This document shows, piece by piece, positions 1 through 64,000 of a DNA stretch of 64,000 nt. A model generated the notes under the pieces. That model was given only the letters and a program-made list of their open reading frames with translations, searched no databases and had not been told where the DNA came from. A program made the position numbers and the translations under genes. Position 1 is the first letter of the stretch. The number at the start of each line of letters is the position of its first letter. This DNA comes from Candidatus Falkowbacteria bacterium (lineage in GTDB: Bacteria; Patescibacteriota; Patescibacteriia; JAACEG01). Location of the stretch: contig JABIDK010000006.1 of assembly GCA_018651725.1 (NCBI GenBank), forward strand, positions 48,482 to 112,481, in the 5' to 3' direction.

Positions 1-11
1 CTATCTTTCAA

Positions 12-632
12 ATGCCGGAAGATAAGAAAATTAAGCTTGAAGAAATCCCAGTAAGTGAGGCTAATGGAAATCATAAAGCAGAGCTTCGAACAAAGATAAT
101 TGATTATCTATTTAATATCGCTAAAGATAATTACAAAGAAATTGAACAAAATATTAGTTCAGCTGGCATTAAATTTATTGATATTGAAAAAGAAGTAATG
201 CTTCGAGCGATCGACAACTTATGGATTGAGCATCTGGACGCCATTGATCATCTTAGAACAGGTATTGGGCTTAAAGGTTATGCTCAGCAGGATCCGTTAG
301 TAGAATATAAAAAAGAAGCCTATAATCTTTTTACAGAGTTAATTAATTTAATTCAAAAACAAGTCGTTTACAGTATCTTTAAAATAGGTTTAACAGAGCA
401 ATTTGCCCCAACAGTGATGGAACAAAATAACATTAATTTAAGCGCCCCGGAAAAATCCGGAGACACAGAAAACAGATGGGGTACTCAGGCAATGGAAAAG
501 GAAGTCAAAAGCAGAGAGGCTCAGGATAATGTCCCTAAAAAAACTATTGACACCGAAGGCAATAAAGTAGGACGAAATGACCAATGCCCATGCAACAGTG
601 GAAAAAAGTATAAAAAGTGTTGCGGAAAGTAA
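12..632 (+). CDS. secA: Preprotein translocase SecA, C-terminal fragment (5' end outside window)
   Basis: The translation carries SecA C-terminal-domain sequence ('DNLWIEHLDAIDHLRTGIGLKGYAQQDPLVEYK'). It ends with the terminal zinc-binding motif 'CPCNSGKKYKKCCGK'. Confidence 0.85.
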   Translation: MPEDKKIKLEEIPVSEANGNHKAELRTKIIDYLFNIAKDNYKEIEQNISSAGIKFIDIEKEVMLRAIDNLWIEHLDAIDHLRTGIGLKGYAQQDPLVEYKKEAYNLFTELINLIQKQVVYSIFKIGLTEQFAPTVMEQNNINLSAPEKSGDTENRWGTQAMEKEVKSREAQDNVPKKTIDTEGNKVGRNDQCPCNSGKKYKKCCGK

Positions 633-637
633 TATTT

Positions 638-2407
638 ATGAATAACATTAGAAATTTTTGTATAATTGCGCACATCGACCACGGTAAGTCCACTATGTCT
701 GACCGTTTTTTAGAATTTACCGGAACTGTTGAGAAAAGAAAAATGAAAGAGCAGCTTTTAGATCAGATGGACATTGAGCGTGAAAGAGGAATAACCATCA
801 AGCTTCAGCCGGTTAGAATGGAATACGAAGGGTATATTTTAAATTTAATTGATACTCCTGGGCATGTGGATTTTAGTTATGAGGTTTCTCGCTCACTTGC
901 TGCGGTTGAGGGGGCGATTTTATTGGTTGATGCAAGTCAGGGTATTCAGGCTCAAACTTTGGCTAATTTATATTTGGCTATGGATCAGGATTTAGAGATA
1001 ATTCCGGTTTTAAACAAAATTGATTTGCCAGCTGCGCAACCGGAAAAAGTTAAAAAAGAGATAGTGAGCTTACTTGGTTGTGATAAGGATGATATTTTGT
1101 GCGCCTCCGGCAAAACAGGTGAGGGTATTGAAGAGGTGTTAAAAAGAGTTATAGAAAAAGTTTCGCCACCAAAACAAGAAAAAGAAATCCTCAAGGGTTT
1201 AATCTTTGATTCAGTTTATGACGAGTATAAAGGAGTTATTGCTTATGTAAGGATCACAGAAGGCGAAATTAAACCAGGAGATAAGATAAAGATGTTTGCC
1301 ACCAAACATGAAAGTGAAGTTTTAGAAGTGGGTTATTTTAAGCCCCAACTTGTAAAGGCAGACAAATTAAATACAGGAGAAATCGGATATGTGATCGCCG
1401 GATTCAAAAATGTTTCAGAATGTAGAGTAGGAGACACTATAACCAGCCCTAAAGGGGAATCAACTTTGCCTGGCTACGAAGAAGTTAAGCCAATGGTATT
1501 TTCCGGTATTTTTTGCAAGGAGGGTAGTGATTACAGCAAGCTTCGTGAAGCAATGGATCGGCTTAAGCTTAATGATTCAGCTTTATATTATGAACCGGAG
1601 CACTCTCCAGCGCTTGGACATGGTTTTAGGTGTGGTTTTTTAGGCATGCTTCACTTAGATGTTGTTCAAGAAAGACTTAAAAGAGAGTTTAATTTGGATT
1701 TAATTATAACTGTGCCGAGTGTGAGTTATAAGATTTTTAAAAGAAACAACGAAGTTATTGAAATAAAAAACCCCCAAGAGCTGCCGGACCCAACTCATAT
1801 TGATCGTGTTGAGGAACCGATAATGACCCTTGATGTAGTAACGCCAAAAGATTACTTAGGTGGAGTTATGCAGCTTGTTCAGGAAAAAAGAGGCAGTTAT
1901 AAGACCACAGAATATATTGATGAAGACAGGGTTGTTCTGCATTATGAAATACCATTAACCTCGCTTTTGACTGATTTTTACGACAAGCTAAAAAGTATTT
2001 CTTCCGGATATGCTTCACTTAATTATGAATTTTTAGAGTTTAGAAAAGCTGATGTAGTAAAAATGGACATTTTAGTTGCCGAAGAGATCGAAGAGGCTTT
2101 AACATCTATTGTCTATAAAGATGAAGCCTTCAAAATAGGTAAAAAAATAGTTAACTCATTAAAAGAAAGTATTCCTCAGCAAATGTTTGTGATAAAACTC
2201 CAAGCAGCCATCGGCGGAAAAATTATCGCTGCCGAAAGACTTTCAGCAATGAAAAAAGATGTTACAGCCGGTCTTTATGGAGGAGATGTAACCAGAAAAA
2301 GAAAAGTACTTGAAAAGCAGAAGAAAGGAAAAAAGAAAATGATGGCTATGGGTAAAGGAAAAGTAGACATCCCACCAGAGGCATTTATATCGGTATTGAA
2401 AAAATAA
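638..2407 (+). CDS. lepA: Elongation factor 4 (LepA), translational GTPase
   Basis: N-terminus 'MNNIRNFCIIAHIDHGKST' is the G1 motif. 'DTPGH' and 'NKID' motifs are present. Length and C-terminal region fit LepA. I prefer the ATG at 638 over the upstream GTG at 617 because it gives the canonical LepA N-terminus. Confidence 0.9.
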   Translation: MNNIRNFCIIAHIDHGKSTMSDRFLEFTGTVEKRKMKEQLLDQMDIERERGITIKLQPVRMEYEGYILNLIDTPGHVDFSYEVSRSLAAVEGAILLVDASQGIQAQTLANLYLAMDQDLEIIPVLNKIDLPAAQPEKVKKEIVSLLGCDKDDILCASGKTGEGIEEVLKRVIEKVSPPKQEKEILKGLIFDSVYDEYKGVIAYVRITEGEIKPGDKIKMFATKHESEVLEVGYFKPQLVKADKLNTGEIGYVIAGFKNVSECRVGDTITSPKGESTLPGYEEVKPMVFSGIFCKEGSDYSKLREAMDRLKLNDSALYYEPEHSPALGHGFRCGFLGMLHLDVVQERLKREFNLDLIITVPSVSYKIFKRNNEVIEIKNPQELPDPTHIDRVEEPIMTLDVVTPKDYLGGVMQLVQEKRGSYKTTEYIDEDRVVLHYEIPLTSLLTDFYDKLKSISSGYASLNYEFLEFRKADVVKMDILVAEEIEEALTSIVYKDEAFKIGKKIVNSLKESIPQQMFVIKLQAAIGGKIIAAERLSAMKKDVTAGLYGGDVTRKRKVLEKQKKGKKKMMAMGKGKVDIPPEAFISVLKK

Positions 2408-2419
2408 AAACACAAAACA

Positions 2420-2452
2420 AAAACCGCTTCAAGATATTGGAGCGGTTTTTAG
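2420..2452. terminator. Rho-independent terminator hairpin between convergent lepA and rpmA
   Basis: 7-bp stem 'aaccgct' 2422-2428 pairs with 'agcggtt' 2441-2447 around a 12-nt loop. It is followed by T's on the + strand and preceded by A's, so it could act in both directions. Confidence 0.5.
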
Positions 2453-2459
2453 TTTGTAT

Positions 2460-2744
2460 CTATTTTGTTTCTTTAACAACGTTTACGATTTTTGTCTTTT
2501 TAAGAGTCCCGTCGTATTTTCTTAGTTGTTTCTTGCCGAATTTTACAATTCCGGCGATTTTAGAGAAAATTGTGTGATCTTTACCGAGCATCACATTTTC
2601 ACCCAAATGAAATTTAGTACCTCTTTGGCGGATTATAATTGATCCGGCTTTGGCGAACTGTCCGTCGTGTAACTTAACACCAAGACGTTTTGACTCGGAG
2701 TCACGCAAATTTGTTGACGATCCACCAGCTTTTTTATGTGCCAT
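2460..2744 (-). CDS. rpmA: 50S ribosomal protein L27
   Basis: '[24 protein letters not shown]...[16 protein letters not shown]' is the canonical L27 sequence. Length is 94 aa. Confidence 0.9.
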
Positions 2745-2896
2745 ACATTTGAAATTAATAATTTAAAAACATTATTTTAAGTATACTTGTATTTTTAATT
2801 TTGTCAATGGTATGCATGGTGTCTATTGCGGTATGGACTGTATTTTACAAACCTGAAAATAGATTGTACTATGGATAATAGTTATTAGTATTTTTT

Positions 2897-5815
2897 ATGG
2901 AGAATTTAATGGAAAAATTGAATAAGGAGCAACTAGAGGCGGTTACCTATAAAAAAGGGCCACTTTTGATTATTGCCGGGGCAGGGACAGGAAAAACTAC
3001 TGTTATTACCCAAAAGATTGCTTGGCTTATTGAGCAGGGACTTTGTCAAACACAAGAGATTTTAGCTTTGACTTTTACGGAAAAGGCGGCTGAGGAAATG
3101 GAAGAGCGAGTAGATCGATTGCTCCCAATGGGATATCTTGATCTGTGGATCTCAACTTTTCATTCTTTTTGCGAGCGAATTTTACGACAGGAAGGACTGG
3201 AGATCGGTCTTTCAACGGATTTTGAGCTTATAAATACATCAGGGCAGTGGAGCTTAGTTAAGAAAAATTTAGATAAATTTAACTTAGATTATTATAAACC
3301 GCTTGGCAATCCAACGAAATTTATTCATGCAATGTTAACTCATTTTTCCAGAGCCAAAGATGAAAATATAAGTCCTAAAGAATATTTAAAATATGCAGAA
3401 AATATAAAATTAGATTTAGATGGATCTGACGATCAAGAGGTTTTGAAAATAAATGAAGTGGCAGAGGCTTATCGTGTTTATCAGCAGTTGCTTTTGGAAA
3501 ATAATTATCTAGATTTTGGAGATTTGATAAACTATACTTTAAAACTTTTTCAAAAACGACCGCAGATTTTAAAAAAATATCAAAATCAGTTTAAGTATAT
3601 TTTAGTTGATGAATTTCAAGACACTAACTGGGCGCAATATGAACTTATAAAAATATTAGCAGCACCTAGAAATAATTTAACGGTTGTTGGCGACGATGAC
3701 CAGGCAATTTTTAGATTCCGTGGCGCCTCTATGAGTAATATCTTGCAGTTCAAAAAAGATTATCAGGATAGCAAAAATATAGTGCTTGTAAATAACTATC
3801 GAACTAAACAAGAAATTTTGGATAAGGCTTATGATTTTATTAAACTTAACAATCCTAATCGGTTAGAGGTTCAGTTGTCTCAGGATAAATTGGATAAAAA
3901 ATTAATTTCTCATAATGACGGGGAGGCTGTGGTAGAGAATATTGAAGCTGAAAGTTTGGAGGAAGAAGTGGGAAAAGTTGTTAAGAAAATTATTGAAATA
4001 AAAAATAAAGAAAGCAATTTAAGCTGGAATGATTTTGCAATTTTAATTAGAGCTAATCAAATGGCCAGTAATTTTATTCCTGTTTTGGAGCGAGCCAATA
4101 TTCCGTATATTTTCTTGGCCTCTCGCGGTCTTTACGCTAAGCCGGTAATAATGAATATAATCGCTTATTTAAAGTTGCTGGATAACTATCATGAATCAAA
4201 AGCAGTTTATAGGATTTTGAATTTGCCTGTTTTTAAATTTAATCAACAAGAAATCAGTAACATTAACTATTGGGCAAAGCGGAAAACTTTATCGCTTTAT
4301 GAGACTTTGAAAGAAGCGTCAAAGTTTGGCCTGGAGAAAGAAACACTTCAGAAAATAAATAAAGTCTTGAGCTTAATAGAACGACACACAGTTTTAACAA
4401 AAGAAAGAGGAATTGCAGAAATTATTTTGTTATTTTTAGAGGACAGCGGATACTTAAAATATTTAACCGAGCAAGATGAGCAAAAAGTAAGAGAGGACAT
4501 GAATTATTTAAATCAGTTTTATAGAAAGGTTAAAGAATTTGAACAAACAAATGATGACCGAAGCGTGAATTTATTTTTAGAAGAATTAAATATGGAGATA
4601 GACTCCGGGGAGCAGGGAACGCTTACTCCGGACTATGAATCCGGTCCGGAAGCAATAAAAATTTTAACTGTTCATGGAGCCAAAGGACTGGAGTTTGAAT
4701 ATGTTTTTGTGGTTAACTTGGTTGACAAACGGTTTCCAACGATTGAGAGAAGAGATCCGATTTTATTACCAGATGATTTGATAAAAGAAATTTTACCTGA
4801 GGGTGATGTTCATTTAGAGGAAGAAAGAAGACTTTTTTACGTAGCCATGACACGGGCAAAAAAAGGATTGTTTTTCAGTTGGGGAAAAGATTACGGTGGA
4901 ATGAGAAAAAAGAAACCATCTCGATTTTTGATTGAGTTGGATCTGATAAATAATGAAATTGGTTCTCAGTCGAAGAATGACCAGCTTCAGGCTGCAAAGA
5001 TTGAAAAAAGAGAAGACCAAAACAAAAAGCAAGAGTATCCTTTGCCAAAACATTTTTCCTTTTCTCAGTTAGCTGCTTACGATACTTGTCCGAAACAATA
5101 TTACTATAACTTTATTTTAAAAGTCCCTGTTCATGGTAAAGCGCAATTTAGTTTTGGGCGCGCTATGCATAAGACGTTTGAAAGAATGATGGAGACTATA
5201 ATTAGCAGATCAAAAGAAGAGCAAACAGATTTATTTTCTAAAGGTAAGACAGAAAGAAAAAAGCTCGGTGAAATTATTGAGCTAAAGGAAATTATAGAGA
5301 TTTATAAAGCCTCTTGGGTAGACGATTGGTTTGAAGATAAAAAATCTAAAGAAGATTATTTTAAAAAAGGCAGAGAAATTTTACGTGAATTTTACGAAAA
5401 ATATAAAGAAGAAATTCTGTCTCCACTTTATTTGGAAAAAGGATTTAAATTTAAGGTATCAGCTGACTATAGCTTCAAGGGCGTGATCGATAGAATCGAC
5501 GAAGTGGACGGAGGAATAAAAATCATTGACTATAAAACTGGTTCGCCAAAAGAAAAATTAAGTTTAAAAGATAAAAAGCAACTATTAATCTATCAACTAG
5601 CCGGAGCAGATATTTTTGAAAAGCCAATAAAATCTTTAAGTTTTTATTATTTAGACAATAACAGCGAAGTAGAATTCCTAGGAACAGAAAAAGAACTGGA
5701 AAAAGTAGAAAAAAGCATTACTGAAACAATAGAAAAAATTAATTCAGGTTGCTTTGAAGCCAGCCCCGGCAGACTTTGTGATTATTGTGATTTTAAAGAA
5801 ATTTGCGAAAAATAA
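2897..5815 (+). CDS. UvrD/PcrA-family DNA helicase with C-terminal PD-(D/E)XK (RecB/Cas4-like) nuclease domain
   Basis: Walker A 'AGAGTGKTT' and 'DEFQDT' (helicase motif II) are present. The C-terminus has 'IDRID...IIDYKTG' (PD-(D/E)XK) followed by a cysteine cluster 'CDYCDFKEIC'. Confidence 0.8.
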   Translation: MENLMEKLNKEQLEAVTYKKGPLLIIAGAGTGKTTVITQKIAWLIEQGLCQTQEILALTFTEKAAEEMEERVDRLLPMGYLDLWISTFHSFCERILRQEGLEIGLSTDFELINTSGQWSLVKKNLDKFNLDYYKPLGNPTKFIHAMLTHFSRAKDENISPKEYLKYAENIKLDLDGSDDQEVLKINEVAEAYRVYQQLLLENNYLDFGDLINYTLKLFQKRPQILKKYQNQFKYILVDEFQDTNWAQYELIKILAAPRNNLTVVGDDDQAIFRFRGASMSNILQFKKDYQDSKNIVLVNNYRTKQEILDKAYDFIKLNNPNRLEVQLSQDKLDKKLISHNDGEAVVENIEAESLEEEVGKVVKKIIEIKNKESNLSWNDFAILIRANQMASNFIPVLERANIPYIFLASRGLYAKPVIMNIIAYLKLLDNYHESKAVYRILNLPVFKFNQQEISNINYWAKRKTLSLYETLKEASKFGLEKETLQKINKVLSLIERHTVLTKERGIAEIILLFLEDSGYLKYLTEQDEQKVREDMNYLNQFYRKVKEFEQTNDDRSVNLFLEELNMEIDSGEQGTLTPDYESGPEAIKILTVHGAKGLEFEYVFVVNLVDKRFPTIERRDPILLPDDLIKEILPEGDVHLEEERRLFYVAMTRAKKGLFFSWGKDYGGMRKKKPSRFLIELDLINNEIGSQSKNDQLQAAKIEKREDQNKKQEYPLPKHFSFSQLAAYDTCPKQYYYNFILKVPVHGKAQFSFGRAMHKTFERMMETIISRSKEEQTDLFSKGKTERKKLGEIIELKEIIEIYKASWVDDWFEDKKSKEDYFKKGREILREFYEKYKEEILSPLYLEKGFKFKVSADYSFKGVIDRIDEVDGGIKIIDYKTGSPKEKLSLKDKKQLLIYQLAGADIFEKPIKSLSFYYLDNNSEVEFLGTEKELEKVEKSITETIEKINSGCFEASPGRLCDYCDFKEICEK

Positions 5816-5824
5816 AATAACTTT

Positions 5825-6946
5825 ATGAAAAAGACACTTTTATTTACACTTGATTTTCCGCCGGATTTTGGTGGGGTGGCTAGTTATTATAGGGAGATTT
5901 GTGGAAATTTATTAAATGATAGAATAGTTGTTTTGACTTTAAAAAGAAAGAATAAAAAAGATAGCGAATTTCCTTATAAAATTTATCGTCGGAATTTGAT
6001 CACTGCTTTGCCTATTTGGCCAAAGTCGGTTTTTAGTTTTTGGCATTTGTGGAGAGTTATTAGAAAAGAGAAAATAAAAACAGTTTTAGTTGGACAGATT
6101 TTGCCTTTGGGGAGTATTACTTTATTTTTATCTAAGGTATTAAAGTTTGATTATGGTGTTTTTATCCATGGGTTGGATATTTTAAATGCCCAGAAAAAAA
6201 TTAAAAATAAAGTTTTAGCGCAAAAAGTTTTGAAAAAAGCAAAATTTGTTGTTGCAAATAGTAAATTTACGGCTGAGGAACTTAAAAAATTTGGAGTAAA
6301 TTCGGAAAAAATAACAATTGTTTACCCTTGTCCCTTTAATAAACCACCGGCAAAAGAAAGCGTTAAACAAGAATTAATTAAAAAATATAATTTAGAAGAT
6401 AAAAGAATAATTCTTTCTTTGGGGAGATTGGTTAAGCGGAAAGGCTTTGACAAAACAATAAAAGTAATGCCAAAAGTTGTTCAAGAAGAAAAAAACACAC
6501 TGTACATAATAGCCGGAGGTAAAGGGAGCTATGAAAAGGAAATCAAGGAGATCATTGAAGGTTCTCCTGTTAAGGAAAATATAATTTTAATTCAAAACAG
6601 TAGCAACGACGAGGTTAAAGCGCTACTTGATTTGTGTGATATATTTGTTATGCCAAGTAGACAGATCAATGAAGATGTTGAGGGTTTCGGGATTGTTTTT
6701 TTAGAAGCGAATTTATTTAACAAGCCGGTTATCGGCGGAAGATCTGGCGGAGTAATAGAGGCGATTGTTCATGAAAGAACAGGTTTTTTAGTTGACCCAA
6801 TAAACGAACAAGAAATCAGTGAAAAAATTATTAAGTTATTAAAAGATAAAGAATTAAGAAGAAAAATAGGAGAAGAGGGCAGACGAAGAGTAGAGCAAGA
6901 ATTTACCTGGAACAAACAGGTTGAAAAAATAAAAGATTTGTTGTAG
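5825..6946 (+). CDS. Glycosyltransferase, GT4 (group 1) family
   Basis: C-terminal 'EGFGIVFLEANLFNKPVIGGRSGGVIEAIVHERTGFLVDP' is the GT4 EX7E-type motif. Length is 373 aa. Confidence 0.75.
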   Translation: MKKTLLFTLDFPPDFGGVASYYREICGNLLNDRIVVLTLKRKNKKDSEFPYKIYRRNLITALPIWPKSVFSFWHLWRVIRKEKIKTVLVGQILPLGSITLFLSKVLKFDYGVFIHGLDILNAQKKIKNKVLAQKVLKKAKFVVANSKFTAEELKKFGVNSEKITIVYPCPFNKPPAKESVKQELIKKYNLEDKRIILSLGRLVKRKGFDKTIKVMPKVVQEEKNTLYIIAGGKGSYEKEIKEIIEGSPVKENIILIQNSSNDEVKALLDLCDIFVMPSRQINEDVEGFGIVFLEANLFNKPVIGGRSGGVIEAIVHERTGFLVDPINEQEISEKIIKLLKDKELRRKIGEEGRRRVEQEFTWNKQVEKIKDLL

Positions 6947-6957
6947 AATAAAGCTAA

Positions 6958-7641
6958 ATGAAAAAAGAATTTGGGAAATTGTATATTGTGGCCACGCCAA
7001 TTGGTAATTTGGAGGATATTACTTTTCGGGCAGTAAAAACCTTGAAGGAGGTTGATTTTATTTTGTGTGAAGATACTAGGGTTACTAAAAAACTTTTAGA
7101 TCGATACGAGATTCAAAAGCCAACTATAAGTTATCATCATCATTCCGGGAAAATTAAAGTAGACAAAATATTAAAATTGCTGAAAGAAGGGAAAAACCTT
7201 GGTTTAGTAACAGACGCTGGCACTCCCGGAGTTTCAGACCCCGGAGGAGAGCTAATAAGCGCTGTTCTGAACGAATTTGACAAGAAAGTAGTAATTATAC
7301 CGATTCCGGGCGCATCGGCCTTAGGAGCGATTGTGTCAGTTGCCGGGATAAATATGCAGAATTTTACTTTTTTAGGTTATCCGCCACATAAAAAGGGTAG
7401 AGAAACTTATTTTAAAAAAGTAGCTGAAAGCAAAATTCCAATAGTATATTATGAATCACCGTATCGGGTTATAAAAAATCTGGAATTACTAAAAAAATTT
7501 AGTAATAAGAAAGTAATTGTTGGTCGAGAGCTAACAAAAATGTTCGAAGAAGTTGTCAGGGGTGAGATTCAAGAGATTCTAGATTATTTTGAAAATAAAG
7601 CAGGTAAAATAAAAGGAGAGTTTACAATTATTGTTTATTAA
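6958..7641 (+). CDS. rsmI: 16S rRNA (cytidine1402-2'-O)-methyltransferase RsmI
   Basis: 'LYIVATPIGNLEDITFRAVKTLKEVDFILCEDTRVTKKLL' is the tetrapyrrole-methylase-fold RsmI N-terminus. Confidence 0.85.
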   Translation: MKKEFGKLYIVATPIGNLEDITFRAVKTLKEVDFILCEDTRVTKKLLDRYEIQKPTISYHHHSGKIKVDKILKLLKEGKNLGLVTDAGTPGVSDPGGELISAVLNEFDKKVVIIPIPGASALGAIVSVAGINMQNFTFLGYPPHKKGRETYFKKVAESKIPIVYYESPYRVIKNLELLKKFSNKKVIVGRELTKMFEEVVRGEIQEILDYFENKAGKIKGEFTIIVY

Positions 7642-7643
7642 AT

Positions 7644-8183
7644 ATGCAAAAAAATAAAAAAATAACATACGCTTTTATCGATAGCCAAAACTTAAATTTA
7701 GGAGTTCAGAGTTTGGGTTGGAAATTAGATTGGAAAAGATTTAGAGTTTATTTGAAAGATAAATATAATGTTTCAATGGCTTATATGTTTTTGGGGTATA
7801 TCGAAGGAAATAACGGTTTATACAGATCTTTGCAGGCAGCGGGCTTTATTTTGATTTTTAAACCTATGTTGCATTATAAAAACGGAAAAATAAAAGGAAA
7901 CTGTGATGCGGAATTAGTATTGCAAGCAATGATTGATTTTGATGATTACAATAAAGCGGTTATTGTTAGTGGGGACGGTGATTTTTATTGTTTAGTTCGG
8001 CATTTATTAAAAAATAATAAATTAGAAACGGTTTTTGTGCCAGATCGTTATAGATATTCTTCTCTTTTGAAAAAAGCAAGTGGGGGTCACTTGTCTTTTG
8101 TCAGTGATCATAAAAAGAAATTTGAATATAAAAAAAAGGAGAATTCAAGCGGGACTAGCCCACAGGAACGCTCCTTATCGTAA
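7644..8183 (+). CDS. NYN-domain (LabA-like) putative RNase
   Basis: 'AFIDSQNLNLG...VIVSGDGDFYCLVRHLL' matches the NYN/PIN-like fold motifs. It starts 2 nt after rsmI. Confidence 0.65.
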   Translation: MQKNKKITYAFIDSQNLNLGVQSLGWKLDWKRFRVYLKDKYNVSMAYMFLGYIEGNNGLYRSLQAAGFILIFKPMLHYKNGKIKGNCDAELVLQAMIDFDDYNKAVIVSGDGDFYCLVRHLLKNNKLETVFVPDRYRYSSLLKKASGGHLSFVSDHKKKFEYKKKENSSGTSPQERSLS

Positions 8184-8215
8184 TTCTATTTAAAGAATAG
8201 CATAACAAAATATTT

Positions 8216-9721
8216 ATGTCAAATAAATTTTACATCACAACACCGATTTATTATATTAATGCTAAGCCACATATTGGGAGTGCTTATACTACTATTGCGG
8301 CGGATGTTTTGGCTCGTTTTCATCGGATGATAGGGGATGATACTTTCTTTTTAACCGGGACCGATGAACATGGAGAAAAAAATGAAGCGATTGCTAAAAA
8401 GGAAAATATAGATCCGCAAGAATATTCTGATAAAATGAGTGCTGAGTTTGAATTGACTTGGGATAGTTTGAATATCAGTAATGATAATTTCATTAGAACT
8501 ACAAATAAAAAACATAAGCAAGCGGTTCAAAAAGCCTTGCAGTATATGTACGACAAAGGTTATATCTATAAAGGTGAGCACTCCGGTCTTTACTGCCCCG
8601 GCTGTGAACAGTATAAAACTGAAAAAGATCTGGACAAAGGACTTTGTCCAGACCATAAAACCAAACCAAAAGTAGTAAGTGAAGAAAGTTATATGTTTAA
8701 GATGAGTGCTTTTTCTAACAAGATTAAAAAAGCTATTGAGAAAGATGAGCTGTTGATTACACCAAAAAGCAAGAAAAAAGAAATTTTGTCTTTTTATAAA
8801 GATGGTTTAAAAGATATTTCTTTTTCCAGAACAAATACTACCTGGGGAGTGGAGTTGCCTTGGGATAAAAAGCAGGTTTCTTATGTCTGGCCGGATGCTT
8901 TTTTAAACTATTTAACCGGTCTTGATTGGAGTGGTACAGCAGGGAAAGCCCCGAAAATGTGGCCGGCTAATGTTCATTTAATGAGTAAAGATATTTTACG
9001 GGTTCATGCTACAATTTGGCCGGCGATGCTTTTGGCTCTTGATTTGCCACTTCCAAAGGAATTATTTATTCACGGGTTTTTCTTGGTTGATGGGCATAAA
9101 ATGAGCAAGTCAATCGGTAATGTAATTTCCCCAGACGAACTTATTAAAAAATACGGCGTTGACGGTAGTCGCTATCTTTTAATGAGTGCTACGCCGTTTG
9201 GACACGATGGAGATATCAGTTTTCAAAAATTTGATGAAAAATACAACGCTGACTTGGCTAATGGGTTGGGAAATTTAGTGGCGCGATCGCTAACTTTAAC
9301 CTTAAAGTTATTTGACGCCGGACTTAAGCTGAAAAAAACAGATGATTCTCAGGAAATAGATAAAGCCTGGAAATCTTATAGCAATAAACTGGAAAATATA
9401 GAGATAGACAAAGCCTTAAAAATGGTCAATGAACAAATTCAGTATTTAGATGGACTTATCACTAAAACTAAGCCTTGGGAATTAATAAAAACAAAGAGTG
9501 CAAAAGTTGAAAAAATAATGTATAATATACTGGAGACAATTTATCACATCTCTTTAATGCTTTTACCGTTCATGCCGGAGACAAGTGATAAAATTTTAGA
9601 AAGCCTAGGAATTGATCCAACTAAAGAAAAGAAAAAAAACTTTAAAGATTTAACAAAGTGGGGGAGACTATCCGAAAAAGCCAAAGTGAAAAAAATAGAT
9701 ATTTTATTTCCGCGAATATAA
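8216..9721 (+). CDS. metG: Methionyl-tRNA synthetase, short form without C-terminal tRNA-binding domain
   Basis: 'PIYYINAKPHIGSAYTTIAAD' is the HIGH region. The class I 'KMSKSIGN' motif is present. There is a CPGC...CPDH zinc knuckle. Confidence 0.85.
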   Translation: MSNKFYITTPIYYINAKPHIGSAYTTIAADVLARFHRMIGDDTFFLTGTDEHGEKNEAIAKKENIDPQEYSDKMSAEFELTWDSLNISNDNFIRTTNKKHKQAVQKALQYMYDKGYIYKGEHSGLYCPGCEQYKTEKDLDKGLCPDHKTKPKVVSEESYMFKMSAFSNKIKKAIEKDELLITPKSKKKEILSFYKDGLKDISFSRTNTTWGVELPWDKKQVSYVWPDAFLNYLTGLDWSGTAGKAPKMWPANVHLMSKDILRVHATIWPAMLLALDLPLPKELFIHGFFLVDGHKMSKSIGNVISPDELIKKYGVDGSRYLLMSATPFGHDGDISFQKFDEKYNADLANGLGNLVARSLTLTLKLFDAGLKLKKTDDSQEIDKAWKSYSNKLENIEIDKALKMVNEQIQYLDGLITKTKPWELIKTKSAKVEKIMYNILETIYHISLMLLPFMPETSDKILESLGIDPTKEKKKNFKDLTKWGRLSEKAKVKKIDILFPRI

Positions 9722-9742
9722 TTTATATAAAAATTTATTATT

Positions 9743-9852
9743 TGTCATTCCGACCGAAGCGAAGCGTAGTGGAGGAATCTGTGTGTAAGCTTGAGCTATT
9801 TATTTTTTTCGAGCAGATCCTTCGACTTCACTTCGTTACGCTCAGGATGACA
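9743..9852. repeat. Palindromic (inverted-repeat) intergenic element, copy 1 of 2
   Basis: The ~37-nt arms are 'tgtcattccgaccgaagcgaagcgtagtggaggaatc' and 'gatccttcgacttcacttcgttacgctcaggatgaca'. They are imperfectly complementary around a ~36-nt spacer. The termini match the element at 37875-37990. Confidence 0.6.
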
Positions 9853-9864
9853 TAACTTAAATTT

Positions 9865-11619
9865 ATGTTAAAAATGAAAAAACGTTATTTAATTGTTGTT
9901 TTATTTATTTTTTCTTTTAGTCTGGCTAACTTCGGTCTGGCCACTTATTCGGATCCTGTAGCGGAGACTAACGACAACCCGGTAACTTCTATTACTTTAA
10001 GCGGTGAGGGGGCAAATATCAGTTGGAGTACGCAAGGATATTCCTCTAAAGGATTTAAAGTTGCTTGGTCAAAAAATTCAGGTCCAACTTACCCAACCAG
10101 ATCAGGTGATAAATACCACTATCACTCAAGTCCAGGTAAATCAAGCGACACTTTAACTCCGTTTTCCGGTGATGGGACTTATTATGTTAAAGTTTGTGAG
10201 TATCTGGGCGGAAAATGTGGAAAGTATAGTAATGAAATAATGGTTAAATTAGGAAAGGAAGAAAATGAGTGGGTAAAACCTGACTCTCCTGAAGTACTTT
10301 TAGAAATAATTTTAAGCGGTGAAGGAAATAAGATTAATTGGACAGCTGATGGATATGTTATTAAAGGCTTTAAAGTTATTTGGTCAAAGAAAGAGCACCC
10401 AACTTATCCAACCAGACCAGGAGACAAATATCATTATTTTTCTAATCCAAACAAAAATGAAGATATTTTGACATCATTTTCCGGTAATGGAGTTTATTAT
10501 GTTAGAGTTTGTGAATATTTGGGAGGTAAATGTGGAAGGTACAGTAATGAAATTAAAATGCAGCTAGACGATGACAATAATTTAGAGTGTACAATGGAAT
10601 ATAATCCTGTTTGTAGTATTGACGGTAAGACTTATTCTAATAAATGCATGCTAAAAAAGAGCGGGGATGGCTTTAAATATTATGGTAGATGTAAAGATGA
10701 GCTTAATACCCTTAAGTTATATAGTTACGCTAACTGGATGTGCGCTAACGGGGAAATAGAAAAACACGAAGAAGAATCATCTTGTAAATCAGAAGAAACT
10801 TGGAAAAAATATGCTAAAGAATTTTGCGGTGATAGCGCTGTTGATTATTTTGCAGTAACCAAGGAATGTGTTCAGGATAATGATGTGATTGAGATGAAAA
10901 ATAAAGCTAAAGATATTACCGATGACAGATTTGATAAAATTTTAGAAGAATTAAAAGAGCTTAGAAATTTAGTTAAAGAACAACAGATAAAAATTGAGTT
11001 TTTAACTAGATTAAAAGATAATTTAGAGACGATTACAAGTAAAGTAGAAAGCATGCTTGGTGATTTTATTACTTACGGGGTTGACGAAAATACAAAGAAA
11101 ATAGGGGAAAGAGAAAGAGCCGCAGTTTTGTTTTCTTATAAAGGTGCGTTTAAAAAATTGCCTGAAAATGAAGATGAGATGGCTGATGTTATAAAAATTG
11201 CCAATGGACGTTGGCCAAATAAAAGAAATCAAGACGCTGAAAACGAAGCGGAAAGTCATTTTCAGAAGATATATAAAAAAGTCCCGGATATGAAAGATTC
11301 TAGTGATAATGCGGCTATTACGGTAATGGCTTATGGTTTGCGTCAAAAAGCAGAAAATAGGAATTTAGATTCAGAGCGTCAAGGAATTAAAATATTTATG
11401 GATATTTATGGCTATCATCCAGATTCTACTGAAGACTGGAATGTTATGCAGGCTATAACTTATTCCGGATCAAAAAGAGGGATTGATACCGACAAAGATT
11501 TATTAATTGACGAGCGTGAGGTAGAGCTTGGCACTGATCCAAATAATCCGGACACCGACGGAGATGGTCATTTAGACGGAGTGGAAGTGGCAAATGGATT
11601 TGACCCCTTAAACAAATAG
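9865..11619 (+). CDS. Secreted protein with two tandem ~95-aa repeats, a Kazal-type domain and C-terminal Asp-rich (TSP3-like) repeats
   Basis: There is a signal peptide. Repeats 'ITLSGEGANISW...YYVKVCEYLGGKCGKYSNEI' and 'IILSGEGNKINW...YYVRVCEYLGGKCGRYSNEI' are present. 'CTMEYNPVCSIDGKTYSNKC...C' matches the Kazal pattern (compare ovomucoid 'LEYRPLCGSDNKTYGNKC'). 'DPNNPDTDGDGHLDGVEV' occurs at the end. Confidence 0.6.
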   Translation: MLKMKKRYLIVVLFIFSFSLANFGLATYSDPVAETNDNPVTSITLSGEGANISWSTQGYSSKGFKVAWSKNSGPTYPTRSGDKYHYHSSPGKSSDTLTPFSGDGTYYVKVCEYLGGKCGKYSNEIMVKLGKEENEWVKPDSPEVLLEIILSGEGNKINWTADGYVIKGFKVIWSKKEHPTYPTRPGDKYHYFSNPNKNEDILTSFSGNGVYYVRVCEYLGGKCGRYSNEIKMQLDDDNNLECTMEYNPVCSIDGKTYSNKCMLKKSGDGFKYYGRCKDELNTLKLYSYANWMCANGEIEKHEEESSCKSEETWKKYAKEFCGDSAVDYFAVTKECVQDNDVIEMKNKAKDITDDRFDKILEELKELRNLVKEQQIKIEFLTRLKDNLETITSKVESMLGDFITYGVDENTKKIGERERAAVLFSYKGAFKKLPENEDEMADVIKIANGRWPNKRNQDAENEAESHFQKIYKKVPDMKDSSDNAAITVMAYGLRQKAENRNLDSERQGIKIFMDIYGYHPDSTEDWNVMQAITYSGSKRGIDTDKDLLIDEREVELGTDPNNPDTDGDGHLDGVEVANGFDPLNK

Positions 11620-11621
11620 TT

Positions 11622-12122
11622 ATGTTAATGTTTGATATTGTATTAATTTTAATTTTATTAGGGTTTATCGCTTGGGGAGTTTTCCGTGGGTTTGTAAGGA
11701 TTCTGGGTTCTTTTATCGGTCTTATTGTTGCAATAGTTATTTCTGGCAGGTATTATCTTTTGTTGTCTGATTTTTTGGATTTTATACCAATAGGTGATAA
11801 TCTTTTAAAGATTTTATCTTTCTTTATAATTTTAGCTGTTGTTACAAGGCTGGTAGTTTTTGGTATAAGTTTATTGTTTAAATTTATTTCCATTGTTCCT
11901 TTGGTAAAAACAGCTAATCGATTGCTTGGAGCTTTAGTTGGGTCTTTTATCGGTATTTTCATCGTTGGATCATTGATATATTTAATCAGTCGCTATCCGA
12001 TAAATTCATTTTTCGAAAATTTAATTGTAAATTCAGAAATAGCCCCAGTTTTGCTGACGCTGTACAAACCAATAACAATATTGCTACCGGAAATTTTACG
12101 CCAATTAAAAAGTTTGATATAA
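11622..12122 (+). CDS. CvpA-family membrane protein
   Basis: It is a 4-TM small protein. The N-terminus 'IVLILILLGFIAWGVFRGFVRILGSFIGLIVA' resembles colicin V production protein CvpA. Confidence 0.5.
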   Translation: MLMFDIVLILILLGFIAWGVFRGFVRILGSFIGLIVAIVISGRYYLLLSDFLDFIPIGDNLLKILSFFIILAVVTRLVVFGISLLFKFISIVPLVKTANRLLGALVGSFIGIFIVGSLIYLISRYPINSFFENLIVNSEIAPVLLTLYKPITILLPEILRQLKSLI

Positions 12123-12142
12123 TTATAATTGATTCATAATTC

Positions 12143-12328
12143 ATGAAAAATATGCCTAAAGTAAATCAAGATGTATGTATTGGGTGCGGGACTTGCGAGA
12201 GTCTTTGCCCGGAAGTTTTTAAATTAGAAGACGCCGGAAAAGCCAAGGTAAAAGAAAACGCGCCAAAAAATGTCAGCTGTATCCAAGAAGCAATCGACGC
12301 CTGCCCAGTACAAGCAATATCAATCTAA
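12143..12328 (+). CDS. 4Fe-4S ferredoxin (small, single cluster)
   Basis: 'CIGCGTCESLCP' plus distal 'C...ACP' in 61 aa. Confidence 0.7.
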   Translation: MKNMPKVNQDVCIGCGTCESLCPEVFKLEDAGKAKVKENAPKNVSCIQEAIDACPVQAISI

Positions 12329-12425
12329 AGTCCATAAAGTCATAATTAGTCGTAAAGTCTAAAGTCCATAAAGTTATCGAAGGACTTTCGACTTTATAAA
12401 CTTTAGAGGCTTTCGACTACAAGCT
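12329..12425. repeat. Intergenic stretch with short direct and inverted repeats (possible terminator/regulatory hairpins)
   Basis: 'gtccataaagt' occurs twice. 'gtcgtaaagtc...ggactttcgac' is an inverted repeat. 'ggctttcgact' is also present. Confidence 0.3.
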
Positions 12426-13388
12426 ATGTTCGACATCATAACAATCGGTGGAGCTACGAAGGATTTTTTTATTTTGACTAATAAGGGTGAGATAGTTAGA
12501 AATAAAAAAAGTTTAACCAAGCAAAAGCTCTTGGCTTTTGAATATGGCGCAAAAATTTATACCAACGAATTATATACTTGCTTGGGCGGAGGAGCTTGCA
12601 ATACAGCCGTTGGATTTTCCAGGCTGGGACTTAAAATTGCAGCTAAAATTTGTGTTAACGAACAACTGGAAGGGGAATGGATTAAAAAGGTTTTGATCAA
12701 GGAAAAAGTTTCTGTAAAATATATAAAAAATAACACTAAAGAGCCATCCGGATTTTCTTCAATTGTTATAAACAGTGATTCTAAGAGTAGAGATCACATT
12801 GCTTTTTGCTGTCGGGGCACAAATAAATTTTTAAAGATAAATCCGCGAGAAAGTTGGAAGACAAAATGGATTTATCTTTCTTCGTTTTCCGGTAAAGAGT
12901 GGGTCTTGCAATTTAAAAATATTGTTAAGATTGTAAAAAAGAAAAATATAAAATTAGCTTTTAACCCAGGTTTCAGACAAATTGAATCCGGTATTAACAA
13001 GTTAAAAGATATTTTAAAGTTAACAGAGGTTTTAATAGTGAACAGAGATGAGGCCATCGAACTTGTTTTGTCAAAGCATCATTACAATCAAGCCCCACAC
13101 ATCAAAGAACTTTTAAGCAAGCTATACAAATATTGTCCAAATTTAATAATTATAACCGACGGTAGCCGTGGAGTGTATGCCTACGACGGCAAAGAATTTT
13201 ATTTTGAAAAAGCCAAAAAAGTAAAAGCCGTTGATACCACCGGAGCCGGAGACGCATTCTCCTCAGGATTTATCGGCGGATTAGTAAAAAATGGAGATAT
13301 TAAAAAAAGTTTAAAATTAGGAATAAAAAACGGAGGTAGTGTGGTAACAAAAATGGGTGCACAAAAAGGGTTGATTAGAAATTTATGA
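12426..13388 (+). CDS. PfkB-family carbohydrate kinase (ribokinase-like)
   Basis: C-terminal 'DTTGAGDAFSSGFIGGL' is the PfkB signature 2. Length is 320 aa. Confidence 0.8.
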   Translation: MFDIITIGGATKDFFILTNKGEIVRNKKSLTKQKLLAFEYGAKIYTNELYTCLGGGACNTAVGFSRLGLKIAAKICVNEQLEGEWIKKVLIKEKVSVKYIKNNTKEPSGFSSIVINSDSKSRDHIAFCCRGTNKFLKINPRESWKTKWIYLSSFSGKEWVLQFKNIVKIVKKKNIKLAFNPGFRQIESGINKLKDILKLTEVLIVNRDEAIELVLSKHHYNQAPHIKELLSKLYKYCPNLIIITDGSRGVYAYDGKEFYFEKAKKVKAVDTTGAGDAFSSGFIGGLVKNGDIKKSLKLGIKNGGSVVTKMGAQKGLIRNL

Positions 13389-13642
13389 TTATAATTAAAA
13401 TTTTTTTGTTAATTTCATTAATTAAGCTTCAAGATACTGCTAAGCCTTTATCGCTTGCCCTGATTTACGCGTCTTTGTCCTTTTTAGTTGGGATAATATT
13501 TAGTCCATTTTTGGAGGTAATAATAAGTTCAATAATTACGATTTTTTTGGTGTGGCTGTATTTTTGGTTGTTAGACAAACTTGAAGGGTCTATTTTGTGG
13601 TGGCTTGTAATGATCATTGGTCTTTTAATTGTGCTGGTCTAG
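13385..13642 (+). CDS. Small hydrophobic membrane protein, unknown function
   Basis: 85 aa with 2-3 predicted TM segments. ATGA overlap with the upstream kinase. Confidence 0.35.
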   Translation: MIIIKIFLLISLIKLQDTAKPLSLALIYASLSFLVGIIFSPFLEVIISSIITIFLVWLYFWLLDKLEGSILWWLVMIIGLLIVLV

Positions 13643-13687
13643 AAAATATTAAATTTTATAATTTTAAAATATATAAATTAAAACATT

Positions 13688-14269
13688 ATGAAGATAATTG
13701 AGATAAGAAAAAATAGTGAAGAAAAAGATCTCTCACAAAAAAGAATAATGGATATATTTTCTTTTTCTGGAAACTGGATATTTTTTAGTTTAATTTACAC
13801 CATATTTTTTGTTTTTTTTATTGTAAATGCTAATCAAGTAATGGCTATTGAATATCCAGGACGTACAATATGTAAGCTTTATGGTGGCGACTTAGGTGAT
13901 CAAAATATTTGCCACTTAGAGACAAGAGAAAAATGTGATCCTTCTGATAAAGGATTTGAAATTGAAAATGAATTTATTGCTCCTTGTAAAAATTATGCTG
14001 AAATGCCTTGTGCTAAACTCGGAGAAACCCGTACTTTTAATAAGTGCTGTGATGACCTTAAGTGTTCTTATAGAAAAGGATACTTCACAGAAAGTTGTAA
14101 ACATAATTTTCCAATTGGAATACATTTATCAGCTTGTATAAAATGTGGAGACAATATATGCGATGAAAAATATGAATCTAAATGCAATTGCCCACAAGAT
14201 TGTGAAATAACTGTATTTGAAAAGATAATTAATTGGTTTAAAATTTTTTTAATCTATTTTAACGGGTAA
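13688..14269 (+). CDS. Cys-rich secreted/membrane-anchored protein, unknown function
   Basis: Signal-anchor 'IFFSLIYTIFFVFFIVNANQVMA'. The mature part has ~20 Cys. The true start may be an internal Met. Confidence 0.4.
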   Translation: MKIIEIRKNSEEKDLSQKRIMDIFSFSGNWIFFSLIYTIFFVFFIVNANQVMAIEYPGRTICKLYGGDLGDQNICHLETREKCDPSDKGFEIENEFIAPCKNYAEMPCAKLGETRTFNKCCDDLKCSYRKGYFTESCKHNFPIGIHLSACIKCGDNICDEKYESKCNCPQDCEITVFEKIINWFKIFLIYFNG

Positions 14270-14275
14270 AATTTT

Positions 14276-15007
14276 ATGAAGAAATATTATTTTCTTTTTT
14301 TGTTTTCAATAATATTATTAAGTGGTTGTACAAAACAAGATAATTTACATCAACAAAACAAAGGGGGTGCTAACCCAAAAAGCGCACTAGAAGTGTTGTT
14401 TGATATGGGTGAATGCGATAAAATAAAAGCACCTAATATAAAAAATGATTGTTATATTAAACAAGCTATAGCAAAAAAAGATGTGCAAATATGTGAAAAA
14501 ATAAATAATAAATTTAGTCCTAATAAAAGTGAATGTTATGAGGATTTAGCTATAAGTGAGAATAATATCGATATTTGCAATAAAATCACTGACAGTGATT
14601 TAACAAAATTAAAATGTAGAGTATCAATAAATAAAGATATTAAGCTATGTGATGAGTCAGAAGGTTTTAAAAATTCTTGTTTGATTAAATTGGCTATGGC
14701 GACTAAAGATATATCAATTTGTAAACAAATTAATCATAAGCCTAGATATTCTCTATGTTTGTCGTCAGTGGCAGAGTCAGCAAAAAGCAAAGATTTTTGT
14801 GATATTATTGATGATTTGCACATGAAGGAATTATGTTTTATAAGAGTGGCGATAGAAACAAAAAATCCAAAAATGTGCAATGAAATATCTTTCGAAGAAA
14901 ATAAACAAATATGTTTTTTTGGCTTAGCGATAGAAACGTTTGATATAGATTTGTGTGATGATTCTGGTATAAAAAAAAGATGTAAAGATATTATTAACAA
15001 TAAATAA
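14276..15007 (+). CDS. Lipoprotein with seven tandem ~18-aa Cys-bracketed repeats
   Basis: Lipobox 'LLSGC'. Repeats of form C-x4-(A/L)(I/M)(A/E)-x4-7-(I/L/F)C-x2-I, e.g. 'CYIKQAIAKKDVQICEKI', 'CLIKLAMATKDISICKQI', 'CFIRVAIETKNPKMCNEI'. Confidence 0.55.
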   Translation: MKKYYFLFLFSIILLSGCTKQDNLHQQNKGGANPKSALEVLFDMGECDKIKAPNIKNDCYIKQAIAKKDVQICEKINNKFSPNKSECYEDLAISENNIDICNKITDSDLTKLKCRVSINKDIKLCDESEGFKNSCLIKLAMATKDISICKQINHKPRYSLCLSSVAESAKSKDFCDIIDDLHMKELCFIRVAIETKNPKMCNEISFEENKQICFFGLAIETFDIDLCDDSGIKKRCKDIINNK

Positions 15008-15012
15008 ATTAT

Positions 15013-15264
15013 ATGACAAAAATAATTTCTATATTTTTTATATTATTAGTGTTTACCGGCTGTAGTAGCAAGTTTACTAATAGCAACAAAAATTATTCAT
15101 CGAATTCTGATCAATTTTTATGCACAAAAGATTCTGATTGTGTAGATTGTTGTAACGGTCAATGTGTTAATTATGAGTGGTGGAAGAAAAACGGGTCAAA
15201 AATAGAATGTAAATGTAAAACATCAACGTGTGTTTGTATTAATAATGAATGCGCTAATAAATAA
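15013..15264 (+). CDS. Small Cys-rich lipoprotein
   Basis: Lipobox 'VFTGC'. 12 Cys in ~60 mature residues ('CTKDSDCVDCCNGQCVNYEWW...'). Confidence 0.45.
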   Translation: MTKIISIFFILLVFTGCSSKFTNSNKNYSSNSDQFLCTKDSDCVDCCNGQCVNYEWWKKNGSKIECKCKTSTCVCINNECANK

Positions 15265-15335
15265 AAGAATTATTAAAATTAGCTCTAGTAAGTATTGACA
15301 TAAGTTGATATTTTTTGTAGTATAGAAACTATTAT

Positions 15336-15407
15336 CGCGGGGTAGAGCAGTGGCAGCTCGTCGGGCCCATAACCCGAAGGTCGTAGGTTCGAATCCTACC
15401 CCCGCAA
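15336..15407 (+). tRNA. tRNA-fMet (initiator), anticodon CAU
   Basis: Folded by hand. Acceptor 'cgcgggg'/'ccccgca' has a C1xA72 mismatch. U8 is present. D-arm is 'gagc-agtggca-gctc'. Anticodon stem 'tcggg/cccga' has three G:C pairs. Loop 'cccataa' gives CAU at 15368-15370. T-arm is 'gtagg-ttcgaat-cctac'. Discriminator is A. CCA is not encoded. Confidence 0.8.
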
Positions 15408-15408
15408 C

Positions 15409-15681
15409 ATGGATACAAATAAACCTTACGAAGTTTATATTATAAAGAGTGAATGTGGTAAATTATACACTGGAATGAGCGAAAATGCTGATATTAGGCT
15501 TAAAAATCATAACGCAGGTATATCAAAATGGACAAGTAAGTATCAAAATTGGAGAATGGTTTATAAAGAGAGTTTTCCTAACTATAGTGAAGCCAGAAAA
15601 AGAGAAATTTATTTGAAGAAACAGAAGGGTGGTAACGGATTGAAAAAAATAATAGAAGGTGGCAGCTCGTCGGGCCCATAA
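15409..15681 (+). CDS. GIY-YIG nuclease-family small protein (YhbQ/YazA/UPF0213-like)
   Basis: 'PYEVYIIKSECGKLYTGMSENADIRLKNHNAG...WRMVYKESFPNYSEARKREIYLKK' carries the GIY...YTG motif. The conserved Arg/His/Glu spacing matches standalone ~90-aa GIY-YIG proteins. The last 8 codons and stop lie inside the partial tRNA repeat. Confidence 0.75.
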   Translation: MDTNKPYEVYIIKSECGKLYTGMSENADIRLKNHNAGISKWTSKYQNWRMVYKESFPNYSEARKREIYLKKQKGGNGLKKIIEGGSSSGP

Positions 15682-15726
15682 TCCCGCCGCGGCGGGATCG
15701 TAGGTTCGAATCCTACCCCCGCAACA
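15653..15726 (+). repeat. Partial direct repeat of tRNA-fMet (D-arm to 3' end), diverged in anticodon-stem/variable region
   Basis: 'tagaaggtggcagctcgtcgggcccataa' and 'tcgtaggttcgaatcctacccccgcaaca' match the tRNA at 15343-15409. A palindromic 'tcccgccgcggcggga' replaces 'cccgaagg'. The 5' acceptor strand is missing. Confidence 0.7.
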
Positions 15727-15734
15727 GTTAAAAC

Positions 15735-15768
15735 AAAAAAACGCTTTGAATAGCGTTTTTTTGTTTTT
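15735..15768 (+). terminator. Rho-independent terminator
   Basis: Stem 'aaaaaacgct' pairs with 'agcgtttttt' around loop 'ttgaat'. A T-run follows. Confidence 0.6.
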
Positions 15769-15812
15769 CATATTTTTTTAAATATGCTATAATATTTACA
15801 AGTAAAATAACT

Positions 15813-17069
15813 ATGTTTTTATCGCAAAATATTTTTAGTAAAATTAAGAAAATATTTGTTTTAGCTATTGTGATGGTTGTTTTTGGATTCGGTATTCAAA
15901 ATAGTTATAATGTTTTGGCTTATCCTAGTGATGGCACTACGGAGGTAAAAAAAATTGAGAGAGAAATTAGTGATCAGGAAAAAAGAATTCAGGAGTTAAA
16001 AGAAAAAGCAAAAAAATATCAAAAAAATATTGAACAAAAAACAATGCAAATATCCAGTTTAGAAGAGCAGGTATTGGTTTTTAACAATAGAATAGCTAAA
16101 AAAGAATTGGATATTGAAATCGCTGAGGAAGAGATAGTCCAAACAAAGGGAAAAATTGAACAAAAAACTTTAGAGATAAAGGATAAAGAAACAGAAATAA
16201 AAGAGCAAAAAGATAAAGTCGCTGATTTTATTAGGCTTATTTATAAAAACGACCAAGTTAGTTATTTAGAAGTTTTGATATTGAACGATTCTTTTTCCGA
16301 TTTTTTTAATTACTTAACTTTTACCGAAGATATTCAATATAAATTAAAAGAAGTTTTAGACTCTGTTATTGCGCTTAAGGAAAAATTGGAAATGGACAAA
16401 GATTTATTGGAGCGTGAAAAACAAAATTTAGAAAAATTAAAGATAAAATTAGTTCAGGATAACGACAAGTTAAGCGAAGAAAGAGAAATCAAAGAGGCAA
16501 TTTTAAGAGAAACAAGGTACAGTGAAAGTTTATTTAAGAGGTTATTGCAAAAAGCAAAAGAAGATCAAATTAACGTCGATCGGGATATTTCACAACTGGA
16601 AAGAGAAAAAAGAAAGTTGCTTGAAGAAGAGGAAAGCAGAAGAAAGCTTTTGGATGACACCGGAACGTTGTCGTGGCCGGTTGACCCAAGTCGCGGTATA
16701 ACTGCTTATTTTCACGACCCTGATTATCCTTATCGATATTTATTCGAACACCCCGGAATTGACCTTAGGGTTTCTCAGGGAACTCCGCTTAAATCACCGG
16801 CAAACGGTTATGTAGGACGAGCCAGAGACGCTGGAATGGGATATAGCTATATTATGATTATTCACGACAATGGGGTATCAACTGTTTTTGGACATGTTAG
16901 TAAAATTTTTGTTCAAGAAGATGAATTTGTAACCAGAGGTCAGATAGTTGGGAAGAGCGGGGGGGCGCCGGGTACCCCAGGAGCTGGAAGATTTACAACC
17001 GGAGCGCACCTTCATTTTGAGGTTCGTTTAAACGGAATTCCGGTTGACCCACTTGATTATTTACCTTGA
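15813..17069 (+). CDS. M23-family metallopeptidase with N-terminal coiled-coil (EnvC-like)
   Basis: The coiled-coil region is rich in E/K heptads. The C-terminus has 'HPGIDL', 'GHVS' and 'GAHLHFEV', matching the LytM/M23 HxxxD and HxH motifs. Confidence 0.8.
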   Translation: MFLSQNIFSKIKKIFVLAIVMVVFGFGIQNSYNVLAYPSDGTTEVKKIEREISDQEKRIQELKEKAKKYQKNIEQKTMQISSLEEQVLVFNNRIAKKELDIEIAEEEIVQTKGKIEQKTLEIKDKETEIKEQKDKVADFIRLIYKNDQVSYLEVLILNDSFSDFFNYLTFTEDIQYKLKEVLDSVIALKEKLEMDKDLLEREKQNLEKLKIKLVQDNDKLSEEREIKEAILRETRYSESLFKRLLQKAKEDQINVDRDISQLEREKRKLLEEEESRRKLLDDTGTLSWPVDPSRGITAYFHDPDYPYRYLFEHPGIDLRVSQGTPLKSPANGYVGRARDAGMGYSYIMIIHDNGVSTVFGHVSKIFVQEDEFVTRGQIVGKSGGAPGTPGAGRFTTGAHLHFEVRLNGIPVDPLDYLP

Positions 17070-17084
17070 AATTAACTTAACATT

Positions 17085-17564
17085 ATGAAAGAAGTACAAA
17101 AAATGTTTTCTGTTTTAATAGCACAGATTATTGAAATTATTGTAATTTTATTATCTATTACGGTAATTATAATTTATATATTTTTTCAAGAGGTATTTTT
17201 CTCCTTGCTAAAAAGTGCCGGAGGACTTGCACCGATATTTTTTGCTGGAGCCTTGTATCTTCTTATTACCACAAAAAGAATTAAAAAAGCTAAAAAGGAC
17301 ATAGAAAAGAACGGGAGTCCAAGACTTAAAGAGTATTATTGTATTTACGTATCTAAGCAAGATGAAATGAAAAACGACGCTTTAGCTTTTTTAACTGCTC
17401 TAGTTGTGGTCGTAATCGCTAAAGAAATGAGCGGGGATTTTAATTATTCTGATATTTGGCAAGCTGGCGCTGCATTCTTAGCGGTATATTTAACAAAAAA
17501 AATATATTTTAAAAAGCAGTTTTCTTTTTTTGGAAAAAATAAGGAGGAGGGCTTGGGTCAATAA
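17085..17564 (+). CDS. Membrane protein, unknown function
   Basis: Hydrophobic segments only. No motif recognised. Confidence 0.35.
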   Translation: MKEVQKMFSVLIAQIIEIIVILLSITVIIIYIFFQEVFFSLLKSAGGLAPIFFAGALYLLITTKRIKKAKKDIEKNGSPRLKEYYCIYVSKQDEMKNDALAFLTALVVVVIAKEMSGDFNYSDIWQAGAAFLAVYLTKKIYFKKQFSFFGKNKEEGLGQ

Positions 17565-17623
17565 AACAAAAAACAAAAAATAAAAACCATTAATCATTAA
17601 TCATCAAGTATTTGGAGAGGGAA

Positions 17624-17821
17624 ATGAAGTTATCTTTAGTGGCTTCCAGAAATGGAAGCGAAAGAAGTTGTGTAGGGGAGAAGTGTACCTTAAATTATAA
17701 AACTTGCCCTGTTGAGGATATAATATGTGTGTGGTGCGCTTATGATGGAGCTAGTATAAAACAAGAGAAAAATAAAGGTGAAAAAATTGCCTATTGTAAT
17801 TATTTTGGAATAGCTCAGTAG
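17624..17821 (+). CDS. Small Cys-containing protein, unknown function
   Basis: ATG at 17624 is preceded by 'ggagagg' (SD). The ORF track calls a TTG at 17612. 6 Cys in 65 aa. Confidence 0.3.
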   Translation: MKLSLVASRNGSERSCVGEKCTLNYKTCPVEDIICVWCAYDGASIKQEKNKGEKIAYCNYFGIAQ

Positions 17822-17862
17822 ATAGTCCTGAGAAAAAAAAGTAATTTACTTAACAAACCAGT

Positions 17863-17900
17863 GAGCCGCCTAGAATTGATAAGGCGGCTCTTTTTATTTT
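17863..17900. terminator. Rho-independent terminator (convergent genes)
   Basis: Stem 'gagccgcct' pairs with 'aggcggctc' around a 10-nt loop. 'tttttatttt' follows. Confidence 0.55.
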
Positions 17901-18067
17901 TACAGTTATTAGGACGAGATAGAGAGAATAGAACGATTATACAGAATAGAGTGAATAGTTTAAACGTTATCTATGCGTCGCACAAGGTATATTTCACGAC
18001 GCTATAACATATATCATATAAAATTAGCGTAATTTTAGCGTATAAATCATCATAAAACTAGCTAATT

Positions 18068-18871
18068 TTACTTATAATAAACCTTATTGCTGAATCTTAC
18101 GTCTATATATTCTGAGTTTTCTTTGCTTTCTTTTAAAATACTATCTAATTTATTTATTTGTTTTTGAATGTCTTGATTAAGATTAAAATAAATTTTAAAG
18201 TTATTTTCCATTATGGCTGTTAAGTCGTTAAATTTATTTTTTTCCAGTGTTTGGACCTTGTAATCGGTTTTTAACAGATAGTCTGTGATTGCGTTAAAAT
18301 GGTTAATTTCTTCTGTGGAAATTAATGGATAGTTGAATAGTATTTCTGTGTTACTAATGTCCGTTATATGAATTAATTTATTATTATTTTCTTCAGTAAC
18401 TTTACGTATGATTATACCGCTTTTATCCAAAAAATAATTTTTATTATCAATTACAATAATAAATTTAGGGGATCTTTCGGTTAAGTTTATAGATAACTCA
18501 TTTGGAAATGTTTTTTTTGAGGTAACTTCTTCAAAATAAAAATGTTCTTTTATTTTTTGACTTAGATCATCTTCCTTAATAAATAAATAATTATTTTTCG
18601 GAATTAAAGATTTTTGATTTAATTCATCGTTTATGAAAGATAAAATTGCCGGAGATTTTACCTCTTGATTACCATTTACCTTAATTTTTGTAACTCTTAA
18701 GTAGCTTCCGAATATAAAATAAAAAATGCCTGCTATTATAGTTAGAATAAATATAAAAAATATAACTAATTTGATCTTAGCCTTGATGCTTTTTGCTCTT
18801 ATCTTTCTCTCTCTTCTTCTAAACAATGAATTTGAGCGTTTATTTTGTGAGTAGTCTCGCCTCATTCGCAA
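18068..18871 (-). CDS. ftsQ: Cell division protein FtsQ/DivIB-like
   Basis: Basic N-terminus, single TM, then 'LRVTKIKVNGNQEV' (POTRA-like start). It lies downstream of a Mur-ligase gene, as in dcw clusters. Confidence 0.5.
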   Translation of the reverse strand: MRMRRDYSQNKRSNSLFRRRERKIRAKSIKAKIKLVIFFIFILTIIAGIFYFIFGSYLRVTKIKVNGNQEVKSPAILSFINDELNQKSLIPKNNYLFIKEDDLSQKIKEHFYFEEVTSKKTFPNELSINLTERSPKFIIVIDNKNYFLDKSGIIIRKVTEENNNKLIHITDISNTEILFNYPLISTEEINHFNAITDYLLKTDYKVQTLEKNKFNDLTAIMENNFKIYFNLNQDIQKQINKLDSILKESKENSEYIDVRFSNKVYYK

Positions 18872-18905
18872 GGTGTTAATATTATTATGCGTCGTAAAAT
18901 ATTAC

Positions 18906-19646
18906 TTATATTTTATAATAATTTTTTATAGCTTGTTTTACTGCTTTACCTCTGGTGTGATGAATACCAAATTTATCCATTGAGTAACTGGTTTGATTAT
19001 CTTTATAGTTAATTGTAAACAGCTGTTTGTTGTTTTCAGATTTTATATCGCTTATTTTAATGTCACTCTCCTCTTTTTGTCCGTAGTAAATTGTTTTTGC
19101 GTTAGAAAATGTATGCAAATTTTTTATTCGAAGATCATCACAGTTTAACAAAACCAAACCATCTTTTTTTGTACCTTGAACCAGTTTTTTGTACTCTAGA
19201 GCTATCTTGTCCAGATCTCCAAAATTATCAAGGTATTGAGCGTTTATGTCGGTTAAAACAGTTATTTGAGGTTTTATAATACTTAAGAAATAGTTTATAT
19301 CGTTAGGGTGACTTATTCCTATTTCTAAGATAATTTTTTGTGGAAATTTTGTAGTAAAAATAGTTATTTTAGTTGCTCTAATAATTGTTTTTACCCAAAC
19401 ACTAATTTTATTGGAGTTTGTTATTAGTCCAAAGATAGCAAGTGGTATGCCAAGCTCAGCATTATATTTTTTAGGCGCCATTCGAACTTTAAATTTATCT
19501 TTTAAAAGATTATTTATCTCTTCTTTTATCGGGTGCTTCCCCGTACTTCCGGCCACAGCGATTATCTCTGGTTTATATTTTAAAATAGCAGCTTTACTTA
19601 AAAATTTAAGATAACATTGAATTAATTTTTTAATGATTTGCTTCAT
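18906..19646 (-). CDS. Mur ligase family protein, MurF-like central domain only (truncated)
   Basis: 'IIAVAGSTGKHPIKEE' matches the Mur P-loop. 'YNAELGIPLAIFGL' and 'ILEIGISHPNDINYF...VLTDINAQYLDNFGDLDKIALEYKKL' align by eye with the MurF middle domain. The N- and C-terminal domains are absent. Confidence 0.5.
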   Translation of the reverse strand: MKQIIKKLIQCYLKFLSKAAILKYKPEIIAVAGSTGKHPIKEEINNLLKDKFKVRMAPKKYNAELGIPLAIFGLITNSNKISVWVKTIIRATKITIFTTKFPQKIILEIGISHPNDINYFLSIIKPQITVLTDINAQYLDNFGDLDKIALEYKKLVQGTKKDGLVLLNCDDLRIKNLHTFSNAKTIYYGQKEESDIKISDIKSENNKQLFTINYKDNQTSYSMDKFGIHHTRGKAVKQAIKNYYKI

Positions 19647-19651
19647 AAAAA

Positions 19652-20797
19652 TTATTTAAAATATTTTTCCATTCGATTAAAGGCTTTGTTAATATCTTCC
19701 TCTGTTCGTCCAAAAGACATTCGGACGTGATGTTCTCCGTTTGGGCCAAAAGCAACTCCCGGAACAACTGCTACTCGCGCTTTTTCTAGTAAATTAACTG
19801 CGAAAGTCTTACTATCCTCCCCGGTTTTATATTTTGGGAATACAAAATAAGAGCTGTTTGGTTTCTGGTAGGAAAAAATATCTTTTAAAATATCCAGTCG
19901 ATCACAGATTAATTTTCTTCTCTTTAAATATTCTTGTTTATAATATTCTACCACATTTTTGTCTGCCTCTAAAGCCCCTAAAGCTGCGTATTGCGAGACA
20001 ACCGGCGCGCAAGTAACAAGGCTGTCGTGAATTTTTAAAATTTCTTTAACAATGGATGAATCACTATGTAAAAAACCAACCCGCCAACCGGTCATGGCGT
20101 TACCTTTAGAAAAACTGAATATTCTGATAACTTTTTTTCTTAGTTCAGGAATTTGCGCTAAAGTAAAAAAATCTTCATCTGTATATATAAAGTCTTTGTA
20201 AACCTCGTCGGTTATTATAAAAAGATTATGTTTTTTTGCCAGTTCAGCTAAATCTAAAAGTTGTTTTTTGGTGTAAATTGTTCCAGTTGGATTGTTAGGG
20301 TTGCAAAAAAATATTGCCTTGGTTTTTGAACTAATTTTGTGTTCAAAGTTTTTTATAGAAAAAGCCCAGCCCTCTTCCTCTATTAAATCAACAAAAACAG
20401 GTGTTCCCCCGGCAACTTTTATTGTTTCTTGGTATGAAGTGTAAGTTGGAGTTGGTATTAAAACTTCATCTCCTTGATTTAAGATCGCAATTAAAGTAGC
20501 GGTTATTGCTTCGATTGCTCCGGCAGTAATAATAATCTCTGAGTCAAAGTCATAAAACATTCCTTCTTCGGCCAAGCTCTCCTCCACAGCCTCTCTTAGC
20601 TCAGGTAACCCTGGAGAAAGCGAATATTTAGCCACTCTTCCCTTTTTTATGGCTTCAATGGCTTTTTCTTTAATAAAATCATCTGTATCAAAAGAAGGAA
20701 TCCCCTGCGCCAAAGAAACAACCCCGGGAATTTTACTAGCCCGGAGCTCCATTTCTTTAATCGGTGATAATTTAATATTTTTAGTTCGTTCAAACAT
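19652..20797 (-). CDS. PLP-dependent aminotransferase class I (aspartate/aromatic aminotransferase-like)
   Basis: 'SFSKGNAMTGWRVGF' is the class I aminotransferase PLP-lysine motif. Length is 381 aa. Confidence 0.8.
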   Translation of the reverse strand: MFERTKNIKLSPIKEMELRASKIPGVVSLAQGIPSFDTDDFIKEKAIEAIKKGRVAKYSLSPGLPELREAVEESLAEEGMFYDFDSEIIITAGAIEAITATLIAILNQGDEVLIPTPTYTSYQETIKVAGGTPVFVDLIEEEGWAFSIKNFEHKISSKTKAIFFCNPNNPTGTIYTKKQLLDLAELAKKHNLFIITDEVYKDFIYTDEDFFTLAQIPELRKKVIRIFSFSKGNAMTGWRVGFLHSDSSIVKEILKIHDSLVTCAPVVSQYAALGALEADKNVVEYYKQEYLKRRKLICDRLDILKDIFSYQKPNSSYFVFPKYKTGEDSKTFAVNLLEKARVAVVPGVAFGPNGEHHVRMSFGRTEEDINKAFNRMEKYFK

Positions 20798-21299
20798 TTT
20801 TGTTAATTACTTCTTTTAAAAATAACAGGTCTCTGTGTCTAATAAACTTACCAACATAATTAACCGGTTTATCTTTCTCTAATAATTTTATTGCTTCATC
20901 TAGGTTAACCCACTTTATTTTAAACCCGGAATTTTTTTCTTTTTCTGTAAAATTCGCATCAGTAAGATCTCCTTTTTGGTTTGCTTCATAGCAGTAAGAA
21001 ATTTGTAATTGCTCAAACTCGTCTCTATATTCAATAGTTGCACCGATCTCATCCAAAACATTTATTTCAGCCCCTACTTCCTCTAAAATCTCTCGGTTAA
21101 GTGCTATTTTAATATCTTCTCCTTTTTCAATCCCGCCTCCCGGTAATTTATGATAATTGTCTCTGGAAACAAAAAGTAAAGCTATTTTTCTATCGTTATT
21201 ATAAACAATTGCTCTCGAGGCTTTTCTTATTTTATAACAAATGCTATCTTTGTTAGATTCCCCTATTTCATTTTGATAAATTTCTTTAATCAACTTCAT
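20790..21299 (-). CDS. NUDIX hydrolase
   Basis: 'GGGIEKGEDIKIALNREILEEVGAEI' is the Nudix box. Confidence 0.75.
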   Translation of the reverse strand: MKLIKEIYQNEIGESNKDSICYKIRKASRAIVYNNDRKIALLFVSRDNYHKLPGGGIEKGEDIKIALNREILEEVGAEINVLDEIGATIEYRDEFEQLQISYCYEANQKGDLTDANFTEKEKNSGFKIKWVNLDEAIKLLEKDKPVNYVGKFIRHRDLLFLKEVINKNV

Positions 21300-21305
21300 A
21301 TTTTT

Positions 21306-22568
21306 TTATCCAATTTTATTTTTCCCAATCCACTTTTGTAAAACCTTTGGAATTTTAATTGAGCCGTCTTTTTGTTGGTAGTTTTCCATTATAGCGATGA
21401 TTGCTCGCCCAACAGCGATGGCTGTTCCGTTTAGCATGTTGATGTATTCTTTTTTGCCTGCTTTGGTTTTGTATTTAATATTTAAACCTCTGGCTTGGTA
21501 GTCGGTGCAATTTGATGTTGAGGTGATTTCTGCCCAGTCGCCCATTGAGTTATCTTTGTTTGGTTTGCCGGGCATCCAGGCCTCCAAGTCGTAAGTTCTT
21601 ATTGAAGGTCCGCCAAGATCAGCTGTGCAGTGATCCACTACCCTGAAAGGAAGCTTTAGTCCTTCAAAGATTTCTTTTTCTATTTTTAACATTTCATCGT
21701 GTCCTTTTTCTGCGGTAGTCGGAGTTAAATATTGGAACATCTCTATTTTTGTAAATTGATGAACTCTAAAAATTCCTTTGGAAAACTTTGAATAACTACC
21801 GGCCTCTGTTCGGAAGCAATGTGAAACAGCTACATATTTTTTTGGTAAATCTTTTTCTTCTAAAACTTCATTCATATGGTATCCACCCATGGTAATTTCC
21901 GCTGTTCCGATTAAACTTAAGTCAGAATTTTCCACATTATAAACTTGAGTTGATTCTCCTCTGGGGTTAAAGCCCAGTCCTTCTAGCACCTCTCTTTTGG
22001 CTAGATCCGGAGTACTAAAAGGAATAAATTTATGTTTCATTACTACCTCAAGAGCATACTGAATTAAAGCAAACTCCATTAAAGCCAGTTCATTTTTTAG
22101 ATAATAAAATTTAGCCCCGCTTACTTTAGTGGCACGATCAAAATCAATTAAGTCATGCTTTTTAGCAAGCTCAACATGGTCCAGTGGTTTAAAATCAAAT
22201 TTTGTTGGCTCTTTGAAAGTATCTAAAACCGGGTTATCGTCTTCGTCATCACTTACATGAACCTTAGGATGAGTTAAATTTGGAACCTGTAAAATTAACT
22301 CTCTAAATTCTTCTCTAAGTGGTTTTTGTTTTTCTTCCAGTTTTTGAATTTCATTACCAAGCTTTTTCATTTCTTTAATTTGCACTGGGGTTGGTTTTGT
22401 TTTGGATCCGATATTTCTTTTAGCGCGCAATTTTTCAATTTTAGTTTCGCTGCCTCTAATTTTTTTATCCAATCTTAAAAGTTTATCGATATCAATATCG
22501 ACTTGTCTATCTTTACAATTTTGTTTTATTTTTTCAGGGTTCTCCCTGATGATTTTTATGTCTAACAT
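21306..22568 (-). CDS. serS: Seryl-tRNA synthetase
   Basis: N-terminus 'MLDIKIIRENPEKIK' and a coiled-coil arm are present. The class II core carries motifs such as 'FRTEAGS' and 'NGTAIAVGR'. Confidence 0.9.
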   Translation of the reverse strand: MLDIKIIRENPEKIKQNCKDRQVDIDIDKLLRLDKKIRGSETKIEKLRAKRNIGSKTKPTPVQIKEMKKLGNEIQKLEEKQKPLREEFRELILQVPNLTHPKVHVSDDEDDNPVLDTFKEPTKFDFKPLDHVELAKKHDLIDFDRATKVSGAKFYYLKNELALMEFALIQYALEVVMKHKFIPFSTPDLAKREVLEGLGFNPRGESTQVYNVENSDLSLIGTAEITMGGYHMNEVLEEKDLPKKYVAVSHCFRTEAGSYSKFSKGIFRVHQFTKIEMFQYLTPTTAEKGHDEMLKIEKEIFEGLKLPFRVVDHCTADLGGPSIRTYDLEAWMPGKPNKDNSMGDWAEITSTSNCTDYQARGLNIKYKTKAGKKEYINMLNGTAIAVGRAIIAIMENYQQKDGSIKIPKVLQKWIGKNKIG

Positions 22569-22590
22569 ACCTTTTTATATTTATTGATTA

Positions 22591-23001
22591 TTAAAGTAAC
22601 GATGATTTATATTTTTCCGGTTTGTATGCTTTGAGTCGAACAATTTTTGTGTTCAATAGACCAAGGGCTTTTAATTTTTCAGATAAATTTTCAGTAAAGC
22701 AACTTTGATCGTATCCTAAGCAAATTACATCCGGCTTATAATATTTAATTAGTTTATATTTATTGTTTAGTCTTCCCAAAGTAACTTTTTCTGTTAGTTT
22801 ACTTTTAATAATTTCTTTTTGCCTTTCTTCTTCTTTAAGTCGTGGAAGTTTACCTTTTATTTTTTTAACTGTTTTATCTCGCGCTACAACAACAATCAAC
22901 TCATCTCCGTAATCCTTAGCTTGCATTAAAAAATGAATATGACCTTTATGCAATCCATCGAAAGTGCCAAAAACCATTACAGTTTTTAAATCATTCACCA
23001 T
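22591..23001 (-). CDS. Cytidylyltransferase-like nucleotidyltransferase (HxGH family; FAD synthetase/TagD-like)
   Basis: 'VMVFGTFDGLHKGHIHFL' is the (T/H)xGH motif. Length is 136 aa. Confidence 0.6.
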   Translation of the reverse strand: MVNDLKTVMVFGTFDGLHKGHIHFLMQAKDYGDELIVVVARDKTVKKIKGKLPRLKEEERQKEIIKSKLTEKVTLGRLNNKYKLIKYYKPDVICLGYDQSCFTENLSEKLKALGLLNTKIVRLKAYKPEKYKSSLL

Positions 23002-23004
23002 AAT

Positions 23005-24465
23005 TTAATGTTTCGGTTTCATCAGTGGGAAAATTTGACATTCACGGGCTGGCTTGTTCATTAAAAAGCTGAAAACTCGCTCGCTCATTCCGAAGCCACA
23101 GGTTGGGGGCATGCCATGCTCCAGGGCTTCTACAAATTCGTGATCAAACATTTGCGCTTCTTCGTCCCCTGCCTCTCTAAGGGCTTCTTGCTCTTTAAAT
23201 CTTTTAGCTTGGTCTAACGGGTCATTTAACTCGCTGTAGCCGTTACCAAGCTCTGAGCCGGCGATAAGAGGCTGAAATCTTTGGGTCATTTGTGGATTAT
23301 CGTCTTGTTTTTTAGCCAAAGGAGAAACAGTCAATGGTACTCCCACCAAGAACCCTGGTCCAGCAATTTGTTTTCGACAATATTTCCACAGATTATCGAT
23401 CGCCCTGGTTTCGCTGAAGCCCTTTTTATCGTAATCTATTTTTAGTTCTTTTAGTTTTTTTTCAATTTCTTTTAAACTAGTATTAAATATATCAACACCT
23501 GTAAATTTTTTAACCGTATCGCGGTAATCATATTTAGCCCATTTTTTCCCTAAATCAACATTAAATTTTCCGATTTTGAATTTTAGGGTTCCAAAGGTTT
23601 CTTTGGCTATGTGTTTGTATAGTTTTTCCACTAACTTCATGCCATCTTCATAGTCAGCGTAAGCCCAGTAAAATTCCATTTGAGTGTAATCTTGCAAATG
23701 CTCGTGCGACATTCCTTCGTTTCTAAACTGTCTTCCAATCTCAAAAGTTTTTTCGTACCCGGCTACCATTAGTTGTTTTTGCCATAACTCCCCCATTGAA
23801 ATACGAAGGTAAACATCTATATCTAAGGCATTATGGTGAGTTGTAAATGGTTTAGCGTCAGCTCCACCGGTAGTATTCTCTAGAACCGGAGTCTCTACCT
23901 CTAAAAAATTTTCTTTCAACAAAAATGTGCGAACAGAGTTCCAAAATTTAGCTTTTTTAATAAACATTTCCTTTACCTCCGGGTTCATTAAAATATCCAA
24001 GTACCTTTTTCTAAATTTTTCCTCAGCGTCTTTAAGCCCTGCCCATTTGTCCGGCAACGGTAAAAGAGCTTTTGTTAAAAGTTTAAATTTTTTAATATTT
24101 ATGCTTTGTTCGCCTTTGTGTGTTACAAAAACTATTCCTTTAGCTTCAATAAAATCACCAACATCAAAATTTTTGACAAATAATTTATACTGGTCAACGC
24201 CAACCTCTTTTTTACTAATCGCCAGTTGAATTTTCCCGCTTTCATCTTCTAGATTAGCAAAAGTTAAATTACCATGACTTCGTACGCTTCTAAGTCGCCC
24301 AACAATAGATACTTTTTTTTGGCCTTTCTCCAATTCTTTAAAACTATCAAAAACCTCTTTAATTAAGTGAGTTCTTTTAGCTTTTGCAGGATAAGGATTT
24401 ATGCCTAATTTTTTCAAATTTTCAAGCTTTCTAACCCTATCTTCGCGCTCTTGTATGTGTTCCAT
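23005..24465 (-). CDS. lysS: Lysyl-tRNA synthetase (class II)
   Basis: An OB-fold N-domain is present. Class II motifs include 'FRNEG' and 'GGADAKPF'. Length is 486 aa. Confidence 0.9.
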   Translation of the reverse strand: MEHIQEREDRVRKLENLKKLGINPYPAKAKRTHLIKEVFDSFKELEKGQKKVSIVGRLRSVRSHGNLTFANLEDESGKIQLAISKKEVGVDQYKLFVKNFDVGDFIEAKGIVFVTHKGEQSINIKKFKLLTKALLPLPDKWAGLKDAEEKFRKRYLDILMNPEVKEMFIKKAKFWNSVRTFLLKENFLEVETPVLENTTGGADAKPFTTHHNALDIDVYLRISMGELWQKQLMVAGYEKTFEIGRQFRNEGMSHEHLQDYTQMEFYWAYADYEDGMKLVEKLYKHIAKETFGTLKFKIGKFNVDLGKKWAKYDYRDTVKKFTGVDIFNTSLKEIEKKLKELKIDYDKKGFSETRAIDNLWKYCRKQIAGPGFLVGVPLTVSPLAKKQDDNPQMTQRFQPLIAGSELGNGYSELNDPLDQAKRFKEQEALREAGDEEAQMFDHEFVEALEHGMPPTCGFGMSERVFSFLMNKPARECQIFPLMKPKH

Positions 24466-24579
24466 AATTTAGTATAATTATTTTTAAAATTAACCTTATA
24501 ATACCATAAATATAAGAAAAAAGTCAAAAAAAATAGCTTCCTGTATAAACAAAAAGCTATTATTGAGCCAAAATAGTTT

Positions 24580-24879
24580 TTAATTAGTTGCGGGAACTAA
24601 TTTTTCCACTAAAGAGACAAAATCCCCCACAGTTGTTACCTTCATTATTTCAAGATCGGTTATGTCGATATCAAATTCTTTTTCAACATCAGCGATTAGA
24701 GCAAAAAACTCCAGACTACCGAGGCACAGGTCATCCTTAAAATCCCTCATAGAGTATTCTAGTGATGTTTGAGAAAGCCATTCTCCTTTAATGATTGTAT
24801 TGCTGGTAGCGTTTTGTATGTCTGTGCTGTCTAAAATAATCTTTTTTAATCTTGTTTGTATTTCGCTTGTTTTGTGCAT
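24580..24879 (-). CDS. Acyl carrier protein-like
   Basis: 'LGSLEFFALIADVEKEFDIDITD' resembles ACP helix II with the phosphopantetheine Ser. It has an extra ~40-aa N-terminal extension. Confidence 0.4.
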   Translation of the reverse strand: MHKTSEIQTRLKKIILDSTDIQNATSNTIIKGEWLSQTSLEYSMRDFKDDLCLGSLEFFALIADVEKEFDIDITDLEIMKVTTVGDFVSLVEKLVPATN

Positions 24880-24920
24880 GTCACTCCCTCCCTTTAGCAG
24901 AAATTTTAAGGTACAAAAAA

Positions 24921-25379
24921 TTATTTAATTTCCAATATTTTATATTTTATTTCACCGTTTGGGGTTGTTATTGTAAATTCTTCATTCTTTTTTCTGTCCA
25001 TCATAGCTTGACCAAGTGGTGATTCATTAGATATTTTTCCAGCCAAAGGATCTGCCTCATTTGACCCTGTAACCATGTATTCAATTTCTTGGTTACCTGT
25101 TTTGATTTTTACTTGAGAGCCAACACTTACTATCTTGTTATTCTTTTTTTTAGTAATAATAGTAGCATTTTTTATTAAGTTTTCTAATTCTAAAACACGA
25201 CCTTCCATAAAACCCTGATCTTCTTTAGCTGATTGATAATCGGCATTTTCACTCAAATCCCCAAGCTCTTTAGCGTTTTTAATTCTTTGAATTAGCTCCG
25301 GGCGTTTAACTGTTTTTATATTTTTTAGTTCATTTTTTAGTTTCTCTAGCCCTTCTGGGGTCAAAAATTGCTCGCTCAT
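24921..25379 (-). CDS. greA: Transcription elongation factor GreA
   Basis: 'LTPEGLEKLKNEL...GDLSENADY' gives the coiled-coil tips. An FKBP-like C-terminal domain follows. Confidence 0.85.
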   Translation of the reverse strand: MSEQFLTPEGLEKLKNELKNIKTVKRPELIQRIKNAKELGDLSENADYQSAKEDQGFMEGRVLELENLIKNATIITKKKNNKIVSVGSQVKIKTGNQEIEYMVTGSNEADPLAGKISNESPLGQAMMDRKKNEEFTITTPNGEIKYKILEIK

Positions 25380-25483
25380 AAATATTTTTTTAAAAAATAA
25401 AAATCAATGGAAAAAGTATAATTCTTTTTAAAAAACTTGTCAATACTTATTTTCCAGCAAAATCTGTGGATAAGTCGGGATTT

Positions 25484-27421
25484 TTAGTTTGAAAAGTACC
25501 AATTTAAAATCTCCTTAGCTACCGGAGCGGCTGTTTTTGAACCCCCTTCTCCTTCTTCTATTAAAACCACTAAGACTATTTCCGGATTGTCAAAGGGCGC
25601 AAAAGCGGTAAACCAGGCGTGTGGGTCTTTATTTGAGGAGTGTTGGGCTGTGCCTGTTTTTCCGGCAACTTTTGCAGGTAAATTATTAAGAGCCACACAA
25701 CTGCCGTAGGTAACGCAGTCTCGCATTCCGCGTGAAACTGTGCCGATATTTTCTTTGGAGATAAAATCTTTTCTGATAATTTTTGCTTCTATATTTTTTT
25801 CTGTCTCTTGATTTTCGTTTAAAATTTTTTTCACTAAATGAGGCTCATAGAATGTTCCTTGATTGGCGATTATGGAGGTAAAAATAGCTGCCTGAAGAGG
25901 CGTTACGAGTAAATCACCTTGCCCGATAGATAAATGATAGGTATCCCCAATATACCAGCTTTCATTTTTAACTTCTTTTTTCCATTGTTTGGTTGGTAAA
26001 AAACCTGTTTGTTCGCCTGGAAGATCTATTCCTGTTTTATTGTTCAAACCAAATTTTTCTCCGTATTCTTTTAACTTTTCCATGCCTAGACCTTTAAAAT
26101 TATCATATCCCCCAACTGTAATATAGAAAAAAGTATTTACAGAGTTGGCGATTGCTCTTCTTAGATTAACTCTTCCATGCCCTCCGGTTTGCCAGTCAGG
26201 GAAAAACCACTGGCCAATAGATATTCCACCGGTGCTTAAAAATGTGGTCCAAGGACTTATTACTTCTTCCTCTAAAGCACTTGCGCCAACTATTGGCTTT
26301 ATTATGGATCCTGATGGGTACTCTCCCATAATTGCTCGATTAAAAAGAGGTTTATTGGGGTCGTTTAAAAGAGAAGCGTAAATCCCCGGATTGATTTTAT
26401 AGGCAAAGTCGTTAGCGGAAAATGTTGGTAAGCTTACCATCGATAATATTTCTCCATTTCTTGGATCAAGCGCGATTACTACTCCGCTGTTTTTGTTTAT
26501 TTCTTTTAGTTTATTTTTAAGAACCTCTTCACTTTTTACCTGTAAGTCGTAGTCAATTGACAATAATAAATTATTTCCATTTTCAGGATTAATTTTACTG
26601 ATTGTCCCTGTTTCTTCTCCCAGGGCGTTTACCTCGATTTTTCGTTCCCCATCTTTTCCCTTTAAAGTATCTTCATAATATTTTTCCAAACCTATTTTGC
26701 CTAGGTAATCGTTTAATAAATACCCTTGATCTTTTTTTTCTTTAAATTCTTCTTCGTTGATTTTTCCGGTATATCCAATCCAGTGTGAAATAGAAGAAAG
26801 ATTGTCGTACTCTCTTAAATTGCCGTTATCAAGATAAAGCCCGGGGATAAATTTTATATCGTCCATTAAAGCAAGTGCTTCTTCATAAGGAATTTTTTCC
26901 TGAACTATAATTTTCTCTTCAGAATTTAAATTAATGTCAATCAAAAGTTTTTTGAGTTGCTCTTTATCAATATGTTCATTTAAATTTTCTTCCAAAAATT
27001 CCCACAAAAATTTTTCCACAAGTTCATTTGTTCTTTTAAGCTCTTCTGGAACTATACTTAAAATAAAGTTGGGTCGATTATAAACCAGTTGTTTTTTATT
27101 TTTATCGTAAATTACACCTCTTTTTGCTTTAATAATCTTTGTTTTTATCCTGTTACCCTCGGCTATTTTAAAGTAATGATCTCCCTTTATAACCTGCAAA
27201 TACCCAAGCCTGATAAATAAAATCCCCAATAAAAAAAATACGCTTGCCAAAAACAAGGTTAGATTATCTTTTTTAAAAGACGAGCCCATAAAATTTCCAT
27301 CTGTATCTCGTTCTCTGTGCTTGCCACCCTTGCCCATGTTAAACGAAAACTCATCTATTATCGGGGAGCCCTTCCCTCCTTTTTTGATAGTATTAAATTT
27401 TGGAAAAATTTGATCGTCCAT
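25484..27421 (-). CDS. mrdA: Penicillin-binding protein 2 (transpeptidase)
   Basis: 'SGSIIKP' is the SxxK motif. 'KTGT' is present. An N-terminal TM anchor is present. It follows mreBCD. Confidence 0.8.
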   Translation of the reverse strand: MDDQIFPKFNTIKKGGKGSPIIDEFSFNMGKGGKHRERDTDGNFMGSSFKKDNLTLFLASVFFLLGILFIRLGYLQVIKGDHYFKIAEGNRIKTKIIKAKRGVIYDKNKKQLVYNRPNFILSIVPEELKRTNELVEKFLWEFLEENLNEHIDKEQLKKLLIDINLNSEEKIIVQEKIPYEEALALMDDIKFIPGLYLDNGNLREYDNLSSISHWIGYTGKINEEEFKEKKDQGYLLNDYLGKIGLEKYYEDTLKGKDGERKIEVNALGEETGTISKINPENGNNLLLSIDYDLQVKSEEVLKNKLKEINKNSGVVIALDPRNGEILSMVSLPTFSANDFAYKINPGIYASLLNDPNKPLFNRAIMGEYPSGSIIKPIVGASALEEEVISPWTTFLSTGGISIGQWFFPDWQTGGHGRVNLRRAIANSVNTFFYITVGGYDNFKGLGMEKLKEYGEKFGLNNKTGIDLPGEQTGFLPTKQWKKEVKNESWYIGDTYHLSIGQGDLLVTPLQAAIFTSIIANQGTFYEPHLVKKILNENQETEKNIEAKIIRKDFISKENIGTVSRGMRDCVTYGSCVALNNLPAKVAGKTGTAQHSSNKDPHAWFTAFAPFDNPEIVLVVLIEEGEGGSKTAAPVAKEILNWYFSN

Positions 27422-27920
27422 ATAATTTTTTAAACACTATAAAAATTATCATAGCACCGATAGTATTTAAAATAACTTGTAAAAATAAACTGTTTAAAAA
27501 TAAACTTAGAATAAAAGTGTTGTTTTTAAAATATGTGATGTCTGTTAAAAATTTTAGAAAAGTGAGAAAAATATTATAGAAACAAGTTGTTGTAACAGAG
27601 AGAATTATTATTGAGTAGCGGGATTTGTTGGTAAATATAGTGGAAGACAAAAAGAACAACATAAAAGCCGTAGAAAAAAGAGCCGCAACTATAATTAAAA
27701 AAGGATACAAAGAATAAAAACTTAAAATAACACCAAACAACAAAATCCATGAAAAATAATTATTTTTTCTCTTAGCTATTAAGGAGATTGCTATTGCCAA
27801 AGATAAAAAAAGCTGTAACTTATCAAAAGGGTTAATTAAAAACGGTATTACAGCCACTTGAGCAAACGCTAAAAATAAAATTGTTAAAAGTTTAATTAAA
27901 AAAAACATAGCGATTAACAC
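27393..27920 (-). CDS. mreD: Rod shape-determining protein MreD (by position and hydrophobicity)
   Basis: A 175-aa polytopic membrane protein between mreC and mrdA. Confidence 0.5.
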   Translation of the reverse strand: MLIAMFFLIKLLTILFLAFAQVAVIPFLINPFDKLQLFLSLAIAISLIAKRKNNYFSWILLFGVILSFYSLYPFLIIVAALFSTAFMLFFLSSTIFTNKSRYSIIILSVTTTCFYNIFLTFLKFLTDITYFKNNTFILSLFLNSLFLQVILNTIGAMIIFIVFKKLYGRSNFSKI

Positions 27921-28678
27921 TCAATAAGCACTGTTACTATATTGTTATTTTCCAGCGGGATAAGAGGTGTGATGTCGGCTTTTTGAAAAATATCGTTATC
28001 GTTTTTGTGAATTTTTGAAACACTACCGATAACTAAACCTCTTGGGATACATTCCTCTGTTCCGGAGGTAATAACTATACCCCCTTCTTTAATATTTTTG
28101 TCTATTGGAATAAGCTCCATTGTTGTAGATAAATTATAGTTACCTTTTACAATCCCACTTATTTTTTCTTCATCTTTCTGGATGGCCCCGGAGATCTCGC
28201 TTCTATTGTTGGTTATCAATACAAACTGTGAAAAATCACCTTTAACATTTATTAATCTTCCAATTAAAATTCCGTTGCTTACTATTACAGGCATTCCTTT
28301 TTTTAGCCCATTATTTGACCCTTGATTTATTATAAAAACAGAAGAATCAATCGGGTCTTTAGCTAAAACATAAGCGGTTAAGAATTTTTTCTTGTCTTCA
28401 TTTAAATAACCGTTCTCTGACAAAAAATTTGAAGTGGATTTTAATTGCTTGTTTTCTTCTAGTAAAATTTTGTTTTTTTCATTTTGGATAATTTCATAAA
28501 TTTCTTTTGTTTTTTCTATATCACAAGATGATTTATTGTCAAATAATTTTGTAAAACTAAAAAAATTAATAAATTTACCTTTTATAATTTTATTTTTATC
28601 AATAGCAAATAAAAAAACAAGCAGTAAAATAACTGCCAAGATAACTAAAATTTTATTTTTATTACTTTTCATTCTCAT
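27914..28678 (-). CDS. mreC: Rod shape-determining protein MreC
   Basis: N-terminal TM and coiled-coil, then a beta-rich domain. It sits immediately downstream of mreB. Confidence 0.6.
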   Translation of the reverse strand: MRMKSNKNKILVILAVILLLVFLFAIDKNKIIKGKFINFFSFTKLFDNKSSCDIEKTKEIYEIIQNEKNKILLEENKQLKSTSNFLSENGYLNEDKKKFLTAYVLAKDPIDSSVFIINQGSNNGLKKGMPVIVSNGILIGRLINVKGDFSQFVLITNNRSEISGAIQKDEEKISGIVKGNYNLSTTMELIPIDKNIKEGGIVITSGTEECIPRGLVIGSVSKIHKNDNDIFQKADITPLIPLENNNIVTVLIEC

Positions 28679-28694
28679 AAAAAGCTAACTAGGG

Positions 28695-29747
28695 CTATTT
28701 TATAATTGGTCCATTGTCAATAAGGGCAGTAACTCTGTCTAGCATGTTTTTATCTTCATGAAGAGCGCTCAGACCTCTGATAATGCAAGTTAAAGGATCG
28801 TCGGCAACGGTTACCGGGATTTTTATTTCACTTTCAATAAGCTTATCCATTCCTTTTAAAAGCGCTCCGCCTCCGGAGAGAATAATTCCTTTTTGATAGA
28901 TGTCGGCCACTAATTCCGGCGGAGTTGTTTCCAGGGTTGATTTTATATCGTCGACTATAAGACTTAATGATTTTTCCAAAGATTTTCTAATTTGAGTATC
29001 GTTTAAAGTTATCTCCTTAGGAAGCCCGGTGATAAGATCTCTGCCCCGGACAGTCATTTTTAAGTCTTTTTCCTGTGGTACGGCAGAGCCGATTTTTATC
29101 TTTACCTCTTCAGCAATTGTTTCTCCCAGGAGAACATTGAACTCTTCCTTAACTGTTTGAATAATGTTTTGGTTTAATTTATCCCCGGCGATTTCCAGTC
29201 TTCGCCAATTTACTATCCCTTCAAGAGAAATAACAGCGATCTCTGTAGCTCCTCCGCCAAAGTCAACTATCAAGTTCCCGCTTGGCTCGTTTATCATTAT
29301 CTGTGCCCCTAAAGCAGCTGCAATCGGTTGCTCAACCAGAAAAACCTCTTTGGCTCCGGCAGAAAAAACTGCGTCTTCCACGGCTTTTCTTTCTACCCCG
29401 GTAATTCCAATTGGAACCCCGATTATAACTCTTGGTCGATACGCCGATAAAATTCGGTCGCTATGGAGCTTGTCCAGAAAAAACTTTAACATTTTTTCAG
29501 TTGCTTCAAAGTCAGATATAATTCCACACTCCAGAGGCTTGGAAACAGAAATATGAGGAGGAGTGCGACCAAGCATTTTTTTGGCTTCATCACCGATAGC
29601 CAAAATTTCATCGGTCTTATTGTTAATCGCCACAATCGAAGGCTCGTTAACAATTATCCCTTTATCAGAAACACTAACCAAAACATTAGAGGTACCAAGG
29701 TCAATGCTAACATTAGGAGAAAATTTATTTTTAAAGTTGTTGAACAT
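28695..29747 (-). CDS. mreB: Rod shape-determining protein MreB (actin homologue)
   Basis: 'IDLGTSNVLV' and 'VVDFGGGATEIAV' are actin-fold phosphate motifs. Confidence 0.9.
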   Translation of the reverse strand: MFNNFKNKFSPNVSIDLGTSNVLVSVSDKGIIVNEPSIVAINNKTDEILAIGDEAKKMLGRTPPHISVSKPLECGIISDFEATEKMLKFFLDKLHSDRILSAYRPRVIIGVPIGITGVERKAVEDAVFSAGAKEVFLVEQPIAAALGAQIMINEPSGNLIVDFGGGATEIAVISLEGIVNWRRLEIAGDKLNQNIIQTVKEEFNVLLGETIAEEVKIKIGSAVPQEKDLKMTVRGRDLITGLPKEITLNDTQIRKSLEKSLSLIVDDIKSTLETTPPELVADIYQKGIILSGGGALLKGMDKLIESEIKIPVTVADDPLTCIIRGLSALHEDKNMLDRVTALIDNGPIIK

Positions 29748-29757
29748 AGTTATATTT

Positions 29758-31035
29758 TTACCCTAATTTTTTTATTACTTTCCTAACATCTATTATTTCA
29801 CTTTTTTCTTTATCTCGTTTTTTTAGCTCTACGCCGCCGGATTTTAAAGATCTTTCTGAAATAACTATTCTATAAGGAATTCCGATTAAATCGCTGTCAG
29901 CGAATTTTGCTCCGGGAGCGATGTCGCGATCGTCGTATAAAACTTCAATTCCTTGTTTCTGTAGATCATTGTATATTTTTTCCGCTTTTTTATTTTGGTT
30001 AAGACTTATCAAATGGACTTTGAATGGCGCCACGCTTTCCGGCCAGATAAGACCGTTTTTGTCGTTGTAAATTTCTGCAACTACGGCCATTACTCTTGGC
30101 ACACCAATGCCGTATGAACCCATAAAAATAGATTTTTCTTTTCCGTCTTTGTCAGCATAAGTCAAGCCTAGTGCTTTTGAATATTTATCTCCCAAATTAT
30201 AGATATCCCCTACTTCAGCTGATTTTTTTTCTATAAAGTTATAATCTTTTTTGTTAATATTGAAATCTTTAAAAACCTCGTCGTTAAAGTCATCTTTATT
30301 TATGGCAATATTTTTCTTTTTGTCAAAAACCAAGATATCTTCCCCGGCCTCGCAAAGTGTTTGGAATTCAAAAGAATATTTGGAAAAAGTTCCGCCGTTT
30401 GAGATTGTCAGATAAGTTTTATCGCCAATGCCGATTCTATTAAAAATTTTCTTGTAAACCCCCTTCATTTTTTCATAAAATTCTTCGTGCTTTTCTTTAG
30501 TCAATGAAAAATCATAAAGGTCCTTCATAATAAACTCTCTCCCGCGCAGTAAACCTGATTTTGCTCTTAGCTCATTTCTGAATTTTGTTTGAAATTGGTA
30601 GGTATAAATTGGCAGATCTTTGTAAGAAGAAACAAAATTTTTCATTATATTTGTTAATGCCTCTTCGTGTGTAAAGGCTAAACCAAGCTCTGTTCCATTT
30701 TTAAGCTTGGTTTTAAACCAATCATCAACAACTTTATCGTCCCATCTCCCTGTTTTCTCCCAATTTTCTTTTTGTTGCAAACTTGTTAGCTTCATCTCTA
30801 GTGCTCCAACAGCATTTAGTTCTTCTCTGATAATTTGTTTAATTTTTTCAATAACCCTTAAACCAAGCGGTAAAAAGGTATAAACCCCGGCCATTTCTTT
30901 ATATACAAAACCGCCCCTGGTTAAAAGTTTGGCGTTCAAACTTGTTTCATCTTTAGGGTCTTCTTTAATGGTTTTTGTAAAAAGTTGAGATTGTTTCATA
31001 TAAATTAGTTTAGTTAATTTAAGAGCAAAAGTCAA
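29758..31035 (-). CDS. proS: Prolyl-tRNA synthetase, short form lacking INS editing domain
   Basis: 'SQLFTKTIKEDPKDETSLNAKLLTRGGFV' is the ProRS N-terminus. There is a class II core and a C-terminal anticodon-binding domain. Length is 425 aa. Confidence 0.8.
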   Translation of the reverse strand: MTFALKLTKLIYMKQSQLFTKTIKEDPKDETSLNAKLLTRGGFVYKEMAGVYTFLPLGLRVIEKIKQIIREELNAVGALEMKLTSLQQKENWEKTGRWDDKVVDDWFKTKLKNGTELGLAFTHEEALTNIMKNFVSSYKDLPIYTYQFQTKFRNELRAKSGLLRGREFIMKDLYDFSLTKEKHEEFYEKMKGVYKKIFNRIGIGDKTYLTISNGGTFSKYSFEFQTLCEAGEDILVFDKKKNIAINKDDFNDEVFKDFNINKKDYNFIEKKSAEVGDIYNLGDKYSKALGLTYADKDGKEKSIFMGSYGIGVPRVMAVVAEIYNDKNGLIWPESVAPFKVHLISLNQNKKAEKIYNDLQKQGIEVLYDDRDIAPGAKFADSDLIGIPYRIVISERSLKSGGVELKKRDKEKSEIIDVRKVIKKLG

Positions 31036-31053
31036 TTGTTTTAGTATAGCTTA

Positions 31054-32127
31054 TTATGCAATAAATCTACTTATTTCTTTTTTAAAAATTTCTACTTTAA
31101 ATTTTTCTGCGTGTTGCTTCATTTTTTCTTGATTATATTTTATTGGATCAAAGTTTTTGATTTTTTCTGTTAACTCTTCTGCTGTTTGGATGTCGAAAAA
31201 TTCCCCGCCAACCCCTTCCGGGAGCGTTTCAATGGCCCCTCCGGCGCGGTAAGCTATTATTGGCGTTCCGGAAGCTAAAGACTCAACTAAAGTGATGCCA
31301 AAGTCTTCTTTTTGTGGATAAATATAAGCTAGAGCCTTAGAATAAAGCCTTGGTTTTTCTTTTTCGTTGACAAAACCAAGAAACTCAATATTTTTATTAG
31401 CTAGACTTTTAAGCTTTTTAAGATCTGGCCCTGTTCCAAAAATTTTAAGTGGCAATTTAGTTTTATTAAAAGATTCGATTATTAAATCAAATTTTTTATA
31501 AGAAACCAATCGCCCTCCTGCTAAAAAATAATTTTCTTTATTTTTGGATGTGTAGAACTTATGTGTTTCAACAGGTGGGTAAACAATAAGACTATCTCGA
31601 TTGTAGTATTTTTTTATTCTTTTTTGTACATTTTTAGAGTTGGCAATAAATTCATCTACTCGATCATTTGACTTTTTATCCCAAGATTTTAGTCTTGGTA
31701 AGACAAAAGAAATTAGTTTTTTAATAAATTTATTGTAATTCAGACCGTTAATATAACCTTCACTATCTATCCAAAGATAACGCGCCGGAGTATGGCAGTA
31801 ACAGATATGTTTTGTTTCTTTGGGAGTAATAATTCCTTTGGCAAAAGCGCTGGCGGAAGATATCACAAGATCAAAACCATCTAACTTATATTTTTCCGTA
31901 GCCATTGGCATTAGCGGTAAAAACCATTCGTATTTTTCTTCGGCTAAGGGAATTTTTTGTAAAAAAGAGGTATTTATTCTGTTTTTCGGGAAAATCTTAC
32001 CCATCTTTGCTTCGTCATAAACCAAAGTAAAAATAGGCGCCTCCGGGAACATTTCTGTCAGCGCCTTAAAAACTTTTTCCGCTCCCCCATACTGGGTAAG
32101 CATGTCATGAACCAAAGCGATTTTCAT
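31054..32127 (-). CDS. Glycosyltransferase, GT4 family
   Basis: 'ITLVESLASGTPIIAYRAGGAIETL' is a GT4 C-terminal motif. Confidence 0.75.
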   Translation of the reverse strand: MKIALVHDMLTQYGGAEKVFKALTEMFPEAPIFTLVYDEAKMGKIFPKNRINTSFLQKIPLAEEKYEWFLPLMPMATEKYKLDGFDLVISSASAFAKGIITPKETKHICYCHTPARYLWIDSEGYINGLNYNKFIKKLISFVLPRLKSWDKKSNDRVDEFIANSKNVQKRIKKYYNRDSLIVYPPVETHKFYTSKNKENYFLAGGRLVSYKKFDLIIESFNKTKLPLKIFGTGPDLKKLKSLANKNIEFLGFVNEKEKPRLYSKALAYIYPQKEDFGITLVESLASGTPIIAYRAGGAIETLPEGVGGEFFDIQTAEELTEKIKNFDPIKYNQEKMKQHAEKFKVEIFKKEISRFIA

Positions 32128-32480
32128 ATATTAATCCATACTATTGCCAGACTGCTTAGTATCAGTATGATTTGAACAAATAAGGCGGTAATAAGCAAAG
32201 TGTAGGCAATGAATTTATCTTTAAAATAAAACAATAAAGACAACAAAAAATTAATAAGCAGAACTAAAAGCCCTACTCCGGCGATTGTAAAAAGTTTATG
32301 CCATTCTCCAATATAATCAATACCAAAGTAAATATTATAATGTAAAGGTATCAGCTCTGTAGTTTTTTTAATACGAAGTAAATTCAACCAAACAGCCAGA
32401 TTAATTAAAATGCTCCCAATTAAAATACTCGCGACTGTTTTATCTTTTAAAAAAAATTTTAAACTTTTCGTCGTCAGCAT
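32124..32480 (-). CDS. Small membrane protein, unknown
   Basis: Four hydrophobic helices. Overlaps the downstream GT4 start. Confidence 0.3.
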   Translation of the reverse strand: MLTTKSLKFFLKDKTVASILIGSILINLAVWLNLLRIKKTTELIPLHYNIYFGIDYIGEWHKLFTIAGVGLLVLLINFLLSLLFYFKDKFIAYTLLITALFVQIILILSSLAIVWINI

Positions 32481-32596
32481 GTTAAAATGTTTAAATGCTT
32501 AAATGTTAATATGTTTTTATGTTATCTGATTTTTCTTGTCTTGGCAAATTTTTAAATTAATAAATTATATGTTATAATATTTAAGCTTTTAAATTT

Positions 32597-34333
32597 ATGA
32601 AATTTACTAAAGAATTATTAAGAAAAATATTAATTCAAGAGAAGATTTTAATCGAAAAAAAGTTTGACGAGCTTTCTCTTGAAGCTAAAAAAAATGAAAA
32701 AGATTTGGTTGAATTTTTGATTGACAAAAAAATTATAACTGAAAGATCTTTGTATGAAGGCGTGGCAAAGTATTTTAAAATGCCGTTTATTACTTTAAAG
32801 GATCAAGCAATCCCCAAGGATGTATTGAATTTAATCCCAGAAACAGTGGCTCAAGCGCATAAAATTATTGCTTTTGAAAAAACAGACGAAGAGTGTCGGG
32901 TGGCTACTGATAATCCGCAGGACATTCAGATAATAGAGTTTATCAGAAAAAAAGCCGGTTGTAATATCAAAGTTTCCGTTACTACTCCGAAAAATATAAG
33001 AGGTGTAATCCAAAAGTACCATAAAGGATTAAAAACAGAGTTTGAAAAAATTGCTGAAATCTCCGCTGAAGAATATAGTAAAGGTACCGGCAAAAAAGAA
33101 GACTTAAAAGAGTTAGCCGAAGATTTGCCGATTGTGCGAATCGTGGATACTTTGCTTGAGTACGCTATTTTTGAAAAAGCCTCTGATCTTCATATCGAGC
33201 CAACTGAAAAAGAAATTACAGTTCGCTATCGCATCGACGGAGTAATGCATAAAGTAATGACCTTACCAAAAACCGCTCAACTTGGAATTGTGGCGCGTAT
33301 CAAAGTTTTGGCAAATTTAAAGCTTGATGAACATCGCCTACCTCAGGACGGGCGTTTTAAAATTAAAGCCAATGAGTATCAAGTTTCTTTTCGTGTCTCT
33401 ATAATCCCTGTTTTTGACGGGGAAAAAATCGTAATGCGTTTACTTGATGAAAAAGGGCAAATTTTAAATTTGGAAAAACTTGGTTTTCAAAAAGGACCTT
33501 TGAAAATTTTAAAAAGAAATTTTAGCAAGCCCCATGGAATGCTCTTGGTAACCGGTCCGACCGGATCTGGAAAAACCACTACTCTTTACTCTATTTTAAA
33601 TATTTTAAATAAATCATCGGTTAATATTTCAACCATTGAAGATCCGATTGAATACAGGATGCCGGGGATTAATCAAAGCCAAGCCAACCCAAAAATCGGC
33701 TTTAGTTTTGCTTTTGGCTTAAGAGCGTTTTTACGACAAGACCCGGATATTATTATGGTTGGAGAAATTCGCGACTCTGAAACCGCTGAAATCGCGGTTC
33801 ATGCCGCCATGACCGGACATCTTGTTTTGTCAACTTTGCACACTAACGACGCTGCCACAACTGTTCCAAGGTTATCTGATATGAATATTCCTTCGTTTTT
33901 AATTTCTACTACCACTAACTGCATTATTGCTCAAAGACTTGTGCGAAAAATTTGTCAGGACTGCGTGACAAGTTATAAACTTACCGCTGAGGCAATAGAC
34001 GATCTTTCAAAAAAACTTGATATTGATTCTATTCTAAATGTTTTGAAACAGGAAAAAGTGATTGAAAATAAAAATCTTAAAAATCTTTTGTTTTACAAAG
34101 GCAAGGGCTGTAAAAAATGCAACAATGAAGGGTATAAAGGGCGAATGGGTATTTATGAAATTCTGGAAATAACATCGGAGATAGCCGAGCTTATCAGCGA
34201 AAAAGCAGAGGCTGAAGAAATAAATAAAATGGCTAAAAAACAAGGGATGCTTTCCATAATTGAAGATGGGTTTATAAAAGCCAAAGCAGGGATGACTACG
34301 ATTGAGGAGGTCTTGAGAGTTACAAAAGAATAG
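32597..34333 (+). CDS. pilB: Type IV pilus assembly / type II secretion ATPase (PilB/GspE family)
   Basis: An N-terminal GSPII_E-N-like domain is present. Walker A is 'LVTGPTGSGKTTT'. Asp box, Walker B, His box and the tetra-Cys 'CQDC...CKKC' motif are present. Confidence 0.85.
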   Translation: MKFTKELLRKILIQEKILIEKKFDELSLEAKKNEKDLVEFLIDKKIITERSLYEGVAKYFKMPFITLKDQAIPKDVLNLIPETVAQAHKIIAFEKTDEECRVATDNPQDIQIIEFIRKKAGCNIKVSVTTPKNIRGVIQKYHKGLKTEFEKIAEISAEEYSKGTGKKEDLKELAEDLPIVRIVDTLLEYAIFEKASDLHIEPTEKEITVRYRIDGVMHKVMTLPKTAQLGIVARIKVLANLKLDEHRLPQDGRFKIKANEYQVSFRVSIIPVFDGEKIVMRLLDEKGQILNLEKLGFQKGPLKILKRNFSKPHGMLLVTGPTGSGKTTTLYSILNILNKSSVNISTIEDPIEYRMPGINQSQANPKIGFSFAFGLRAFLRQDPDIIMVGEIRDSETAEIAVHAAMTGHLVLSTLHTNDAATTVPRLSDMNIPSFLISTTTNCIIAQRLVRKICQDCVTSYKLTAEAIDDLSKKLDIDSILNVLKQEKVIENKNLKNLLFYKGKGCKKCNNEGYKGRMGIYEILEITSEIAELISEKAEAEEINKMAKKQGMLSIIEDGFIKAKAGMTTIEEVLRVTKE

Positions 34334-34337
34334 TTTT

Positions 34338-34601
34338 ATGAAGTTAGATTATTGGTTAATTTTAGGGCTTATTGCGCAGGGGATGTTTTTTATGAGGTTT
34401 TTGATCCAGTGGCTGGCCTCTGAGATTAAAAAGGAAAGTGTTATCCCGGTTTATTTTTGGTATTTTAGTATTGTTGGCGGAATAGGACTACTTGCCTACT
34501 CTATTCATATTAAAGACCCGGTTTTTATTCTTGGAAACTCAATTGGAATTTTTATCTATTCCCGGAATTTAATGTTAGTTTTTAAAAAGAGTAAAAAATA
34601 G
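34338..34601 (+). CDS. Lipid-A-disaccharide synthase N-terminal (LAB_N) domain-like small membrane protein
   Basis: 'RFLIQWLASEIKKESVIPVYFWYFSIVGG...DPVFILGN' matches the conserved LAB_N motif. Confidence 0.5.
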   Translation: MKLDYWLILGLIAQGMFFMRFLIQWLASEIKKESVIPVYFWYFSIVGGIGLLAYSIHIKDPVFILGNSIGIFIYSRNLMLVFKKSKK

Positions 34602-34684
34602 TTGTTTATTTTTTATTTTTATGATATATATACGGTATATATTGAATACAGAATTCAATATGCTACGTTTTAAATTCTAAATTT

Positions 34685-36037
34685 ATGTCTTATAAAAGAC
34701 TGAAAGCAATTTCGTTAAAATTAGACGAAAAAATTAAAAGAGAACTAATAAGAGGACAGGAACAGGTTGAAAAAAACTTGAACTTGAAAAATATATTTAC
34801 CTCTAGAATAAGGTTTACCAAAATTAAAATTATTTATTTTGGAGTTTTATCGTTTTTTGTTGACATCGCTTTAGCGATCTCCGAACAAATCATCGCCATC
34901 TTCGGCGACCCCGCCATCGCTTTCAACCTCCTCTACAACCAACACCAATCAGTCTCTTGCCCTGTCCCATATTCCCAATTCAAAAAAGCCCAAAGACACG
35001 CTAAAGTATTCTCCTATGCAGGATTAGCCACAATGGTATTAATGTTATCCTTCAGTACAATGATAACAAACTTCCTGATGGGCCCAACCGAAAAAATAGC
35101 TGCTGCCGGTTACAGTCTAGCCCAAAATACCTGGACCACCCTAAGCTCCGATATTGCCCACCACTCCAATGGAGACGGATCAGGTTGGATTAAATACTCT
35201 GCTAAAACCAATATGGAGGCTGGAGAAACATTAACTGTAGAATACCCGACCGATGACTGGACAGAAACCACGGATGCAGATTTTAATTCTTATACCAGTA
35301 AAGACGCTAGTTTATCGGTTACCTCGAATAGTATAAAATTATTAAAACCAAATGATGCAGGTTGCTCAGCAGATAATGAATGCTTAAGTGGAGTGTGTTC
35401 TTGTGGAACTGACTGTCAGGATTCAACGAAAAAAGCAGACGGTGAAGCATGTAGCTCTGCTAGCGAATGTTGCAGTGGCGTATGTGATGGGGGAACCTGT
35501 GGGGTCAAGCTAGTTCTTTATTATTCAAACTCAACCTACGATGGAAATTTAGGCGGACGGAGTGGGGCCGATACTAAATGTCGAGCAGGTGGTTATCCTT
35601 CAGGATTTTCGACAAGCAACATTCGTGCTTTCTTGTCTACTTCCGCTTCAGATGAAATAAAGGATATACCTAATAAGTATGGCTTCCCCACTAACCGGAA
35701 ACCGTATGTATGGAAATCATCAAGCTATACGCAAATTGGTAATAACTGGGCTGATCTATTAGACGGTTTTCTTACCTTTGAATCCGGAATAAATAGTTCT
35801 CTAGTCTTGACTACCTGTTGGTGGTCAGGTTCAACTAATTCTGGCGCATGGTATTCAAGTGGTAATTTCAATCAATGTCAAGGCTGGACTGTTGATAGCC
35901 CTACCACCATTCATTCTCACGTAGGTCGAGATTTTGACAGTTATGGTGCATATTCCAACATAGAAAAAGATAATATTGCAGGCTGTGACACCTTTTGCCA
36001 CCGAAGTAATCGGTTGCTCTGTGTAGGGCACAGATAA
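34685..36037 (+). CDS. Cys-rich hypothetical protein (possibly pilus-associated), GC-richer than surroundings
   Basis: 450 aa. The C-terminal half has 'CSADNECLSGVCSCGTDCQD...CCSGVCDGGTCG' and a Gly/Ser-rich beta-like region. Confidence 0.4.
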   Translation: MSYKRLKAISLKLDEKIKRELIRGQEQVEKNLNLKNIFTSRIRFTKIKIIYFGVLSFFVDIALAISEQIIAIFGDPAIAFNLLYNQHQSVSCPVPYSQFKKAQRHAKVFSYAGLATMVLMLSFSTMITNFLMGPTEKIAAAGYSLAQNTWTTLSSDIAHHSNGDGSGWIKYSAKTNMEAGETLTVEYPTDDWTETTDADFNSYTSKDASLSVTSNSIKLLKPNDAGCSADNECLSGVCSCGTDCQDSTKKADGEACSSASECCSGVCDGGTCGVKLVLYYSNSTYDGNLGGRSGADTKCRAGGYPSGFSTSNIRAFLSTSASDEIKDIPNKYGFPTNRKPYVWKSSSYTQIGNNWADLLDGFLTFESGINSSLVLTTCWWSGSTNSGAWYSSGNFNQCQGWTVDSPTTIHSHVGRDFDSYGAYSNIEKDNIAGCDTFCHRSNRLLCVGHR

Positions 36038-36150
36038 TAGGAAAATAAAAACACTAGAAACTTATATTATTTTATAACTTCTTTTGCCTAAGGTTTAACC
36101 TTTAGGTCAAAATTATTGTTTTACTATTGAATTATTTTATAGTTTATGCT

Positions 36151-36190
36151 AAAAACTCTGTTTTAGTTATTAAAAACAGAGTTTTTTTGT
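36151..36190 (+). terminator. Rho-independent terminator
   Basis: 14-bp stem 'aaaaactctgtttt' pairs with 'aaaacagagttttt'. A T-run follows. Confidence 0.55.
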
Positions 36191-36301
36191 TTAAATTTTG
36201 ACTTTTATTTTTTTTGATTAATACTTTAACTACGATCTTTACATTTCAAGATAATCTAAATTGGTTAGATTATTAAAGCAAATTTCATGACAGGAGGTTT
36301 T

Positions 36302-36382
36302 ATGAAAAGGAAAATTGGTTTTGGAGTTGTTGTAGCAGTGGCTATGGTTTTTGTGTTTGGGATATTACAATATCTTTTTTGA
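36302..36382 (+). CDS. Putative 26-aa hydrophobic peptide
   Basis: GGAGG at 36293-36297 sits 4 nt upstream of the ATG. Translation is MKRKIGFGVVVAVAMVFVFGILQYLF. Confidence 0.25.
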   Translation: MKRKIGFGVVVAVAMVFVFGILQYLF

Positions 36383-36396
36383 ACGCTTGTCTATCA

Positions 36397-37143
36397 TTAA
36401 AATTCGTTAGAAATTAAGTCTTTAATCTCATTTTTTATCTTAATAAATTCACTGCTATTTTTTATAGAATTTTTCCGCGAATAAGAAAATGGAATTTTTA
36501 TTATTTTTTTAATCCTTGCCGGTCTTTCTGAAAAAACAATAATTTTATTTGATAGATAAATCGCTTCTTCTATGTCGTGAGTAATAATCAAAGCGGTTTT
36601 TTTTGTTTTTTGCCAGATGTTTAGTACTTCTTTGTGGATAGTTTCTCTGGTTTGGTAGTCAAGCGATCCGAAGGGTTCGTCCATTAAAATAAATTTAGGT
36701 TCGGCTGCTAGGGCTCTAGCCAAAGAGGCTCTTTTTTTCATACCACCGGAAAGTTGATGGGGGTAAGAATTAGCAAAGTCTTTAAGTCCCACCAACTCAA
36801 TATATTTATTAACAGTTTCTTGGTTTTTATTTACGCCGAACTTAACATTTTCATAAATATTCATCCAGTCAAATAAGTCTTCTTCTTGACTAATAACAAC
36901 CCGGTCTTTGCCGGGCTTTTTAATTGTTTTACTAGACAGAGTCGCCTCCCCCTTGGTTGGCTTTAAATAGCCGGCTAAAATATTTATTAAAGTGGTTTTC
37001 CCTGCTCCGGATGGACCAATAATAGAAACAAATTCTTGTTCCTCAATATCAAAACTAACATCCTCTAAAACCGGAATTTGTTTATTTTTTATTTGAAAAT
37101 TGTGAGAAATATTTCGGACTTTCAGCATATTTATATTTTCCAC
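36397..37143 (-). CDS. ABC transporter ATP-binding protein (NitT/TauT family)
   Basis: Walker A is 'GPSGAGKTT'. Signature is 'LSGGMKKR'. Walker B is 'ILMDEPFGSLD'. Confidence 0.85.
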   Translation of the reverse strand: MENINMLKVRNISHNFQIKNKQIPVLEDVSFDIEEQEFVSIIGPSGAGKTTLINILAGYLKPTKGEATLSSKTIKKPGKDRVVISQEEDLFDWMNIYENVKFGVNKNQETVNKYIELVGLKDFANSYPHQLSGGMKKRASLARALAAEPKFILMDEPFGSLDYQTRETIHKEVLNIWQKTKKTALIITHDIEEAIYLSNKIIVFSERPARIKKIIKIPFSYSRKNSIKNSSEFIKIKNEIKDLISNEF

Positions 37144-37880
37144 GGAATAAGCCTTTTTTCTAAAATAGAAATTATTTTATTTAGAAAATAACCAAGCATA
37201 CCGATTAAAATCATACCGATTATAATTTTTTCTGTTTGCAGTAAAAGTCTGTTTAGTTGGATAAAATAACCTAGCCCGGATTGAGCCCCGATTAATTCGG
37301 CTGCGATTACGCTCATCCAAGCCATGCCGATACCAATTCTCAGTCCGGTAAAAATGTAAGGCAGAGAAAAATAAAACAGTATTTTTTTAAAAAATATAAA
37401 TTTGGTTACTTCAAAAGAAAGAGCAACATTTTTGTAAACTCTAGGAAGAGACTTAACTCCGAAAAAAGTATTGGTAAAAATCGGAAAAAATGCTCCTAAA
37501 AAAACAATGAAATAAGCCGAGCCATTGCCCAGTCCAAAAATTAAAATAGCAATTGGTATCCAGGCTATCGGCGGAATAGGACGAAGTATTTCAACGATTG
37601 GATGAAAATAACTCCCTGCTTTTTTAAAGTAACCCAGTATTAAACCTAAAAAAACTCCGGTCACAGAAGCTAGTGTAAAACCAATCACTACTCTTTTTAA
37701 GCTTACAAAAATATGCTTAATTATTTCCCCTGATTCAAAGACTTTTATAAAAGTTAAGGCTGTATTTTTAGGAGAAGGCAAAATATAATTTTGAGGCCCT
37801 AAAATCAAAAAAACCCCTTGCCATAAAACAATCAAAGTAATAAATGTAATAAGTTTTTGTTTCATTTGTGGTTTTGTCAT
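37131..37880 (-). CDS. ABC transporter permease (NitT/TauT family)
   Basis: 6 TM with an EAA-like loop. It overlaps the ATPase start. The first codons overlap the repeat element, so the alternative Met at 37865 may be the true start. Confidence 0.75.
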   Translation of the reverse strand: MTKPQMKQKLITFITLIVLWQGVFLILGPQNYILPSPKNTALTFIKVFESGEIIKHIFVSLKRVVIGFTLASVTGVFLGLILGYFKKAGSYFHPIVEILRPIPPIAWIPIAILIFGLGNGSAYFIVFLGAFFPIFTNTFFGVKSLPRVYKNVALSFEVTKFIFFKKILFYFSLPYIFTGLRIGIGMAWMSVIAAELIGAQSGLGYFIQLNRLLLQTEKIIIGMILIGMLGYFLNKIISILEKRLIPWKI

Positions 37881-37990
37881 TCTGAGCGAAACGAAGTGGA
37901 GTCGAAGAATCTATTTGAATTGCGGTTTAATTTGAATCAGTAAGTAGATTTTCTAGATCCTTCGACTCGCTCCACTCGCCCAGGATGACA
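37875..37990. repeat. Palindromic (inverted-repeat) intergenic element, copy 2 of 2
   Basis: Arms are 'tgtcattctgagcgaaacgaagtggagtcgaagaatc' and 'gatccttcgactcgctccactcgcccaggatgaca'. It has the same termini as the element at 9743-9852. Confidence 0.6.
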
Positions 37991-38020
37991 GCATGAGTAT
38001 AACTATTTTATTTTTTTTAT

Positions 38021-39034
38021 TTACTTCAAATAACTCAAATCAATATAGTCTTTCATAGTAATTTGTTTGTCAATCATTTCTTGTCCAAAGAGAAAATCAG
38101 CTGCTTCTTGCATGATTGCGTAATCTTCTTCTTTAAAGTCAATGTAAATTTCCTCATCTGAGTTAGCGTTTACATTTGGCTCAATTGAAGCGGCGATTTC
38201 TAATGCTTTTGGAGTGATGTCCAGCTTAGCTTCTTCCGCAAACCAAGTATCGGATTGTTCTATATTGTTTCTGTAAAATTTATAAGCTCCGTTAAATGCT
38301 GTTAAAAATTGTTTTGGCGCATCAGGATTGTTTTTAATATATTCATTGTTCATTAAAATTACGCTAACAATTTTTCCAACAGCTAAATTTCTAACCAGTC
38401 CTTTTTCTTCTAGAATGGCAGGGGTTGGATCAAAGCCGGCTAGAGCATCTATCTCACCCCATTTTGTTGCTTCCGGATCTTTAACCAAATCACTTTGTTC
38501 GTAAATTCCCAGGTTAATATTATTTACATCTATCTTTGGATCAAGTCCTGCTTTTTGCTCTTCAGCTAAAGCCATTCTTTGCGCGGCTGCTCCAAACGGC
38601 ATAGCCACAGTTTTACCTTTAAGTCCGACTACGTCTTGAATATCAGATTTTGGTGGAACATAGAGCGAGGTTCGGTTGTACATTAAACGAGCAATAATAG
38701 TCCACTCCGGATTTTTATTTAAAAGCATGGCAGCTGGTTGATCAGCTGTAAAAACAACATCAACTTCGCCGGCAAGAGCGGCTTCGTTCAAAGGTCCACC
38801 ATAAGAAAACCCCTTAAAATCACCCTCTAAATTATTATCCTTCAAAAGATCAGTGTGTTTTAAAATTTGTGTTAACTGTCCCTCAGTAGCCCAAGGAATT
38901 TGCCAACCGATTCTGACTTTGGTTAACTCTTTTGTTTCTTCGCTTAGAGAATCAATCTCTTTTTCTCCAATTTGATACCCGATAAAGACCCCAACAGCTA
39001 GAGCCAATATCACAATAACCCAATTGTTTTTCAT
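38021..39034 (-). CDS. ABC transporter substrate-binding protein (NMT1/SsuA/TauA-like)
   Basis: N-terminal TM/signal. It is a periplasmic-binding-protein-type sequence adjacent to the permease and ATPase. Confidence 0.65.
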   Translation of the reverse strand: MKNNWVIVILALAVGVFIGYQIGEKEIDSLSEETKELTKVRIGWQIPWATEGQLTQILKHTDLLKDNNLEGDFKGFSYGGPLNEAALAGEVDVVFTADQPAAMLLNKNPEWTIIARLMYNRTSLYVPPKSDIQDVVGLKGKTVAMPFGAAAQRMALAEEQKAGLDPKIDVNNINLGIYEQSDLVKDPEATKWGEIDALAGFDPTPAILEEKGLVRNLAVGKIVSVILMNNEYIKNNPDAPKQFLTAFNGAYKFYRNNIEQSDTWFAEEAKLDITPKALEIAASIEPNVNANSDEEIYIDFKEEDYAIMQEAADFLFGQEMIDKQITMKDYIDLSYLK

Positions 39035-39057
39035 AGATTTTTTGATCCCTTTAAATC

Positions 39058-40020
39058 TTAAATTACATTCGGATTATTCGGATGTGAATTTGATTTATTC
39101 AGGTCGTTTATTAGTTTTTTAATAATAAAAGGTGTAAATAAAAATGCATGGGCGATAAAGCCGATTGCTGGGGCTAAAGCTGCTTTAGGGTCGTGTAATA
39201 GTAAAATTCCGCCGGCAATAGCGATGTTTTTCATTGAAATCGATAAAACAAGCGCGATAGAGTCTTCTTTATTTTTAAATTTATTTGCAATAAATCCCCA
39301 TAAAATAATGATAGCAAAATCTTGGACAAAGGCAAGGAATAATAATTTTGTCAGTAAAATATTGTTAGTATGGTTAAAGTTAAATTTATTAAAAGACACT
39401 CCAAATAAAATAAAAATTAAGGTTCCCAAGAAAACAAAATTTAAAATAGCTCCATTATTTGAAATTTTAGTATTTAATTTCGGCAAATATTTCCAAATTA
39501 AAAATCCAATCACAAGAGGCAAAGGAACAATAAGCAAAATATCTTTAAATAAAAGCATTGCAGAAACAGGAATTAACGAACCAACAAAAATTTTAAGCAT
39601 TAGAGGAATTACTAAAGGAGAAATTATCATCGAACTAAGTAAAATAGAATAAGAAAGCTCTTTATTTCCTTTTAATATTCTAGTAAAAAACGGTGCTACA
39701 ATAGCCGCTGGAGTCAAAGCCGAAAACACAGCTCCGTAAATATATTGATTGTCATCTAAAAGCGATTTTGCAAACAAAAAAATTATCAACGGCGAAACAA
39801 CAAAAAGAATAAAATTAGCAAAAATAATCTTTAAGGGATTTTTCAAGATATTTTTAAACTTTAACCAATCAATATTAGCGCTATTAAGCAGCATTAATAA
39901 AAATAAAAAAACTATTGCCAAAGGATGCAAGCTAACAGCAGTATAAGGAAAAATAAGCGCTAAAAATATTATAAAAAATATCCCCAAACCAAAATATTTT
40001 TGAAGCAAGTTGTTAAGCAT
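39058..40020 (-). CDS. Polytopic membrane transporter (BASS/ACR3/AEC-like)
   Basis: ~10 TM and 320 aa. No specific motif is assignable by eye. Confidence 0.35.
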   Translation of the reverse strand: MLNNLLQKYFGLGIFFIIFLALIFPYTAVSLHPLAIVFLFLLMLLNSANIDWLKFKNILKNPLKIIFANFILFVVSPLIIFLFAKSLLDDNQYIYGAVFSALTPAAIVAPFFTRILKGNKELSYSILLSSMIISPLVIPLMLKIFVGSLIPVSAMLLFKDILLIVPLPLVIGFLIWKYLPKLNTKISNNGAILNFVFLGTLIFILFGVSFNKFNFNHTNNILLTKLLFLAFVQDFAIIILWGFIANKFKNKEDSIALVLSISMKNIAIAGGILLLHDPKAALAPAIGFIAHAFLFTPFIIKKLINDLNKSNSHPNNPNVI

Positions 40021-40144
40021 AAAGTTGTGTTAAATTAAATTGCTATTTTATAGTTTTTATTATAAGCTAAGGACATAAAAAAGGCAAAAAGAAAAGCCTG
40101 CTTTGTAAAATAGCAGGCTGTGGATTTGAGGTTGATAAAATTTT

Positions 40145-40420
40145 TTATCTATATTTGCGGGCTATCCGGATTGTATTTAGGCATGATAATAACAATATGC
40201 TAAACCCGAGTGTTATCCAGAGATCACCTTTATGCCAAGAGTAGAGAGTGCCGCTACCTTGAAAAATAGTAAACAAACTTAACATAAGGACTGAAACCCC
40301 AGCGGATGTTTTTTTGTCAGATATTTTTTTAGTCTGAATCCAAAAGGCTATAGAATTTATAATAGCCCCACCGGCAAATATTTTGCTTATGATATCCCAA
40401 AAAAGAACATTGGTTTCCAT
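40145..40420 (-). CDS. SemiSWEET-like (PQ-loop/MtN3) 3-TM protein
   Basis: 91 aa with 3 TM. 'WIQTKKISDKKTSAGVSVLMLSL' resembles the PQ-loop motif. Confidence 0.4.
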   Translation of the reverse strand: METNVLFWDIISKIFAGGAIINSIAFWIQTKKISDKKTSAGVSVLMLSLFTIFQGSGTLYSWHKGDLWITLGFSILLLSCLNTIRIARKYR

Positions 40421-40490
40421 TTTATCCCCCTAAGTTTTAATTGATTTAGAGTTTTTCTCTTAAAAACAATATTAAATATTAACAAATTTT

Positions 40491-42557
40491 ATGCAATTTG
40501 TCAATACTAAAACTCTGCGAATTTTATTTTTAATTATCATCGCTGTTTTAGTAGTTAATTTTGGTTACTCGTCTTTTAAGGAGAAAAAAAACAATACAGG
40601 CAAAAAAGTAAAACTTTATTGGTTTATTCCGGATGGGTTGCGGGCTGAGCCGGATTTATTTGATATTTATGCTTGGGCTCGCGAAGGAAGGTTACCGAAC
40701 ATTAAAAGAATGATGGATAAAGGTTCTTATGGGTTTACAGTCCCGGACTATCCTTCGCATACACCGGTTAATTTTGCTTCACTTTTAACAGGTTCGCATC
40801 CTAAGACACATGGGATTTCCGATGGACCGATGCGGGTCGAAGGTTATCCTTTGGATATTGTTCCTTTTTCCGGGTTTAAATCTAATGCCAAAAAAGTTCC
40901 ACCAGCCTGGCTTACCTTTGAAGATAACGATCTGGATGTATTTTTACTTTCTATGCCCGGCTCTACTCCGCCAGAACTATCACGCGGCACAACTGTTCGC
41001 GGTCGTTGGGGTGGCTGGGGAGCTGATTTTTATGCGGTTAACTTTCAGGACTCTACAGAGGAACTGGCGGAAGATTTTTTCTCGCGCAGTATGAGACTTT
41101 TTTACACCGGTCCGGAGTTAACGCAAACTTTAACATCCTCTCCTACTTTGGCTAAATTAGATTCTATTAAAAGTTATTCAGAGATAAAAGAAATAAAACT
41201 GGAAGCTTGGGACAAAACAGTTTATGGATTTATCTACGACTCAACTGATGATCAAAAAACAAACTACAATAAAATCGCTTTTTCATTTGATAAAAAAAAG
41301 ATCATTACCGATCTAGAAGACAAGAATTGGAGTGACTGGTTGCCGATAACCGTTAAGTGGCGGACAAAAGATGATTTTAATCTTTACACCACTAAAAAAA
41401 GTAAACTGGAGAGAAAATTTACAACCATCGATGTGCCAACAGAGTTTAAAATTAAAATTATCAAGTTAAGCAAAGATGGAAAGTTTAGAATCAGATTCTT
41501 TTACAATAATTTGAATAAATATTTAACTGCTCCTTCCGAAGTTGCTAAAGACTTGACCGAGAACGTCGGACCAATGGTTGATTTTGTTGATAATTTTCCG
41601 CCGCAGTTAATCTATTACCAAGAAGACAAAGAAACATTTTTAGAAGAAGCTGAAATGTCTTTTGACTGGCATAAAAATTCTGTTCCACATATTGTTCAAA
41701 ACTATTCCCCGGGAGTTATTTTGCATGATATTTATACTCCCAATCAAATGTTAACCAGTCGTTGGTGGCTGGGATATGTTGACCCGAACAGCGCGCGGTA
41801 TAACGATGTTAGTGAAGAAGAGCGAGAGACATTATGGCAGGAAGTTCATTGGATGTATAAAAAAATAGATGATATTGTGGGAGAGATCATGGATAATTTG
41901 GACGAGGAAAGTTATTTTGTTTTTACCTCTGACCATGGAGCCGCGCCACTCAATAAACGAGTTTATCTTAATAATTATTTTGCCAAAAAAGGGCTCTTAA
42001 AAATAAAGTATGATGAGAAAAATAAAATTTATGATATTGATTGGGATAACACCAAGGTAGCGTTCCTTAGAATGAACAGTATTTATATTAATCCGAATGG
42101 TTTGGGTGGAAATTGGAAAAGAGCCAAAGGCGAAGAGTACGAAAAATTACGAGAAGAAGTTATTAAATTATTAAATGAAATAAAAGACGAAAAAACCTTG
42201 TCTCCGGTAGAAAATGTGGTAAAATGGGAGAACGTAGAAGACTATCTTGATTTACCAAGCGATCGGGTTGGTGATTTAATAGTCTCAAATAAAATCGGCT
42301 ACGGCTGGAGCGAAGAAGTCAGTAAAGAAATGGAAATTTTTAAAACCCCGCTTAAGACCGGTTACAAACAAGCGATAAATCCTGAAGAGCACGCTGTCTG
42401 GGCACCGTTTATGATCATGGGACCAAACATCAAAGAAAATTTTCAGCTTGAAAATCCAATCAGTCATATCGACCAACTCCCAACCATTTTAAATCTAATG
42501 AAAATAGATATCCCTGATTATGTTGAAGGACGGGTTTTAGAGGAAGTAAAAAAATAA
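40491..42557 (+). CDS. Alkaline-phosphatase-superfamily enzyme (type I phosphodiesterase/nucleotide pyrophosphatase-like), membrane-anchored
   Basis: N-terminal TM. 'WFIPDGLRAEPD' is the metal-site region. 'FTSDHGAAP' is the DHG metal ligand motif. Confidence 0.6.
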   Translation: MQFVNTKTLRILFLIIIAVLVVNFGYSSFKEKKNNTGKKVKLYWFIPDGLRAEPDLFDIYAWAREGRLPNIKRMMDKGSYGFTVPDYPSHTPVNFASLLTGSHPKTHGISDGPMRVEGYPLDIVPFSGFKSNAKKVPPAWLTFEDNDLDVFLLSMPGSTPPELSRGTTVRGRWGGWGADFYAVNFQDSTEELAEDFFSRSMRLFYTGPELTQTLTSSPTLAKLDSIKSYSEIKEIKLEAWDKTVYGFIYDSTDDQKTNYNKIAFSFDKKKIITDLEDKNWSDWLPITVKWRTKDDFNLYTTKKSKLERKFTTIDVPTEFKIKIIKLSKDGKFRIRFFYNNLNKYLTAPSEVAKDLTENVGPMVDFVDNFPPQLIYYQEDKETFLEEAEMSFDWHKNSVPHIVQNYSPGVILHDIYTPNQMLTSRWWLGYVDPNSARYNDVSEEERETLWQEVHWMYKKIDDIVGEIMDNLDEESYFVFTSDHGAAPLNKRVYLNNYFAKKGLLKIKYDEKNKIYDIDWDNTKVAFLRMNSIYINPNGLGGNWKRAKGEEYEKLREEVIKLLNEIKDEKTLSPVENVVKWENVEDYLDLPSDRVGDLIVSNKIGYGWSEEVSKEMEIFKTPLKTGYKQAINPEEHAVWAPFMIMGPNIKENFQLENPISHIDQLPTILNLMKIDIPDYVEGRVLEEVKK

Positions 42558-42567
42558 TTTTTTTATT

Positions 42568-43164
42568 ATGAAATTAAAATATACAACAATTACATTAATC
42601 ATTTTAGTAGTAGGTATTTTTTTTATATATAAACAGCAAAATGATAACTCCCTCTACTCTACTCTTAAAAAAGAAGGTTTTAATTTGGAGTTGATTAATG
42701 ATTTTCAGATAAATAAAGATAACTTAAAAGAAAATCCTTATAAAAGCAGAATTATTTTAGCCAAAAACGATAATCTGCCAGCTGGCGGAGAAACAATTAA
42801 ATTAAAATTGCTTTATGATATGAATCAAGAGAAAGCTGAGGAATATATCGACGACCAAAAAGTTATTTTAACCAGTCTTTACGAGCCTATTCCACCGCCC
42901 TACCCTGAATTTATCGGCCAAGAAGTTAGTTGCGATGAAAAATATAAGCCAATTTTAAAAGAACATGAACTAGGAGAATATTATTTGCTTTACGCAGGAG
43001 AGCGATTTGGCTATGGAATTTGCGAGGAAGAAATGGTAAAGCATAAATCTCTTTTGGGATATTTTTATTGCGATAATAAATTAATTAAATTAGAATATTT
43101 TATAGATAAAAATCAAAATTTTGATTTAGTGGAAAAAATAATTAAAGATTTAAAGTGCATATGA
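42568..43164 (+). CDS. Membrane-anchored protein, paralog 1 of a three-member tandem family (unknown function)
   Basis: It shares the motifs 'YPYPEF', 'EC.EEYKP..KEH.LGEY.LLYA.E.FGYG.CEE' and 'LGYFYC.N...IEYF' with the next two ORFs. Confidence 0.5.
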   Translation: MKLKYTTITLIILVVGIFFIYKQQNDNSLYSTLKKEGFNLELINDFQINKDNLKENPYKSRIILAKNDNLPAGGETIKLKLLYDMNQEKAEEYIDDQKVILTSLYEPIPPPYPEFIGQEVSCDEKYKPILKEHELGEYYLLYAGERFGYGICEEEMVKHKSLLGYFYCDNKLIKLEYFIDKNQNFDLVEKIIKDLKCI

Positions 43165-43751
43165 TAAAAAAAATAATTTTAATTTTAATAATATTTGGTG
43201 GAGTAAGTTTTGGGGTTTGGAAATATAAAGAAAACCAAAGTAAATTTTTAGCCTACCATCTTAAAAGTATTGGTATAAAAATAGAACAAGCTGAAGATTT
43301 TTTAGTTACAGAAATAAGCGATCCCAAAAAAGGGAGCAAAGCAAGAACTATAACAGCCAAGAAAGATCAAGAAGAAATAAAAATAAAAATTGTAAATAAT
43401 GTTGAAAAAGACGAAGCCTTAAACTATATCGAAGATAAAAAAGAAAATTTTGAGAGTCTGTATAAATTAGCTAAAAACCCCTACCCTGAAGCAATGAAAA
43501 AACAAAAAGAATGCCCGGAAGAGTATAGGCCCGAAGTTAAAAAACACGGATACGGAGAATATTTTCTAACATATGCCGGAGAAGACTTAGGCTACGGTAT
43601 TTGCAAAGAAGATCTAGTCAGATATAAGGCAGTACTTGGATATTTTTACTGTGAAAATATAAGTTCTTTTATAAAGATTGAGTATTTTACATCAAAAGAA
43701 AAAAATCACGAAGAAATGAATTCATTAATAAACTCTTTTAGATGCGAATAA
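43155..43751 (+). CDS. Membrane-anchored protein, paralog 2
   Basis: Same conserved blocks ('NPYPEA...ECPEEYRPEVKKHGYGEYFLTYAGEDLGYGICKED...LGYFYCEN...IEYF'). Its start overlaps the stop of paralog 1. Confidence 0.5.
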   Translation: MHMIKKIILILIIFGGVSFGVWKYKENQSKFLAYHLKSIGIKIEQAEDFLVTEISDPKKGSKARTITAKKDQEEIKIKIVNNVEKDEALNYIEDKKENFESLYKLAKNPYPEAMKKQKECPEEYRPEVKKHGYGEYFLTYAGEDLGYGICKEDLVRYKAVLGYFYCENISSFIKIEYFTSKEKNHEEMNSLINSFRCE

Positions 43752-45487
43752 AGTACTTTAAAATTTTAATCATCATAAGTGGGGTTATTATTTTATTTTT
43801 TGTATATCAAAATTATACTAGCTCTTTAACTCATAATTTACAGAAAATAGGGTTAAGCTCAAAAGGATTATATGGCTTTAAGGTCGATGAACAAATCAAT
43901 TTTCAAGAACAAGTTATTGTTGCCAAAAAAAATGATGAGCAAATAAAAATAAAAATTACTCCAGATGTAAGTAATATAGAAGTGTTGAAATTAATTTCTA
44001 AAGAGGAAGAATTTTTGACAAGTATGTATGATTCCGTGCTCTATCCCTACCCTGAGTTTTTAGATAAAAAAAATGAGTGTGTAGAAGAATATAAGCCAAT
44101 AAAAAAAGAGCATGGACTAGGGGAATATTTTTTGCTATACGCTAAAGAAAATTTTAATTACGGAGCTTGTGAAGAAAAAGAAGCAAAATATAAAATACTG
44201 CTTACATTTTTTTATTTAGAAGAAGAGAATATTTTTTTGGAGTTGGAGTATAGCATATCAAAACAAAAAAGATTTTCTTCAATGGAAGAAATTATTAATA
44301 CTATAAAAGCCGACGACGAGGTCCTGAGCCTCGCTGGGCGGAATCAAGATGACACGACAGAGAAAGAGTTTTCTCAAAATGACACAAATAAAAATAAAAT
44401 AGAAATTTTCAGTGTGGCTGGTTGTCCTTTTACTCGCGATTTGGTGCATGCGCTGGCTCTTTTTTTAAAGAAAACAAATCAAGAAATTAGAGATAGTATG
44501 GATATAAAAATATCTTATTACGGCAAAGAATATGAAAAAGGCAAGTTTATCTCTTATCATGGTAAAGAAGAGCCGAAGCTGAATATTCTGGAGCTTTGCA
44601 TTATTGATAAGTACCCTGATAATTTAGAATATTTTTATATTATTGACTGTCTTTTTCAAAAAGTAAATTTAAGTAAGATAGATGAAAGCATTACGGATTT
44701 AATGGGTAGTTGGGAGACGTGTACTAAGGATGTGGCAGTTAATAAAAATGACGAAGTTAAAAAATGTGCCTCTTCAGAAGAGGGAAAAGATCTTTACAGG
44801 GAATCTATAGCTTATATTACCACTAAAAAATATGCTAAATTTCCGCCGATTTTGCGATTTAATGATAAAAATTTCCCCACTGTTAAGCCGGACGCCTTTA
44901 GACTTGAGCTCTGTAAAAAATTGGATAATAGTAGTTTGGAGTGCTTGGATATACCAGAGTGTTACGGAGAAGCTAACTGTCAAGACAAGAAAAATAAAGC
45001 GTCGTTTTGTATGAAAAATAAATGTGAATATGGTGATAAAATAAAAATGATTGTACTAACAGATGATTTTACAGATACTGAAAACAATTATGCTATAGAA
45101 TGGTATAGCTTGTTATACGGAGAATTTGATGTTGAGCATATTAATATTAATAGTTTTAAGGGTAGCCAATTAGCAAAAGAATTAAATTTACTGGAATTTC
45201 CGGTGATATTAATCGATGATCGTATTGAAAAAATAAACAGATTCAAAGAAAGGTTTGGCTACACCAGACTTATATTTTCTAACAAAAAAAATAATTGGTA
45301 CATTGTTGATCATGACAGGTTTAGTTTTACTAACGCAATTATTCGTGATCAGATTCAAAATGCTGAAGGAATTCATTTTCGAGATAGCGGGCTTAAAACC
45401 TCGGATAAAATGAAAGAATATTTTGGGAACCGCCCTGAATTTTACAAAGAATCAAAAGAATATTTTAATGAAAATTTTTTACAATGA
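43742..45487 (+). CDS. Paralog 3 with ~370-aa C-terminal extension (possible thioredoxin-like modules)
   Basis: The N-terminal 200 aa carry the family blocks. The extension has 'FSVAGCPFTRD' and 'EFPVILIDD', which resemble thioredoxin-fold motifs. This is inference only. Confidence 0.45.
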   Translation: MRIKYFKILIIISGVIILFFVYQNYTSSLTHNLQKIGLSSKGLYGFKVDEQINFQEQVIVAKKNDEQIKIKITPDVSNIEVLKLISKEEEFLTSMYDSVLYPYPEFLDKKNECVEEYKPIKKEHGLGEYFLLYAKENFNYGACEEKEAKYKILLTFFYLEEENIFLELEYSISKQKRFSSMEEIINTIKADDEVLSLAGRNQDDTTEKEFSQNDTNKNKIEIFSVAGCPFTRDLVHALALFLKKTNQEIRDSMDIKISYYGKEYEKGKFISYHGKEEPKLNILELCIIDKYPDNLEYFYIIDCLFQKVNLSKIDESITDLMGSWETCTKDVAVNKNDEVKKCASSEEGKDLYRESIAYITTKKYAKFPPILRFNDKNFPTVKPDAFRLELCKKLDNSSLECLDIPECYGEANCQDKKNKASFCMKNKCEYGDKIKMIVLTDDFTDTENNYAIEWYSLLYGEFDVEHININSFKGSQLAKELNLLEFPVILIDDRIEKINRFKERFGYTRLIFSNKKNNWYIVDHDRFSFTNAIIRDQIQNAEGIHFRDSGLKTSDKMKEYFGNRPEFYKESKEYFNENFLQ

Positions 45488-45624
45488 ATAAAATTTGCAA
45501 AAAATGCGTTTTGCCGGAAAGTAGGCCAAATATTTATTTAAACGATCAAGAGATTTATAATGTTTGCCTTGAAGATAAAAAGCAGGATAAGGAGGAGAAA
45601 TTATTGAAGTCTCTGGCAAGATGA
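45484..45624 (+). pseudogene. Detached N-terminal zinc-ribbon fragment homologous to the amidotransferase at 46310
   Basis: 'MNKICKKCVLPESRPNIYLNDQEIYNVC' aligns with 'KKICKKCILPETRPDIWLNEEGVCSVC' of the downstream gene. The ORF stops after 46 codons without a PP-loop. Its ATG overlaps the upstream stop (ATGA). Confidence 0.4.
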
Positions 45625-45665
45625 AGAAATATTTCAAAAAAAAGAAGAGGAACTAGAAAAATAAA

Positions 45666-45908
45666 ATGATTAAAAAAATCTTTGAAAAACAAAAAAAGTT
45701 TTTAATGCCCATGGTTAAGAAAGCGCAAAAAGTAATTGTTGCAATACTTTTGTTTTTATTGTATATTTTTGGATTTGGTTTAACAGCTATAATTTTATTG
45801 ATTTTTAATAGAAAGCTTTTGGGTTTTAAAAAAAGAGACAAAAATACATTTTGGGAAGATGCTAAAGGATATGAGACTGATACAGCTAAAAATTTAAGAC
45901 AATTTTAA
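45666..45908 (+). CDS. Small membrane protein of the kind found beside carbamoyltransferases (SxtJ-like)
   Basis: 80 aa with one TM and a charged tail. The call rests on position upstream of a DUF5989-like ORF and a carbamoyltransferase. Confidence 0.4.
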   Translation: MIKKIFEKQKKFLMPMVKKAQKVIVAILLFLLYIFGFGLTAIILLIFNRKLLGFKKRDKNTFWEDAKGYETDTAKNLRQF

Positions 45909-45909
45909 T

Positions 45910-46071
45910 ATGCAAAAAGTAATTTATATCTTAAAAGAATTATTTGGTTTAATTAAAGCTCACAAGCTTTATATTTTAACGCCGATTTTAGTAATGCTAG
46001 CTCTTATATCTTTTTTGGTTTATTATATAGGCCCTACTGTTATAATTTCTTTTATTTATGCGGGAGTTTAA
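45910..46071 (+). CDS. DUF5989-like (SxtK-like) small membrane protein
   Basis: 53 aa, 'MQKVIYILKELFGLIKAHKLYILTPILVMLALISFLVYYIG'. This is the typical sequence pattern of the short partner of SxtJ-like proteins. It is missing from the ORF track because it is under 60 aa. Confidence 0.4.
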   Translation: MQKVIYILKELFGLIKAHKLYILTPILVMLALISFLVYYIGPTVIISFIYAGV

Positions 46072-46077
46072 TTGCAT

Positions 46078-46302
46078 ATGAATGTTAATGAAAAAATAGA
46101 TTTAACTGGAATTCCTTGTCCTCACAATTTTGCTAGGGCTTTATTTAGGCTTGAAACAATGGATGAAGGTGAGATCTTGGAGATTATTATTGATGATGGT
46201 CGACCAATTAAAAAAATGCCAACGAGATTAACTGAGGAGGGATATAAAATTATCAAAAAAGAAAAAAAAGGAGAGAATTGGATTTTAGAAATCAAAAAAT
46301 AA
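46078..46302 (+). CDS. TusA-like (SirA/YedF) sulfur-carrier-fold protein
   Basis: 'IDLTGIPCPHNFARAL...GEILEIIIDDG' matches the TusA 'LD..GL.CP.P' motif, with CPHN in place of CPxP. Confidence 0.6.
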   Translation: MNVNEKIDLTGIPCPHNFARALFRLETMDEGEILEIIIDDGRPIKKMPTRLTEEGYKIIKKEKKGENWILEIKK

Positions 46303-46309
46303 ACAATCT

Positions 46310-47326
46310 ATGGAAGAGAAAAAAATATGTAAAAAATGTATATTACCAGAAACCAGGCCAGACATTTGGCTGAACGAAGAAGGTGTCTGTAGTGTTTGTG
46401 TTGTTTATGAAAATGAAAAAAAGTTTTCGAAAGGAGAAAAAGGAGCCCTTGAAACAGATTTTATCAAAATATTGGAAAAAAATAAAGGAAAGGGTGAGTA
46501 TGACTGCTTGGTGATGTGTAGTGGAGGAAAAGATAGTACTTCTGCTTTATATTATATAAAAGAAAGATATAAATTAAATCCATTGGCCTTTACTTTTGAT
46601 CATGGCTTTGAAACAAGTGATGCCCTGGAAAACGTTAATAAGGCAGTGGATAAATTAGGGGTAGATTTTCTTTTTTTCAAATCATCTTTTATGAAAGATA
46701 TGTTTGCAAAAATCTTAAAAACGCGGTCAAAAGCGGTTATTTGCCATCTATGTTCTATGTGGTATATGGATTTAACTTATAAAATAGCAGCAAAATATAA
46801 TGTTCCTATAATAATTGCCGGCTGGACAAAGGGGCAATCAGTAAAACAACCGGTAATGTCGAAGTGTGCTTGTAAGTCAGATTCACCTGAATATGCATCC
46901 ATGGCCAAAGCCACAAAAGATTTTATAGAGGAACATGTTAAGAATGATCCTAAATATAAAGGTTTCCCACAAAACATGGAGGAAGTTTTAAAAAAGGCTA
47001 AAAAAAGACACAAGTCAATGGTTGTATCCCCTCATTGGTTTTTACCGATAGACGCTGATGCTTATGTTGAAACAATTAAAAAAGAATTAGACTGGAAGTA
47101 TCCAGAGTTAAGCTATCCAGCAAAAACAACCAATTGTGAATTAAATTTTATCTCTGTTTATAATTCAAAAAAACATTATGGCTACACTCACTATGATCTG
47201 GAGATGAGCAGACTTATAAGAGAAGGCATTATCTCAAGAGAAGAAGCTCTAAGAGATTTAGAAATAAATTTTGATAAAGATTTATTAAACGTAATTGCAA
47301 AAAAACTAGGTTATAAATTTGAATAA
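46310..47326 (+). CDS. PP-loop ATP pyrophosphatase of the N-acetyl-sugar amidotransferase (WbuX/WbpG-like) type
   Basis: N-terminal zinc ribbon 'CKKCILPETRPDIWLNEEGVCSVC'. PP-loop is 'CSGGKDST'. A C-terminal 'ISREEAL' region is present. Confidence 0.55.
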   Translation: MEEKKICKKCILPETRPDIWLNEEGVCSVCVVYENEKKFSKGEKGALETDFIKILEKNKGKGEYDCLVMCSGGKDSTSALYYIKERYKLNPLAFTFDHGFETSDALENVNKAVDKLGVDFLFFKSSFMKDMFAKILKTRSKAVICHLCSMWYMDLTYKIAAKYNVPIIIAGWTKGQSVKQPVMSKCACKSDSPEYASMAKATKDFIEEHVKNDPKYKGFPQNMEEVLKKAKKRHKSMVVSPHWFLPIDADAYVETIKKELDWKYPELSYPAKTTNCELNFISVYNSKKHYGYTHYDLEMSRLIREGIISREEALRDLEINFDKDLLNVIAKKLGYKFE

Positions 47327-47329
47327 ATT

Positions 47330-49051
47330 ATGACTATATTAGGAATATCTTGTTATTACCATGATTCATCAGCCTGTCTTATAAAGGACGGCAAGTTAGT
47401 TGCGGCTGTTCAAGAAGAAAGATTTGATCGAAATAAATATTCATCCGCTTTTCCTATAAACTCTATTAATTATTGCCTCCAATCCGCTAATTTAACCTCT
47501 TATGATATTGACTATGTAGCTTTTTATGAAAAGCCCTTTTTAAAATTTGAAAGAATAATTTTGAATCACTTAAGATCTTATCCCTTTTCTTTAAAAAATT
47601 TTTTAGATACAACACCTCATTGGCTTAAAGATAGGCTAATCTTGCCACTAACACTTAAAGAAGAGCTGGGTTTCAAAGGAGATGTTTTTTTTATTAAACA
47701 TCATCTGGCTCATGCGGCAAGTACTTTTTTAACATCTCCTTTTGATAAAGCGGCAATTTTAACGGTGGATGGAGTCGGAGAATGGGCTACTACAACTTAT
47801 GGAACAGGAAAAGATAATAAAATAAATGTGTTAAAAGAAATTAAATACCCAAACTCTCTAGGACTTCTTTATTCAATTGTAACAACTTATCTTGGCTTTA
47901 GGGTTTTTTCTGGGGAGGGCAAGGTTATGGCCCTTGCTGAAACTGGTGACCCAAAATATTTAGATAAATTTAAAAAAATAATCAGCATCAAAGATGACGG
48001 TAGCTTTAGATTAAATAAAAAATATTTTTATTTTAATAAAGGTGGGCGGATGTATAACAATAATTTTATTAAACTTTTCGGTGATCCAAGAAGGGAAAAA
48101 GAGGATATTAAAGATAGGCATCGGGACGTAGCGGCTAGCTTACAAAAAACAGTAGAGGATATTATTTTAAAGATGGTTAAGCATATTCACAAAGAGACTG
48201 GTCTTGATAATTTGTGTCTCGCAGGAGGTGTTTTTTTAAATGTTACAACTAATACTAGAATAGTAAAAGAGTCTTTTTTCAAAAATGTTTTTATCCAACC
48301 AGCTGCCGGAGATAACGGTAGTGCCTTGGGAGCGGCTTTTTATGTGTATAATTCTTTAAAAAATCAACCAAGAAAGCATGTTATGAAAAATGCTTGTTTG
48401 GGGCCAGAATATAGTGATAAAAAAATTAAGATCTTTTTATCAAACAAGGGTGTTAAATTTAAACGACTAGAGAACGATGAACTGACAAAATATGTTGCCA
48501 AAAAAATTTCTCAAGATAAAATAGTTGGTTGGTTTCAAGGACGAATGGAGTTTGGTCCGCGAGCTTTGGGAAATAGGAGTATTTTAGCAAATCCCGGTAA
48601 TCCGAAAATAAAAGATATTTTAAACAAGAAAGTAAAGCACCGTGAATCATTTCGACCATTTGCAATCAGTATTTTACGCGAAGATTTAAATGATTTTTTT
48701 GACCTTGAAATTGATAGTCCTTTTATGCTTTTGGTCGGTAAGGTTAAAAAAGACGAGGTGAATTCCGGAGGAAGAGAGGGTGGTCTGGGCCAAAAAAAAG
48801 AATTAATTCCTGGAGCGCTTCACACTAATAATACCTCTCGTATCCAAACTGTTAAAAAAGAAGACAATGAGCTTTACTATAATTTAATTAAAGAATTTAA
48901 AAATATCACCGACTTACCTCTTGTAATTAACACCTCTTTTAACGATCAAGAGCCAATAGTCTGCACGCCCGAAGAAGCTTATAATTGCTTCGCAAGAACT
49001 AAAATCGATGTTTTAGTATTAGGAAATTATATCGTTGAAAAATATGTTTAA
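47330..49051 (+). CDS. Carbamoyltransferase (NodU/CmcH family)
   Basis: 'ILGISCYYHDSSACLIKDGKLVAAVQEERF' is the Kae1/YgjD-like N-domain of NodU-type O-carbamoyltransferases. Length is 573 aa. Confidence 0.8.
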   Translation: MTILGISCYYHDSSACLIKDGKLVAAVQEERFDRNKYSSAFPINSINYCLQSANLTSYDIDYVAFYEKPFLKFERIILNHLRSYPFSLKNFLDTTPHWLKDRLILPLTLKEELGFKGDVFFIKHHLAHAASTFLTSPFDKAAILTVDGVGEWATTTYGTGKDNKINVLKEIKYPNSLGLLYSIVTTYLGFRVFSGEGKVMALAETGDPKYLDKFKKIISIKDDGSFRLNKKYFYFNKGGRMYNNNFIKLFGDPRREKEDIKDRHRDVAASLQKTVEDIILKMVKHIHKETGLDNLCLAGGVFLNVTTNTRIVKESFFKNVFIQPAAGDNGSALGAAFYVYNSLKNQPRKHVMKNACLGPEYSDKKIKIFLSNKGVKFKRLENDELTKYVAKKISQDKIVGWFQGRMEFGPRALGNRSILANPGNPKIKDILNKKVKHRESFRPFAISILREDLNDFFDLEIDSPFMLLVGKVKKDEVNSGGREGGLGQKKELIPGALHTNNTSRIQTVKKEDNELYYNLIKEFKNITDLPLVINTSFNDQEPIVCTPEEAYNCFARTKIDVLVLGNYIVEKYV

Positions 49052-52000
49052 AAAAATAACTTTAATTTTTTTAGGAGTTTTGATATCTCTAACTTTGCTT
49101 GAGATCAGTTTGCGTTTAGCCGGCAAAGGGTTTTTGTATATTCAAGAAAAAAGAAATATAGTTAGTGAAGAAAAAAATGTTTTTACGATTTTGTGTATCG
49201 GAGAATCAACTACTGCGCTTGCCGGGGATAAAACCAATATTTTTTTAACGGATAAGGAATCTTTTCCAAGACAGTTGGAAGAGATTTTAAATGAAAAATA
49301 CGATGATACGGAATTTAAAGTTATCAATAAAGGTATAATGGTCGGTGATTCAATAAAAATCTTAAGGGAACTAGAAGATGACTTAAATGAATATAATCCC
49401 GATATGGTGATTTCTATGATGGGATTAAAAGACACAAATCATACCTCGCTCTTTAATAAACCAATGATTCTGTCCGGAAATAAGAAAATTGATGAAAAGG
49501 AAGACGATTTTTTTTGGGAGAAGTTTAAAATCTATGGCCTTGTAGGTTTTATTAAAGAGCGCTTGGGAAATAACAAAACCTTGGAAGAAAAAATAGATTT
49601 AGAGGGATTAGCCGAAGATGTTTATTTTACACCTGATCTTTACGCTCGGATTTTTCACTTTAAAGAAGGAGAACGCATCGATGAAGGCACAATGAAAAAA
49701 CTTCTTATAGGGAAATTTTATGAGGATCGGGGCATGTATACTGAGGCAGAAAAGATATATAAAGAAGAAGTGAAAAATAAAAAAGCCGGGTATTTGGGGC
49801 TGGTCAGCGTTTACACACAGGAAGAAAAGTTTATAGAAGCTGAGGAAGTATTAAAAAAGGCCATCAGCGAAAATCCAAATTACAGTATTTACATAGCTGA
49901 GCTAGGAAAGCTCTATGAGGAAATAAATAAAGAACAAGAAGCTGAAGAAATGTTTTTGCAGGCCATTGAAATAGACGCAAACGAATATGTTTATATTGAG
50001 GCCGGTAAATTCTATAAAGTAACCGGTAACCATAAAAAAGCCGAGGAGATGTTTTTGCGCGCTATTGAAGTAAATGAAAAAGAATTTTACGCTTTTGAAG
50101 AAGCCGGTAAATTTTACAAAGAAGTTGGTAACCAAGAAAAAGCTGAAGAGCTGTTTCTAAAAGCAATTGAAGTTAATCCGCAAAAACACACGAGTTATCT
50201 TAATCTTGAAGATCTTTATAGTCAACAAAAAGATTATATTAAAGAGGAGAATATTTACAAGCAAGCGATTGTTGCTAACCAGAGAATCGGCGAATACTTT
50301 GAGCTTGTGAAATTTTATCAAAATCATGAAAAAGAAGAAGGTGCTAAAAAAGTTTTTGTTGACGCTCTTAAAAATGTTCCCTCTTATGGACATAACTACA
50401 AAATGCTTTTAGAAATTTTAGAGGAAAAAAATATACCTTTAGTAGCTATGGGCTACCCTTCTTATAATTTGGGTTTATTAAAAAATATTTTCCCTGAAAA
50501 TGATAAAATAACATTTATTGATAATAAAAATGTTTTTGAAAGTAGAGATCAAGAAGATTTTTATTTTGAAAATAAATTTCCTTATCAATTTAATCATTAC
50601 ACAAAATTGGGAGCCAAATTAATAGCAGACAATATTGCCAGCGCTATCGAAGATAGTGTTAAAAAAATAAATCAGCCAGAGGCTGGTCAGTCTCTGGCTG
50701 AAAAACAAGAATTAGGGGTTGATTTATCTTGTCCGGATTGCAATCTGATTGTTGTGTCTCTTTCTAATGTTCGGAAGGATCATTTGGGGCTTTATGGATA
50801 TTCTCGCGATACCTCCCCTAATATCGATGAATTTTTTAAAGATTCAATTGTGTTTGACTCTACTTTTGCACCGGCTTCTTGGACTTTCACAAACGCGGTT
50901 TCGTTTTTGACATCGCTTTCTCCGTATAAACATGGTATAATGGAAAGGAAGAAAAATGTTAATTTATCAAAGATAAATAACATAAAATTTTTAGCTGAAA
51001 TTTTAAAAGATAATAACTATAAAACAGCCGCTTTTGTCAGTGATGAAGACTATAACCGCAAATATGGGCTGAATAGGGGCTTTGATACTTTCTTTGATAA
51101 AAATAGTTATTTTGATTATGGCATAAAGTTTAATCCCGGGGAGTATAATATCGGGACCAAGCAACTTGTTGGTCCGGCCGTAGATTGGATGAAAGAAAAT
51201 TATAAAGATAAATTTTTTTTGCTTCTTCAGGGTTTTGATGCTCATTGTCCGTATACGCCAAATAGCCCTTACGATAAAAAATTTAGTTCTAAGGAGAGTA
51301 AACAAGATTTTTCTGAGTGCTATATTACTCCTAAAGTTGTTGAATCAATAGAAACAGATAGTGGAAAAAAGTGGCCATTGCAAAGCTGGTCTTCCTTTAA
51401 AGAAAAAGGAGATGAAAAAATATTGTTTAAGAAAGAAGATATCGAACAAATGATAACGCTTTATGATGGAGAAATAGCCCAAGCCGATAATAATTTAAAA
51501 GATTTGTTTGAAACAATAGAAGATCTGGACTTAACAAAAAATACAATAATTGTTTTCTTGTCAGAACACGGTGAATTATTTGGTGAAAACGGATTTTTTA
51601 TGAGAGTTTCTTTAAGCGCTCAGGGAACTTTAAACGATAAAATAATTAATATTCCTTTTATAATGAAGCATCCTAAGGTAGATAGAGCGATGCAAATTGA
51701 TAGTCTAGTTCAATTGATTGATTTAGCGCCTACTTTTTTACAGATCTTAGGACTGGAAGGATACTATGGCGGGCAGATGCAGGGTAAAAGTATTGTACCG
51801 GTTATTACTAAAAACAAAGAAGTGAATGAATTTGTTTATGGGGGCGTAAAGCGAAAACATTCTATTTATGATCCAGACGAGGTTTTTCTAACCGAGTTTA
51901 TTAGAGACAAGCAATGGAAGCTGTTAAAAGAAATAATAATAAACAGTAAATCACAAGAGCAAATTTCGGAATTTTACGGACTTTATAATACAATAAAAGA

Positions 52001-52094
52001 TTCTGAGGAGAAAGAAAATTTATATGATCAAAATAACAATATAGCAAAACAATTATTAAATAATTTAAACTTATGGGTAACAGAACAAAAGTAA
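49035..52094 (+). CDS. Multidomain membrane-anchored protein: SGNH-like hydrolase blocks split by TPR repeats, plus C-terminal sulfatase-fold (AlkP-superfamily) domain
   Basis: N-terminal TM. 'LCIGESTTA' is like SGNH block I. 'FNHYTKLGAKLIA' is like block V. Between them are ~6 TPR-like repeats ('AEEMFLQAIEID...AEELFLKAIEVNP'). The C-terminus has 'CPDCNLIVVSLSNVRKDHLGLYGY' and 'SEHGELFGENG'. Confidence 0.55.
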   Translation: MKNMFKKITLIFLGVLISLTLLEISLRLAGKGFLYIQEKRNIVSEEKNVFTILCIGESTTALAGDKTNIFLTDKESFPRQLEEILNEKYDDTEFKVINKGIMVGDSIKILRELEDDLNEYNPDMVISMMGLKDTNHTSLFNKPMILSGNKKIDEKEDDFFWEKFKIYGLVGFIKERLGNNKTLEEKIDLEGLAEDVYFTPDLYARIFHFKEGERIDEGTMKKLLIGKFYEDRGMYTEAEKIYKEEVKNKKAGYLGLVSVYTQEEKFIEAEEVLKKAISENPNYSIYIAELGKLYEEINKEQEAEEMFLQAIEIDANEYVYIEAGKFYKVTGNHKKAEEMFLRAIEVNEKEFYAFEEAGKFYKEVGNQEKAEELFLKAIEVNPQKHTSYLNLEDLYSQQKDYIKEENIYKQAIVANQRIGEYFELVKFYQNHEKEEGAKKVFVDALKNVPSYGHNYKMLLEILEEKNIPLVAMGYPSYNLGLLKNIFPENDKITFIDNKNVFESRDQEDFYFENKFPYQFNHYTKLGAKLIADNIASAIEDSVKKINQPEAGQSLAEKQELGVDLSCPDCNLIVVSLSNVRKDHLGLYGYSRDTSPNIDEFFKDSIVFDSTFAPASWTFTNAVSFLTSLSPYKHGIMERKKNVNLSKINNIKFLAEILKDNNYKTAAFVSDEDYNRKYGLNRGFDTFFDKNSYFDYGIKFNPGEYNIGTKQLVGPAVDWMKENYKDKFFLLLQGFDAHCPYTPNSPYDKKFSSKESKQDFSECYITPKVVESIETDSGKKWPLQSWSSFKEKGDEKILFKKEDIEQMITLYDGEIAQADNNLKDLFETIEDLDLTKNTIIVFLSEHGELFGENGFFMRVSLSAQGTLNDKIINIPFIMKHPKVDRAMQIDSLVQLIDLAPTFLQILGLEGYYGGQMQGKSIVPVITKNKEVNEFVYGGVKRKHSIYDPDEVFLTEFIRDKQWKLLKEIIINSKSQEQISEFYGLYNTIKDSEEKENLYDQNNNIAKQLLNNLNLWVTEQK

Positions 52095-53848
52095 ATAATA
52101 AAAAAATAATTTTATTGTCTTTATTGGGGTTGATTTTAGCGCTCTTTGTTTTTCTTTTTCTAAAATATATTTTTCTAGAAAACAAAGGACAAAAATCACC
52201 TCCTACTACTCTATCGACCGCTAAAGAAGCTCCTTTATCACGATTTGAAAAATTTGATTTTGAAAATTTAAGATTAAATAAAGACGATAATTTATATTCT
52301 ATTAAACAAGGAGAAGTGTTTAAAAATAGCTCGCTAAAAGTTGAAAATAAAGAAAAAATTGGAAAATTGAAACGTTTGGCTATGTTTTATCTATGGAGTA
52401 AGGAAGATCCATTATTGACAAGTCCTGATTTTGATTTTGTAAATTTTGCCAAAAGTTTGGAAATTTTAGACAAAGACTCAAAAGAACTTTTTAAATTGTC
52501 TGGATTAGAAGATAATATTTTTCCAATAAGCTTTTTATCAAAAATGCAAGTTGTTGCCAGTAATCACTCTGCTTTTATGAACAATATCAGCGAGCAAAAC
52601 GCTGTCAGTCTTTTAGACTCACTTGACAAAGCTGTAACTGAGTACGAAAAAGAAGCTAAATATTTACATATAAAAGTAAGTAGTGTTAAAAAAGATGAAA
52701 ACTTTATATTTCTCCCCTCTCTTATGACTAACAGAGCAATCGTTATGAATGATCTAGGAAAGATAGTGGAAAATGCAAAAAAACTTTCCAGTGAAGTAGG
52801 AATAAGAAAAGAGTGTTTTTACGAAGATTCTTTTTTCTGTGTTTTACCGAAGCTTAGTCTGGAAAAACCCATTAGACCAGGTGAAGATGATTTTAGTTGG
52901 GCACCTTATTTAATGAATAAAGATAAATTATTTTATCCGATTGAATATAAAAATAGCTTATTTGAAGGTCCTTATCAAATAGAAACCAAATGTATAAAAC
53001 CGGCTAACTCTTCATTAGGCGATAAACAGTTAATTTATACAGCTGTTTCTGATAATAATTTATTAAACACCCCTATTCAATTTTTTAAGTCTGCTACTAA
53101 CAACTATTATTCTAATAATTTTGATCCAAAAATATTAGATAAGTTAAAGAATAAGAATGCAAAGTACAAACCAATGCCGGAGACCAACCCTTATGCCTGT
53201 GTTGATTTTGAGTATCTGCCAAAGGTGGCTGTTATTAATAGTTTTTTCTTAAATTATAAAAATAATCTTATTTTTGAGGGTATTCAAGGACAACATTATT
53301 TTAATGACTTAAACAAGGAATTACAAAAAACAATTAAAGAAGGAATGGAGGCAGAGAATAACTTTTTCAATAAAGACTACCCTACTTTAAAAGACTTAGA
53401 ATATTTATCCGAGGTTTATTTTTATGTTTACTCAAAAATGTTAAGCCAAAATTTTTTTGATGAAAATTTACAAGAGGAGTTATTAAATAGATATTTAATT
53501 GTGAACAGGGGGTTAAGCGATTTTGATTTGTTGTTTAATAATTTTACCTATTATTATATTAATCTTTTAAAAAGATATTCTTTAGCTGGGACAAAATTTT
53601 CTGAAGACCAAATTTATTTAACCAGAACCGCTTACTCATTGACCTTTTTCCCTTTTTCTTCTTCTGTTTGGCGTATTTCTGATAAGTTAAAATATTATAA
53701 TATTTTAGAAGAAAAAACTGACTCTCCCTTTACTGATTATAAAAGCGCGATTTTAAAATATAGTGAAAAAGAAGTTCTAAGCTGGAACGAAAATAACAAC
53801 ATGCCACAAATATACGAGCAATTGATTCAAGAAAGGTTGAAAAATTAG
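52073..53848 (+). CDS. Membrane-anchored hypothetical protein
   Basis: N-terminal TM. 591 aa. No motif recognised. Confidence 0.3.
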   Translation: MGNRTKVNNKKIILLSLLGLILALFVFLFLKYIFLENKGQKSPPTTLSTAKEAPLSRFEKFDFENLRLNKDDNLYSIKQGEVFKNSSLKVENKEKIGKLKRLAMFYLWSKEDPLLTSPDFDFVNFAKSLEILDKDSKELFKLSGLEDNIFPISFLSKMQVVASNHSAFMNNISEQNAVSLLDSLDKAVTEYEKEAKYLHIKVSSVKKDENFIFLPSLMTNRAIVMNDLGKIVENAKKLSSEVGIRKECFYEDSFFCVLPKLSLEKPIRPGEDDFSWAPYLMNKDKLFYPIEYKNSLFEGPYQIETKCIKPANSSLGDKQLIYTAVSDNNLLNTPIQFFKSATNNYYSNNFDPKILDKLKNKNAKYKPMPETNPYACVDFEYLPKVAVINSFFLNYKNNLIFEGIQGQHYFNDLNKELQKTIKEGMEAENNFFNKDYPTLKDLEYLSEVYFYVYSKMLSQNFFDENLQEELLNRYLIVNRGLSDFDLLFNNFTYYYINLLKRYSLAGTKFSEDQIYLTRTAYSLTFFPFSSSVWRISDKLKYYNILEEKTDSPFTDYKSAILKYSEKEVLSWNENNNMPQIYEQLIQERLKN

Positions 53849-53860
53849 TTTTAATTCAGT

Positions 53861-56515
53861 ATGAAGAAATTTATTATAATTTTATTTTTTGTATTAAGCG
53901 TTATTTTAATAACGCTTTTTTTCTCTGGTAAAACTGTTGATAGTGACCCGTTAAATTGTAAGGATTGTAATTTAATAATTATTTCTCTTACAAATACGCG
54001 CAAGGATAATCTCGGTATCTATAATCACAAAGAAATAACATCTCCTAATATTGATAATTTTTTCAAAAATTCACTTATTTTTGAAAATACTTTTTCTCCT
54101 TCTCCTTGGACACTTCCAAATGCTGCTACTTTATTTACCACCCTGCCACCTTTTAAACATAAAGTTATAAGTAGATACAAAGACAATAAACTGCCAAAAA
54201 ATGCAAAAACTTTAGCTCAAATTTTACAAGATAACAACTATAAAACAGCTGCTTTTACCGGGGGTGGAGATTATGATCGAAGTTATGGTTTCAATAAAGG
54301 CTTTGATGAGTATTATGACGAAAAAAAATTTGCCAAGCTAGATTACTATAAAGATGATATTATTTCTTGGTTAAACACTAATGAAAAAGATAAGTTTTTC
54401 TTATTCTTGCAAGGTTTTGATACGCACTGCCCTTTTTCTCCACCATCTTCACCAGAGACAAAAACATGTTTTTGGAATTTACATGATTCAGAAGAAGATT
54501 TAGTTTACACTCAGGGTGATAATAATGAGACAATCACAAAGATATTAAGCGAAAACGACAAGGAACAATTAAAAAACCTTTACAATGAAGAGATCCAGGA
54601 AGCGGATAATAATTTAGGAGAAATTTTTAAAACTATAACGGATTTAAAATTAGACAAAAAAACCATCATTGTTTTTTTGTCAGAGCACGGGGATTTACTG
54701 GGAGAAAAAAATCAATTTATGAGAACAGATGTAATTGGCAGTTTTTCCGATAAGGTTTTAAATATTCCTTTTCTTATTAAGCACCCCTTTATTAAAACAA
54801 AACAAAAAATCAATGAACTTGTACAATTGTCAGATGTAATGCCAAGTGTTTTAAGGATGTTAAATATTGATTATAAAAAAGAAAATTTACAAGGAAAAGA
54901 TATAACATCTTTGGTTAGTAGTAATAAAAAAATTAATGATTATGTTTACGCCGGGCTTACTTACAAGGGCACAGAAGACAGCCAATTTTTTAGAGATATA
55001 AGACTGGGGAGTATGATTAGAGATTTGAACAATAAATTAGTTCATTATCAGATTTTTGATTTAGAAAACAATAGTTCTACAAAAGATTATTATGAATTTT
55101 ATAATATTAAAAAAGATTCAAGTGAATTAAATAATAATATAAAAGAAGCAATTTCTACACCGGAATTTAAAAGTTTAAAAAATAAATTGTTTACAATAGA
55201 AAATAAAACAGTGAAAGAATTTTCTTTACCGTCTTTATTTGCCTCACAAATTGATAATGTTGTTTTAATCACAATCGATACGTTGCGCGCAGATCATTTG
55301 AGCTTTATGGGTTATCCTCGTAACACCTCACCCTTTTTAGATAAATTAGTAAAAAAAAGCATTTTATTTAAAAATGCTCACACAGTTATTCCAAACACCG
55401 CCCCATCTCACGCCTCTATTTTTACAGGCTTATATCCGTCACAGCATGGAGTAACAAATCAATACGAGGAACTAGAGGAACAGTTTGTGACCATAGCGGA
55501 AGTTTTTCAAGAAAACAGATACAAAACGTTGGGATTTTCTTCTAGTCAATTTTTATTTTCTGAAAATAATTTAAATCAAGGATTTGGCTTCATAAAGGAA
55601 ATAATACCTCAAAAAAATAAAAGATATTTCGGGAGGCCGGCAAGTGTTGTAATAAACAAGGTTATAGAAAAATTACCATCGAAAAATTCATTTTTATGGG
55701 TACATTTTTTAGATCCACATTATCCGTTTAATACTTATAACTCAGATTTTAAAAATAAATTTACTGATACCGACGATAGTCTTGTAGAATTTTGGATAAA
55801 AAATCAGGGAGTAAACTTAGATATCTATAAAAAAAACAAAAAAGAAAATTTAATAAAAACAATGAATGCCTATGACACGGAGATTTTATTTGTTGATCAG
55901 CAAATTGAAAAACTATATAATCACTTTGAGGAAAAAGGATTAAATAGCAATACGCTTTGGGTAATCACTTCTGATCACGGCGAAGGTCTGGGGAGTCATG
56001 ATTTTTTTGAACATGGAAATAAGTTGTACGAAGAAGAGTTGCTTGCCCCGATTATCTTTAAATTTCCAGGTCAACTTCAGCTGGAATCAAAAACAATAAA
56101 TACTTTGGTAGAAAATATTGATATTATGCCAACCATTTTGGATATTATGGATCTTCCTTTAAGTGACATAGAGATGCAAGGCAAATCATTGTTTGGGAAA
56201 ATTTTAGGAGACAAAAGTAAAGACGAGGAGTTTTCTGTTGCCTGGACAGGTAATCTTCCTAAGGGAGTAAGAAACCCGGAAATTGAGAGTATCAATTTTG
56301 ATAATGTTATTTGGGATGGTAATAAAATATCTATTCAAAATAATGAGTACAAATATATTTATAATATAGATATAGAAACTAAGAATGAACTTTACGATTT
56401 TAGAAATGATCCGCTTGAGAAAAATAACTTAATAAATAAATCATCGAACAAAGCAGATGAATTTAAAAATATTTTAATGCAAAAAATTAAGGAATTAAAA
56501 ATTTTACCAATTTAA
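53861..56515 (+). CDS. Membrane-anchored protein with two tandem sulfatase-fold (AlkP-superfamily) domains
   Basis: Domain 1 has 'CKDCNLIIISLTNTRKDNLGIY' and 'SEHGDLLGEKN'. Domain 2 has 'VVLITIDTLRADHLSFMGYPRNTSPFLD', 'NTAPSHASIFTGLYPSQHG' and 'TSDHGEGLGSHDFFEHG'. Confidence 0.6.
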   Translation: MKKFIIILFFVLSVILITLFFSGKTVDSDPLNCKDCNLIIISLTNTRKDNLGIYNHKEITSPNIDNFFKNSLIFENTFSPSPWTLPNAATLFTTLPPFKHKVISRYKDNKLPKNAKTLAQILQDNNYKTAAFTGGGDYDRSYGFNKGFDEYYDEKKFAKLDYYKDDIISWLNTNEKDKFFLFLQGFDTHCPFSPPSSPETKTCFWNLHDSEEDLVYTQGDNNETITKILSENDKEQLKNLYNEEIQEADNNLGEIFKTITDLKLDKKTIIVFLSEHGDLLGEKNQFMRTDVIGSFSDKVLNIPFLIKHPFIKTKQKINELVQLSDVMPSVLRMLNIDYKKENLQGKDITSLVSSNKKINDYVYAGLTYKGTEDSQFFRDIRLGSMIRDLNNKLVHYQIFDLENNSSTKDYYEFYNIKKDSSELNNNIKEAISTPEFKSLKNKLFTIENKTVKEFSLPSLFASQIDNVVLITIDTLRADHLSFMGYPRNTSPFLDKLVKKSILFKNAHTVIPNTAPSHASIFTGLYPSQHGVTNQYEELEEQFVTIAEVFQENRYKTLGFSSSQFLFSENNLNQGFGFIKEIIPQKNKRYFGRPASVVINKVIEKLPSKNSFLWVHFLDPHYPFNTYNSDFKNKFTDTDDSLVEFWIKNQGVNLDIYKKNKKENLIKTMNAYDTEILFVDQQIEKLYNHFEEKGLNSNTLWVITSDHGEGLGSHDFFEHGNKLYEEELLAPIIFKFPGQLQLESKTINTLVENIDIMPTILDIMDLPLSDIEMQGKSLFGKILGDKSKDEEFSVAWTGNLPKGVRNPEIESINFDNVIWDGNKISIQNNEYKYIYNIDIETKNELYDFRNDPLEKNNLINKSSNKADEFKNILMQKIKELKILPI

Positions 56516-56527
56516 CAACAGCCCCAT

Positions 56528-57907
56528 ATGAAAACTATATTAAATTTTTTAGAGAAAAATTATTTGCGTATAATTTTAACAGTTTTGATAATGTCTTTAT
56601 TGCTTATTTTTGGAAGTTCTTTAAATAGATCGTTTGATCACGATGAGTTCGAGGCGATTCACACAGCTTGGAAAATTTCAGAAGGTGAAGTAATTTACTC
56701 TGATTTTTTCCAGCACCACCACCCCTTATTTTATTATTTATTAGTACCTTTTATAGAAATATTTGGAGAAAATGTTAATACGATTTTAACGATTAGGTTT
56801 TTTATTTTTTTAGTTTTGCTCGGCATTGTTATCACAACCTATTTGTTGGCAAGAATAATTTTTAAAAATAAAAAATGGTCTTTAATCAGCGCCACTCTAC
56901 TCCCTCTTTTTATTGTTTTCGCAAATAAGGGGATTGAAGTAAGACCGGATATTCCTCAAACTTTTTTCGGACTTCTCTCAGTGCTGTTTCTGTTTTATTA
57001 TTTTGACAATCGAAGAAATAAAAATTTAATATTAAGCTCTGTATTTTTAGGAATTTCTTTTCTTTTTTTACAAAAAACTTTATTTTTAATAGTTCTTTTT
57101 GGTTGTTTTTTTATTTATTTATTATTCAAAAAGAAAATAGCTTATAAGAATTTTTTAATTTATTGGGGGACTTTATTTTTTATTTTAATTTTATTTGCTA
57201 TATTTTTATTTTTTTCCGGAAATATCAAAGAATACTTTTTTTTAAACTGGGCTTTGAACATTAATTTTTTAAACGACTTTTCTTCTTTTAAGTATTTTTT
57301 AGAAATTATCAAACAAAATATTATAATTTTTATTTTTTACATAGTCGGATTATTGTCTTTAGTTAAAAAAAGACAGTTAAGGGGTGTAGGTTTTTTATCT
57401 CTCGGGCTTTTACTGTCTGTATTTTTATTGAAAACCCCGTTTGCTCAAAATTATTTATTAGCTCTACCCTTTATTTGCATAATATCTGTTTTAGGCATAA
57501 AGTTTATTATAAAGGATAAGATAATTATTTTATTAATAATATTAATTTCCTCTTCAATTTCATTTAATATTCTAGCAGTTAATTTACAGAACTCTAATAA
57601 AGATCAATTAAATAAAATAAATCATATTTTATCCATTACCGACAAAGATGATTACATCCACGACGGTGACGCACAGTTTAATTTATTCAGAAAAGATTTA
57701 GATTATTTTTGGTTTGGACTTAAGGAAAATGGTGCTTTGTCAACTTATAATTCCATACGTGGATATGAATATAACACTTACGATTTAATAAAAAAATTCA
57801 AGCCAAAGGTTGTTTCTGATCGCTTTGTGGATGTAAGTAATGAGTATATTTTTAATAATTATATGGAAGATAATAATTTTAATCATATCCTTATAAAAAT
57901 ACCTTAG
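56528..57907 (+). CDS. GT-C-fold membrane glycosyltransferase-like protein (PMT/ArnT-like)
   Basis: ~11 TM. The first extracytoplasmic loop is 'FDHDEFEAIHTAWKISEGEVIYSDFFQHHHP', which resembles the DE...Y...A...G loop of PMT/ArnT enzymes. Confidence 0.45.
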   Translation: MKTILNFLEKNYLRIILTVLIMSLLLIFGSSLNRSFDHDEFEAIHTAWKISEGEVIYSDFFQHHHPLFYYLLVPFIEIFGENVNTILTIRFFIFLVLLGIVITTYLLARIIFKNKKWSLISATLLPLFIVFANKGIEVRPDIPQTFFGLLSVLFLFYYFDNRRNKNLILSSVFLGISFLFLQKTLFLIVLFGCFFIYLLFKKKIAYKNFLIYWGTLFFILILFAIFLFFSGNIKEYFFLNWALNINFLNDFSSFKYFLEIIKQNIIIFIFYIVGLLSLVKKRQLRGVGFLSLGLLLSVFLLKTPFAQNYLLALPFICIISVLGIKFIIKDKIIILLIILISSSISFNILAVNLQNSNKDQLNKINHILSITDKDDYIHDGDAQFNLFRKDLDYFWFGLKENGALSTYNSIRGYEYNTYDLIKKFKPKVVSDRFVDVSNEYIFNNYMEDNNFNHILIKIP

Positions 57908-57908
57908 T

Positions 57909-59432
57909 ATGAGAAAAATATTAAAAATTTTACTATTTTCTTTTTTAATAACCATTTTTATTGTAGCCGGTTTCTTGATTTATTCTGAAAATAAAAAAAT
58001 AGAAGCTGAGAAAATTAATCCGCCAACCGGCGGAGAGAATAGCAATAAAAAAATTAAAGTTATTAGCGAGGAAGAAAAAGCAAACAATATATCACAAAAT
58101 AATAATAAAATTAACAAAGTAGTTTTAATTACTATCGACACTTTGCGGGCCGATCATTTGGGCTATATGGGCTACCCGCGCGACACCTCTCCTTTTTTAG
58201 ATAAGTTAGCAAGAGAAGGGGCTCTTTTAAAGAATGCACATACGGTTATTCCTTCTACAATATCATCTCATTCTTCCATTTTTACATCACTTTATCCGAT
58301 ACAACACAAAACAACCAATCACTATGAAGTTCTTAACGATACCCTCACAACTATGGCGGAATTCTTAAAGGAAAATGGATTTAAAACAGCTGCTTTTGTG
58401 GGAGGAGATTCAATGTATATTAGTAATTTGGATCAAGGTTTTGATATGTATAATTTTTCTGAAACTGGTTTTCGTAGGCGTAGATCGGTCCAAACAACAG
58501 TTGACGAGGCTATAGAATGGTTAAATGAACAACCCAGTGAAGACAAAATTTTTCTTTGGATACATACTTGGGATCTTCATTATCCTTATATAGATATACC
58601 AAATAACATTCAAGAAGAATTTATATTAGAAGGAAAAGATAAAGAAAAACTAGTTAATTTTTGGACAGAAGAACATAACGTGAACTTAAATTTATACAAA
58701 AAAGATAAAGAAGAAAATTTAGTTAAAGTAATGAATGGATACGACGGAGAACTTAAATTTGTAGACAGAGAATTAAATAGATTATTTAATTATTTTGAAG
58801 AAAAGCAAATAAATAATAATTCTCTTTGGATTATAACCGGTGATCATGGTGAAGGTTTGGGTAGTCATGATTTTTATGAACACGCCGAAATGGTGTACGA
58901 AGAAGAGCTTTTAACCCCTGTTATTTTTTATTCTCCTGTTCAAGAAATTGTTGAACCCAAAATAATAAACGATGTTGTAGAAAATATTGATATTTTACCT
59001 ACTATCGCAGATATTATTGGGTTTTCGTTAGAAGAACAAAAAGGAACAATTTTTGGAGTATCGCTTTTGCCGTTATTAACTGGCGTCGATAAATATATAG
59101 ATGGCTATAATTTCGCCTGGACCGGCAATATTTCAGAAACACCTATTGGAAGCGCTATAGAAGAGATTTACGTAGAAAAGATGCCTTGGACAGGAAAAAA
59201 ATGGTCGGTTCAAAATAAAAAATTTAAATATATTTACAATATGGATATAGAAGTGGAAGATGAATTTTATGATTTAGAAAAAGATTCTTTAGAAAAAAAT
59301 AATCTAATAAATCAAAATTCAAAAGAAAAAGATAAATTAAAAAATATTTTATTTAAAAAAATTGAAAAATTAAAATTAGAAAATCAAGACATAAAACGTC
59401 AACCTATTGAAAGATTTCATCTTGATTTTTAA
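57909..59432 (+). CDS. Membrane-anchored sulfatase-fold (AlkP-superfamily) protein, Thr-type
   Basis: 'VVLITIDTLRADHLGYMGYPRDTSPFLD', 'IPSTISSHSSIFTSLYPIQHK' and 'ITGDHGEGLGSHDFYEHAE' are present. Confidence 0.6.
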   Translation: MRKILKILLFSFLITIFIVAGFLIYSENKKIEAEKINPPTGGENSNKKIKVISEEEKANNISQNNNKINKVVLITIDTLRADHLGYMGYPRDTSPFLDKLAREGALLKNAHTVIPSTISSHSSIFTSLYPIQHKTTNHYEVLNDTLTTMAEFLKENGFKTAAFVGGDSMYISNLDQGFDMYNFSETGFRRRRSVQTTVDEAIEWLNEQPSEDKIFLWIHTWDLHYPYIDIPNNIQEEFILEGKDKEKLVNFWTEEHNVNLNLYKKDKEENLVKVMNGYDGELKFVDRELNRLFNYFEEKQINNNSLWIITGDHGEGLGSHDFYEHAEMVYEEELLTPVIFYSPVQEIVEPKIINDVVENIDILPTIADIIGFSLEEQKGTIFGVSLLPLLTGVDKYIDGYNFAWTGNISETPIGSAIEEIYVEKMPWTGKKWSVQNKKFKYIYNMDIEVEDEFYDLEKDSLEKNNLINQNSKEKDKLKNILFKKIEKLKLENQDIKRQPIERFHLDF

Positions 59433-60918
59433 AATAAGTTTATTTATGCAAAGAAATAACAAGTTTTTTATTTTTTTTGTATTTTGTGTTTTGTTAACTA
59501 TTGCTTTTTTAAAGCACATCCCTAATATCCCGGCTGACAAAGTAGATAATAGTGATATTCAAAAAACTAAAAAAATAAATACAAGAGAAAAAATAAAAAT
59601 TGACAGAATTATATTAGTGTCTATAGACACCTTAAGAAAAGACCATTTAAGTTTTACTGGTTACCCTCTTGAAACATCCCCGTTTATAGATGGCTTATCA
59701 GAAAATGGACTTAACTTTAGCAATGCTTTTTCTCATAATTCTGTGACACCTCCGGCCTCTGCCTCTGTGTTTACTTCATTATACCCTTTACAGCACGGGC
59801 TTTTTGATTTTGATACCAAAAAACCTGATAATTCATATTTAATGCTGGCTGAATTCTTAAAGGAAAAAGGATTTAAAACTGCTGCTTTTACCAGTCTGGA
59901 TCATGCTTCTTTGGGTAATAATTTTCAAGGCTTTGACACCTACTCTATTCCGAAAAAAATAAGAGCGGCTGATAAAACTTTTGGACTTGCTTTAAATTGG
60001 CTGGATGAAATTAAGAAAAATGATAAATTTTTTGTATGGACTCATATTGATGATCCGCATGGATTTTTTAAATCAGAAAAAAAATATTATGAAAAAATTT
60101 CAAAGATGATTGATAATAAACCAGGGGAAGATGAATTTTTAAATTATTTATTTAACGAACAAAAAATTGATTTGGATTGTACAGATGGCTTACCCCTTCC
60201 AGCAAAACGTTATCAACATACTAAGGAAGAAATTTTAGATAAAATTATTGATTATGATGCAAAAATAAATTTTGTTGATAATGAATTTGAAAAATTTTAT
60301 AATGAACTTACGAAAAGAGGACTAAATAAAAATATTCTTTGGATTATAACCTCAGAGCATGGCGAAGGATTATGCAGCCATAATCACGCTTATCACGGAA
60401 CTCATATTTATAATGAATTATTAAAAGTGCCGCTTATTTTTTATTTTTCTGATATGGAAATTAATAAAAACATCGATAAAATAGTTGAACACATCGATGT
60501 ACTACCTACAGTCGCTGAATTAGTTGGATTTGATTTGAGTAAGCAAATTAAATCAATACAAGGAACGTCTCTTTTAACTTTTTTGGATGACAAGCCAAGT
60601 TTCCCGGATAAATATGCTTTCTCACAAAGAAGATATTATTCTGAAAATTCTGATTTTAAGGACAAAGGAAAAATGTTTAGTTTACAAAATGAAAAATATA
60701 AATATATTCTAAATGAACATAAGCAAGATGAATTTTATAATCTTATAGATGATCCACATGAATTAAATAATTTAATTAATAAAAATATTTCTCAAAAAGA
60801 TGAATTTAAAAAAGAAATTTTAAAAAGAATAGCAAAATTTACTGATACTAATAATATTATCAATACTAAAGACAAAGAGCTGGAAAAAAAGCTAGAAAAC
60901 TTAGGTTATTTTAAATAA
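59407..60918 (+). CDS. Membrane-anchored sulfatase-fold (AlkP-superfamily) protein, Thr-type
   Basis: 'IILVSIDTLRKDHLSFTGYPLETSPFID', 'VTPPASASVFTSLYPLQHG' and 'ITSEHGEGLCSHNHAYHG' are present. Confidence 0.6.
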   Translation: MKDFILIFKISLFMQRNNKFFIFFVFCVLLTIAFLKHIPNIPADKVDNSDIQKTKKINTREKIKIDRIILVSIDTLRKDHLSFTGYPLETSPFIDGLSENGLNFSNAFSHNSVTPPASASVFTSLYPLQHGLFDFDTKKPDNSYLMLAEFLKEKGFKTAAFTSLDHASLGNNFQGFDTYSIPKKIRAADKTFGLALNWLDEIKKNDKFFVWTHIDDPHGFFKSEKKYYEKISKMIDNKPGEDEFLNYLFNEQKIDLDCTDGLPLPAKRYQHTKEEILDKIIDYDAKINFVDNEFEKFYNELTKRGLNKNILWIITSEHGEGLCSHNHAYHGTHIYNELLKVPLIFYFSDMEINKNIDKIVEHIDVLPTVAELVGFDLSKQIKSIQGTSLLTFLDDKPSFPDKYAFSQRRYYSENSDFKDKGKMFSLQNEKYKYILNEHKQDEFYNLIDDPHELNNLINKNISQKDEFKKEILKRIAKFTDTNNIINTKDKELEKKLENLGYFK

Positions 60919-60922
60919 AAAA

Positions 60923-62461
60923 ATGACAATTAGATCAAGAAACAAAAAAATTAAATATTTTTTATTCATTTTGGGTGTTACTACAGTTTCTTTTTTTATT
61001 TTTTTATTTTATAAAAATCAAAATAATACCATTTTGGTAAATCAAGGTAATATTAACGCTATAATAGAAAGTATTAGTGAAATATCCCCTGATAATAAAA
61101 CCAAAAATATCTCTAATAAAAATATAAAAAGTGATATACCTAATGTTAATAAAATTATCTTAATTACTATAGACACCCTGCGGGCTGATCATTTGGGTTA
61201 TAACGGTTATCCGATTGATACTTCTCCTTTTCTAGACGAACTGGCATCGAAAAGTTTCAATTTTAAAAATACTTTTAGTCAAACTACGCTTACTGTTCCA
61301 TCTAACGCATCTATTTTTACATCCCTGCATCCTCTTCAGCATAAACTCTTCCAGGATCATATGAGGCTAGATGATTCTTTCGTAACTATGGCGGAATTTT
61401 TTAGAGAAAAAGGATTTAAAACAGCGGCTTTTATTGGAAGCCGACATTTTAGTAAGAGTAATATTTTTCAAGGGTTTGACAAAATTGACATGCCGCCAAA
61501 AGAAGAGCGTTTCATGGCTTTGATGACTGACACGGTCAAGCGATTTATAAGACCTTCTAATGAAACTTTAGATAAAGCTTTGAGTTGGATAAAGCAAGAA
61601 GAAGAAAATATTTTTATATGGATCCATCTTTTTGATCTGCACCACGGTTTTATGAAACAAAAATCAGAGAATTTAACTTTAAAAAAGTTTGATCCTTATT
61701 ATTTAAAAAAAGAATATGAGTTTTTATTAAAGGAAGGAGTTATTGATAATAATTGCATATTCAAGGAAGGGAAAAAAATAAAATATAATAACGTCGAAGA
61801 CATACTAGAAACTATTAAAAATTACGATAATCAATTAAAGTTCGTTGACAATAAAATAAAAGATTTTTATGGTGATTTGGAGAAAATTGGCTTTAATAAT
61901 AATTCTCTCTGGGTTATAACATCAGAACACGGCGAGGGTTTATGCTCTCATGGTAGAAAAAGTCACTTTGATCTTTATAATGAAATAATTAGAACGCCTC
62001 TAATTTTTCATTTCCCTGATGATGATTTAAGCGTTGATATTGAGGTCATTGCCAGCCATGTTGATATTTTTCCTACAATGACTCAGCTATTAGGGGTTGA
62101 CTTGAGTGCACGAATTCCAAATATCCAGGGAAATTCTTTATTCGATTTATTAGACAATAATTATACTTTTTCCTATATGCATAGAGATAGTTATCTTAAT
62201 CTAGAGGGTGAAGCAAGTTTGCAAAATAAAAGATTTAAATATATTTTAAACGAAGAATCAGAAGATGAATTTTATAACTTACAAAATGATCCTTTGGAGA
62301 AAAATAATATCATAAAAGAAAAACCAACTGAAGCTGAAAAATTTAGAGATGAAATTATAGAAAAATATAACTTAGCAGATGAAACAACAAAAATAAAAGA
62401 TATATATATAGACGACGAAGAAACATTAAAACAGTTAGAATGGCTTGGCTACATAAAATAA
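60923..62461 (+). CDS. Membrane-anchored sulfatase-fold (AlkP-superfamily) protein, Thr-type
   Basis: 'IILITIDTLRADHLGYNGYPIDTSPFLD', 'LTVPSNASIFTSLHPLQHK' and 'ITSEHGEGLCSHGRKSH' are present. Confidence 0.6.
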   Translation: MTIRSRNKKIKYFLFILGVTTVSFFIFLFYKNQNNTILVNQGNINAIIESISEISPDNKTKNISNKNIKSDIPNVNKIILITIDTLRADHLGYNGYPIDTSPFLDELASKSFNFKNTFSQTTLTVPSNASIFTSLHPLQHKLFQDHMRLDDSFVTMAEFFREKGFKTAAFIGSRHFSKSNIFQGFDKIDMPPKEERFMALMTDTVKRFIRPSNETLDKALSWIKQEEENIFIWIHLFDLHHGFMKQKSENLTLKKFDPYYLKKEYEFLLKEGVIDNNCIFKEGKKIKYNNVEDILETIKNYDNQLKFVDNKIKDFYGDLEKIGFNNNSLWVITSEHGEGLCSHGRKSHFDLYNEIIRTPLIFHFPDDDLSVDIEVIASHVDIFPTMTQLLGVDLSARIPNIQGNSLFDLLDNNYTFSYMHRDSYLNLEGEASLQNKRFKYILNEESEDEFYNLQNDPLEKNNIIKEKPTEAEKFRDEIIEKYNLADETTKIKDIYIDDEETLKQLEWLGYIK

Positions 62462-63813
62462 AAGATCACAAAATTAGTATTTTAATATTTGTGTTATCAT
62501 TTTTTGTGCATCTTATATTTTTAATCGTTTTTTTACATTTTTTCGGACAAGATAAACTTTTAAAAGCAGACAGCCATAATTATCTGTCTTTAGCAAGCAC
62601 TTTATTATCGCAACATCAGTTTTCCGTGAATACAGGTAATTTAATTATGCCGGAGAGCTTTAGAGTGCCTATTTACCCTCTTTTTTTAGCAATTTGCCTG
62701 AGTATTACCAAAAAAATTTGGTTTATTGCACTTATACAGATTTTAATATCGGCGCTAAGTACTGTTTTCGTTTATAAGATATCTCAGTTTTTTTTAAAAG
62801 GTAAATGGGCTGTTGTGCCTAGTCTAATCTTTATTTCTGAACCACGGGTTTTGTATATTTCTATTTTGCTGATGTCGGAAACTTTATTTTTATTATTTAT
62901 TTTAGCTGGGATTTATTATCTTTTAAAATATTTTAAAAATTATAATTATTTAGATCTATTTTTTTCAATCTGTTTTTTAGCGCTTTCTTGTTTAATTAAA
63001 CCTGTTTCTTATTATTTATTTTTTATTATTTTTTTATTGTCTATTTTTTTTATCTTTAAAACAAAAAATAAGAAAAAAATAATAATAACAATATTAATTT
63101 TTGTTTTTAGCTATTCAATGATAATCCTTCCCTGGTTAATACGCAATAAAATATTTTTTAATGAGTTTGAACTATCTAATATAAAAAATTATAATTTATA
63201 TTTTTACAATTCAAGTTTTTTGCATTCAAAATTATATGGGTCTAAAATGGGTTCGGAAAATTTAAATTTTATAGTACAGGATTTGCAGGATAAAGCACGT
63301 GAGCATTATACGGAAAGAAGTTATAGTAAGGATATGTCTTATTTTGTTTATATCAGATCGTTATATGCCAATGATTACTTAAAGAAAGAGTCAACTGAGT
63401 TTATATTAAACAATCCAATCGAATATACGAAAATTCATCTTAAAGGAATGCACGACTTTTTTATTAAAACTCATGATATTAATAGATGGTTTGCAATTAC
63501 TAACAACAAAAGCCTGGCCTACTCTTTGAGTGATGATGAATACTCGAGGTATTTCCCAATAGTTTTACTGGAAAAAATATATTTAATTTTTATATTTTTA
63601 TTATTTTTATCAAGTTTATTTTTTATTCCTAAGAAGAAAAGAATCAATTTTTATATTTTATATGCAACAATATTATATTTTGCTATAGTTTCTTCACCTA
63701 TTTCTTTGGGACGCTTTAAGTACCCAGTAGAAGCTTTTATTTATATTTTAGCTGTTTATTCGCTTCATTCTTTATATAGAATTTATATTAACAAAAAAAA
63801 TGGTTATACATAA
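62440..63813 (+). CDS. Polytopic membrane protein, GT-C-like (possible glycosyltransferase)
   Basis: ~12 TM. The N-terminal loop 'KADSHNYLSLASTLLSQHQFS' resembles GT-C (COG1807-like) enzymes. Confidence 0.4.
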   Translation: MAWLHKIKDHKISILIFVLSFFVHLIFLIVFLHFFGQDKLLKADSHNYLSLASTLLSQHQFSVNTGNLIMPESFRVPIYPLFLAICLSITKKIWFIALIQILISALSTVFVYKISQFFLKGKWAVVPSLIFISEPRVLYISILLMSETLFLLFILAGIYYLLKYFKNYNYLDLFFSICFLALSCLIKPVSYYLFFIIFLLSIFFIFKTKNKKKIIITILIFVFSYSMIILPWLIRNKIFFNEFELSNIKNYNLYFYNSSFLHSKLYGSKMGSENLNFIVQDLQDKAREHYTERSYSKDMSYFVYIRSLYANDYLKKESTEFILNNPIEYTKIHLKGMHDFFIKTHDINRWFAITNNKSLAYSLSDDEYSRYFPIVLLEKIYLIFIFLLFLSSLFFIPKKKRINFYILYATILYFAIVSSPISLGRFKYPVEAFIYILAVYSLHSLYRIYINKKNGYT

Positions 63814-64000
63814 AAAAATAGTTATCTTAGGTGCCGGGCCGACAGGATTGGCGGCTGGGTATGAATTATCTCGAAGTAAAAATCAGGTTGTTATTATTGA
63901 GAGAAATAAAAAAGTTGGGGGATTGAGCCGAACGGAAGAATGTAACGGTAATTTTTTTGATATCGGCGGGCATAGATTTCTTACTAAAGAAAAGCGAGTT
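63801..64000 (+). CDS. FAD/NAD(P)-binding oxidoreductase (amine-oxidase/UDP-galactopyranose-mutase-like), 3' end outside window
   Basis: 'KIVILGAGPTGLAAGYELSR...VVIIERNKKVGGLSRT' is a Rossmann GxGxxG motif. The ORF is open to the window end, so it is absent from the ORF track. Confidence 0.5.

Follow-up and report, generated by a model that had tools for sequence, protein, structure and literature searches.

The strongest result of this analysis is the link between a family of PsbP-fold proteins and AlkP-type surface enzymes, which is seen both in gene order and in gene fusions. Three members of the family lie in tandem in the window, the 64,000-nucleotide stretch analysed here, which comes from a MAG of Candidatus Falkowbacteria, a non-photosynthetic CPR bacterium (Table 1). 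The preliminary description had tied the trio to the AlkP-type phosphodiesterase gene upstream, and this tie was strengthened: synteny of family and phosphodiesterase is conserved in 10 of 10 and in 18 of 18 loci, family genes adjoin or are fused to AlkP-type surface enzymes across many phyla, and natural fusions to sulfatase-like domains exist in both orders. Adjacency and fusion are proof that the genes are functionally linked, but they do not prove binding. Because of them, a non-catalytic helper is the most likely function, not a redox protein. We propose with moderate confidence that the family serves as an accessory subunit without catalytic activity of its own, docking onto ecto-enzymes of the alkaline phosphatase superfamily that are anchored in the membrane.

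Table 1. Features of the trio and its neighbourhood (positions in the window)
Feature	Position	Strand	Description
SsuA-type ABC transporter (ATPase, permease, binding protein) and SBF-family symporter	36397..40020	-	neighbours
Membrane-anchored NPP-type phosphodiesterase	40491..42557	+	688 aa; Phosphodiest PF01663, E 1e-26
ORF1 (paralog 1)	42568..43164	+	198 aa; signal-anchor helix and PsbP/Mog1-fold core
ORF2 (paralog 2)	43161..43751 (alternative GTG 43155)	+	architecture as ORF1; signal anchor and PsbP/Mog1-fold core
ORF3 (paralog 3), whole	43742..45487	+	581 aa
ORF3 N-terminal part	43742..44332	+	signal anchor and PsbP/Mog1-fold core
ORF3 GILT-like thioredoxin-fold domain	44396..44677	+	aa 219-312; Pfam PF03227
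ORF3 C-terminal region	44678..45487	+	aa 313-581, Cys-rich, no family assignment
TPR/GDSL and sulfatase-like protein	49035..52094	+	Thr at formylglycine position (SWTFTN)
Double sulfatase-like protein	53861..56515	+	884 aa; Thr nucleophile position in both domains (PWTLPNA, NTAPSH)

The search for related loci used a 20-sequence subset and samples the PPYPEF(L/I)T subgroup only. The link between family and phosphodiesterase is kept in other genomes, but the three-gene arrangement as such is not. A single family copy, located upstream of the phosphodiesterase gene, is the rule in most genomes, and in one relative the copies lie apart or are joined to a sulfatase-like domain. Across more than 30 loci, the neighbours are the NPP-like gene, sulfatase-like genes, GT-C enzymes and transporters. 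A Desulfobulbaceae locus has the phosphodiesterase gene and no family gene within 6 kb; therefore, the enzyme is not strictly dependent on a neighbouring partner.

Structure prediction and a fold search placed the core, about 170 aa long, in the Mog1p/PsbP-like fold, an alpha-beta-alpha sandwich whose central antiparallel sheet superposes on PsbP, Mog1p and DcrB. Similarity to the curated families of this superfamily was found at the level of the fold and not at the sequence or profile level. The PsbP, DUF1795 and Mog1 Pfam profiles had no match even at E<=10 (hmmscan, 130-150 members), up to 150 members had no recurrent Pfam or NCBIfam match, and a profile search of PDB sequences gave 0 matches. 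A literature search found no paper on the family or on the gene trio. The earlier view that the core belongs to no known family therefore stands for Pfam, NCBIfam and PDB sequences and falls for the fold, which was already known. An exhaustive profile search, by which alone the family is visible, gave 774 representatives; a word-indexed homolog search with ORF2 retrieved ORF2 alone. At 50% identity the family has at least 774 clusters, annotated only as 'hypothetical protein'. Conservation thus extends beyond the source genome; its absence would have weakened a functional reading.

Every copy in the window opens with a hydrophobic segment, modelled in ORF2 as a helix (residues 2-26), which agrees with the membrane anchor first described for each ORF. 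The extracytoplasmic location of the core domain was likewise borne out computationally. The segments of ORF1-3 are uncleaved-type signal anchors without a lipobox; lipobox-like sites occur in 32 of 134 homologs, and none of these 32 matches DUF1795. The three ORFs are diverged copies of a membrane-tethered extracytoplasmic protein, the core of which is probably held together by two disulfides.

An alignment of the three cores spans their full length and has 48 invariant columns, among them the blocks PYPE, C.E.Y.P..K.H..GEY.L.YA.E...YG.C.E and F(Y/F)...EY. Pairwise BLASTP gave 37-38% identity with E-values from 1e-30 to 1e-41, far beyond chance, and the shared blocks noticed earlier are those of real paralogs. 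A recent tandem duplication was rejected because the distance among the paralogs is as great as that to homologs of other phyla. Across the family the signature is PYP(E/G)...C..(F/Y).P...R..YG.C..DL..Y, and the family-typical Arg is found in 137 of 150 members. ORF1 keeps this Arg (GERFGYG) and all four Cys (HMM score 203.8). ORF2 has the four Cys and an Asp in place of the Arg, and the ORF3 core (HMM score 154.5, residues 4-189) lacks the C3/C4 cysteine pair and has an Asn at the Arg position. Functional drift of ORF2 and ORF3 may therefore have occurred.

The phosphodiesterase gene stops 10 nt upstream of ORF1. Reading of the coordinates and junctions confirmed the tandem overlaps of a few nucleotides and a tight coupling of the three ORFs. 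The ORF1/ORF2 junction reads gtgcatATGAtaa, a 4-nt ATGA overlap, or 10 nt when counted from GTG, and the ORF2/ORF3 junction reads agATGcgaaTAAag, a 10-nt overlap. ORF2 encodes 198 aa from the GTG and 196 aa from the ATG, which public annotations use. No terminator-like site separates the genes, and a scan for promoters and terminators did not rise above the shuffled background. ORF1-3 are probably expressed from a single transcript with coupled translation.

The product of the upstream gene had been described as a membrane-anchored phosphodiesterase of the AlkP superfamily, and the match to PF01663 supports this. It has an AlkP-core fold, a Thr nucleophile and Asp/His metal ligands. This NPP-type ecto-phosphodiesterase is about 50% identical from CPR bacteria to DPANN archaea and has more than 1100 homologs, which are about 670 aa long and named only 'alkaline phosphatase family protein'. 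The SsuA-type ABC and SBF genes adjoin the NPP-like gene again in other lineages. The TPR/GDSL and sulfatase-like protein, whose sulfatase-like domain is its C-terminal part, represents the class of enzymes that is found alongside the PsbP-fold family and is sometimes fused to it. Further sulfatase-like domains of the window lie at 57909-59432, 59407-60918 and 60923-62461. In a BLAST-anchored read-out of the nucleophile residue, Thr occupies the formylglycine position in 34 of 36 sulfatase-like domains from the window and related loci, mostly as W-T-L-P, and the Cys or the Arg of the C/S-x-P-x-R motif was found in none of the 36. The PF00884 neighbours were therefore rejected as genuine maturase-dependent sulfatases, and none of the 'arylsulfatase A-like' genes in these clusters can encode a formylglycine sulfatase. 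We also rejected a mobile or defence element; nothing was found in its favour, and PADLOC and PHROGs gave no matches.

The thioredoxin-like extension reported for ORF3 was confirmed by a match to GILT (gamma-interferon-inducible lysosomal thiol reductase; PF03227) above the gathering threshold (E 7e-11, 42.7 bits, cut-off 22.4), and there is a weak PDB match to human GILT (6nwx). GILT has an active-site CxxC, whereas the ORF3 domain has the monothiol motif CPFT (AGCPFT, with Thr for the second Cys); its homolog P0020 has SACPFT at the corresponding position. Unlike GILT, the domain lies behind a PsbP-fold domain and is followed by the Cys-rich region of 270 aa, and a single further protein of this kind came to light. 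A word-indexed search with the extension retrieved itself and P0020 only, and the Cys-rich region is conserved only in P0020/L030 (56% identity). This extension is the only part of the trio that is plausibly redox-active, and it has CPFT and no CxxC. It could handle disulfides of secreted, Cys-containing components.

The accessory subunit would dock onto two kinds of partner from its own cluster, the NPP-type phosphodiesterase encoded just upstream and the 'sulfatase-like' enzymes with a Thr nucleophile. The PsbP-fold protein, itself probably no enzyme, may hold or orient these enzymes at the membrane surface, or may present a membrane-proximal phosphoester substrate to them. Each of the three copies probably serves a separate AlkP-type partner. 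Other bacterial PsbP-fold proteins such as DcrB and LpqN serve membrane enzyme or transporter complexes, and the role proposed here may be similar. However, no sequence relationship of the family to DcrB (a DUF1795 inner-membrane lipoprotein, PDB 6e8a) or to mycobacterial LpqN, MTC28, Apa and TiME was detectable, and its conserved motifs, its cysteine pattern and its genomic partners (NPP-like phosphodiesterase and Thr-type sulfatase-like genes) differ from theirs. ORF1-3 have neither the N-terminal lipobox Cys of DcrB nor a match to the DUF1795 profile. The extracellular sensor domain of PknH (PDB 4esq), also among the nearest known relatives in kind, senses for a Ser/Thr kinase, whereas the family has only a short N-terminus and a TM helix and no cytoplasmic signalling domain.

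The preliminary description had suggested an extracytoplasmic binding or redox function because Cys, Glu and Tyr residues are conserved in the core. The four cysteines are highly conserved and one paralog, ORF3, is fused to the GILT-like domain, but such fusions are present in only two protein clusters. The cysteines (118/148 and 164/195, ORF2 numbering) form no CxxC and are spaced 30-31 residues apart within each inferred pair. They are lost pairwise, and all four are missing in five family members, including the fusion protein P0128. They behave as two structural disulfide pairs would. The fold is PsbP-like, unlike the thioredoxin fold with a CxxC (or CxxS/T) active site by which thioredoxin/Dsb-type oxidoreductases are defined. 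Redox activity of the core is therefore unsupported, and thiol-disulfide or other redox chemistry by the core itself is extremely improbable. The polar conserved residues Y108, R142, D151, Y155 and E174 could equally make a small-molecule site. The family might be a free-standing ligand or lipid carrier whose core binds a small molecule derived from the membrane (a lipid head-group, a glycolipid or a released phosphoester product) and carries it to and fro among the membrane, the AlkP-type enzymes and the neighbouring SsuA-type ABC and SBF transporters, with no stable complex with the enzymes. This is unlikely, since family proteins are membrane-tethered and covalent sulfatase-like fusions in both orders fit a module acting in cis better than a diffusing carrier.

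PsbP aids Ca2+/Cl- retention at the Mn cluster of photosystem II. By analogy, the family could be a cap that covers the AlkP-type enzyme's bimetallo active site and helps to load or retain metal outside the cell. This analogy is based on the fold only, and we consider the cap quite improbable. Identity to PsbP, CyanoP and PnsL1 (PDB 2xb3, 7wg5_f), the lumenal extrinsic proteins of photosystem II and NDH, is 5-6%, with 6% for PsbP and no common PsbP motif, and in much of the family Gly takes the place of E110 (consensus SPYPG). Unlike PsbP, the family carries a TM anchor or lipobox of its own, two disulfides that are conserved, and its own PYP(E/G) signature, and its partners are AlkP-superfamily enzymes and not photosystems. 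PsbP proper binds photosystem II or NDH in oxygenic phototrophs; the window has no photosystem genes. Tsi3 and TplEi neutralise T6SS effectors, and the family might analogously be an immunity or inhibitor protein that blocks the neighbouring phosphodiesterase and protects the producer's own membrane. The family shares its fold class with Tsi3, TplEi and Smlt3025 (T6SS/T4SS immunity) and with the Eag (DUF1795) chaperones, all of which act purely by protein-protein binding to the product of a neighbouring gene and show tight gene pairing. PsbP/MOG1 domains in toxin systems have been described (PMC3482391; 10.1101/2025.01.14.632903). However, the family is paired with a conserved ecto-enzyme of the housekeeping type, which is membrane-anchored and unlike fast-evolving toxins, and fusions in cis to the enzyme class are atypical of immunity proteins. 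The neighbourhoods of the more than 30 loci contain no toxin (PAAR/Rhs/Tle/Tse), polymorphic-toxin or secretion-system genes. Immunity is accordingly very improbable.

A wider reading goes beyond the accessory subunit and is doubtful. In this reading, a widespread, undescribed extracytoplasmic module for phosphoester processing would have the PsbP-fold family as its obligatory third component, next to the NPP-like phosphodiesterase with its inserted beta-domain and the 'WTLP' sulfatase-like enzymes with their Thr nucleophile. Uptake systems of the SsuA-type ABC and SBF kinds would often go with it. Such a module may have been transferred horizontally among CPR bacteria, DPANN archaea and free-living phyla. 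Ultra-small episymbionts such as this member of the Falkowbacteria would use it to harvest or remodel the head-groups of phospholipids or glycolipids from the host. The PsbP-fold protein might act on the metal site or the substrate channel of the enzyme, as PsbP does on photosystem II, and each of the three paralogs would be dedicated to its own enzyme.

From the first interpretation, the paralogs, their coupling, their anchoring and the phosphodiesterase link remain, and the redox role of the core does not; the fold is not new, and the triplet is not conserved. Our study gives a sizeable family without a Pfam or NCBIfam model a fold, a location and a specific conserved partner set, namely an NPP-type ecto-phosphodiesterase and Thr-nucleophile enzymes that are currently mis-labelled as sulfatases, and thereby corrects the 'arylsulfatase A-like' annotation found within these clusters. 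The genes are prominent in CPR bacteria and DPANN archaea, whose genomes are small and which must get lipids and nutrients from their hosts. The three-part surface module may be a testable handle on external phosphoester processing or envelope modification in such cells.

The three tandem paralogs ORF1–ORF3 form part of a sequence family that is new, with no Pfam or NCBIfam model. Their coordinates on the forward strand agree exactly with the preliminary description; ORF1 and ORF2 overlap by 4 nt (ATGA), ORF2 and ORF3 by 10 nt. The gene ending 10 nt before ORF1 matches Pfam Phosphodiest (PF01663, E 1e-26), in keeping with the AlkP-type phosphodiesterase described there. The operon reading rests on spacing and strand, because no terminator-like hairpin was seen between this 688-aa gene and ORF1–3 and a consensus scan did not exceed shuffled background. 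An identical locus is present in many metagenome assemblies, including Candidatus Falkowbacteria MAG GCA_018656705.1. The N-terminal ~195 residues of the paralogs align end to end at 37–38% pairwise identity (BLASTP E-values 1e-30 to 1e-41), and the previously noticed conserved blocks lie among the 48 invariant columns. The membrane anchor proposed for each protein was found in all three, where a short basic run precedes a hydrophobic segment that is modelled in ORF2 as a helix at residues 2–26.

Features of the phosphodiesterase locus and its surroundings (window positions)
Feature	Position	Strand	Remarks
SsuA-type ABC transporter and SBF/BASS-family symporter	36397-40020	-	upstream of the NPP-like gene
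Multi-hydrophobic ORF	40145-40420	-	91 aa; between SBF and phosphodiesterase genes; no family match
NPP-like phosphodiesterase	40491-42557	+	688 aa
ORF1	42568-43164	+	198 aa
ORF2	43155-43751	+	198 aa from GTG; 196 aa from ATG at 43161 in public gene calls
ORF3	43742-45487	+	581 aa
46-aa ORF	45484-45624	+	ATG overlaps ORF3 stop (ATGA); called in all assemblies of the population
Small membrane protein	45666-45908	+	80 aa; no family
DUF5989 small membrane protein	45910-46071	+	53 aa
WbuX-like PP-loop gene	46310-47326	+	N-acetyl-sugar amidotransferase
TPR/GDSL and sulfatase-like protein	49035-52094	+	1019 aa
591-aa ORF	52073-53848	+	no Pfam or NCBIfam match
Double sulfatase-like protein	53861-56515	+	884 aa; two complete tandem domains of different subtypes (PWTLPNA, NTAPSH)

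The preliminary description could not place the core in a known family, and at the sequence level it indeed belongs to none. The cores of the three proteins had no match in Pfam, NCBIfam, PHROGs or PADLOC, a PDB sequence search with 3- or 130-member profiles gave nothing credible, and when 150 and 130 members were scanned singly, no Pfam family recurred even with the threshold relaxed to E<=10, and NCBIfam gave none. Source names are 'hypothetical protein' or none. A word-indexed homolog search returned the query itself as the sole match; when 1.84 billion representatives were searched exhaustively by hmmsearch with a three-sequence profile lacking the TM segment, 774 proteins passed E<=1e-3, of which 314 passed E<=1e-10 and 22 E<=1e-30; most are 180–210 aa long. 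Two proteins, P0016 and P0120, contain the family domain twice, in tandem.

The AlphaFold2 model of ORF2, built on a 150-sequence alignment, is very confident (mean pLDDT 94.3, pTM 0.85) and consists of the TM helix, two beta-hairpins, a long helix, a loop, four more strands and a C-terminal helix. This PsbP/Mog1 fold is already known, as is the idea of PsbP-fold proteins as accessory modules of membrane complexes; the disulfide and loop signature of the family is new. The signature (ORF2 numbering) runs from PYP(E/G) with invariant Y108 through C118, (F/Y)122-x-P124, YYxLYA and R142 to Y145-G146 (G invariant), C148, D151-L152, Y155, Y163-C164, E174-x-F176-x-P178 and S192-x-x-C195. R142 is present in 137 of 150 members; within the window, Arg is kept in ORF1 and replaced by Asp in ORF2 and Asn in ORF3. 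The loop of residues 100–124, which bears PYPE and C118, is less confident (pLDDT about 80). The functional surface is likely to be the loops tethered by C118–C148, PYP(E/G)...C..(F/Y).P and R..YG.C..DL..Y.

A hydrophobic N-terminal segment occurs in 120 of 134 full-length members and a lipobox-like site in 32, which puts the domain on the outer side of the cytoplasmic membrane. The four conserved cysteines behave as two pairs whose members are kept or lost together. All four are present in 126 members, C164 and C195 alone are lost in eight (both are missing in ORF3 and P0004), C118 and C148 alone in four, and all four in five, while unpaired losses are confined to a few members. From this pairwise loss we infer that C118–C148 and C164–C195 are structural disulfides rather than a redox centre. 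The earlier proposal of an extracytoplasmic binding or redox function is thus supported in its first part, whereas a redox role of the core is not, because the cysteines are lost as pairs and the core contains no CxxC motif.

The genomic partner of the family is consistent across phyla. A pattern scan that covered GTDB with one genome per species gave 10 loci, from Nitrospinota, Rokubacteria, Parcubacteria, Kaiserbacteria, Saccharibacteria, Paceibacterota and other Patescibacteria. In 10/10 the family gene is directly followed by a 656–668-aa ORF, a full-length ortholog of the 688-aa phosphodiesterase (46–50% identity), and the loci also contain 1–3 sulfatase-family genes. A metagenome scan gave 23 loci, partly redundant with the GTDB set; all 18 with enough flanking DNA had the phosphodiesterase ortholog, directly downstream in 16 and 3.1 kb away behind two sulfatase-like genes in two. 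Among divergent members, P0036 is followed by a 661-aa Phosphodiest gene amid archaeal-looking neighbours, and P0040 comes straight after a Sulfatase gene of 430 aa, in a neighbourhood that also includes further Sulfatase, Phosphodiest and PMT_2 genes. In a reverse search, remote phosphodiesterase homologs were the starting point and the family HMM was run on six-frame translations. The family gene was found 2.7 kb upstream of the phosphodiesterase in Gammaproteobacteria, adjoining a sulfatase-like gene; 4.6 kb downstream in Woesearchaeota, in front of a sulfotransferase-sulfatase gene; and directly downstream in Chloroflexales, as in the window. The association suggested in the preliminary description therefore holds at both sets of loci but not always, since a Desulfobulbaceae locus has no family gene within 6 kb of the phosphodiesterase.

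Sulfatase (PF00884) fusions occur in 6 of the 150 best family members, where the family domain precedes the sulfatase domain in P0004, P0073 and P0128 and follows it in P0123, P0130 and P0150. In the genome whose phosphodiesterase is nearest to that of the window (75% identity), the next gene encodes a 679-aa protein with a TM helix, a family domain (residues 2–194, HMM score 190) and a sulfatase-like domain, and holds the same position as the three paralogs. Adjacency across phyla, including archaea, together with repeated independent fusion is strong evidence for a function shared with AlkP-superfamily ecto-enzymes. This specific, cross-domain association with an uncharacterised NPP-like enzyme and Thr-type 'sulfatases' is new.

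Twelve phosphodiesterase orthologs from different phyla share 47–51% identity and about 190 invariant positions. More than 1121 homologs were found at E<=1e-20, from sources including Woesearchaeota, Nanoarchaeota, Chloroflexales, Elusimicrobiota and Gammaproteobacteria, and all are named 'alkaline phosphatase family protein' or 'predicted AlkP superfamily phosphohydrolase'. That CPR, free-living bacteria and DPANN archaea share ~50% identity in this protein suggests that it has spread horizontally and is strongly constrained. The PF01663 match of the enzyme is interrupted by a ~340-aa stretch, inside which residues ~210–345 form a beta-rich insertion (~135 residues) that is missing from the otherwise similar ENPP structures. 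Thr nucleophiles are known in the AlkP superfamily from NPPs, LtaS, EptA/MCR-1 and PafA. The PF00884 'sulfatase' genes of the cluster (49035–63813 and related loci) were rejected as formylglycine sulfatases, as Thr occupies the C/S-x-P-x-R nucleophile position in 34 of 36 domains, typically as W-T-L-P, and the Arg is absent. They are therefore more likely to be phosphoester hydrolases or transferases, and for this subfamily source labels of the type 'arylsulfatase A-like enzyme' are probably mistaken. All of these sulfatase-like enzymes have a single N-terminal anchor. The 1019-aa protein corresponds to two separate genes (539 and 501 aa) at 10392–13578 of the related locus L030, by either fusion in the lineage of the window or a split in the other.

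As to mechanism and ALTERNATIVES, we give about an even chance to the family being a non-catalytic, membrane-tethered, disulfide-stabilised PsbP-fold accessory subunit of ecto-enzymes. Such a subunit would bind the NPP-like enzyme, the Thr-type sulfatase-like enzymes or both; its task might be to keep them stable or oriented at the membrane, or to offer them a membrane-proximal substrate. A free carrier of a ligand or lipid that supplies enzymes or transporters is distinctly less probable, as the fusions and membrane tethering favour a module acting in cis. A PsbP-like cap retaining metal or ions is improbable, its basis being the analogy of fold. Slightly less probable again is a role in immunity or inhibition: the partner enzyme is conserved and of housekeeping type, the loci have no toxin or secretion context, and fusions to the enzyme class exist in cis. 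A redox-active core, against which both the cysteine pattern and the fold speak, is very improbable.

The triplet proved not to be a conserved unit in related genomes. Most have one family copy, upstream of the phosphodiesterase. Recent tandem duplication was rejected, since the paralogs lie as far from one another as from homologs elsewhere (identities of 58% for ORF1 and P0004, 44% for ORF1 and P0005, and 42% for ORF2 and P0007), which indicates old, diverged paralogs. The genome of P0020, the only other ORF3-type protein found, has the order phosphodiesterase, 94 aa, 196 aa, 202 aa, 586 aa, two sulfatase-like genes, 79 aa, GILT fusion, 80-aa peptide, TusA, PP-loop gene and carbamoyltransferase, the 196- and 202-aa genes being presumed family members. 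Because of the single copies elsewhere and this different order, the contiguous triplet is a local rearrangement. The window encodes one NPP-like enzyme and two WTLP-type sulfatase-like domains, and it is tempting to guess that each of the three paralogs pairs with one of these. The thioredoxin-like motifs noticed in the ORF3 extension correspond to a Pfam GILT match (PF03227, E 7e-11) at residues 219–312, with the motif CPFT, not CxxC, in ORF3 and P0020 alike. The 270-aa Cys-rich tail, including 'EFPVILIDD', had no family match. The extension is lineage-specific: an indexed homolog search found the whole of it in two protein clusters, and that of P0020 is 56% identical. A putative thiol-disulfide role is plausible for it, for example in mixed-disulfide or isomerase chemistry that acts on Cys-containing components outside the cell, the secreted ones.

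From 40.5 kb to the window end all genes are tightly packed on the forward strand, in the order NPP-like gene, three paralogs, 46-aa remnant, 80-aa peptide, DUF5989 membrane peptide, TusA-like protein, WbuX-like amidotransferase, NodU-like carbamoyltransferase, TPR/GDSL-sulfatase-like fusion, 591-aa protein, double sulfatase-like protein, two PMT_2 (GT-C) glycosyltransferases and three more sulfatase-like genes. The 46-aa ORF copies the zinc-ribbon-like N-terminus (CxxC...C) of the WbuX-like protein (53% identity over 40 aa) and is probably a leftover of duplication or rearrangement. The 80-aa and DUF5989 proteins, ahead of the TusA-like, amidotransferase and carbamoyltransferase genes, presumably resemble the small SxtJ/SxtK-type peptides that accompany carbamoyltransferases elsewhere. 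The sole homolog of the 591-aa protein among the fetched loci (43% identity) lies in L030, between family and sulfatase-like genes. The 91-aa ORF is called in most assemblies of the population, and a relative has an 88-aa gene at the same place.

The SsuA-type ABC and SBF genes also adjoin the phosphodiesterase gene at L026, L028 and L031 (a gammaproteobacterium, a Desulfobulbaceae MAG and a close relative), which suggests uptake of an ecto-enzyme product. Sulfotransferase-family genes also occur at the Gammaproteobacteria and Woesearchaeota loci. Gene content and recurring transporters point to phosphoester chemistry at the envelope or surface, which would serve either to decorate glycoconjugates or to scavenge external esters and take up the products. 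On present evidence the family does not represent a surprising new mechanism; what it offers is a solid lead open to testing, and a correction of annotation that bears on the surface biology of CPR and DPANN organisms.

Follow-up and report, generated by a model that had tools for sequence, protein, structure and literature searches.

A TusA/PP-loop gene pair joined to a carbamoyltransferase set in an uncultured Falkowbacteria operon: one copy of a conserved module with a predicted role in sulfur transfer

An operon of uncultured Falkowbacteria brings together genes for two small membrane proteins, a TusA-like protein, a PP-loop ATPase and a carbamoyltransferase (CT), and raises the question of whether these are chance neighbours or parts of one pathway, and what chemistry such a pathway would perform. 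The stretch of DNA analysed, here called the window, is 64 kb long. Six ORFs named in an earlier note on this DNA were all found where it had placed them, all on the + strand, with the 80-aa ORF through the 573-aa ORF separated by 1-7 bp or overlapping, and with the 573-aa ORF running on into a further, overlapping ORF:

45484..45624, + strand: 46-aa ORF, putative remnant of a second NASAT-like PP-loop paralog, N-terminal zinc-ribbon region only
45666..45908, + strand: 80-aa ORF, short single-TM membrane protein in the SxtJ position
45910..46071, + strand: 53-aa ORF, DUF5989 membrane microprotein of SxtK size, with the C-terminal hexapeptide F-I-Y-A-G-V
46072..46302, + strand: 76-aa ORF, TusA-family sulfur carrier of a dedicated subfamily, G-[VI]-P-C-P-x-N (true start probably the ATG at 46078)
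46310..47326, + strand: 338-aa ORF, NASAT-fold PP-loop ATP pyrophosphatase, predicted sulfur-inserting enzyme
47330..49051, + strand: 573-aa ORF, NodU/CmcH/SxtI-type CT with a Kae1-like N domain and a YrdC-like C domain
49035..52094, + strand: 1019-aa ORF, membrane-anchored SGNH/GDSL-like protein with TPRs, fused to a sulfatase-fold domain

Profile searches agreed with the earlier assignments of the DUF5989, TusA-like, NodU/CmcH CT and WbuX-like PP-loop proteins. The CT matches Carbam_trans_N at 290.8 bits and Carbam_trans_C at 223.8 bits, the 76-aa ORF matches Pfam TusA at 57.8 bits (cut-off 28.6) and the 53-aa ORF matches Pfam DUF5989 at 32.8 bits (cut-off 27).

The earlier note regarded the combination with a CT as unusual, but the linkage recurs in a comparison set of 85 non-redundant PP-loop loci, window included, from more than 10 phyla, among them Omnitrophota, Planctomycetota, Elusimicrobiota, Bacteroidota, Bdellovibrionota, Desulfobacterota, Gemmatimonadota and Patescibacteria. 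A TusA gene lies within 3 kb of the PP-loop gene in 55 of the 85 loci and, in 47, directly upstream of it in the same orientation; 36 loci have a NifS/IscS-type cysteine desulfurase nearby, 61 have CT orthologs (47-59% identity) within 6 kb, and 64 have DUF5989 nearby. Both TusA and the CT are present in 34 loci, TusA without a nearby CT in 21, the CT without TusA or a desulfurase within reach in 27, and only three loci have neither TusA nor the CT. The window's gene order, SxtJ-DUF5989-TusA-PPloop-CT, is found again in L011, L051, L078, L086 and L088. Clustering of all neighbouring ORFs at the 85 loci revealed no conserved family beyond those of the module, so that a HisH/HisF-like partner, already noted as missing from the window, is not conserved around the other loci either. 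The gene combination is a conserved, laterally spread module rather than a chance neighbourhood; it occurs in more than 10 phyla and was previously undescribed, and the Falkowbacteria operon is one copy of it. The reading that we prefer, and to which we give about an even chance, is that the module has two halves, a carbamoyl-transfer set and a TusA/PP-loop sulfur relay that would thiolate a carbonyl, with a carbamoyl group as the favoured target, and that the 46-aa ORF is a remnant.

The first half would comprise the CT, the SxtJ-position protein, DUF5989 and an SGNH/GDSL-TPR protein, equivalent to sxtI-J-K-L of saxitoxin biosynthesis, for which the order of the genes and the identity of SxtL as a GDSL-type protein have been described (PMC2679770, PMC2885083). 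The same four types are present in both, namely a NodU/CmcH-type CT, a small membrane protein, a microprotein of roughly 54 aa and a GDSL-type protein, whereas the module differs in its SxtJ-position protein (single-TM, with 73-80 aa where SxtJ has 134), in an SGNH partner that is membrane-anchored and carries TPRs, in being joined to TusA and PP-loop genes, and in its hosts, which belong to non-toxigenic uncultured phyla. Of the two small-protein assignments made earlier, that of DUF5989 stood in the profile searches, while the 80-aa ORF matched no Pfam or NCBIfam family and its database relatives are all unnamed. Its homologs occur in 45 of the 85 loci, always adjoining DUF5989, with L29, Y33 and W63 invariant. 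A weak hhalign match (probability 59%, E 9e-5) connects it with the C-terminal 45 residues, TM and tail, of a 132-aa protein of L005 that sits as positional SxtJ between the CT and DUF5989, both proteins ending in ...RQ[FS]; position and this match faintly suggest the name 'SxtJ-like'.

Of 62 DUF5989 copies from the loci, 61 have a C-terminus that fits FxYxx[FVILM], as do all 120 database matches, and the Tyr of this ending, FIYAG[VIFL], is invariant. It resembles the Tyr acyl-shuttle motif of DltX/PatA, FxYxxF (FIYANF in NgPatA; PMC12148441), differing in its final residue, which is mostly V or I and not F. The MBOAT-SGNH acylation systems (DltB-DltX-DltD; PatA-PatB) likewise have a single-TM microprotein with a Tyr hexapeptide next to an SGNH protein that is membrane-anchored and bears a catalytic Ser. 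By this analogy, the C-terminal Tyr of DUF5989 would act as the shuttle, the SGNH protein as the final transferase, and the half as a whole would take a carbamoyl-derived group out of the cytoplasm and onto an extracytoplasmic acceptor. Activation would concern a carbamoyl group, as carbamoyl-AMP from the CT, instead of acyl-CoA or a D-Ala-carrier. The module differs from these systems in having no MBOAT protein, and among the conserved neighbours at the 85 loci neither an MBOAT-like partner nor another membrane channel for the shuttle was identified.

In the 1019-aa protein, Pfam gives weak NonGDSL/Lipase_GDSL_2 matches, TPRs and a Sulfatase match of 122 bits. Its SxtL-like conserved part is the SGNH/GDSL-TPR region, roughly the first 560 residues; SGNH-TPR is the third most conserved neighbour family (48 loci, often in several copies), and the catalytic Ser of block I, G-[NED]-S-x-T, is kept in 43 of 46. 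The sulfatase-fold domain is lineage-specific, and in L086 the two parts are encoded by separate genes. The earlier note had suggested that the module might supply the sulfatase-fold/GT-C array downstream of it, an idea without comparative support; that array is specific to the lineage of the window and is not conserved beside the module elsewhere, the only conserved downstream partner being the SGNH/GDSL-TPR part of the 1019-aa protein. Relatives also show PilZ adjacency and a PilZ fusion, links that point to exopolysaccharide-type regulation.

The second half centres on the PP-loop enzyme, whose 338-aa sequence has a zinc ribbon (C7/C10/C27/C30), the PP-loop 71-SGGKDS-76, C145xxC148 and C276. 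Its whole-protein fold is NASAT, not TtuA, ThiI or MnmA, and its best family is TIGR03573 (WbuX), matched over positions 2-321 of 344 at 165.3 bits, under the curated cut-off of 203.2; a match to the QueC Pfam is weak (28 bits). The closest known family is accordingly NASAT (WbuX, WbpG, LfnA, PseA; structure 8WEX, Legionella pneumophila), although firm clustering with WbuX was not obtained: C70 and the C186xC188 loop are specific to the module clade and absent from bona fide WbuX. C145, C148 and C276 are invariant across the PP-loop family and, although LpNASAT is without this triad, they occur also in proteins above the WbuX cut-off and hence are not diagnostic of sulfur chemistry.

It is unlikely that the enzyme is an ordinary WbuX/NASAT amidotransferase which, using free ammonia, would turn an acetamido or a carbamoyl/ureido group into an amidine, isourea or guanidine, by the logic of ornithine carbamoyltransferase followed by argininosuccinate synthetase, with TusA as a regulator or part of another process. 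The fold, zinc ribbon, PP-loop and top-scoring family all fit such an enzyme, but its score and clade-specific cysteines do not, nor does the TusA gene directly upstream in 47 loci, with a true, persulfide-Cys-bearing desulfurase near 36. No glutaminase, HisH/HisF-type ammonia supplier or sugar-nucleotide or glycosyltransferase genes are conserved nearby, in contrast to P0174, a protein that scores as WbuX and has GT4 and epimerase genes around it. A paralog type lacking the CxC (P0125/L091, the second copy in L063 and the upstream copy in L087) occupies the same operon position with no TusA and, together with the 27 CT loci without TusA or desulfurase, indicates that the PP-loop step may not always involve sulfur.

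The sulfur-transfer reading of TusA beside a PP-loop gene, proposed earlier, is better founded now that this pairing is known to recur and that the desulfurase has proved to keep its persulfide Cys. The TusA motif of the window is G-I-P-C-P-H-N, as the earlier reading of CPHN had it, and the Cys is kept within a subfamily-specific CPxN in 57 aligned locus copies. The module desulfurase has both its PLP Lys (HKIHGPKG) and its persulfide Cys (S[TA]GSAC) in 31 of 31 sequences, and is therefore not a C-S lyase of the YcfC type (PMC12494993). YcfA-YcfC, of 6-thioguanine biosynthesis, is a case of non-ribosomal PP-loop thioamide formation in which YcfC, without a persulfide Cys, acts on a Cys adduct and no carrier protein takes part, whereas the module has a TusA carrier. 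A cysteine desulfurase was not found within the 64-kb window, and that of this genome would be encoded outside it.

In the relay that we favour, the NifS/IscS-type desulfurase would place a persulfide on the dedicated CPxN TusA, which would pass it to the NASAT-fold enzyme. WbuX-type enzymes are thought to adenylate an acetamido group; the module enzyme would adenylate a carbonyl oxygen and probably exchange it for sulfur, using C70 and the flexible C186xC188 loop, possibly with C145/C148/C276 as a metal or Fe-S site. The simplest candidate substrate is probably the carbonyl of the carbamoyl group that the neighbouring CT attaches; thiolation there would yield a thiocarbamoyl group.

Desulfurase and TusA might instead only build or repair the metal or Fe-S site at these three cysteines and not supply the sulfur of the product, a proposal which suits their invariance in the family and the alignment of the CxxC with Fe-S ligands of TtuA and LarE-[4Fe-4S]. 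We consider it very unlikely. Dedicated Fe-S assembly normally needs a scaffold, and no IscU, NifU or SufBCD is conserved at the loci; TusA carries persulfides for thiolation and does not serve to scaffold clusters. The Fe-S cluster of TtuA, NcsA and LarE, moreover, itself delivers the sulfur, so that this proposal largely collapses into the sulfur relay.

Slightly less credible still is a HypF/HypE-like route, whereby the CT would carbamoylate the Cys or persulfide of TusA and the PP-loop ATPase would dehydrate the S-carbamoyl to a thiocyanate or cyano donor, as modelled on QueC-type nitrile formation or HypE-type dehydration. Simple S-carbamoylation would need no desulfurase, and CT-SxtJ-DUF5989-SGNH sets with neither TusA nor a PP-loop gene are widespread, the first triad of L005 among them, their accepted role being O-carbamoylation (PMC2679770).

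Nucleic-acid thiolation, of tRNA or a nucleotide, by a TusA/PP-loop(/desulfurase) set that only happens to lie in one operon with carbamoylation genes unrelated to it is the least probable of the alternatives. Systems for tRNA thiolation are indeed canonically laid out as desulfurase-TusA-PP-loop (PMC12494993), TusA stands without a nearby CT in 21 loci, and a conserved macromolecular substrate, RNA for example, would also be consistent with the 60-70% identity between phyla. The known PP-loop thiolation enzymes (MnmA and ThiI with IscS-TusA; TtuA, NcsA, TtcA and [4Fe-4S]-LarE) are fed by a persulfide relay or an Fe-S cluster; the module enzyme, by contrast, has the basin-shaped shell of NASAT, with no THUMP or other RNA-binding domain in the profile search, and a context of membrane and envelope proteins, not of translation. 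The two partner sets coincide in 34 loci and are both missing from only three, TusA-PPloop-SGNH genes are immediately adjacent in P0121, and the PilZ links are to exopolysaccharide-type systems. It is almost certain that tRNA is not the substrate.

There remains the 46-aa ORF, which had been read as homologous only to the N-terminus of the PP-loop protein and as either a decayed duplicate or a standalone zinc-ribbon partner. It does match the WbuX model at positions 2-35 only (E 1.5e-6), and in tblastn dozens of PP-loop orthologs align with it at their N-termini (E 1e-7 to 1e-11), a homology that, judged from these alignments, is real rather than due to chance. Where NASAT has the zinc motif [GN]xCxxC (PMC10607449) the fragment has E-I-Y-N-V-C, with the Gly and the third zinc Cys gone. 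It is missing from the two closest relatives, L086 (92% identity) and L088 (86% identity), where the gene for a GILT protein adjoins or overlaps that of the 80-aa protein and leaves no space for it; this absence and the broken zinc motif led us to reject the standalone partner. Decay stands, though not as a duplicate of the resident gene, to which the fragment is 47% identical, as against 59-66% for its six best matches, all of them PP-loops directly upstream of short SxtJ genes. In L087 a genuine second PP-loop gene occupies the fragment's position, and by sequence comparison the fragment appears as the non-functional remnant of such a second paralog, formerly upstream of the SxtJ-position gene.

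The six open reading frames (ORFs) described in the earlier note lie at the positions claimed, almost contiguous and all on the forward strand, in a metagenome-assembled genome (MAG) of Candidatus Falkowbacteria (locus tags HOD96_...). Profile searches bear out most of the assignments made there: DUF5989 stands at 32.8 bits against a cut-off of 27, whereas the 80-aa protein called 'SxtJ-like' matches no profile family. The genes, including a longer ORF that continues the run, are as follows.

Genes of the cluster (window coordinates, strand and product)
45484-45624, +, 46-aa ORF with N-terminal PP-loop (WbuX model) homology only
45666-45908, +, 80-aa ORF in the SxtJ position, without a Pfam or NCBIfam family match
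45910-46071, +, DUF5989 protein of 53 aa (PF19451)
46072-46302, +, TusA of 76 aa (PF01206, 57.8 bits against a gathering threshold of 28.6); an ATG at 46078 is the likelier start
46310-47326, +, PP-loop protein of 338 aa (best family TIGR03573 WbuX, 165.3 bits)
47330-49051, +, NodU/CmcH-type carbamoyltransferase (CT) of 573 aa (both CT domains, 290.8 and 223.8 bits)
49035-52094, +, 1019-aa ORF with SGNH, TPR and fused sulfatase-fold domains

The PP-loop protein has 2557 database homologues, and the best 120 of these 2557 share 63-72% identity even between phyla. Scanning one genome per species gave 80 loci from Omnitrophota, Planctomycetota, Elusimicrobiota, Bacteroidota, Bdellovibrionota, Desulfobacterota, Gemmatimonadota, Patescibacteria and one Thermoplasmatota MAG. 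The window proteins, together with the desulfurase and TusA of one locus (L003), then served as queries against all loci; counts use 85 non-redundant loci, the window included. DUF5989 occurs near the PP-loop gene at 64 of the 85 loci, CT within 6 kb at 61, TusA within 3 kb at 55, the 80-aa protein at 45, an SGNH/GDSL N-domain at 37 and an Aminotran_5 (desulfurase) protein at 36. The order 80-aa gene, DUF5989, TusA, PP-loop, CT is repeated in loci of Planctomycetota and Bacteroidales as well as in L086 and L088, the two closest relatives. On the contig of the database relative P0121, TusA, PP-loop and SGNH genes are immediately adjacent. When all neighbouring ORFs of the 85 loci were clustered, no other family recurred in more than six loci, so that no HisH/HisF, glycosyltransferase set, MBOAT or Fe-S scaffold is conserved. 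The gene set is a conserved module and no chance neighbourhood: a chance TusA neighbour was expected to be absent from orthologous clusters, and instead TusA stands directly upstream of the PP-loop gene on the same strand in 47/85 loci. The combination with a CT, called unusual in the earlier note, is no local oddity but widespread.

The PP-loop gene is the hinge of the module, accompanied by a sulfur set, a carbamoyl set or both (TusA and CT at 34 loci, TusA only at 21, CT only at 27 and neither at 3). Nucleic-acid thiolation unrelated to the carbamoyl set is an alternative role for the enzyme. In the literature searched, the combination of CT with TusA, PP-loop enzyme and desulfurase is undescribed, the matches being general sulfur-trafficking reviews only. 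This uncharacterised module is real and widespread, and it is suggestive of mechanism; its components all belong to known families, and it is their assembly that is undescribed.

The suggestion that the cluster feeds the downstream array of sulfatase-fold and GT-C proteins found no comparative support, and the array was rejected as part of the system, since it is conserved only among the Falkowbacteria relatives. In this dense array two glycosyltransferases alternate with six sulfatase-/phosphodiesterase-fold proteins, of which one, 884 aa long, has two matched stretches; it is partly present in L086 and not conserved beside the module in other phyla.

Members of the array (window coordinates)
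Sulfatase-/phosphodiesterase-fold proteins: 40491-42557, 49035-52094 (C-terminal half), 53861-56515, 57909-59432, 59407-60918, 60923-62461
PMT_2-type GT-C glycosyltransferases: 56528-57907, 62440-63813

A cysteine desulfurase, TusA and a PP-loop ATPase, in that succession, form the canonical layout of a persulfide relay. At these loci TusA forms a subfamily whose cysteine is kept in 57/57 aligned copies within G-[VI]-P-C-P-x-N (GIPCPHN in the window), so that CPxN replaces the standard N-terminal CPxP, the site of the persulfide-accepting cysteine, throughout and the noted CPHN variant retains its cysteine. Among the linked PLP enzymes, 31/31 sequences keep both the PLP lysine, in HKIHGPKG, and the cysteine that forms the persulfide, in S[TA]GSAC; C-S lyases of the YcfC type are without this cysteine (PMC12494993), and the linked enzymes are thus NifS/IscS-type desulfurases. 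The gene context, with a desulfurase at 36/85 loci, predicts that TusA receives a persulfide from the desulfurase. A HypF/HypE-like cyanation on TusA is an alternative. The sulfur-transfer reading of the earlier note is accordingly favoured by gene order and by the preserved catalytic residues, as far as sequence comparison goes. Counting against a relay are the absence of a desulfurase at E<=1e-3 in the 64-kb window, the many loci without a nearby TusA and the existence of PP-loop paralogues that have neither TusA nor a CxC loop.

The PP-loop enzyme itself belongs close to the N-acetyl sugar amidotransferases (NASAT; WbuX, TIGR03573). This is its best family match, as the first reading had proposed, but the score falls short of the curated threshold of 203.2 bits, as do those of the family relatives P0121, P0125 and P0126, while P0174, P0176 and P0206 pass. 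The whole-protein fold matches the solved Legionella pneumophila enzyme (LpNASAT, 8WEX), and the PP-loop motif 71-SGGKDS-76, of the SGGxDS type, is invariant in the family. So are C7, C10, G25, C27 and C30, which correspond to the zinc tetracysteine motif of NASATs, CxxC-Xn-[GN]xCxxC (PMC10607449). The neighbourhood differs: TusA, desulfurase, CT, the short SxtJ-position protein, DUF5989 and SGNH surround the gene here, and a WbuX-scoring relative sits amid GT4 glycosyltransferases and an epimerase. WbuX normally partners with HisH/HisF-like, ammonia-supplying subunits or lies in a sugar-nucleotide/O-antigen cluster (WbuXYZ). No such family is conserved among the ORFs of the 85 loci, in keeping with the remark that no HisH/HisF-like partner is present. 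NASAT amidotransfer converts an acetamido into an acetamidino group, and an amidine or guanidine product, with ammonia in place of sulfur, is an alternative to sulfur transfer here.

Compared with the WbuX-scoring P0174, P0176 and P0206, the window protein adds two clade-specific features: Cys70, immediately preceding the PP-loop and present in 86/91 family sequences, and Cys186-x-Cys188, present in 83/91 and placed by the structural model on an inserted loop that appears disordered. C145-x-x-C148 and C276 are invariant in the family, yet common to WbuX-scoring proteins, and LpNASAT is without these cysteines. In profile-to-PDB alignments C145 and C148 align with the Fe-S ligands C128/C131 of TtuA PH0300 and with the CxxC of [4Fe-4S]-LarE. 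TtuA/NcsA/LarE-type enzymes have a three-cysteine cluster site with CxxC ~70 residues past the PP-loop, for which C276, C70 and C186/188 are candidate third ligands here. From the relay layout we infer that this NASAT-fold clade would replace an adenylated carbonyl oxygen by sulfur; persulfide would be accepted by C70 and the cysteines of the flexible CxC loop, possibly aided by a metal or Fe-S site.

A division of the family into separate TusA-linked and TusA-less clades was rejected, as the two are interspersed in a neighbour-joining tree; TusA linkage has been gained or lost repeatedly, and the tree gives no clean subtype boundary. In a paralogue type lacking the CxC loop (P0125/L091, the second copy of L063 and the upstream copy of L087), the gene has the same position in the operon but no TusA beside it. 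Two adjacent PP-loop paralogues occur at L063:8001-10000, L081:1629-3688, L082:2322-4369, L084:554-2577 and L087:1-549, and the pairs have complementary features, one member being without the CxC loop or having Leu for Cys70. Such pairs hint that the enzyme may be heteromeric.

The 46-aa ORF goes back to such a second copy. Its homology to the N-termini of PP-loop proteins reaches tblastn E values of 1e-11, and it covers only the first 35 positions of the WbuX model (E 1.5e-6). Its six best matches (59-66% identity, against 47% for the resident gene) are PP-loop proteins whose genes immediately precede the 80-aa gene, and it is less similar to the resident N-terminus (47-52%) than to orthologues of other phyla (59-73%); it is thus a remnant of a lost second paralogue, now decaying. 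A true second paralogue fills exactly this slot in L087 (72% identity), whose order is paralogue, 80-aa gene, DUF5989, desulfurase, TusA, PP-loop, CT, SGNH; tandem or double paralogues are also found in L063, L081, L082 and L084. The earlier note had offered a decayed duplicate or a standalone zinc-ribbon partner. Decay stands, but a recent duplicate of the resident 5' end is rejected on the identities just given, and a standalone partner because ~37 residues of homology survive, the zinc motif is broken (EIYNVC, with Gly and the third Cys gone) and the ORF is absent from L086 and L088, whose PP-loop proteins are 92% and 86% identical to that of the window: there a GILT-protein gene abuts or overlaps the 80-aa gene from upstream and leaves no space for it.

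On the carbamoyl side, the module resembles sxtI-J-K-L of the saxitoxin cluster, with a CT, a small membrane protein, a ~53-aa microprotein and a GDSL-type protein in the same order. In that cluster no function is assigned to SxtJ and SxtK, while SxtL resembles GDSL lipases (PMC2679770, PMC2885083); sxtK measures 165 bp (PMC2679770). DUF5989 is a putative SxtK counterpart by its size and its PF19451 match, and the term DUF5989 does not occur in the literature searched. The 80-aa protein matches the C-terminal third of a positional SxtJ weakly (hhalign probability 59%), and searching the database with the profile of its family gave only 18 matches, all unnamed. The SGNH partner, a family found in 48 loci by neighbour clustering, gives weak NonGDSL/Lipase_GDSL_2 matches and keeps the serine of block I (G-[NED]-S-x-T) in 43/46 sequences; it has an N-terminal hydrophobic anchor, and an extracytoplasmic topology is predicted from the positive-inside rule only. 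The SGNH-TPR and sulfatase-fold parts fused at 49035-52094 are two separate genes in the 92%-identity relative (L086:8722-11908).

The extreme C-terminus of DUF5989 reads FIYAG[VIFL] (also given as FxYAG[VIFL]) in 61/62 locus copies, and the motif is present in 120/120 database hits (P0289-P0408) from a family of >6,000 proteins. DltX and PatA end in an FxYxxF 'acyl-shuttle' motif (FIYANF in NgPatA), whose tyrosine carries the acyl group to the catalytic serine of an extracytoplasmic SGNH protein (PMC12148441). Only a minority of DUF5989 sequences have FxYxxF in its exact form, as does the canonical CT triad of L005, where DUF5989 (L005:3651-3809) ends FIYTLF. Both settings share a C-terminal tyrosine hexapeptide on a membrane-helix protein and an anchored SGNH protein with a conserved serine. 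On this likeness, DUF5989/SxtK is proposed as a tyrosine shuttle that would ferry a carbamoyl-derived group across the membrane to the SGNH protein as final transferase. In contrast to DltX and PatA systems, in which an MBOAT partner loads the tyrosine, neither an MBOAT nor any other polytopic protein is conserved at the 85 loci, and the missing MBOAT is a weak point of the shuttle proposal.

In NASAT chemistry a carbonyl of the amide type is activated, and the nearest candidate would be the carbamoyl group from CT, whose gene begins 3 bp downstream of the PP-loop gene, which makes thiocarbamoyl the working guess for the product, a tentative one that we regard as rather doubtful. In the full scheme, CT would make the carbamoyl donor, a relay from NifS to TusA(CPxN) would feed the NASAT-fold enzyme for the conversion of C=O to C=S, and DUF5989 and SGNH would complete a hitherto unrecognised, MBOAT-independent thiocarbamoyl decoration of an envelope or exopolysaccharide polymer; as a whole we consider this unlikely.

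If the scheme is true, the NASAT fold, so far tied only to amidine formation, would gain a sulfur-using clade of >2,500 proteins. The saxitoxin literature has left SxtJ, SxtK and SxtL without an explanation for >15 years, and they would then receive a testable role as membrane shuttle and SGNH transferase. Many uncultured phyla, minimal-genome CPR included, would be spending on modifying their surface with (thio)carbamoyl groups by a dedicated pathway; for Omnitrophota, CPR, Elusimicrobia, Bdellovibrionota and others this would be a new surface chemistry, and one tyrosine, one cysteine loop and one TusA subfamily would become direct mutagenesis targets.

A number of further observations concern the relatives and the surrounding sequence. 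In one locus (L091:1461-1895), the operon PP-loop, short SxtJ, DUF5989, CT, SGNH is immediately preceded by a gene for PilZ, a c-di-GMP receptor, and PilZ is fused to the N-terminus of the NASAT-like protein P0148, which suggests c-di-GMP control as in exopolysaccharide systems. Non-ribosomal peptide synthetase modules of P0150, P0156, P0158, P0160, P0210 and P0266 contain NASAT-like domains that share 30-35% identity with the window protein; P0158 is arranged as C-A-[NASAT-like 896-1222]-PCP, and in others the fusion is with condensation, thioesterase or PP-binding domains, suggesting amidine- or thioamide-forming tailoring domains. P0166 joins a NASAT-like domain to a B12-binding radical-SAM domain.

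Upstream of the cluster lie three paralogous modules in tandem (42568-43164, 43155-43751 and 43742-45487), each signal-anchored and ~198 aa long, the stop of one overlapping the start of the next. They share the motif YPEF...C.EEYKP..K.H..GEY.L.YAGE..GYG.CEE.; the repeated module is without any family match, and the third copy continues into a GILT-type thiol-reductase domain (42.7 bits) and a long tail rich in Cys. Genes in the window lie on the forward strand over 1-17.5 kb, on the reverse strand over 18-32 kb and on the forward strand again from 32.5 kb, and the GC/AT skew flips sign with gene orientation at ~18000 and ~32000, a pattern consistent with strand-biased composition tracking the direction of transcription.

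Follow-up and report, generated by a model that had tools for sequence, protein, structure and literature searches.

Six sulfatase-fold domains (PF00884; Pfam E-values of 1e-35 to 1e-81), carried by five single-pass membrane proteins, are encoded on the + strand between positions 49035 and 62461 of a stretch of DNA from a Candidatus Falkowbacteria bacterium, an organism of the candidate phyla radiation (‘CPR’) with a tiny genome (assembly GCA_018651725.1, contig JABIDK010000006.1; the whole 64,000-nt stretch that was analysed is termed ‘the window’). Judged by their sequences, none of the six can be a formylglycine sulfatase, because they have threonine where real sulfatases have the residue that becomes formylglycine. 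Four of them (‘class A’) match every catalytic and zinc-site position of MCR-1/EptA, which makes chemistry on phosphoesters, rather than on sulfate esters, the sensible reading; in the other two (‘class B’) four of the seven positions are systematically replaced. We give an even chance to the proposal that the array consists of metal-dependent, Thr-nucleophile ectoenzymes that cleave or transfer phosphoesters, and that their role concerns phospho-substituents on a surface glycoconjugate.

The array and its operon

An earlier note on this DNA had placed the open reading frames and domains correctly (Table 1), and had described six domains in five consecutive proteins. That count is right only if the 1019-aa protein (p1019) is included, the earlier wording having counted p1019 twice, and the five proteins are not strictly consecutive, since p591 and two GT-C proteins intervene. 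A PF16347 (SGSH_C) match accompanies every PF00884 match in the array proteins. Each sulfatase-fold protein has one hydrophobic segment, which is N-terminal and has Lys/Arg ahead of it (residues 8-26 in p1019), and the domains are predicted to face outward, a topology also backed by Cys motifs and by a GILT/thioredoxin-type neighbour; the earlier view of them as membrane-anchored, outward-facing proteins was thus borne out. The two GT-C proteins, rightly described before as polytopic and interleaved, both match PMT_2 above the gathering score and have 8-9 hydrophobic segments; the 459-aa protein displays an acidic ‘DHDEFE’ stretch after its first segment and a weak match to the NCBIfam Agl23 subfamily.

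Table 1. Features of the array and its neighbours. Residues are listed in the order of the seven MCR-1 positions, which are paired explicitly for p507.
Feature	Position	Strand	Description
NPP-type protein	40491..42557	+	PF01663 (alkaline-phosphatase superfamily), E 1.1e-26; single-pass; ‘YPSHTPVNFASLLTG’, ‘TSDHGA’
GILT-domain protein, 581 aa	43742..45487	+	thiol reductase domain, PF03227 E 7.4e-11; single-pass; conserved in relative
WbuX-like N-acetyl sugar amidotransferase	46310-47326	+	TIGR03573 E 2.5e-48, 165 bits, below cut-off of 203
NodU-like carbamoyltransferase	47330-49051	+	NodU E 1e-40; Carbam_trans_N E 2e-86; Carbam_trans_C E 1e-66
p1019	49035..52094	+	single-pass; SGNH-like N-terminal part, TPR repeats, class B domain
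p1019, SGNH-like blocks I-III	49164..49442	+	‘CIGESTT’, ‘VINKGIMVG’, ‘MMGLKD’; weak matches
p1019, TPR region	49692..50399	+	about residues 220-455; several TPR Pfam families, E down to 6.5e-15
p1019, block-V-like	50586-50612	+	‘QFNHYTKLG’; after TPR insert
p1019_C, class B	50742..52067	+	PF00884 residues 570-906, E 3.9e-35, plus SGSH_C; S577, T617, Q732, H737, E844, H845, R857
p591 (591 aa)	52073..53848	+	single-pass, Cys-containing, extracytoplasmic; unrelated to sulfatase fold; function unassigned
p884	53861..56515	+	signal-anchored; class B fused to class A; PF00884 in two stretches, E 4.4e-81
p884_N, class B	about 53963-55150	+	T44, T84, Q184, H189, E275, H276, R288
p884_C, class A	about 55256-56497	+	D473, T513, H615, H620, D705, H706, H718
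GT-C (PMT_2 type), 459 aa	56528..57907	+	PF13231 E 6.5e-13, 49.6 bits against cut-off of 26.1; about 8 hydrophobic segments
p507, class A	57909..59432	+	PF00884 E 3.6e-43; D77/E246, T117/T285, H219/H390, H224/H395, D312/D465, H313/H466, H325/H478
p503, class A	59407..60918	+	PF00884 E 1.3e-39; D74, T114, H213, H218, E317, H318, H330
p512, class A	60923..62461	+	PF00884 E 7.6e-40; D84, T124, H235, H240, E335, H336, H348
Second GT-C (PMT_2/PMT), 457 aa	62440..63813	+	PF13231 E 1.7e-8, PF02366 E 1.8e-5; about 9 hydrophobic segments

Genes overlap or are spaced by 1-13 nt, including those for the carbamoyltransferase (whose stop overlaps the start of p1019), the WbuX-like amidotransferase and the two GT-C proteins. 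They form part of a single, tightly packed operon on the + strand, which takes in at least the stretch from 46072 to past 64000 and probably begins at 40491. The amidotransferase and carbamoyltransferase (46310..49051), which lie immediately upstream of the array, are cytoplasmic sugar-modifying enzymes; the ‘carbamoyltransferase cluster’ proposed earlier amounts to one such gene, within the operon. Past the window, the same operon continues with a third GT-C protein, a 226-aa ArnC/PgfS-like GT2 enzyme and a small polytopic protein with five TM helices. The NPP-type protein, overlooked by the earlier note, is the first gene of the same-strand block (it occupies the same place in a relative) and is a seventh Thr-type ectoenzyme domain. 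The GILT protein is likely a disulfide-handling partner of the Cys-containing secreted proteins. In public annotations p503 starts at 59446 and is a gene of 490 aa.

The earlier description of p1019 as a split SGNH-like esterase joined to TPR repeats and a sulfatase fold holds to differing degrees for its three parts. The TPR region is solid, with matches to TPR proteins in the PDB at E-values down to 2.4e-44, and is the sole confident part of a single-sequence AF2 model; the sulfatase fold stands as well. The SGNH-like part is weakly supported, by Pfam NonGDSL (E 8.9e-4; 19 bits, where the cut-off is 80), by NCBIfam AxeA1 (E 5.6e-4) and by a weak Lipase_GDSL_2 match in the ortholog. In the syntenic relative, the parts of p1019 are split between adjacent genes for a GDSL/TPR protein (539 aa) and a sulfatase-fold protein (501 aa), and the halves of p884 correspond to two overlapping genes (463 and 519 aa).

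The protein p591, also overlooked before, lies directly upstream of a class B domain both here and in the syntenic relative. It had no match in Pfam, NCBIfam or the PDB, and a word search retrieved p591 alone; it is a conserved protein, for which phmmer returned 232 cluster representatives (90 with E<=1e-30) and in which Cys 248, 256, 307 and 376 are conserved.

The active site

In alignments to solved S1 sulfatases and MCR-1, the formylglycine position is occupied by Thr in all six domains, where the C-x-P-x-R motif reads TAPSH (p884_C), TISSH (p507), TPPAS (p503), TVPSN (p512), TLPNA (p884_N) or TFTNA (p1019_C). This Thr falls on the formylglycine Ser/Cys of 7oz8 and 6hr5 and on Thr285 of MCR-1, so that the motifs quoted in the earlier note (all of which are present in the array proteins) had been aligned correctly by eye. 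The Arg of the S1 motif is replaced by His, Ser, Asn or Ala, and the S1 active-site Lys that follows the DHG block is replaced by His in class A and by Arg in class B. A scan of the window found neither a C/S-x-P/A-x-R motif nor a CxxxCxxC radical-SAM protein, and no FGE domain was present in the scanned open reading frames.

The family profile aligns with authentic MCR-1 in hhalign at a probability of 98.1% (E 8e-14). All seven catalytic and zinc-site positions of MCR-1 (D/E246, T285, H390, H395, D/E465, H466 and H478) are retained in the class A domains (T-x-P-x-H type) and in nearly all sampled homologs; by homology, the seven residues would be expected to gather round one site. All four (p884_C, p507, p503 and p512) are expected to be active enzymes of metal-dependent phosphoryl transfer. 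They need not have one activity in common: the fifth residue of the motif is Ser or Asn, not His, in p503 and p512, and both have Glu in place of Asp. The metal-site block described earlier is invariant across the six domains as regards its (D/E)-H pair, but the first Asp ligand is Ser or Thr in two of them.

Relation to known enzymes

By sequence and predicted fold, the closest relatives of the array domains are S1 sulfatases and phosphonate monoester hydrolases (PMHs), the C-terminal subdomain included. Matches in the PDB, from phmmer and from profiles, are to these enzymes (E-values down to 3e-53), and an AF2 model of p507 (pLDDT 88.8) finds S1, choline sulfatase and PMH structures as its best Foldseek matches (E 1e-27 to 1e-22). 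The best matches belong to the AS/PMH branch of the alkaline phosphatase superfamily (BT1918, 7oz8; SpAS1, 4upi; 6fny; RlPMH, 2vqr; EfAS), with which the array proteins have in common a two-part architecture, an SGSH_C-type C-terminal subdomain and an ‘F/YDL..DP.E..NL’ motif; their metal site, with its Asp, nucleophile and Asp-His, is similar to the one in PMH and EfAS (PMC12421950). They differ from S1 sulfatases in a Thr nucleophile that is unable to become formylglycine, in the replacement of the motif Arg and active-site Lys by His, in an additional conserved His located five residues before the H-x-P His, and in a Lys/His pair, following the ‘GY.T’ strand, that is not conserved.

The likeness to EptA/MCR-1 and LtaS proposed in the earlier note extends to the Thr position and, in the class A domains, to all seven MCR-1 positions (the first is Asp where MCR-1 has Glu, and two copies have Glu in place of Asp), as well as to the outward orientation, but not to architecture or nearest relatives. 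The five-helix membrane domain of EptA/MCR-1 is absent, and the catalytic domain, which includes an S1-type C-terminal subdomain, exceeds theirs by about 100 residues. Scores against the NCBIfam EptA/MCR models are 15-70 bits (cut-offs 500-1250), and phmmer E-values are about 1e-6 to MCR-1 versus 1e-21 to S1 sulfatases. Membership of the EptA/LtaS group was rejected on the single TM helix, the absence of a polytopic lipid-binding domain and the presence of the S1 C-terminal subdomain.

NPP/PafA-type enzymes (PF01663) are ectoenzymes, soluble or held by a single anchor, for the hydrolysis of phosphate esters, and also combine a Thr nucleophile with Asp-His metal ligands. The PF01663 matches of the array proteins exceed the gathering score, and a true NPP-type paralog opens the operon; however, PF00884 scores are two to three times the PF01663 scores in all six domains, which also have a sulfatase-type C-terminal subdomain. 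LtaS and GacH likewise have a Thr nucleophile within a PF00884 domain. GacH is encoded in the streptococcal group A carbohydrate cluster, where its gene neighbours a side-chain system of GT2 and GT-C type; this setting provides the closest operon-level analogue. LtaS and GacH possess 5-11 TM helices and a T-x-N-x-E motif (PMC5066984), and are absent among the listed PDB sequence or Foldseek matches of the array proteins.

Sulfatase-fold proteins encoded alongside a GT-C enzyme in a glycosylation cluster have also been described in Halobacterium salinarum, where the two proteins concerned, Agl30 and Agl31, sulfate an N-glycan, are encoded in the AglB (GT-C) cluster and have Bacteroides and Formosa S1 sulfatases as their closest structures (PMC11980604). 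Unlike the array proteins, Agl30/Agl31 act at the cytoplasmic/membrane side, on a dolichol-phosphate-linked glycan. The pair of PMT_2-type GT-C proteins, the ArnC/PgfS-like GT2 enzyme and the small polytopic protein further recall three-component extracytoplasmic glycosylation systems (ArnC/ArnT, GtrB/GtrC, PgfS/PgfM, Ppm1/Pmt). We know of no such system that includes an array of single-pass sulfatase-fold proteins.

Distribution, genomic setting and alternative readings

The array had been described as a tandem paralog expansion, which would suggest recent duplication. Identity among its paralogs is 25-48%, however, and every copy clusters with orthologs found in other genomes. Nor is the family special to this genome: class A has at least 591 confirmed matches in GTDB species genomes from many phyla (including Acidobacteriota, Aminicenantes, Planctomycetota and Myxococcota), with tandem copies in about half of the sampled loci and frequent TPR fusions. 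The T-x-P-x-H motif is found in 104/120 nearest homologs and in 103/135 matches in GTDB loci, and C/S-x-P-x-R in none. No biochemical data on any family member were found in the literature.

As to conservation of the locus, the sulfatase-fold genes recur in the closest syntenic relative, but the GT-C linkage varies. The interleaved GT-C genes are missing from that relative's syntenic block, and their coupling to the array is hence not a fixed feature; a Kaiserbacteria locus also has sulfatase-fold genes without GT-C, and outside CPR the neighbours are diverse. These observations speak against a glycan role.

They also bear on a second, somewhat unlikely but serious explanation, in which the same Thr-nucleophile chemistry serves scavenging: surface phosphodiesterases and phosphatases of differing specificity would supply an auxotrophic CPR cell by removing phosphate, head groups or nucleotides from polymers of the host or the environment, with the GT-C genes as mere neighbours. 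The family is common in loci without glycan-synthesis neighbours, in the closest relative the array occurs with no GT-C genes, and diverged tandem paralogs are typical of catabolic enzyme sets. Family members recur beside NPP-type paralogs, GDPD, Exo_endo_phos, nucleoside hydrolase and phoU (the phoU-adjacent arrays, in Terriglobales, are four loci from one order and weigh as about one observation), and in two genomes the genes for a conserved ABC importer and an SBF symporter are located upstream in divergent orientation. The NPP-type paralogs and phoU equally offer hints, for the reading favoured here, of a connection to phosphate. Against this, the genes here are translationally packed with those for a biosynthetic carbamoyltransferase, a sugar amidotransferase, GT-C and GT2 enzymes; one domain shares its polypeptide with an SGNH/TPR module, of a kind used in polysaccharide modification; linkage to GT-C/GT2 is repeated in a second CPR genome, where class A genes adjoin PMT, GT2 and LAB_N; and phosphate transporter genes were not seen within the window.

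Class B raises the question of whether some or all of the domains are non-catalytic binding modules or scaffolds that hold a phosphorylated or anionic polymer. Its two members retain the Thr, the His and the Glu-His pair, but lack the first metal ligand and carry H390->Q, H478->R and Ala/Gly at the fifth motif residue. Class B always adjoins or is fused with another module (a class A domain or SGNH/TPR, with gene fusions of both kinds), and TPR fusions are common in the family as a whole. Pseudoenzymes are nonetheless improbable. About 90 class B homologs, mostly from CPR, have T/S, T, Q, H, E, H and R in common at the seven positions; the Thr, H-x-P His and E-H pair are nearly invariant, and conservation extends to the substituted positions, a pattern that favours an active site under selection. 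Class B is conserved rather than decaying, and the two classes are two old subfamilies; class A, for its part, keeps every catalytic position across phyla.

Least probable of all is that the domains are glycan sulfotransferases (or atypical sulfatases) in parallel to Agl30/Agl31: the fold is nearest to S1 sulfatases, and relatives have APS kinase, rhodanese and TusA genes nearby, but the predicted topology faces a side on which we know of no activated sulfate donor, and the site, with His in place of the sulfate-binding Arg/Lys, is that of MCR-1 position for position. The precedent of sulfatase-fold sulfotransferases in a glycosylation cluster (PMC11980604) is further offset by established sulfatase chemistry, in which a sulfo-Thr intermediate has no known route of turnover (PMC5066984).

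Proposed mechanism and role

For the phosphoester-directed ectoenzymes that we favour, a Zn- or Mn-type ion would be held in class A by Asp, Thr, Asp/Glu and His, and would activate the Thr hydroxyl for attack on a phosphate ester, most likely a phosphodiester. The resulting covalent phospho-Thr intermediate would be resolved by water (in a hydrolase) or by an acceptor hydroxyl (in a transferase), with three further conserved His residues taking the place of the sulfate-binding Arg and Lys of true sulfatases. EptA, LtaS and GacH reach lipid donors through a polytopic domain; the array proteins lack one, and a transferase role would therefore need another means of access to the donor. Class B would probably be a specialised partner, with a different activity or as a substrate-holding subunit.

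The six domains belong to a widespread, uncharacterised and mis-annotated enzyme family. In this CPR bacterium, its members may add phospho-substituents to, or trim them from, a surface glycoconjugate made by the neighbouring GT-C/GT2 system together with the sugar-modifying enzymes of the same operon.

Composition and topology of the array

The stretch from 40.5 to 64 kb forms a single block of plus-strand genes, and those between 46072 and 63813 either overlap or are separated by gaps of 1-13 nt. The six sulfatase-fold domains and two interleaved GT-C membrane proteins that an earlier note had recognized by inspection are borne out by Pfam matches and hydrophobic segments. Its count of six domains in five proteins (here named by their length in amino acids, with _N or _C marking a domain) is right, but only if the 1019-aa protein, p1019, is included. 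Its gene list was incomplete, as it overlooked the gene for a 591-aa protein (p591) that lies within the array and is not of the sulfatase fold. The domains are divided below into class A (p884_C, p507, p503 and p512) and class B (p1019_C and p884_N).

Positions of features in the window
Feature	Position	Strand	Assignment or Pfam match
584-aa protein	9865-11619	+
450-aa ORF	34685-36037	+
688-aa protein, first gene of the block	40491-42557	+	NPP-type (PF01663)
198-aa paralog	42568-43164	+
198-aa paralog	43155-43751	+
GILT protein	43742-45487	+
46-aa ORF	45484-45624	+
Three small ORFs	45666-46302	+
WbuX-like amidotransferase	starts at 46310
p1019	49035-52094	+	PF00884 (E 3.9e-35), PF16347 (SGSH_C)
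p591	52073-53848	+
p884	53861-56515	+	PF00884 (E 4.4e-81), two domains; PF16347
PMT_2-type GT-C protein	56528-57907	+	PF13231; hydrophobic segments
p507	57909-59432	+	PF00884 (E 3.6e-43), PF16347
p503	59407-60918	+	PF00884 (E 1.3e-39), PF16347
C-terminal tail of p503	~60898-60915
p512	60923-62461	+	PF00884 (E 7.6e-40), PF16347
C-terminal tail of p512	~62441-62458
Second PMT_2-type GT-C protein	62440-63813	+	PF13231; hydrophobic segments

Every sulfatase-fold protein has one N-terminal hydrophobic segment with Lys/Arg ahead of it, an arrangement that fits an N-in, C-out anchor or a signal peptide and agrees with the membrane anchoring originally proposed. The two polytopic proteins score 49.6 and 35.3 bits against PF13231 (cut-off 26.1), contain 8-9 hydrophobic segments and display, after the first of these, the acidic motif of the first outside loop ('DHDEFE' and 'ADSHNY'); by these features they belong with the PMT_2-type GT-C glycosyltransferases. 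Pairwise BLAST detected no significant similarity between them.

An identical copy of p507, named 'sulfatase [Candidatus Falkowbacteria bacterium]' by NCBI, is present on 21 metagenomic contigs that extend the operon past the window; downstream lie genes for a PRK07208-type FAD oxidoreductase, a third GT-C protein, an ArnC/PgfS-like 226-aa GT2 and a five-helix protein. A scan for promoters and terminators across 44-64 kb returned counts equal to the shuffled expectation and was uninformative.

Identity of the nucleophile

At the position of the sulfatase C-x-P-x-R motif the six domains carry TAPSH, TISSH, TPPAS, TVPSN, TLPNA and TFTNA; the pattern T-x-(P/S/T)-x-(H/S/N/A) is thus found in 6/6 domains, and the C/S-x-P/A-x-R motif required of S1 sulfatases in none of them. 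This placement of a Thr at the nucleophile position, initially made by eye, is upheld by three independent alignments that agree with one another. By phmmer against PDB chains, 'PSTISSH' of p507 aligns on 'PSSTPAR' of 7oz8 and 'PICAASR' of 6hr5; a 65-sequence family profile gives the identical register against 7oz8, 7p24, 5g2v and 4upi; and hhalign of that profile against MCR-1 (reference sequence from plasmid NZ_MG946761) places the Thr on Thr285 with a probability of 98.1% and an E of 8e-14.

Other determinants of sulfatase activity are likewise altered. The S1 Lys that follows the D-N/H-G block aligns with His in class A or Arg in class B, and the 'GKxH' position (the S1 sulfate-binding Lys/His after the third strand) is not conserved in the family. 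No C/S-x-P/A-x-R motif occurs anywhere in the 64-kb window, nor does a CxxxCxxC radical-SAM protein that might mature formylglycine (FGly), and no FGE domain was found among the scanned window ORFs, the others of which are housekeeping genes. Because a Thr occupies the FGly position, and neither the C/S-x-P/A-x-R motif nor a radical-SAM or FGE protein was found in the window, the array proteins, judged from their sequences, cannot be formylglycine sulfatases; membership among true S1 sulfatases is ruled out by the motif. The SulfAtlas authors reached the same verdict for other Thr-bearing members of PF00884, a family already known to mix sulfatases with non-sulfatases (PMC5066984).

Overall fold and relation to named families

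All five proteins resemble S1 sulfatases in having an alkaline-phosphatase-like core and a small C-terminal subdomain (PF00884 plus PF16347), the latter of S1 type with an 'EFYDL..D..E.NNL' motif. Their nearest solved relatives by sequence are S1 sulfatases, choline sulfatases and phosphonate monoester hydrolases (PMH), with best E values of 7e-21 for a single sequence and 3e-53 for the profile, compared with ~1e-6 for MCR-1. Structure prediction recovered the sulfatase fold that had been proposed for the array: p507 was modelled with AlphaFold2 from the family alignment (pLDDT 88.8), and the 50 PDB structures that Foldseek ranked highest against the model (E 8e-27 to 1e-22) are all S1 sulfatases or PMH. 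Scores against NCBIfam equivalogs (arylsulfatase, choline sulfatase, PehA, EptA, MCR, CptA and YejM) are all far under the cut-offs, and the proteins therefore belong to none of these named families.

The kinship with EptA and LtaS that the earlier note had drawn does not amount to family membership, which is ruled out by architecture and scores. EptA and MCR-1 possess a polytopic five-helix domain that binds the lipid donor, whereas the array proteins have a single N-terminal hydrophobic segment and score 15-70 bits against EptA/MCR-1 NCBIfam models whose cut-offs are 500-1250. LtaS and GacH similarly combine a polytopic domain with a nucleophile motif defined as T-x-N-x-E (PMC5066984), in contrast to the one hydrophobic segment and the T-x-P-x-H motif (or its variants) of the array. 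The PMH enzymes are matched by class A at the Asp, nucleophile and Asp-His positions of their single-metal site (D77, T117, D312 and H313 of p507; comparison residues from the description of EfAS/PMH, PMC12421950), but their nucleophile is formylglycine rather than Thr. Finally, the cut-off of the NPP-type family (PF01663) is passed at 30-97 bits, yet always well under the scores for PF00884 (122-273 bits).

Two classes of active site

Class A domains share 35-48% identity with one another. Between the two class B domains the figure is 41%, and between class B and class A it is ~25%. The full set of EptA/MCR-1 site positions is matched by the four class A domains but not by class B, in which three of the positions hold Ser or Thr, Gln and Arg.

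Residues of the array domains at MCR-1 active-site positions
Domain	E246	T285	H390	H395	D465	H466	H478
p884_C, p507	D	T	H	H	D	H	H
p503, p512	D	T	H	H	E	H	H
p1019_C	S	T	Q	H	E	H	R
p884_N	T	T	Q	H	E	H	R

In class A, His stands where the sulfatase motif has its Arg and again in place of the conserved S1 Lys that follows the D-N/H-G block, and an extra His is found five residues before the H-x-P His, as in the 'LHQMGNHGP' of MCR-1; the class A site therefore appears to be of a phosphoryl-transfer type within a sulfatase/PMH scaffold. The alternative residues of class B are kept across its ~90 homologs, most of them from Patescibacteria (nucleophile Thr in 88/90, Glu-His in 86/90, Gln in 78/90 and Arg in 84/90), a pattern of conservation that marks class B as something other than a decayed copy of class A.

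Many class A members, p503 and p512 among them, end in an '...E.L..LGY(I/F)K' tail, in which Gly and Tyr (family alignment columns 907-908) are near-invariant among sequences that reach that far; the tail might serve as a sorting signal or in oligomerisation.

Age and distribution

Whether the tandem expansion is recent had been posed as a question, and recent duplication is ruled out by identities of 25-48% and by the grouping of the paralogs with orthologs from other genomes. In a neighbour-joining tree p507 falls with its orthologs P0002 and P0006, p1019_C with P0137 and P0146, and p884_N with P0121; the sole pair of sisters is p503 and p512 (42% identical). The duplications behind the array are, by this phylogeny, old.

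Thr is present in 120/120 of the closest database relatives of p507, and T-x-P-x-H in 104/120. Scanning GTDB with one genome for each species gave at least 600 pattern matches, of which at least 591 were confirmed; those listed include Acidobacteriota, Aminicenantes, Planctomycetota, Thermoanaerobaculia, Myxococcota, Nitrospinota and others. Among these listed matches 79 loci were kept. In 37 of them (37/79) between two and four family genes lie within 10 kb, and the 135 hits of the kept loci comprise 103 with T-x-P-x-H and none (0/135) with C/S-x-P-x-R. In one Terriglobales MAG (locus L052, 7842-16165), four tandem proteins of 647-733 aa each join a T-type sulfatase-fold domain to a C-terminal TPR region, and the group is bordered by a phoU gene and by a TPR protein. 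Because of these 37 loci and the Terriglobales array, tandem arrays and TPR fusions are to be regarded as hallmarks of the family, not as oddities of a Falkowbacteria genome. The Terriglobales array, from an unrelated phylum, is also larger than that of the window.

Gene neighbourhoods and fusions

The locus is partly conserved in its closest syntenic relative (L095). That genome shares with the window the divergent ABC-importer and SBF genes, an NPP-type first gene, two ~200-aa paralogs, the GILT, TusA, WbuX-like and carbamoyltransferase genes, and genes of both classes; GT-C genes are absent from its syntenic block. Three genes that overlap yet stay separate there encode the p591 homolog, a class B protein (463 aa) and a class A protein (519 aa), and a GDSL/TPR gene (539 aa) is followed by a separate class B gene (501 aa). 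When p884 and p1019 are compared with positions 1772-4719 and 10392-13163 of L095, respectively, they are seen to be gene fusions (class B with class A, and GDSL/TPR with class B). Such 'Rosetta-stone' evidence therefore suggests a functional link of class B with class A and with the SGNH/TPR module.

Other genomes of the candidate phyla radiation (CPR) present variations on this arrangement. A second combines three sulfatase-fold genes with PMT, GT2, LAB_N, rhodanese and FAD oxidoreductase genes and one for a PEP-utilising enzyme; in a third, PMT_2 and APS kinase accompany an array in which two genes are of the sulfatase fold and three of NPP type; and a Kaiserbacteria locus contains a nucleoside hydrolase along with genes of thioredoxin-like, class B, NPP-type and class A proteins. 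Outside the CPR, a census of the two nearest neighbours on each side at 37 loci was headed by TPR repeats (in 7 ORFs), NPP-type domains (in 5) and PhoU (in 4), with no GT-C family among the 25 commonest. The phoU adjacency was downgraded as broad evidence: all four cases are from Terriglobia/Acidobacteriaceae, a single acidobacterial lineage in which they share synteny, and so amount to about one event.

Other genes in and near the array

The p591 protein has relatives that were found only by exhaustive phmmer search (232 cluster representatives at 50% identity, typically 500-600 aa, with an N-terminal anchor and four nearly invariant Cys), on contigs too short to reveal their gene neighbours; none was found in Pfam, NCBIfam, the PDB (by single sequence or family profile) or a word-indexed homolog search. 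It belongs to an undescribed family with no Pfam, NCBIfam or PDB relative. Neither p591 nor the GT-C proteins showed significant similarity, in pairwise BLAST, to an unannotated 486-aa protein of a related locus (L006).

The N-terminus of p1019 gives weak matches to SGNH/GDSL enzymes (NonGDSL 19 bits against a cut-off of 80; AxeA1 E 5.6e-4). Its SGNH-like blocks include 'GESTT' and 'NKG', with G-x-K-D as block III and N-H as block V, and its ortholog has a weak Lipase_GDSL_2 match. An AlphaFold2 model of the N-terminal 562 residues, made without an alignment, had a pLDDT of 47 and was confident only in the TPR region.

The 688-aa protein that opens the block is a single-pass protein with YPSHTPVNFASLLTG and 'TSDHGA', and is a seventh Thr-type ectoenzyme of the alkaline-phosphatase superfamily, one that the earlier note did not count; NPP-type genes of 660-730 aa also adjoin sulfatase-fold genes in CPR loci L011 and L096. 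The two 198-aa paralogs, both single-pass, have in common with the N-terminal third of the GILT protein a Cys-containing domain ('PYPEF...C.E.Y.P..KEH.LGEY.LLYA...GYG.CEE') that matched nothing in Pfam or NCBIfam and occurs as three tandem copies in the window, as it does in the syntenic relative. The 46-aa ORF (MNKICKKCVLPESRPNIYLND...) copies the N-terminal Cys-rich segment (KICKKCILPETRPDIWLNE) of the WbuX-like amidotransferase and looks like the remnant of a duplicated or displaced gene start. The three small ORFs beyond it encode 80-aa and 53-aa membrane proteins and a 76-aa TusA-like protein with a 'CPHN' motif; in the syntenic relative the matching position holds genes for an 80-aa protein and a TusA protein of 81 aa, and rhodanese and APS-kinase genes in related loci (L006 and L011) continue this sulfur-carrier theme. 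Elsewhere in the window, the 584-aa protein combines a Kazal-type protease-inhibitor domain with a bacterial TSP3 repeat, unusual for a reduced-genome bacterium, and the 450-aa ORF follows a PilB-like T2SSE ATPase and has no Pfam match at E <= 1e-5.

Possible functions of the array

It is well supported that the array domains are outward-facing enzymes of the alkaline-phosphatase superfamily that use Thr as the nucleophile and have an Asp/Thr/Asp(Glu)-His metal site, and that they are not sulfatases. Class A would cleave or transfer phosphoesters through a phospho-Thr intermediate, as do EptA, LtaS and NPP. The acceptor may be water or a glycan hydroxyl; the absence of a polytopic domain and the position of the family near NPP, GDPD and phoU genes speak for hydrolysis.

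The chances are about even that the array acts on the organism's own surface glycoconjugate, a reading that draws on the SGNH/TPR fusion and on the close packing of the genes in one operon with those for sugar-modifying enzymes, for three GT-C proteins and for a polyprenol-phosphate-type GT2. Pure nutrient scavenging by the same enzymes stands only slightly behind it, as a possible but less probable account. A role as sulfotransferases is suggested by the archaeal sulfatase-fold sulfotransferases Agl30 and Agl31 (VNG1056C and VNG1057C of Halobacterium; PMC11980604), to which the array proteins can be likened by description only; it is still live but weaker, because the predicted topology is outward and His replaces Arg/Lys in the class A site.

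A more ambitious version of the glycoconjugate reading, and an unlikely one at present, holds that the T-x-P-x-H proteins are a distinct class that bridges the formylglycine and threonine branches of the superfamily and moves phospho-head groups onto the cell's own surface glycoconjugate. Such enzymes would have the scaffold of S1 sulfatases and PMH and, set in it, the Thr/His-rich zinc site known from lipid-A phosphoethanolamine transferases; the CPR members would work with a CPR-specific class B partner and without a polytopic membrane domain, and the head groups might come, for example, from host-derived phospholipids.

Significance

Thr-type PF00884 enzymes are already well known. What appears to be undescribed is a clade that places an EptA-like Thr/His constellation in an S1/PMH-like two-subdomain scaffold, either soluble or held by a single anchor, together with a sister subfamily, centred on the CPR, whose conserved site is different. 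No characterised T-x-P-x-H member was found in the literature, the coverage of which was incomplete, so that this is absence of evidence only.

Thousands of database proteins from CPR, Acidobacteriota, Planctomycetota, Aminicenantes and others bear the label 'sulfatase' or 'arylsulfatase A-like' yet are unable to make formylglycine. The annotation error is systematic, and conclusions on sulfur cycling or glycan degradation drawn from such labels are wrong for the T-x-P-x-H family. The combination of a sulfatase/PMH scaffold with an EptA-like Thr/His site also offers a natural experiment in the switching of nucleophile and substrate charge within the alkaline-phosphatase superfamily. The enzymology is testable; the function proposed here is read from sequence. 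That a very small genome spends ~15-24 kb of one operon on seven Thr-type ectoenzyme domains points to a surface or scavenging process that may be important in the poorly understood epibiotic lifestyle of the CPR.
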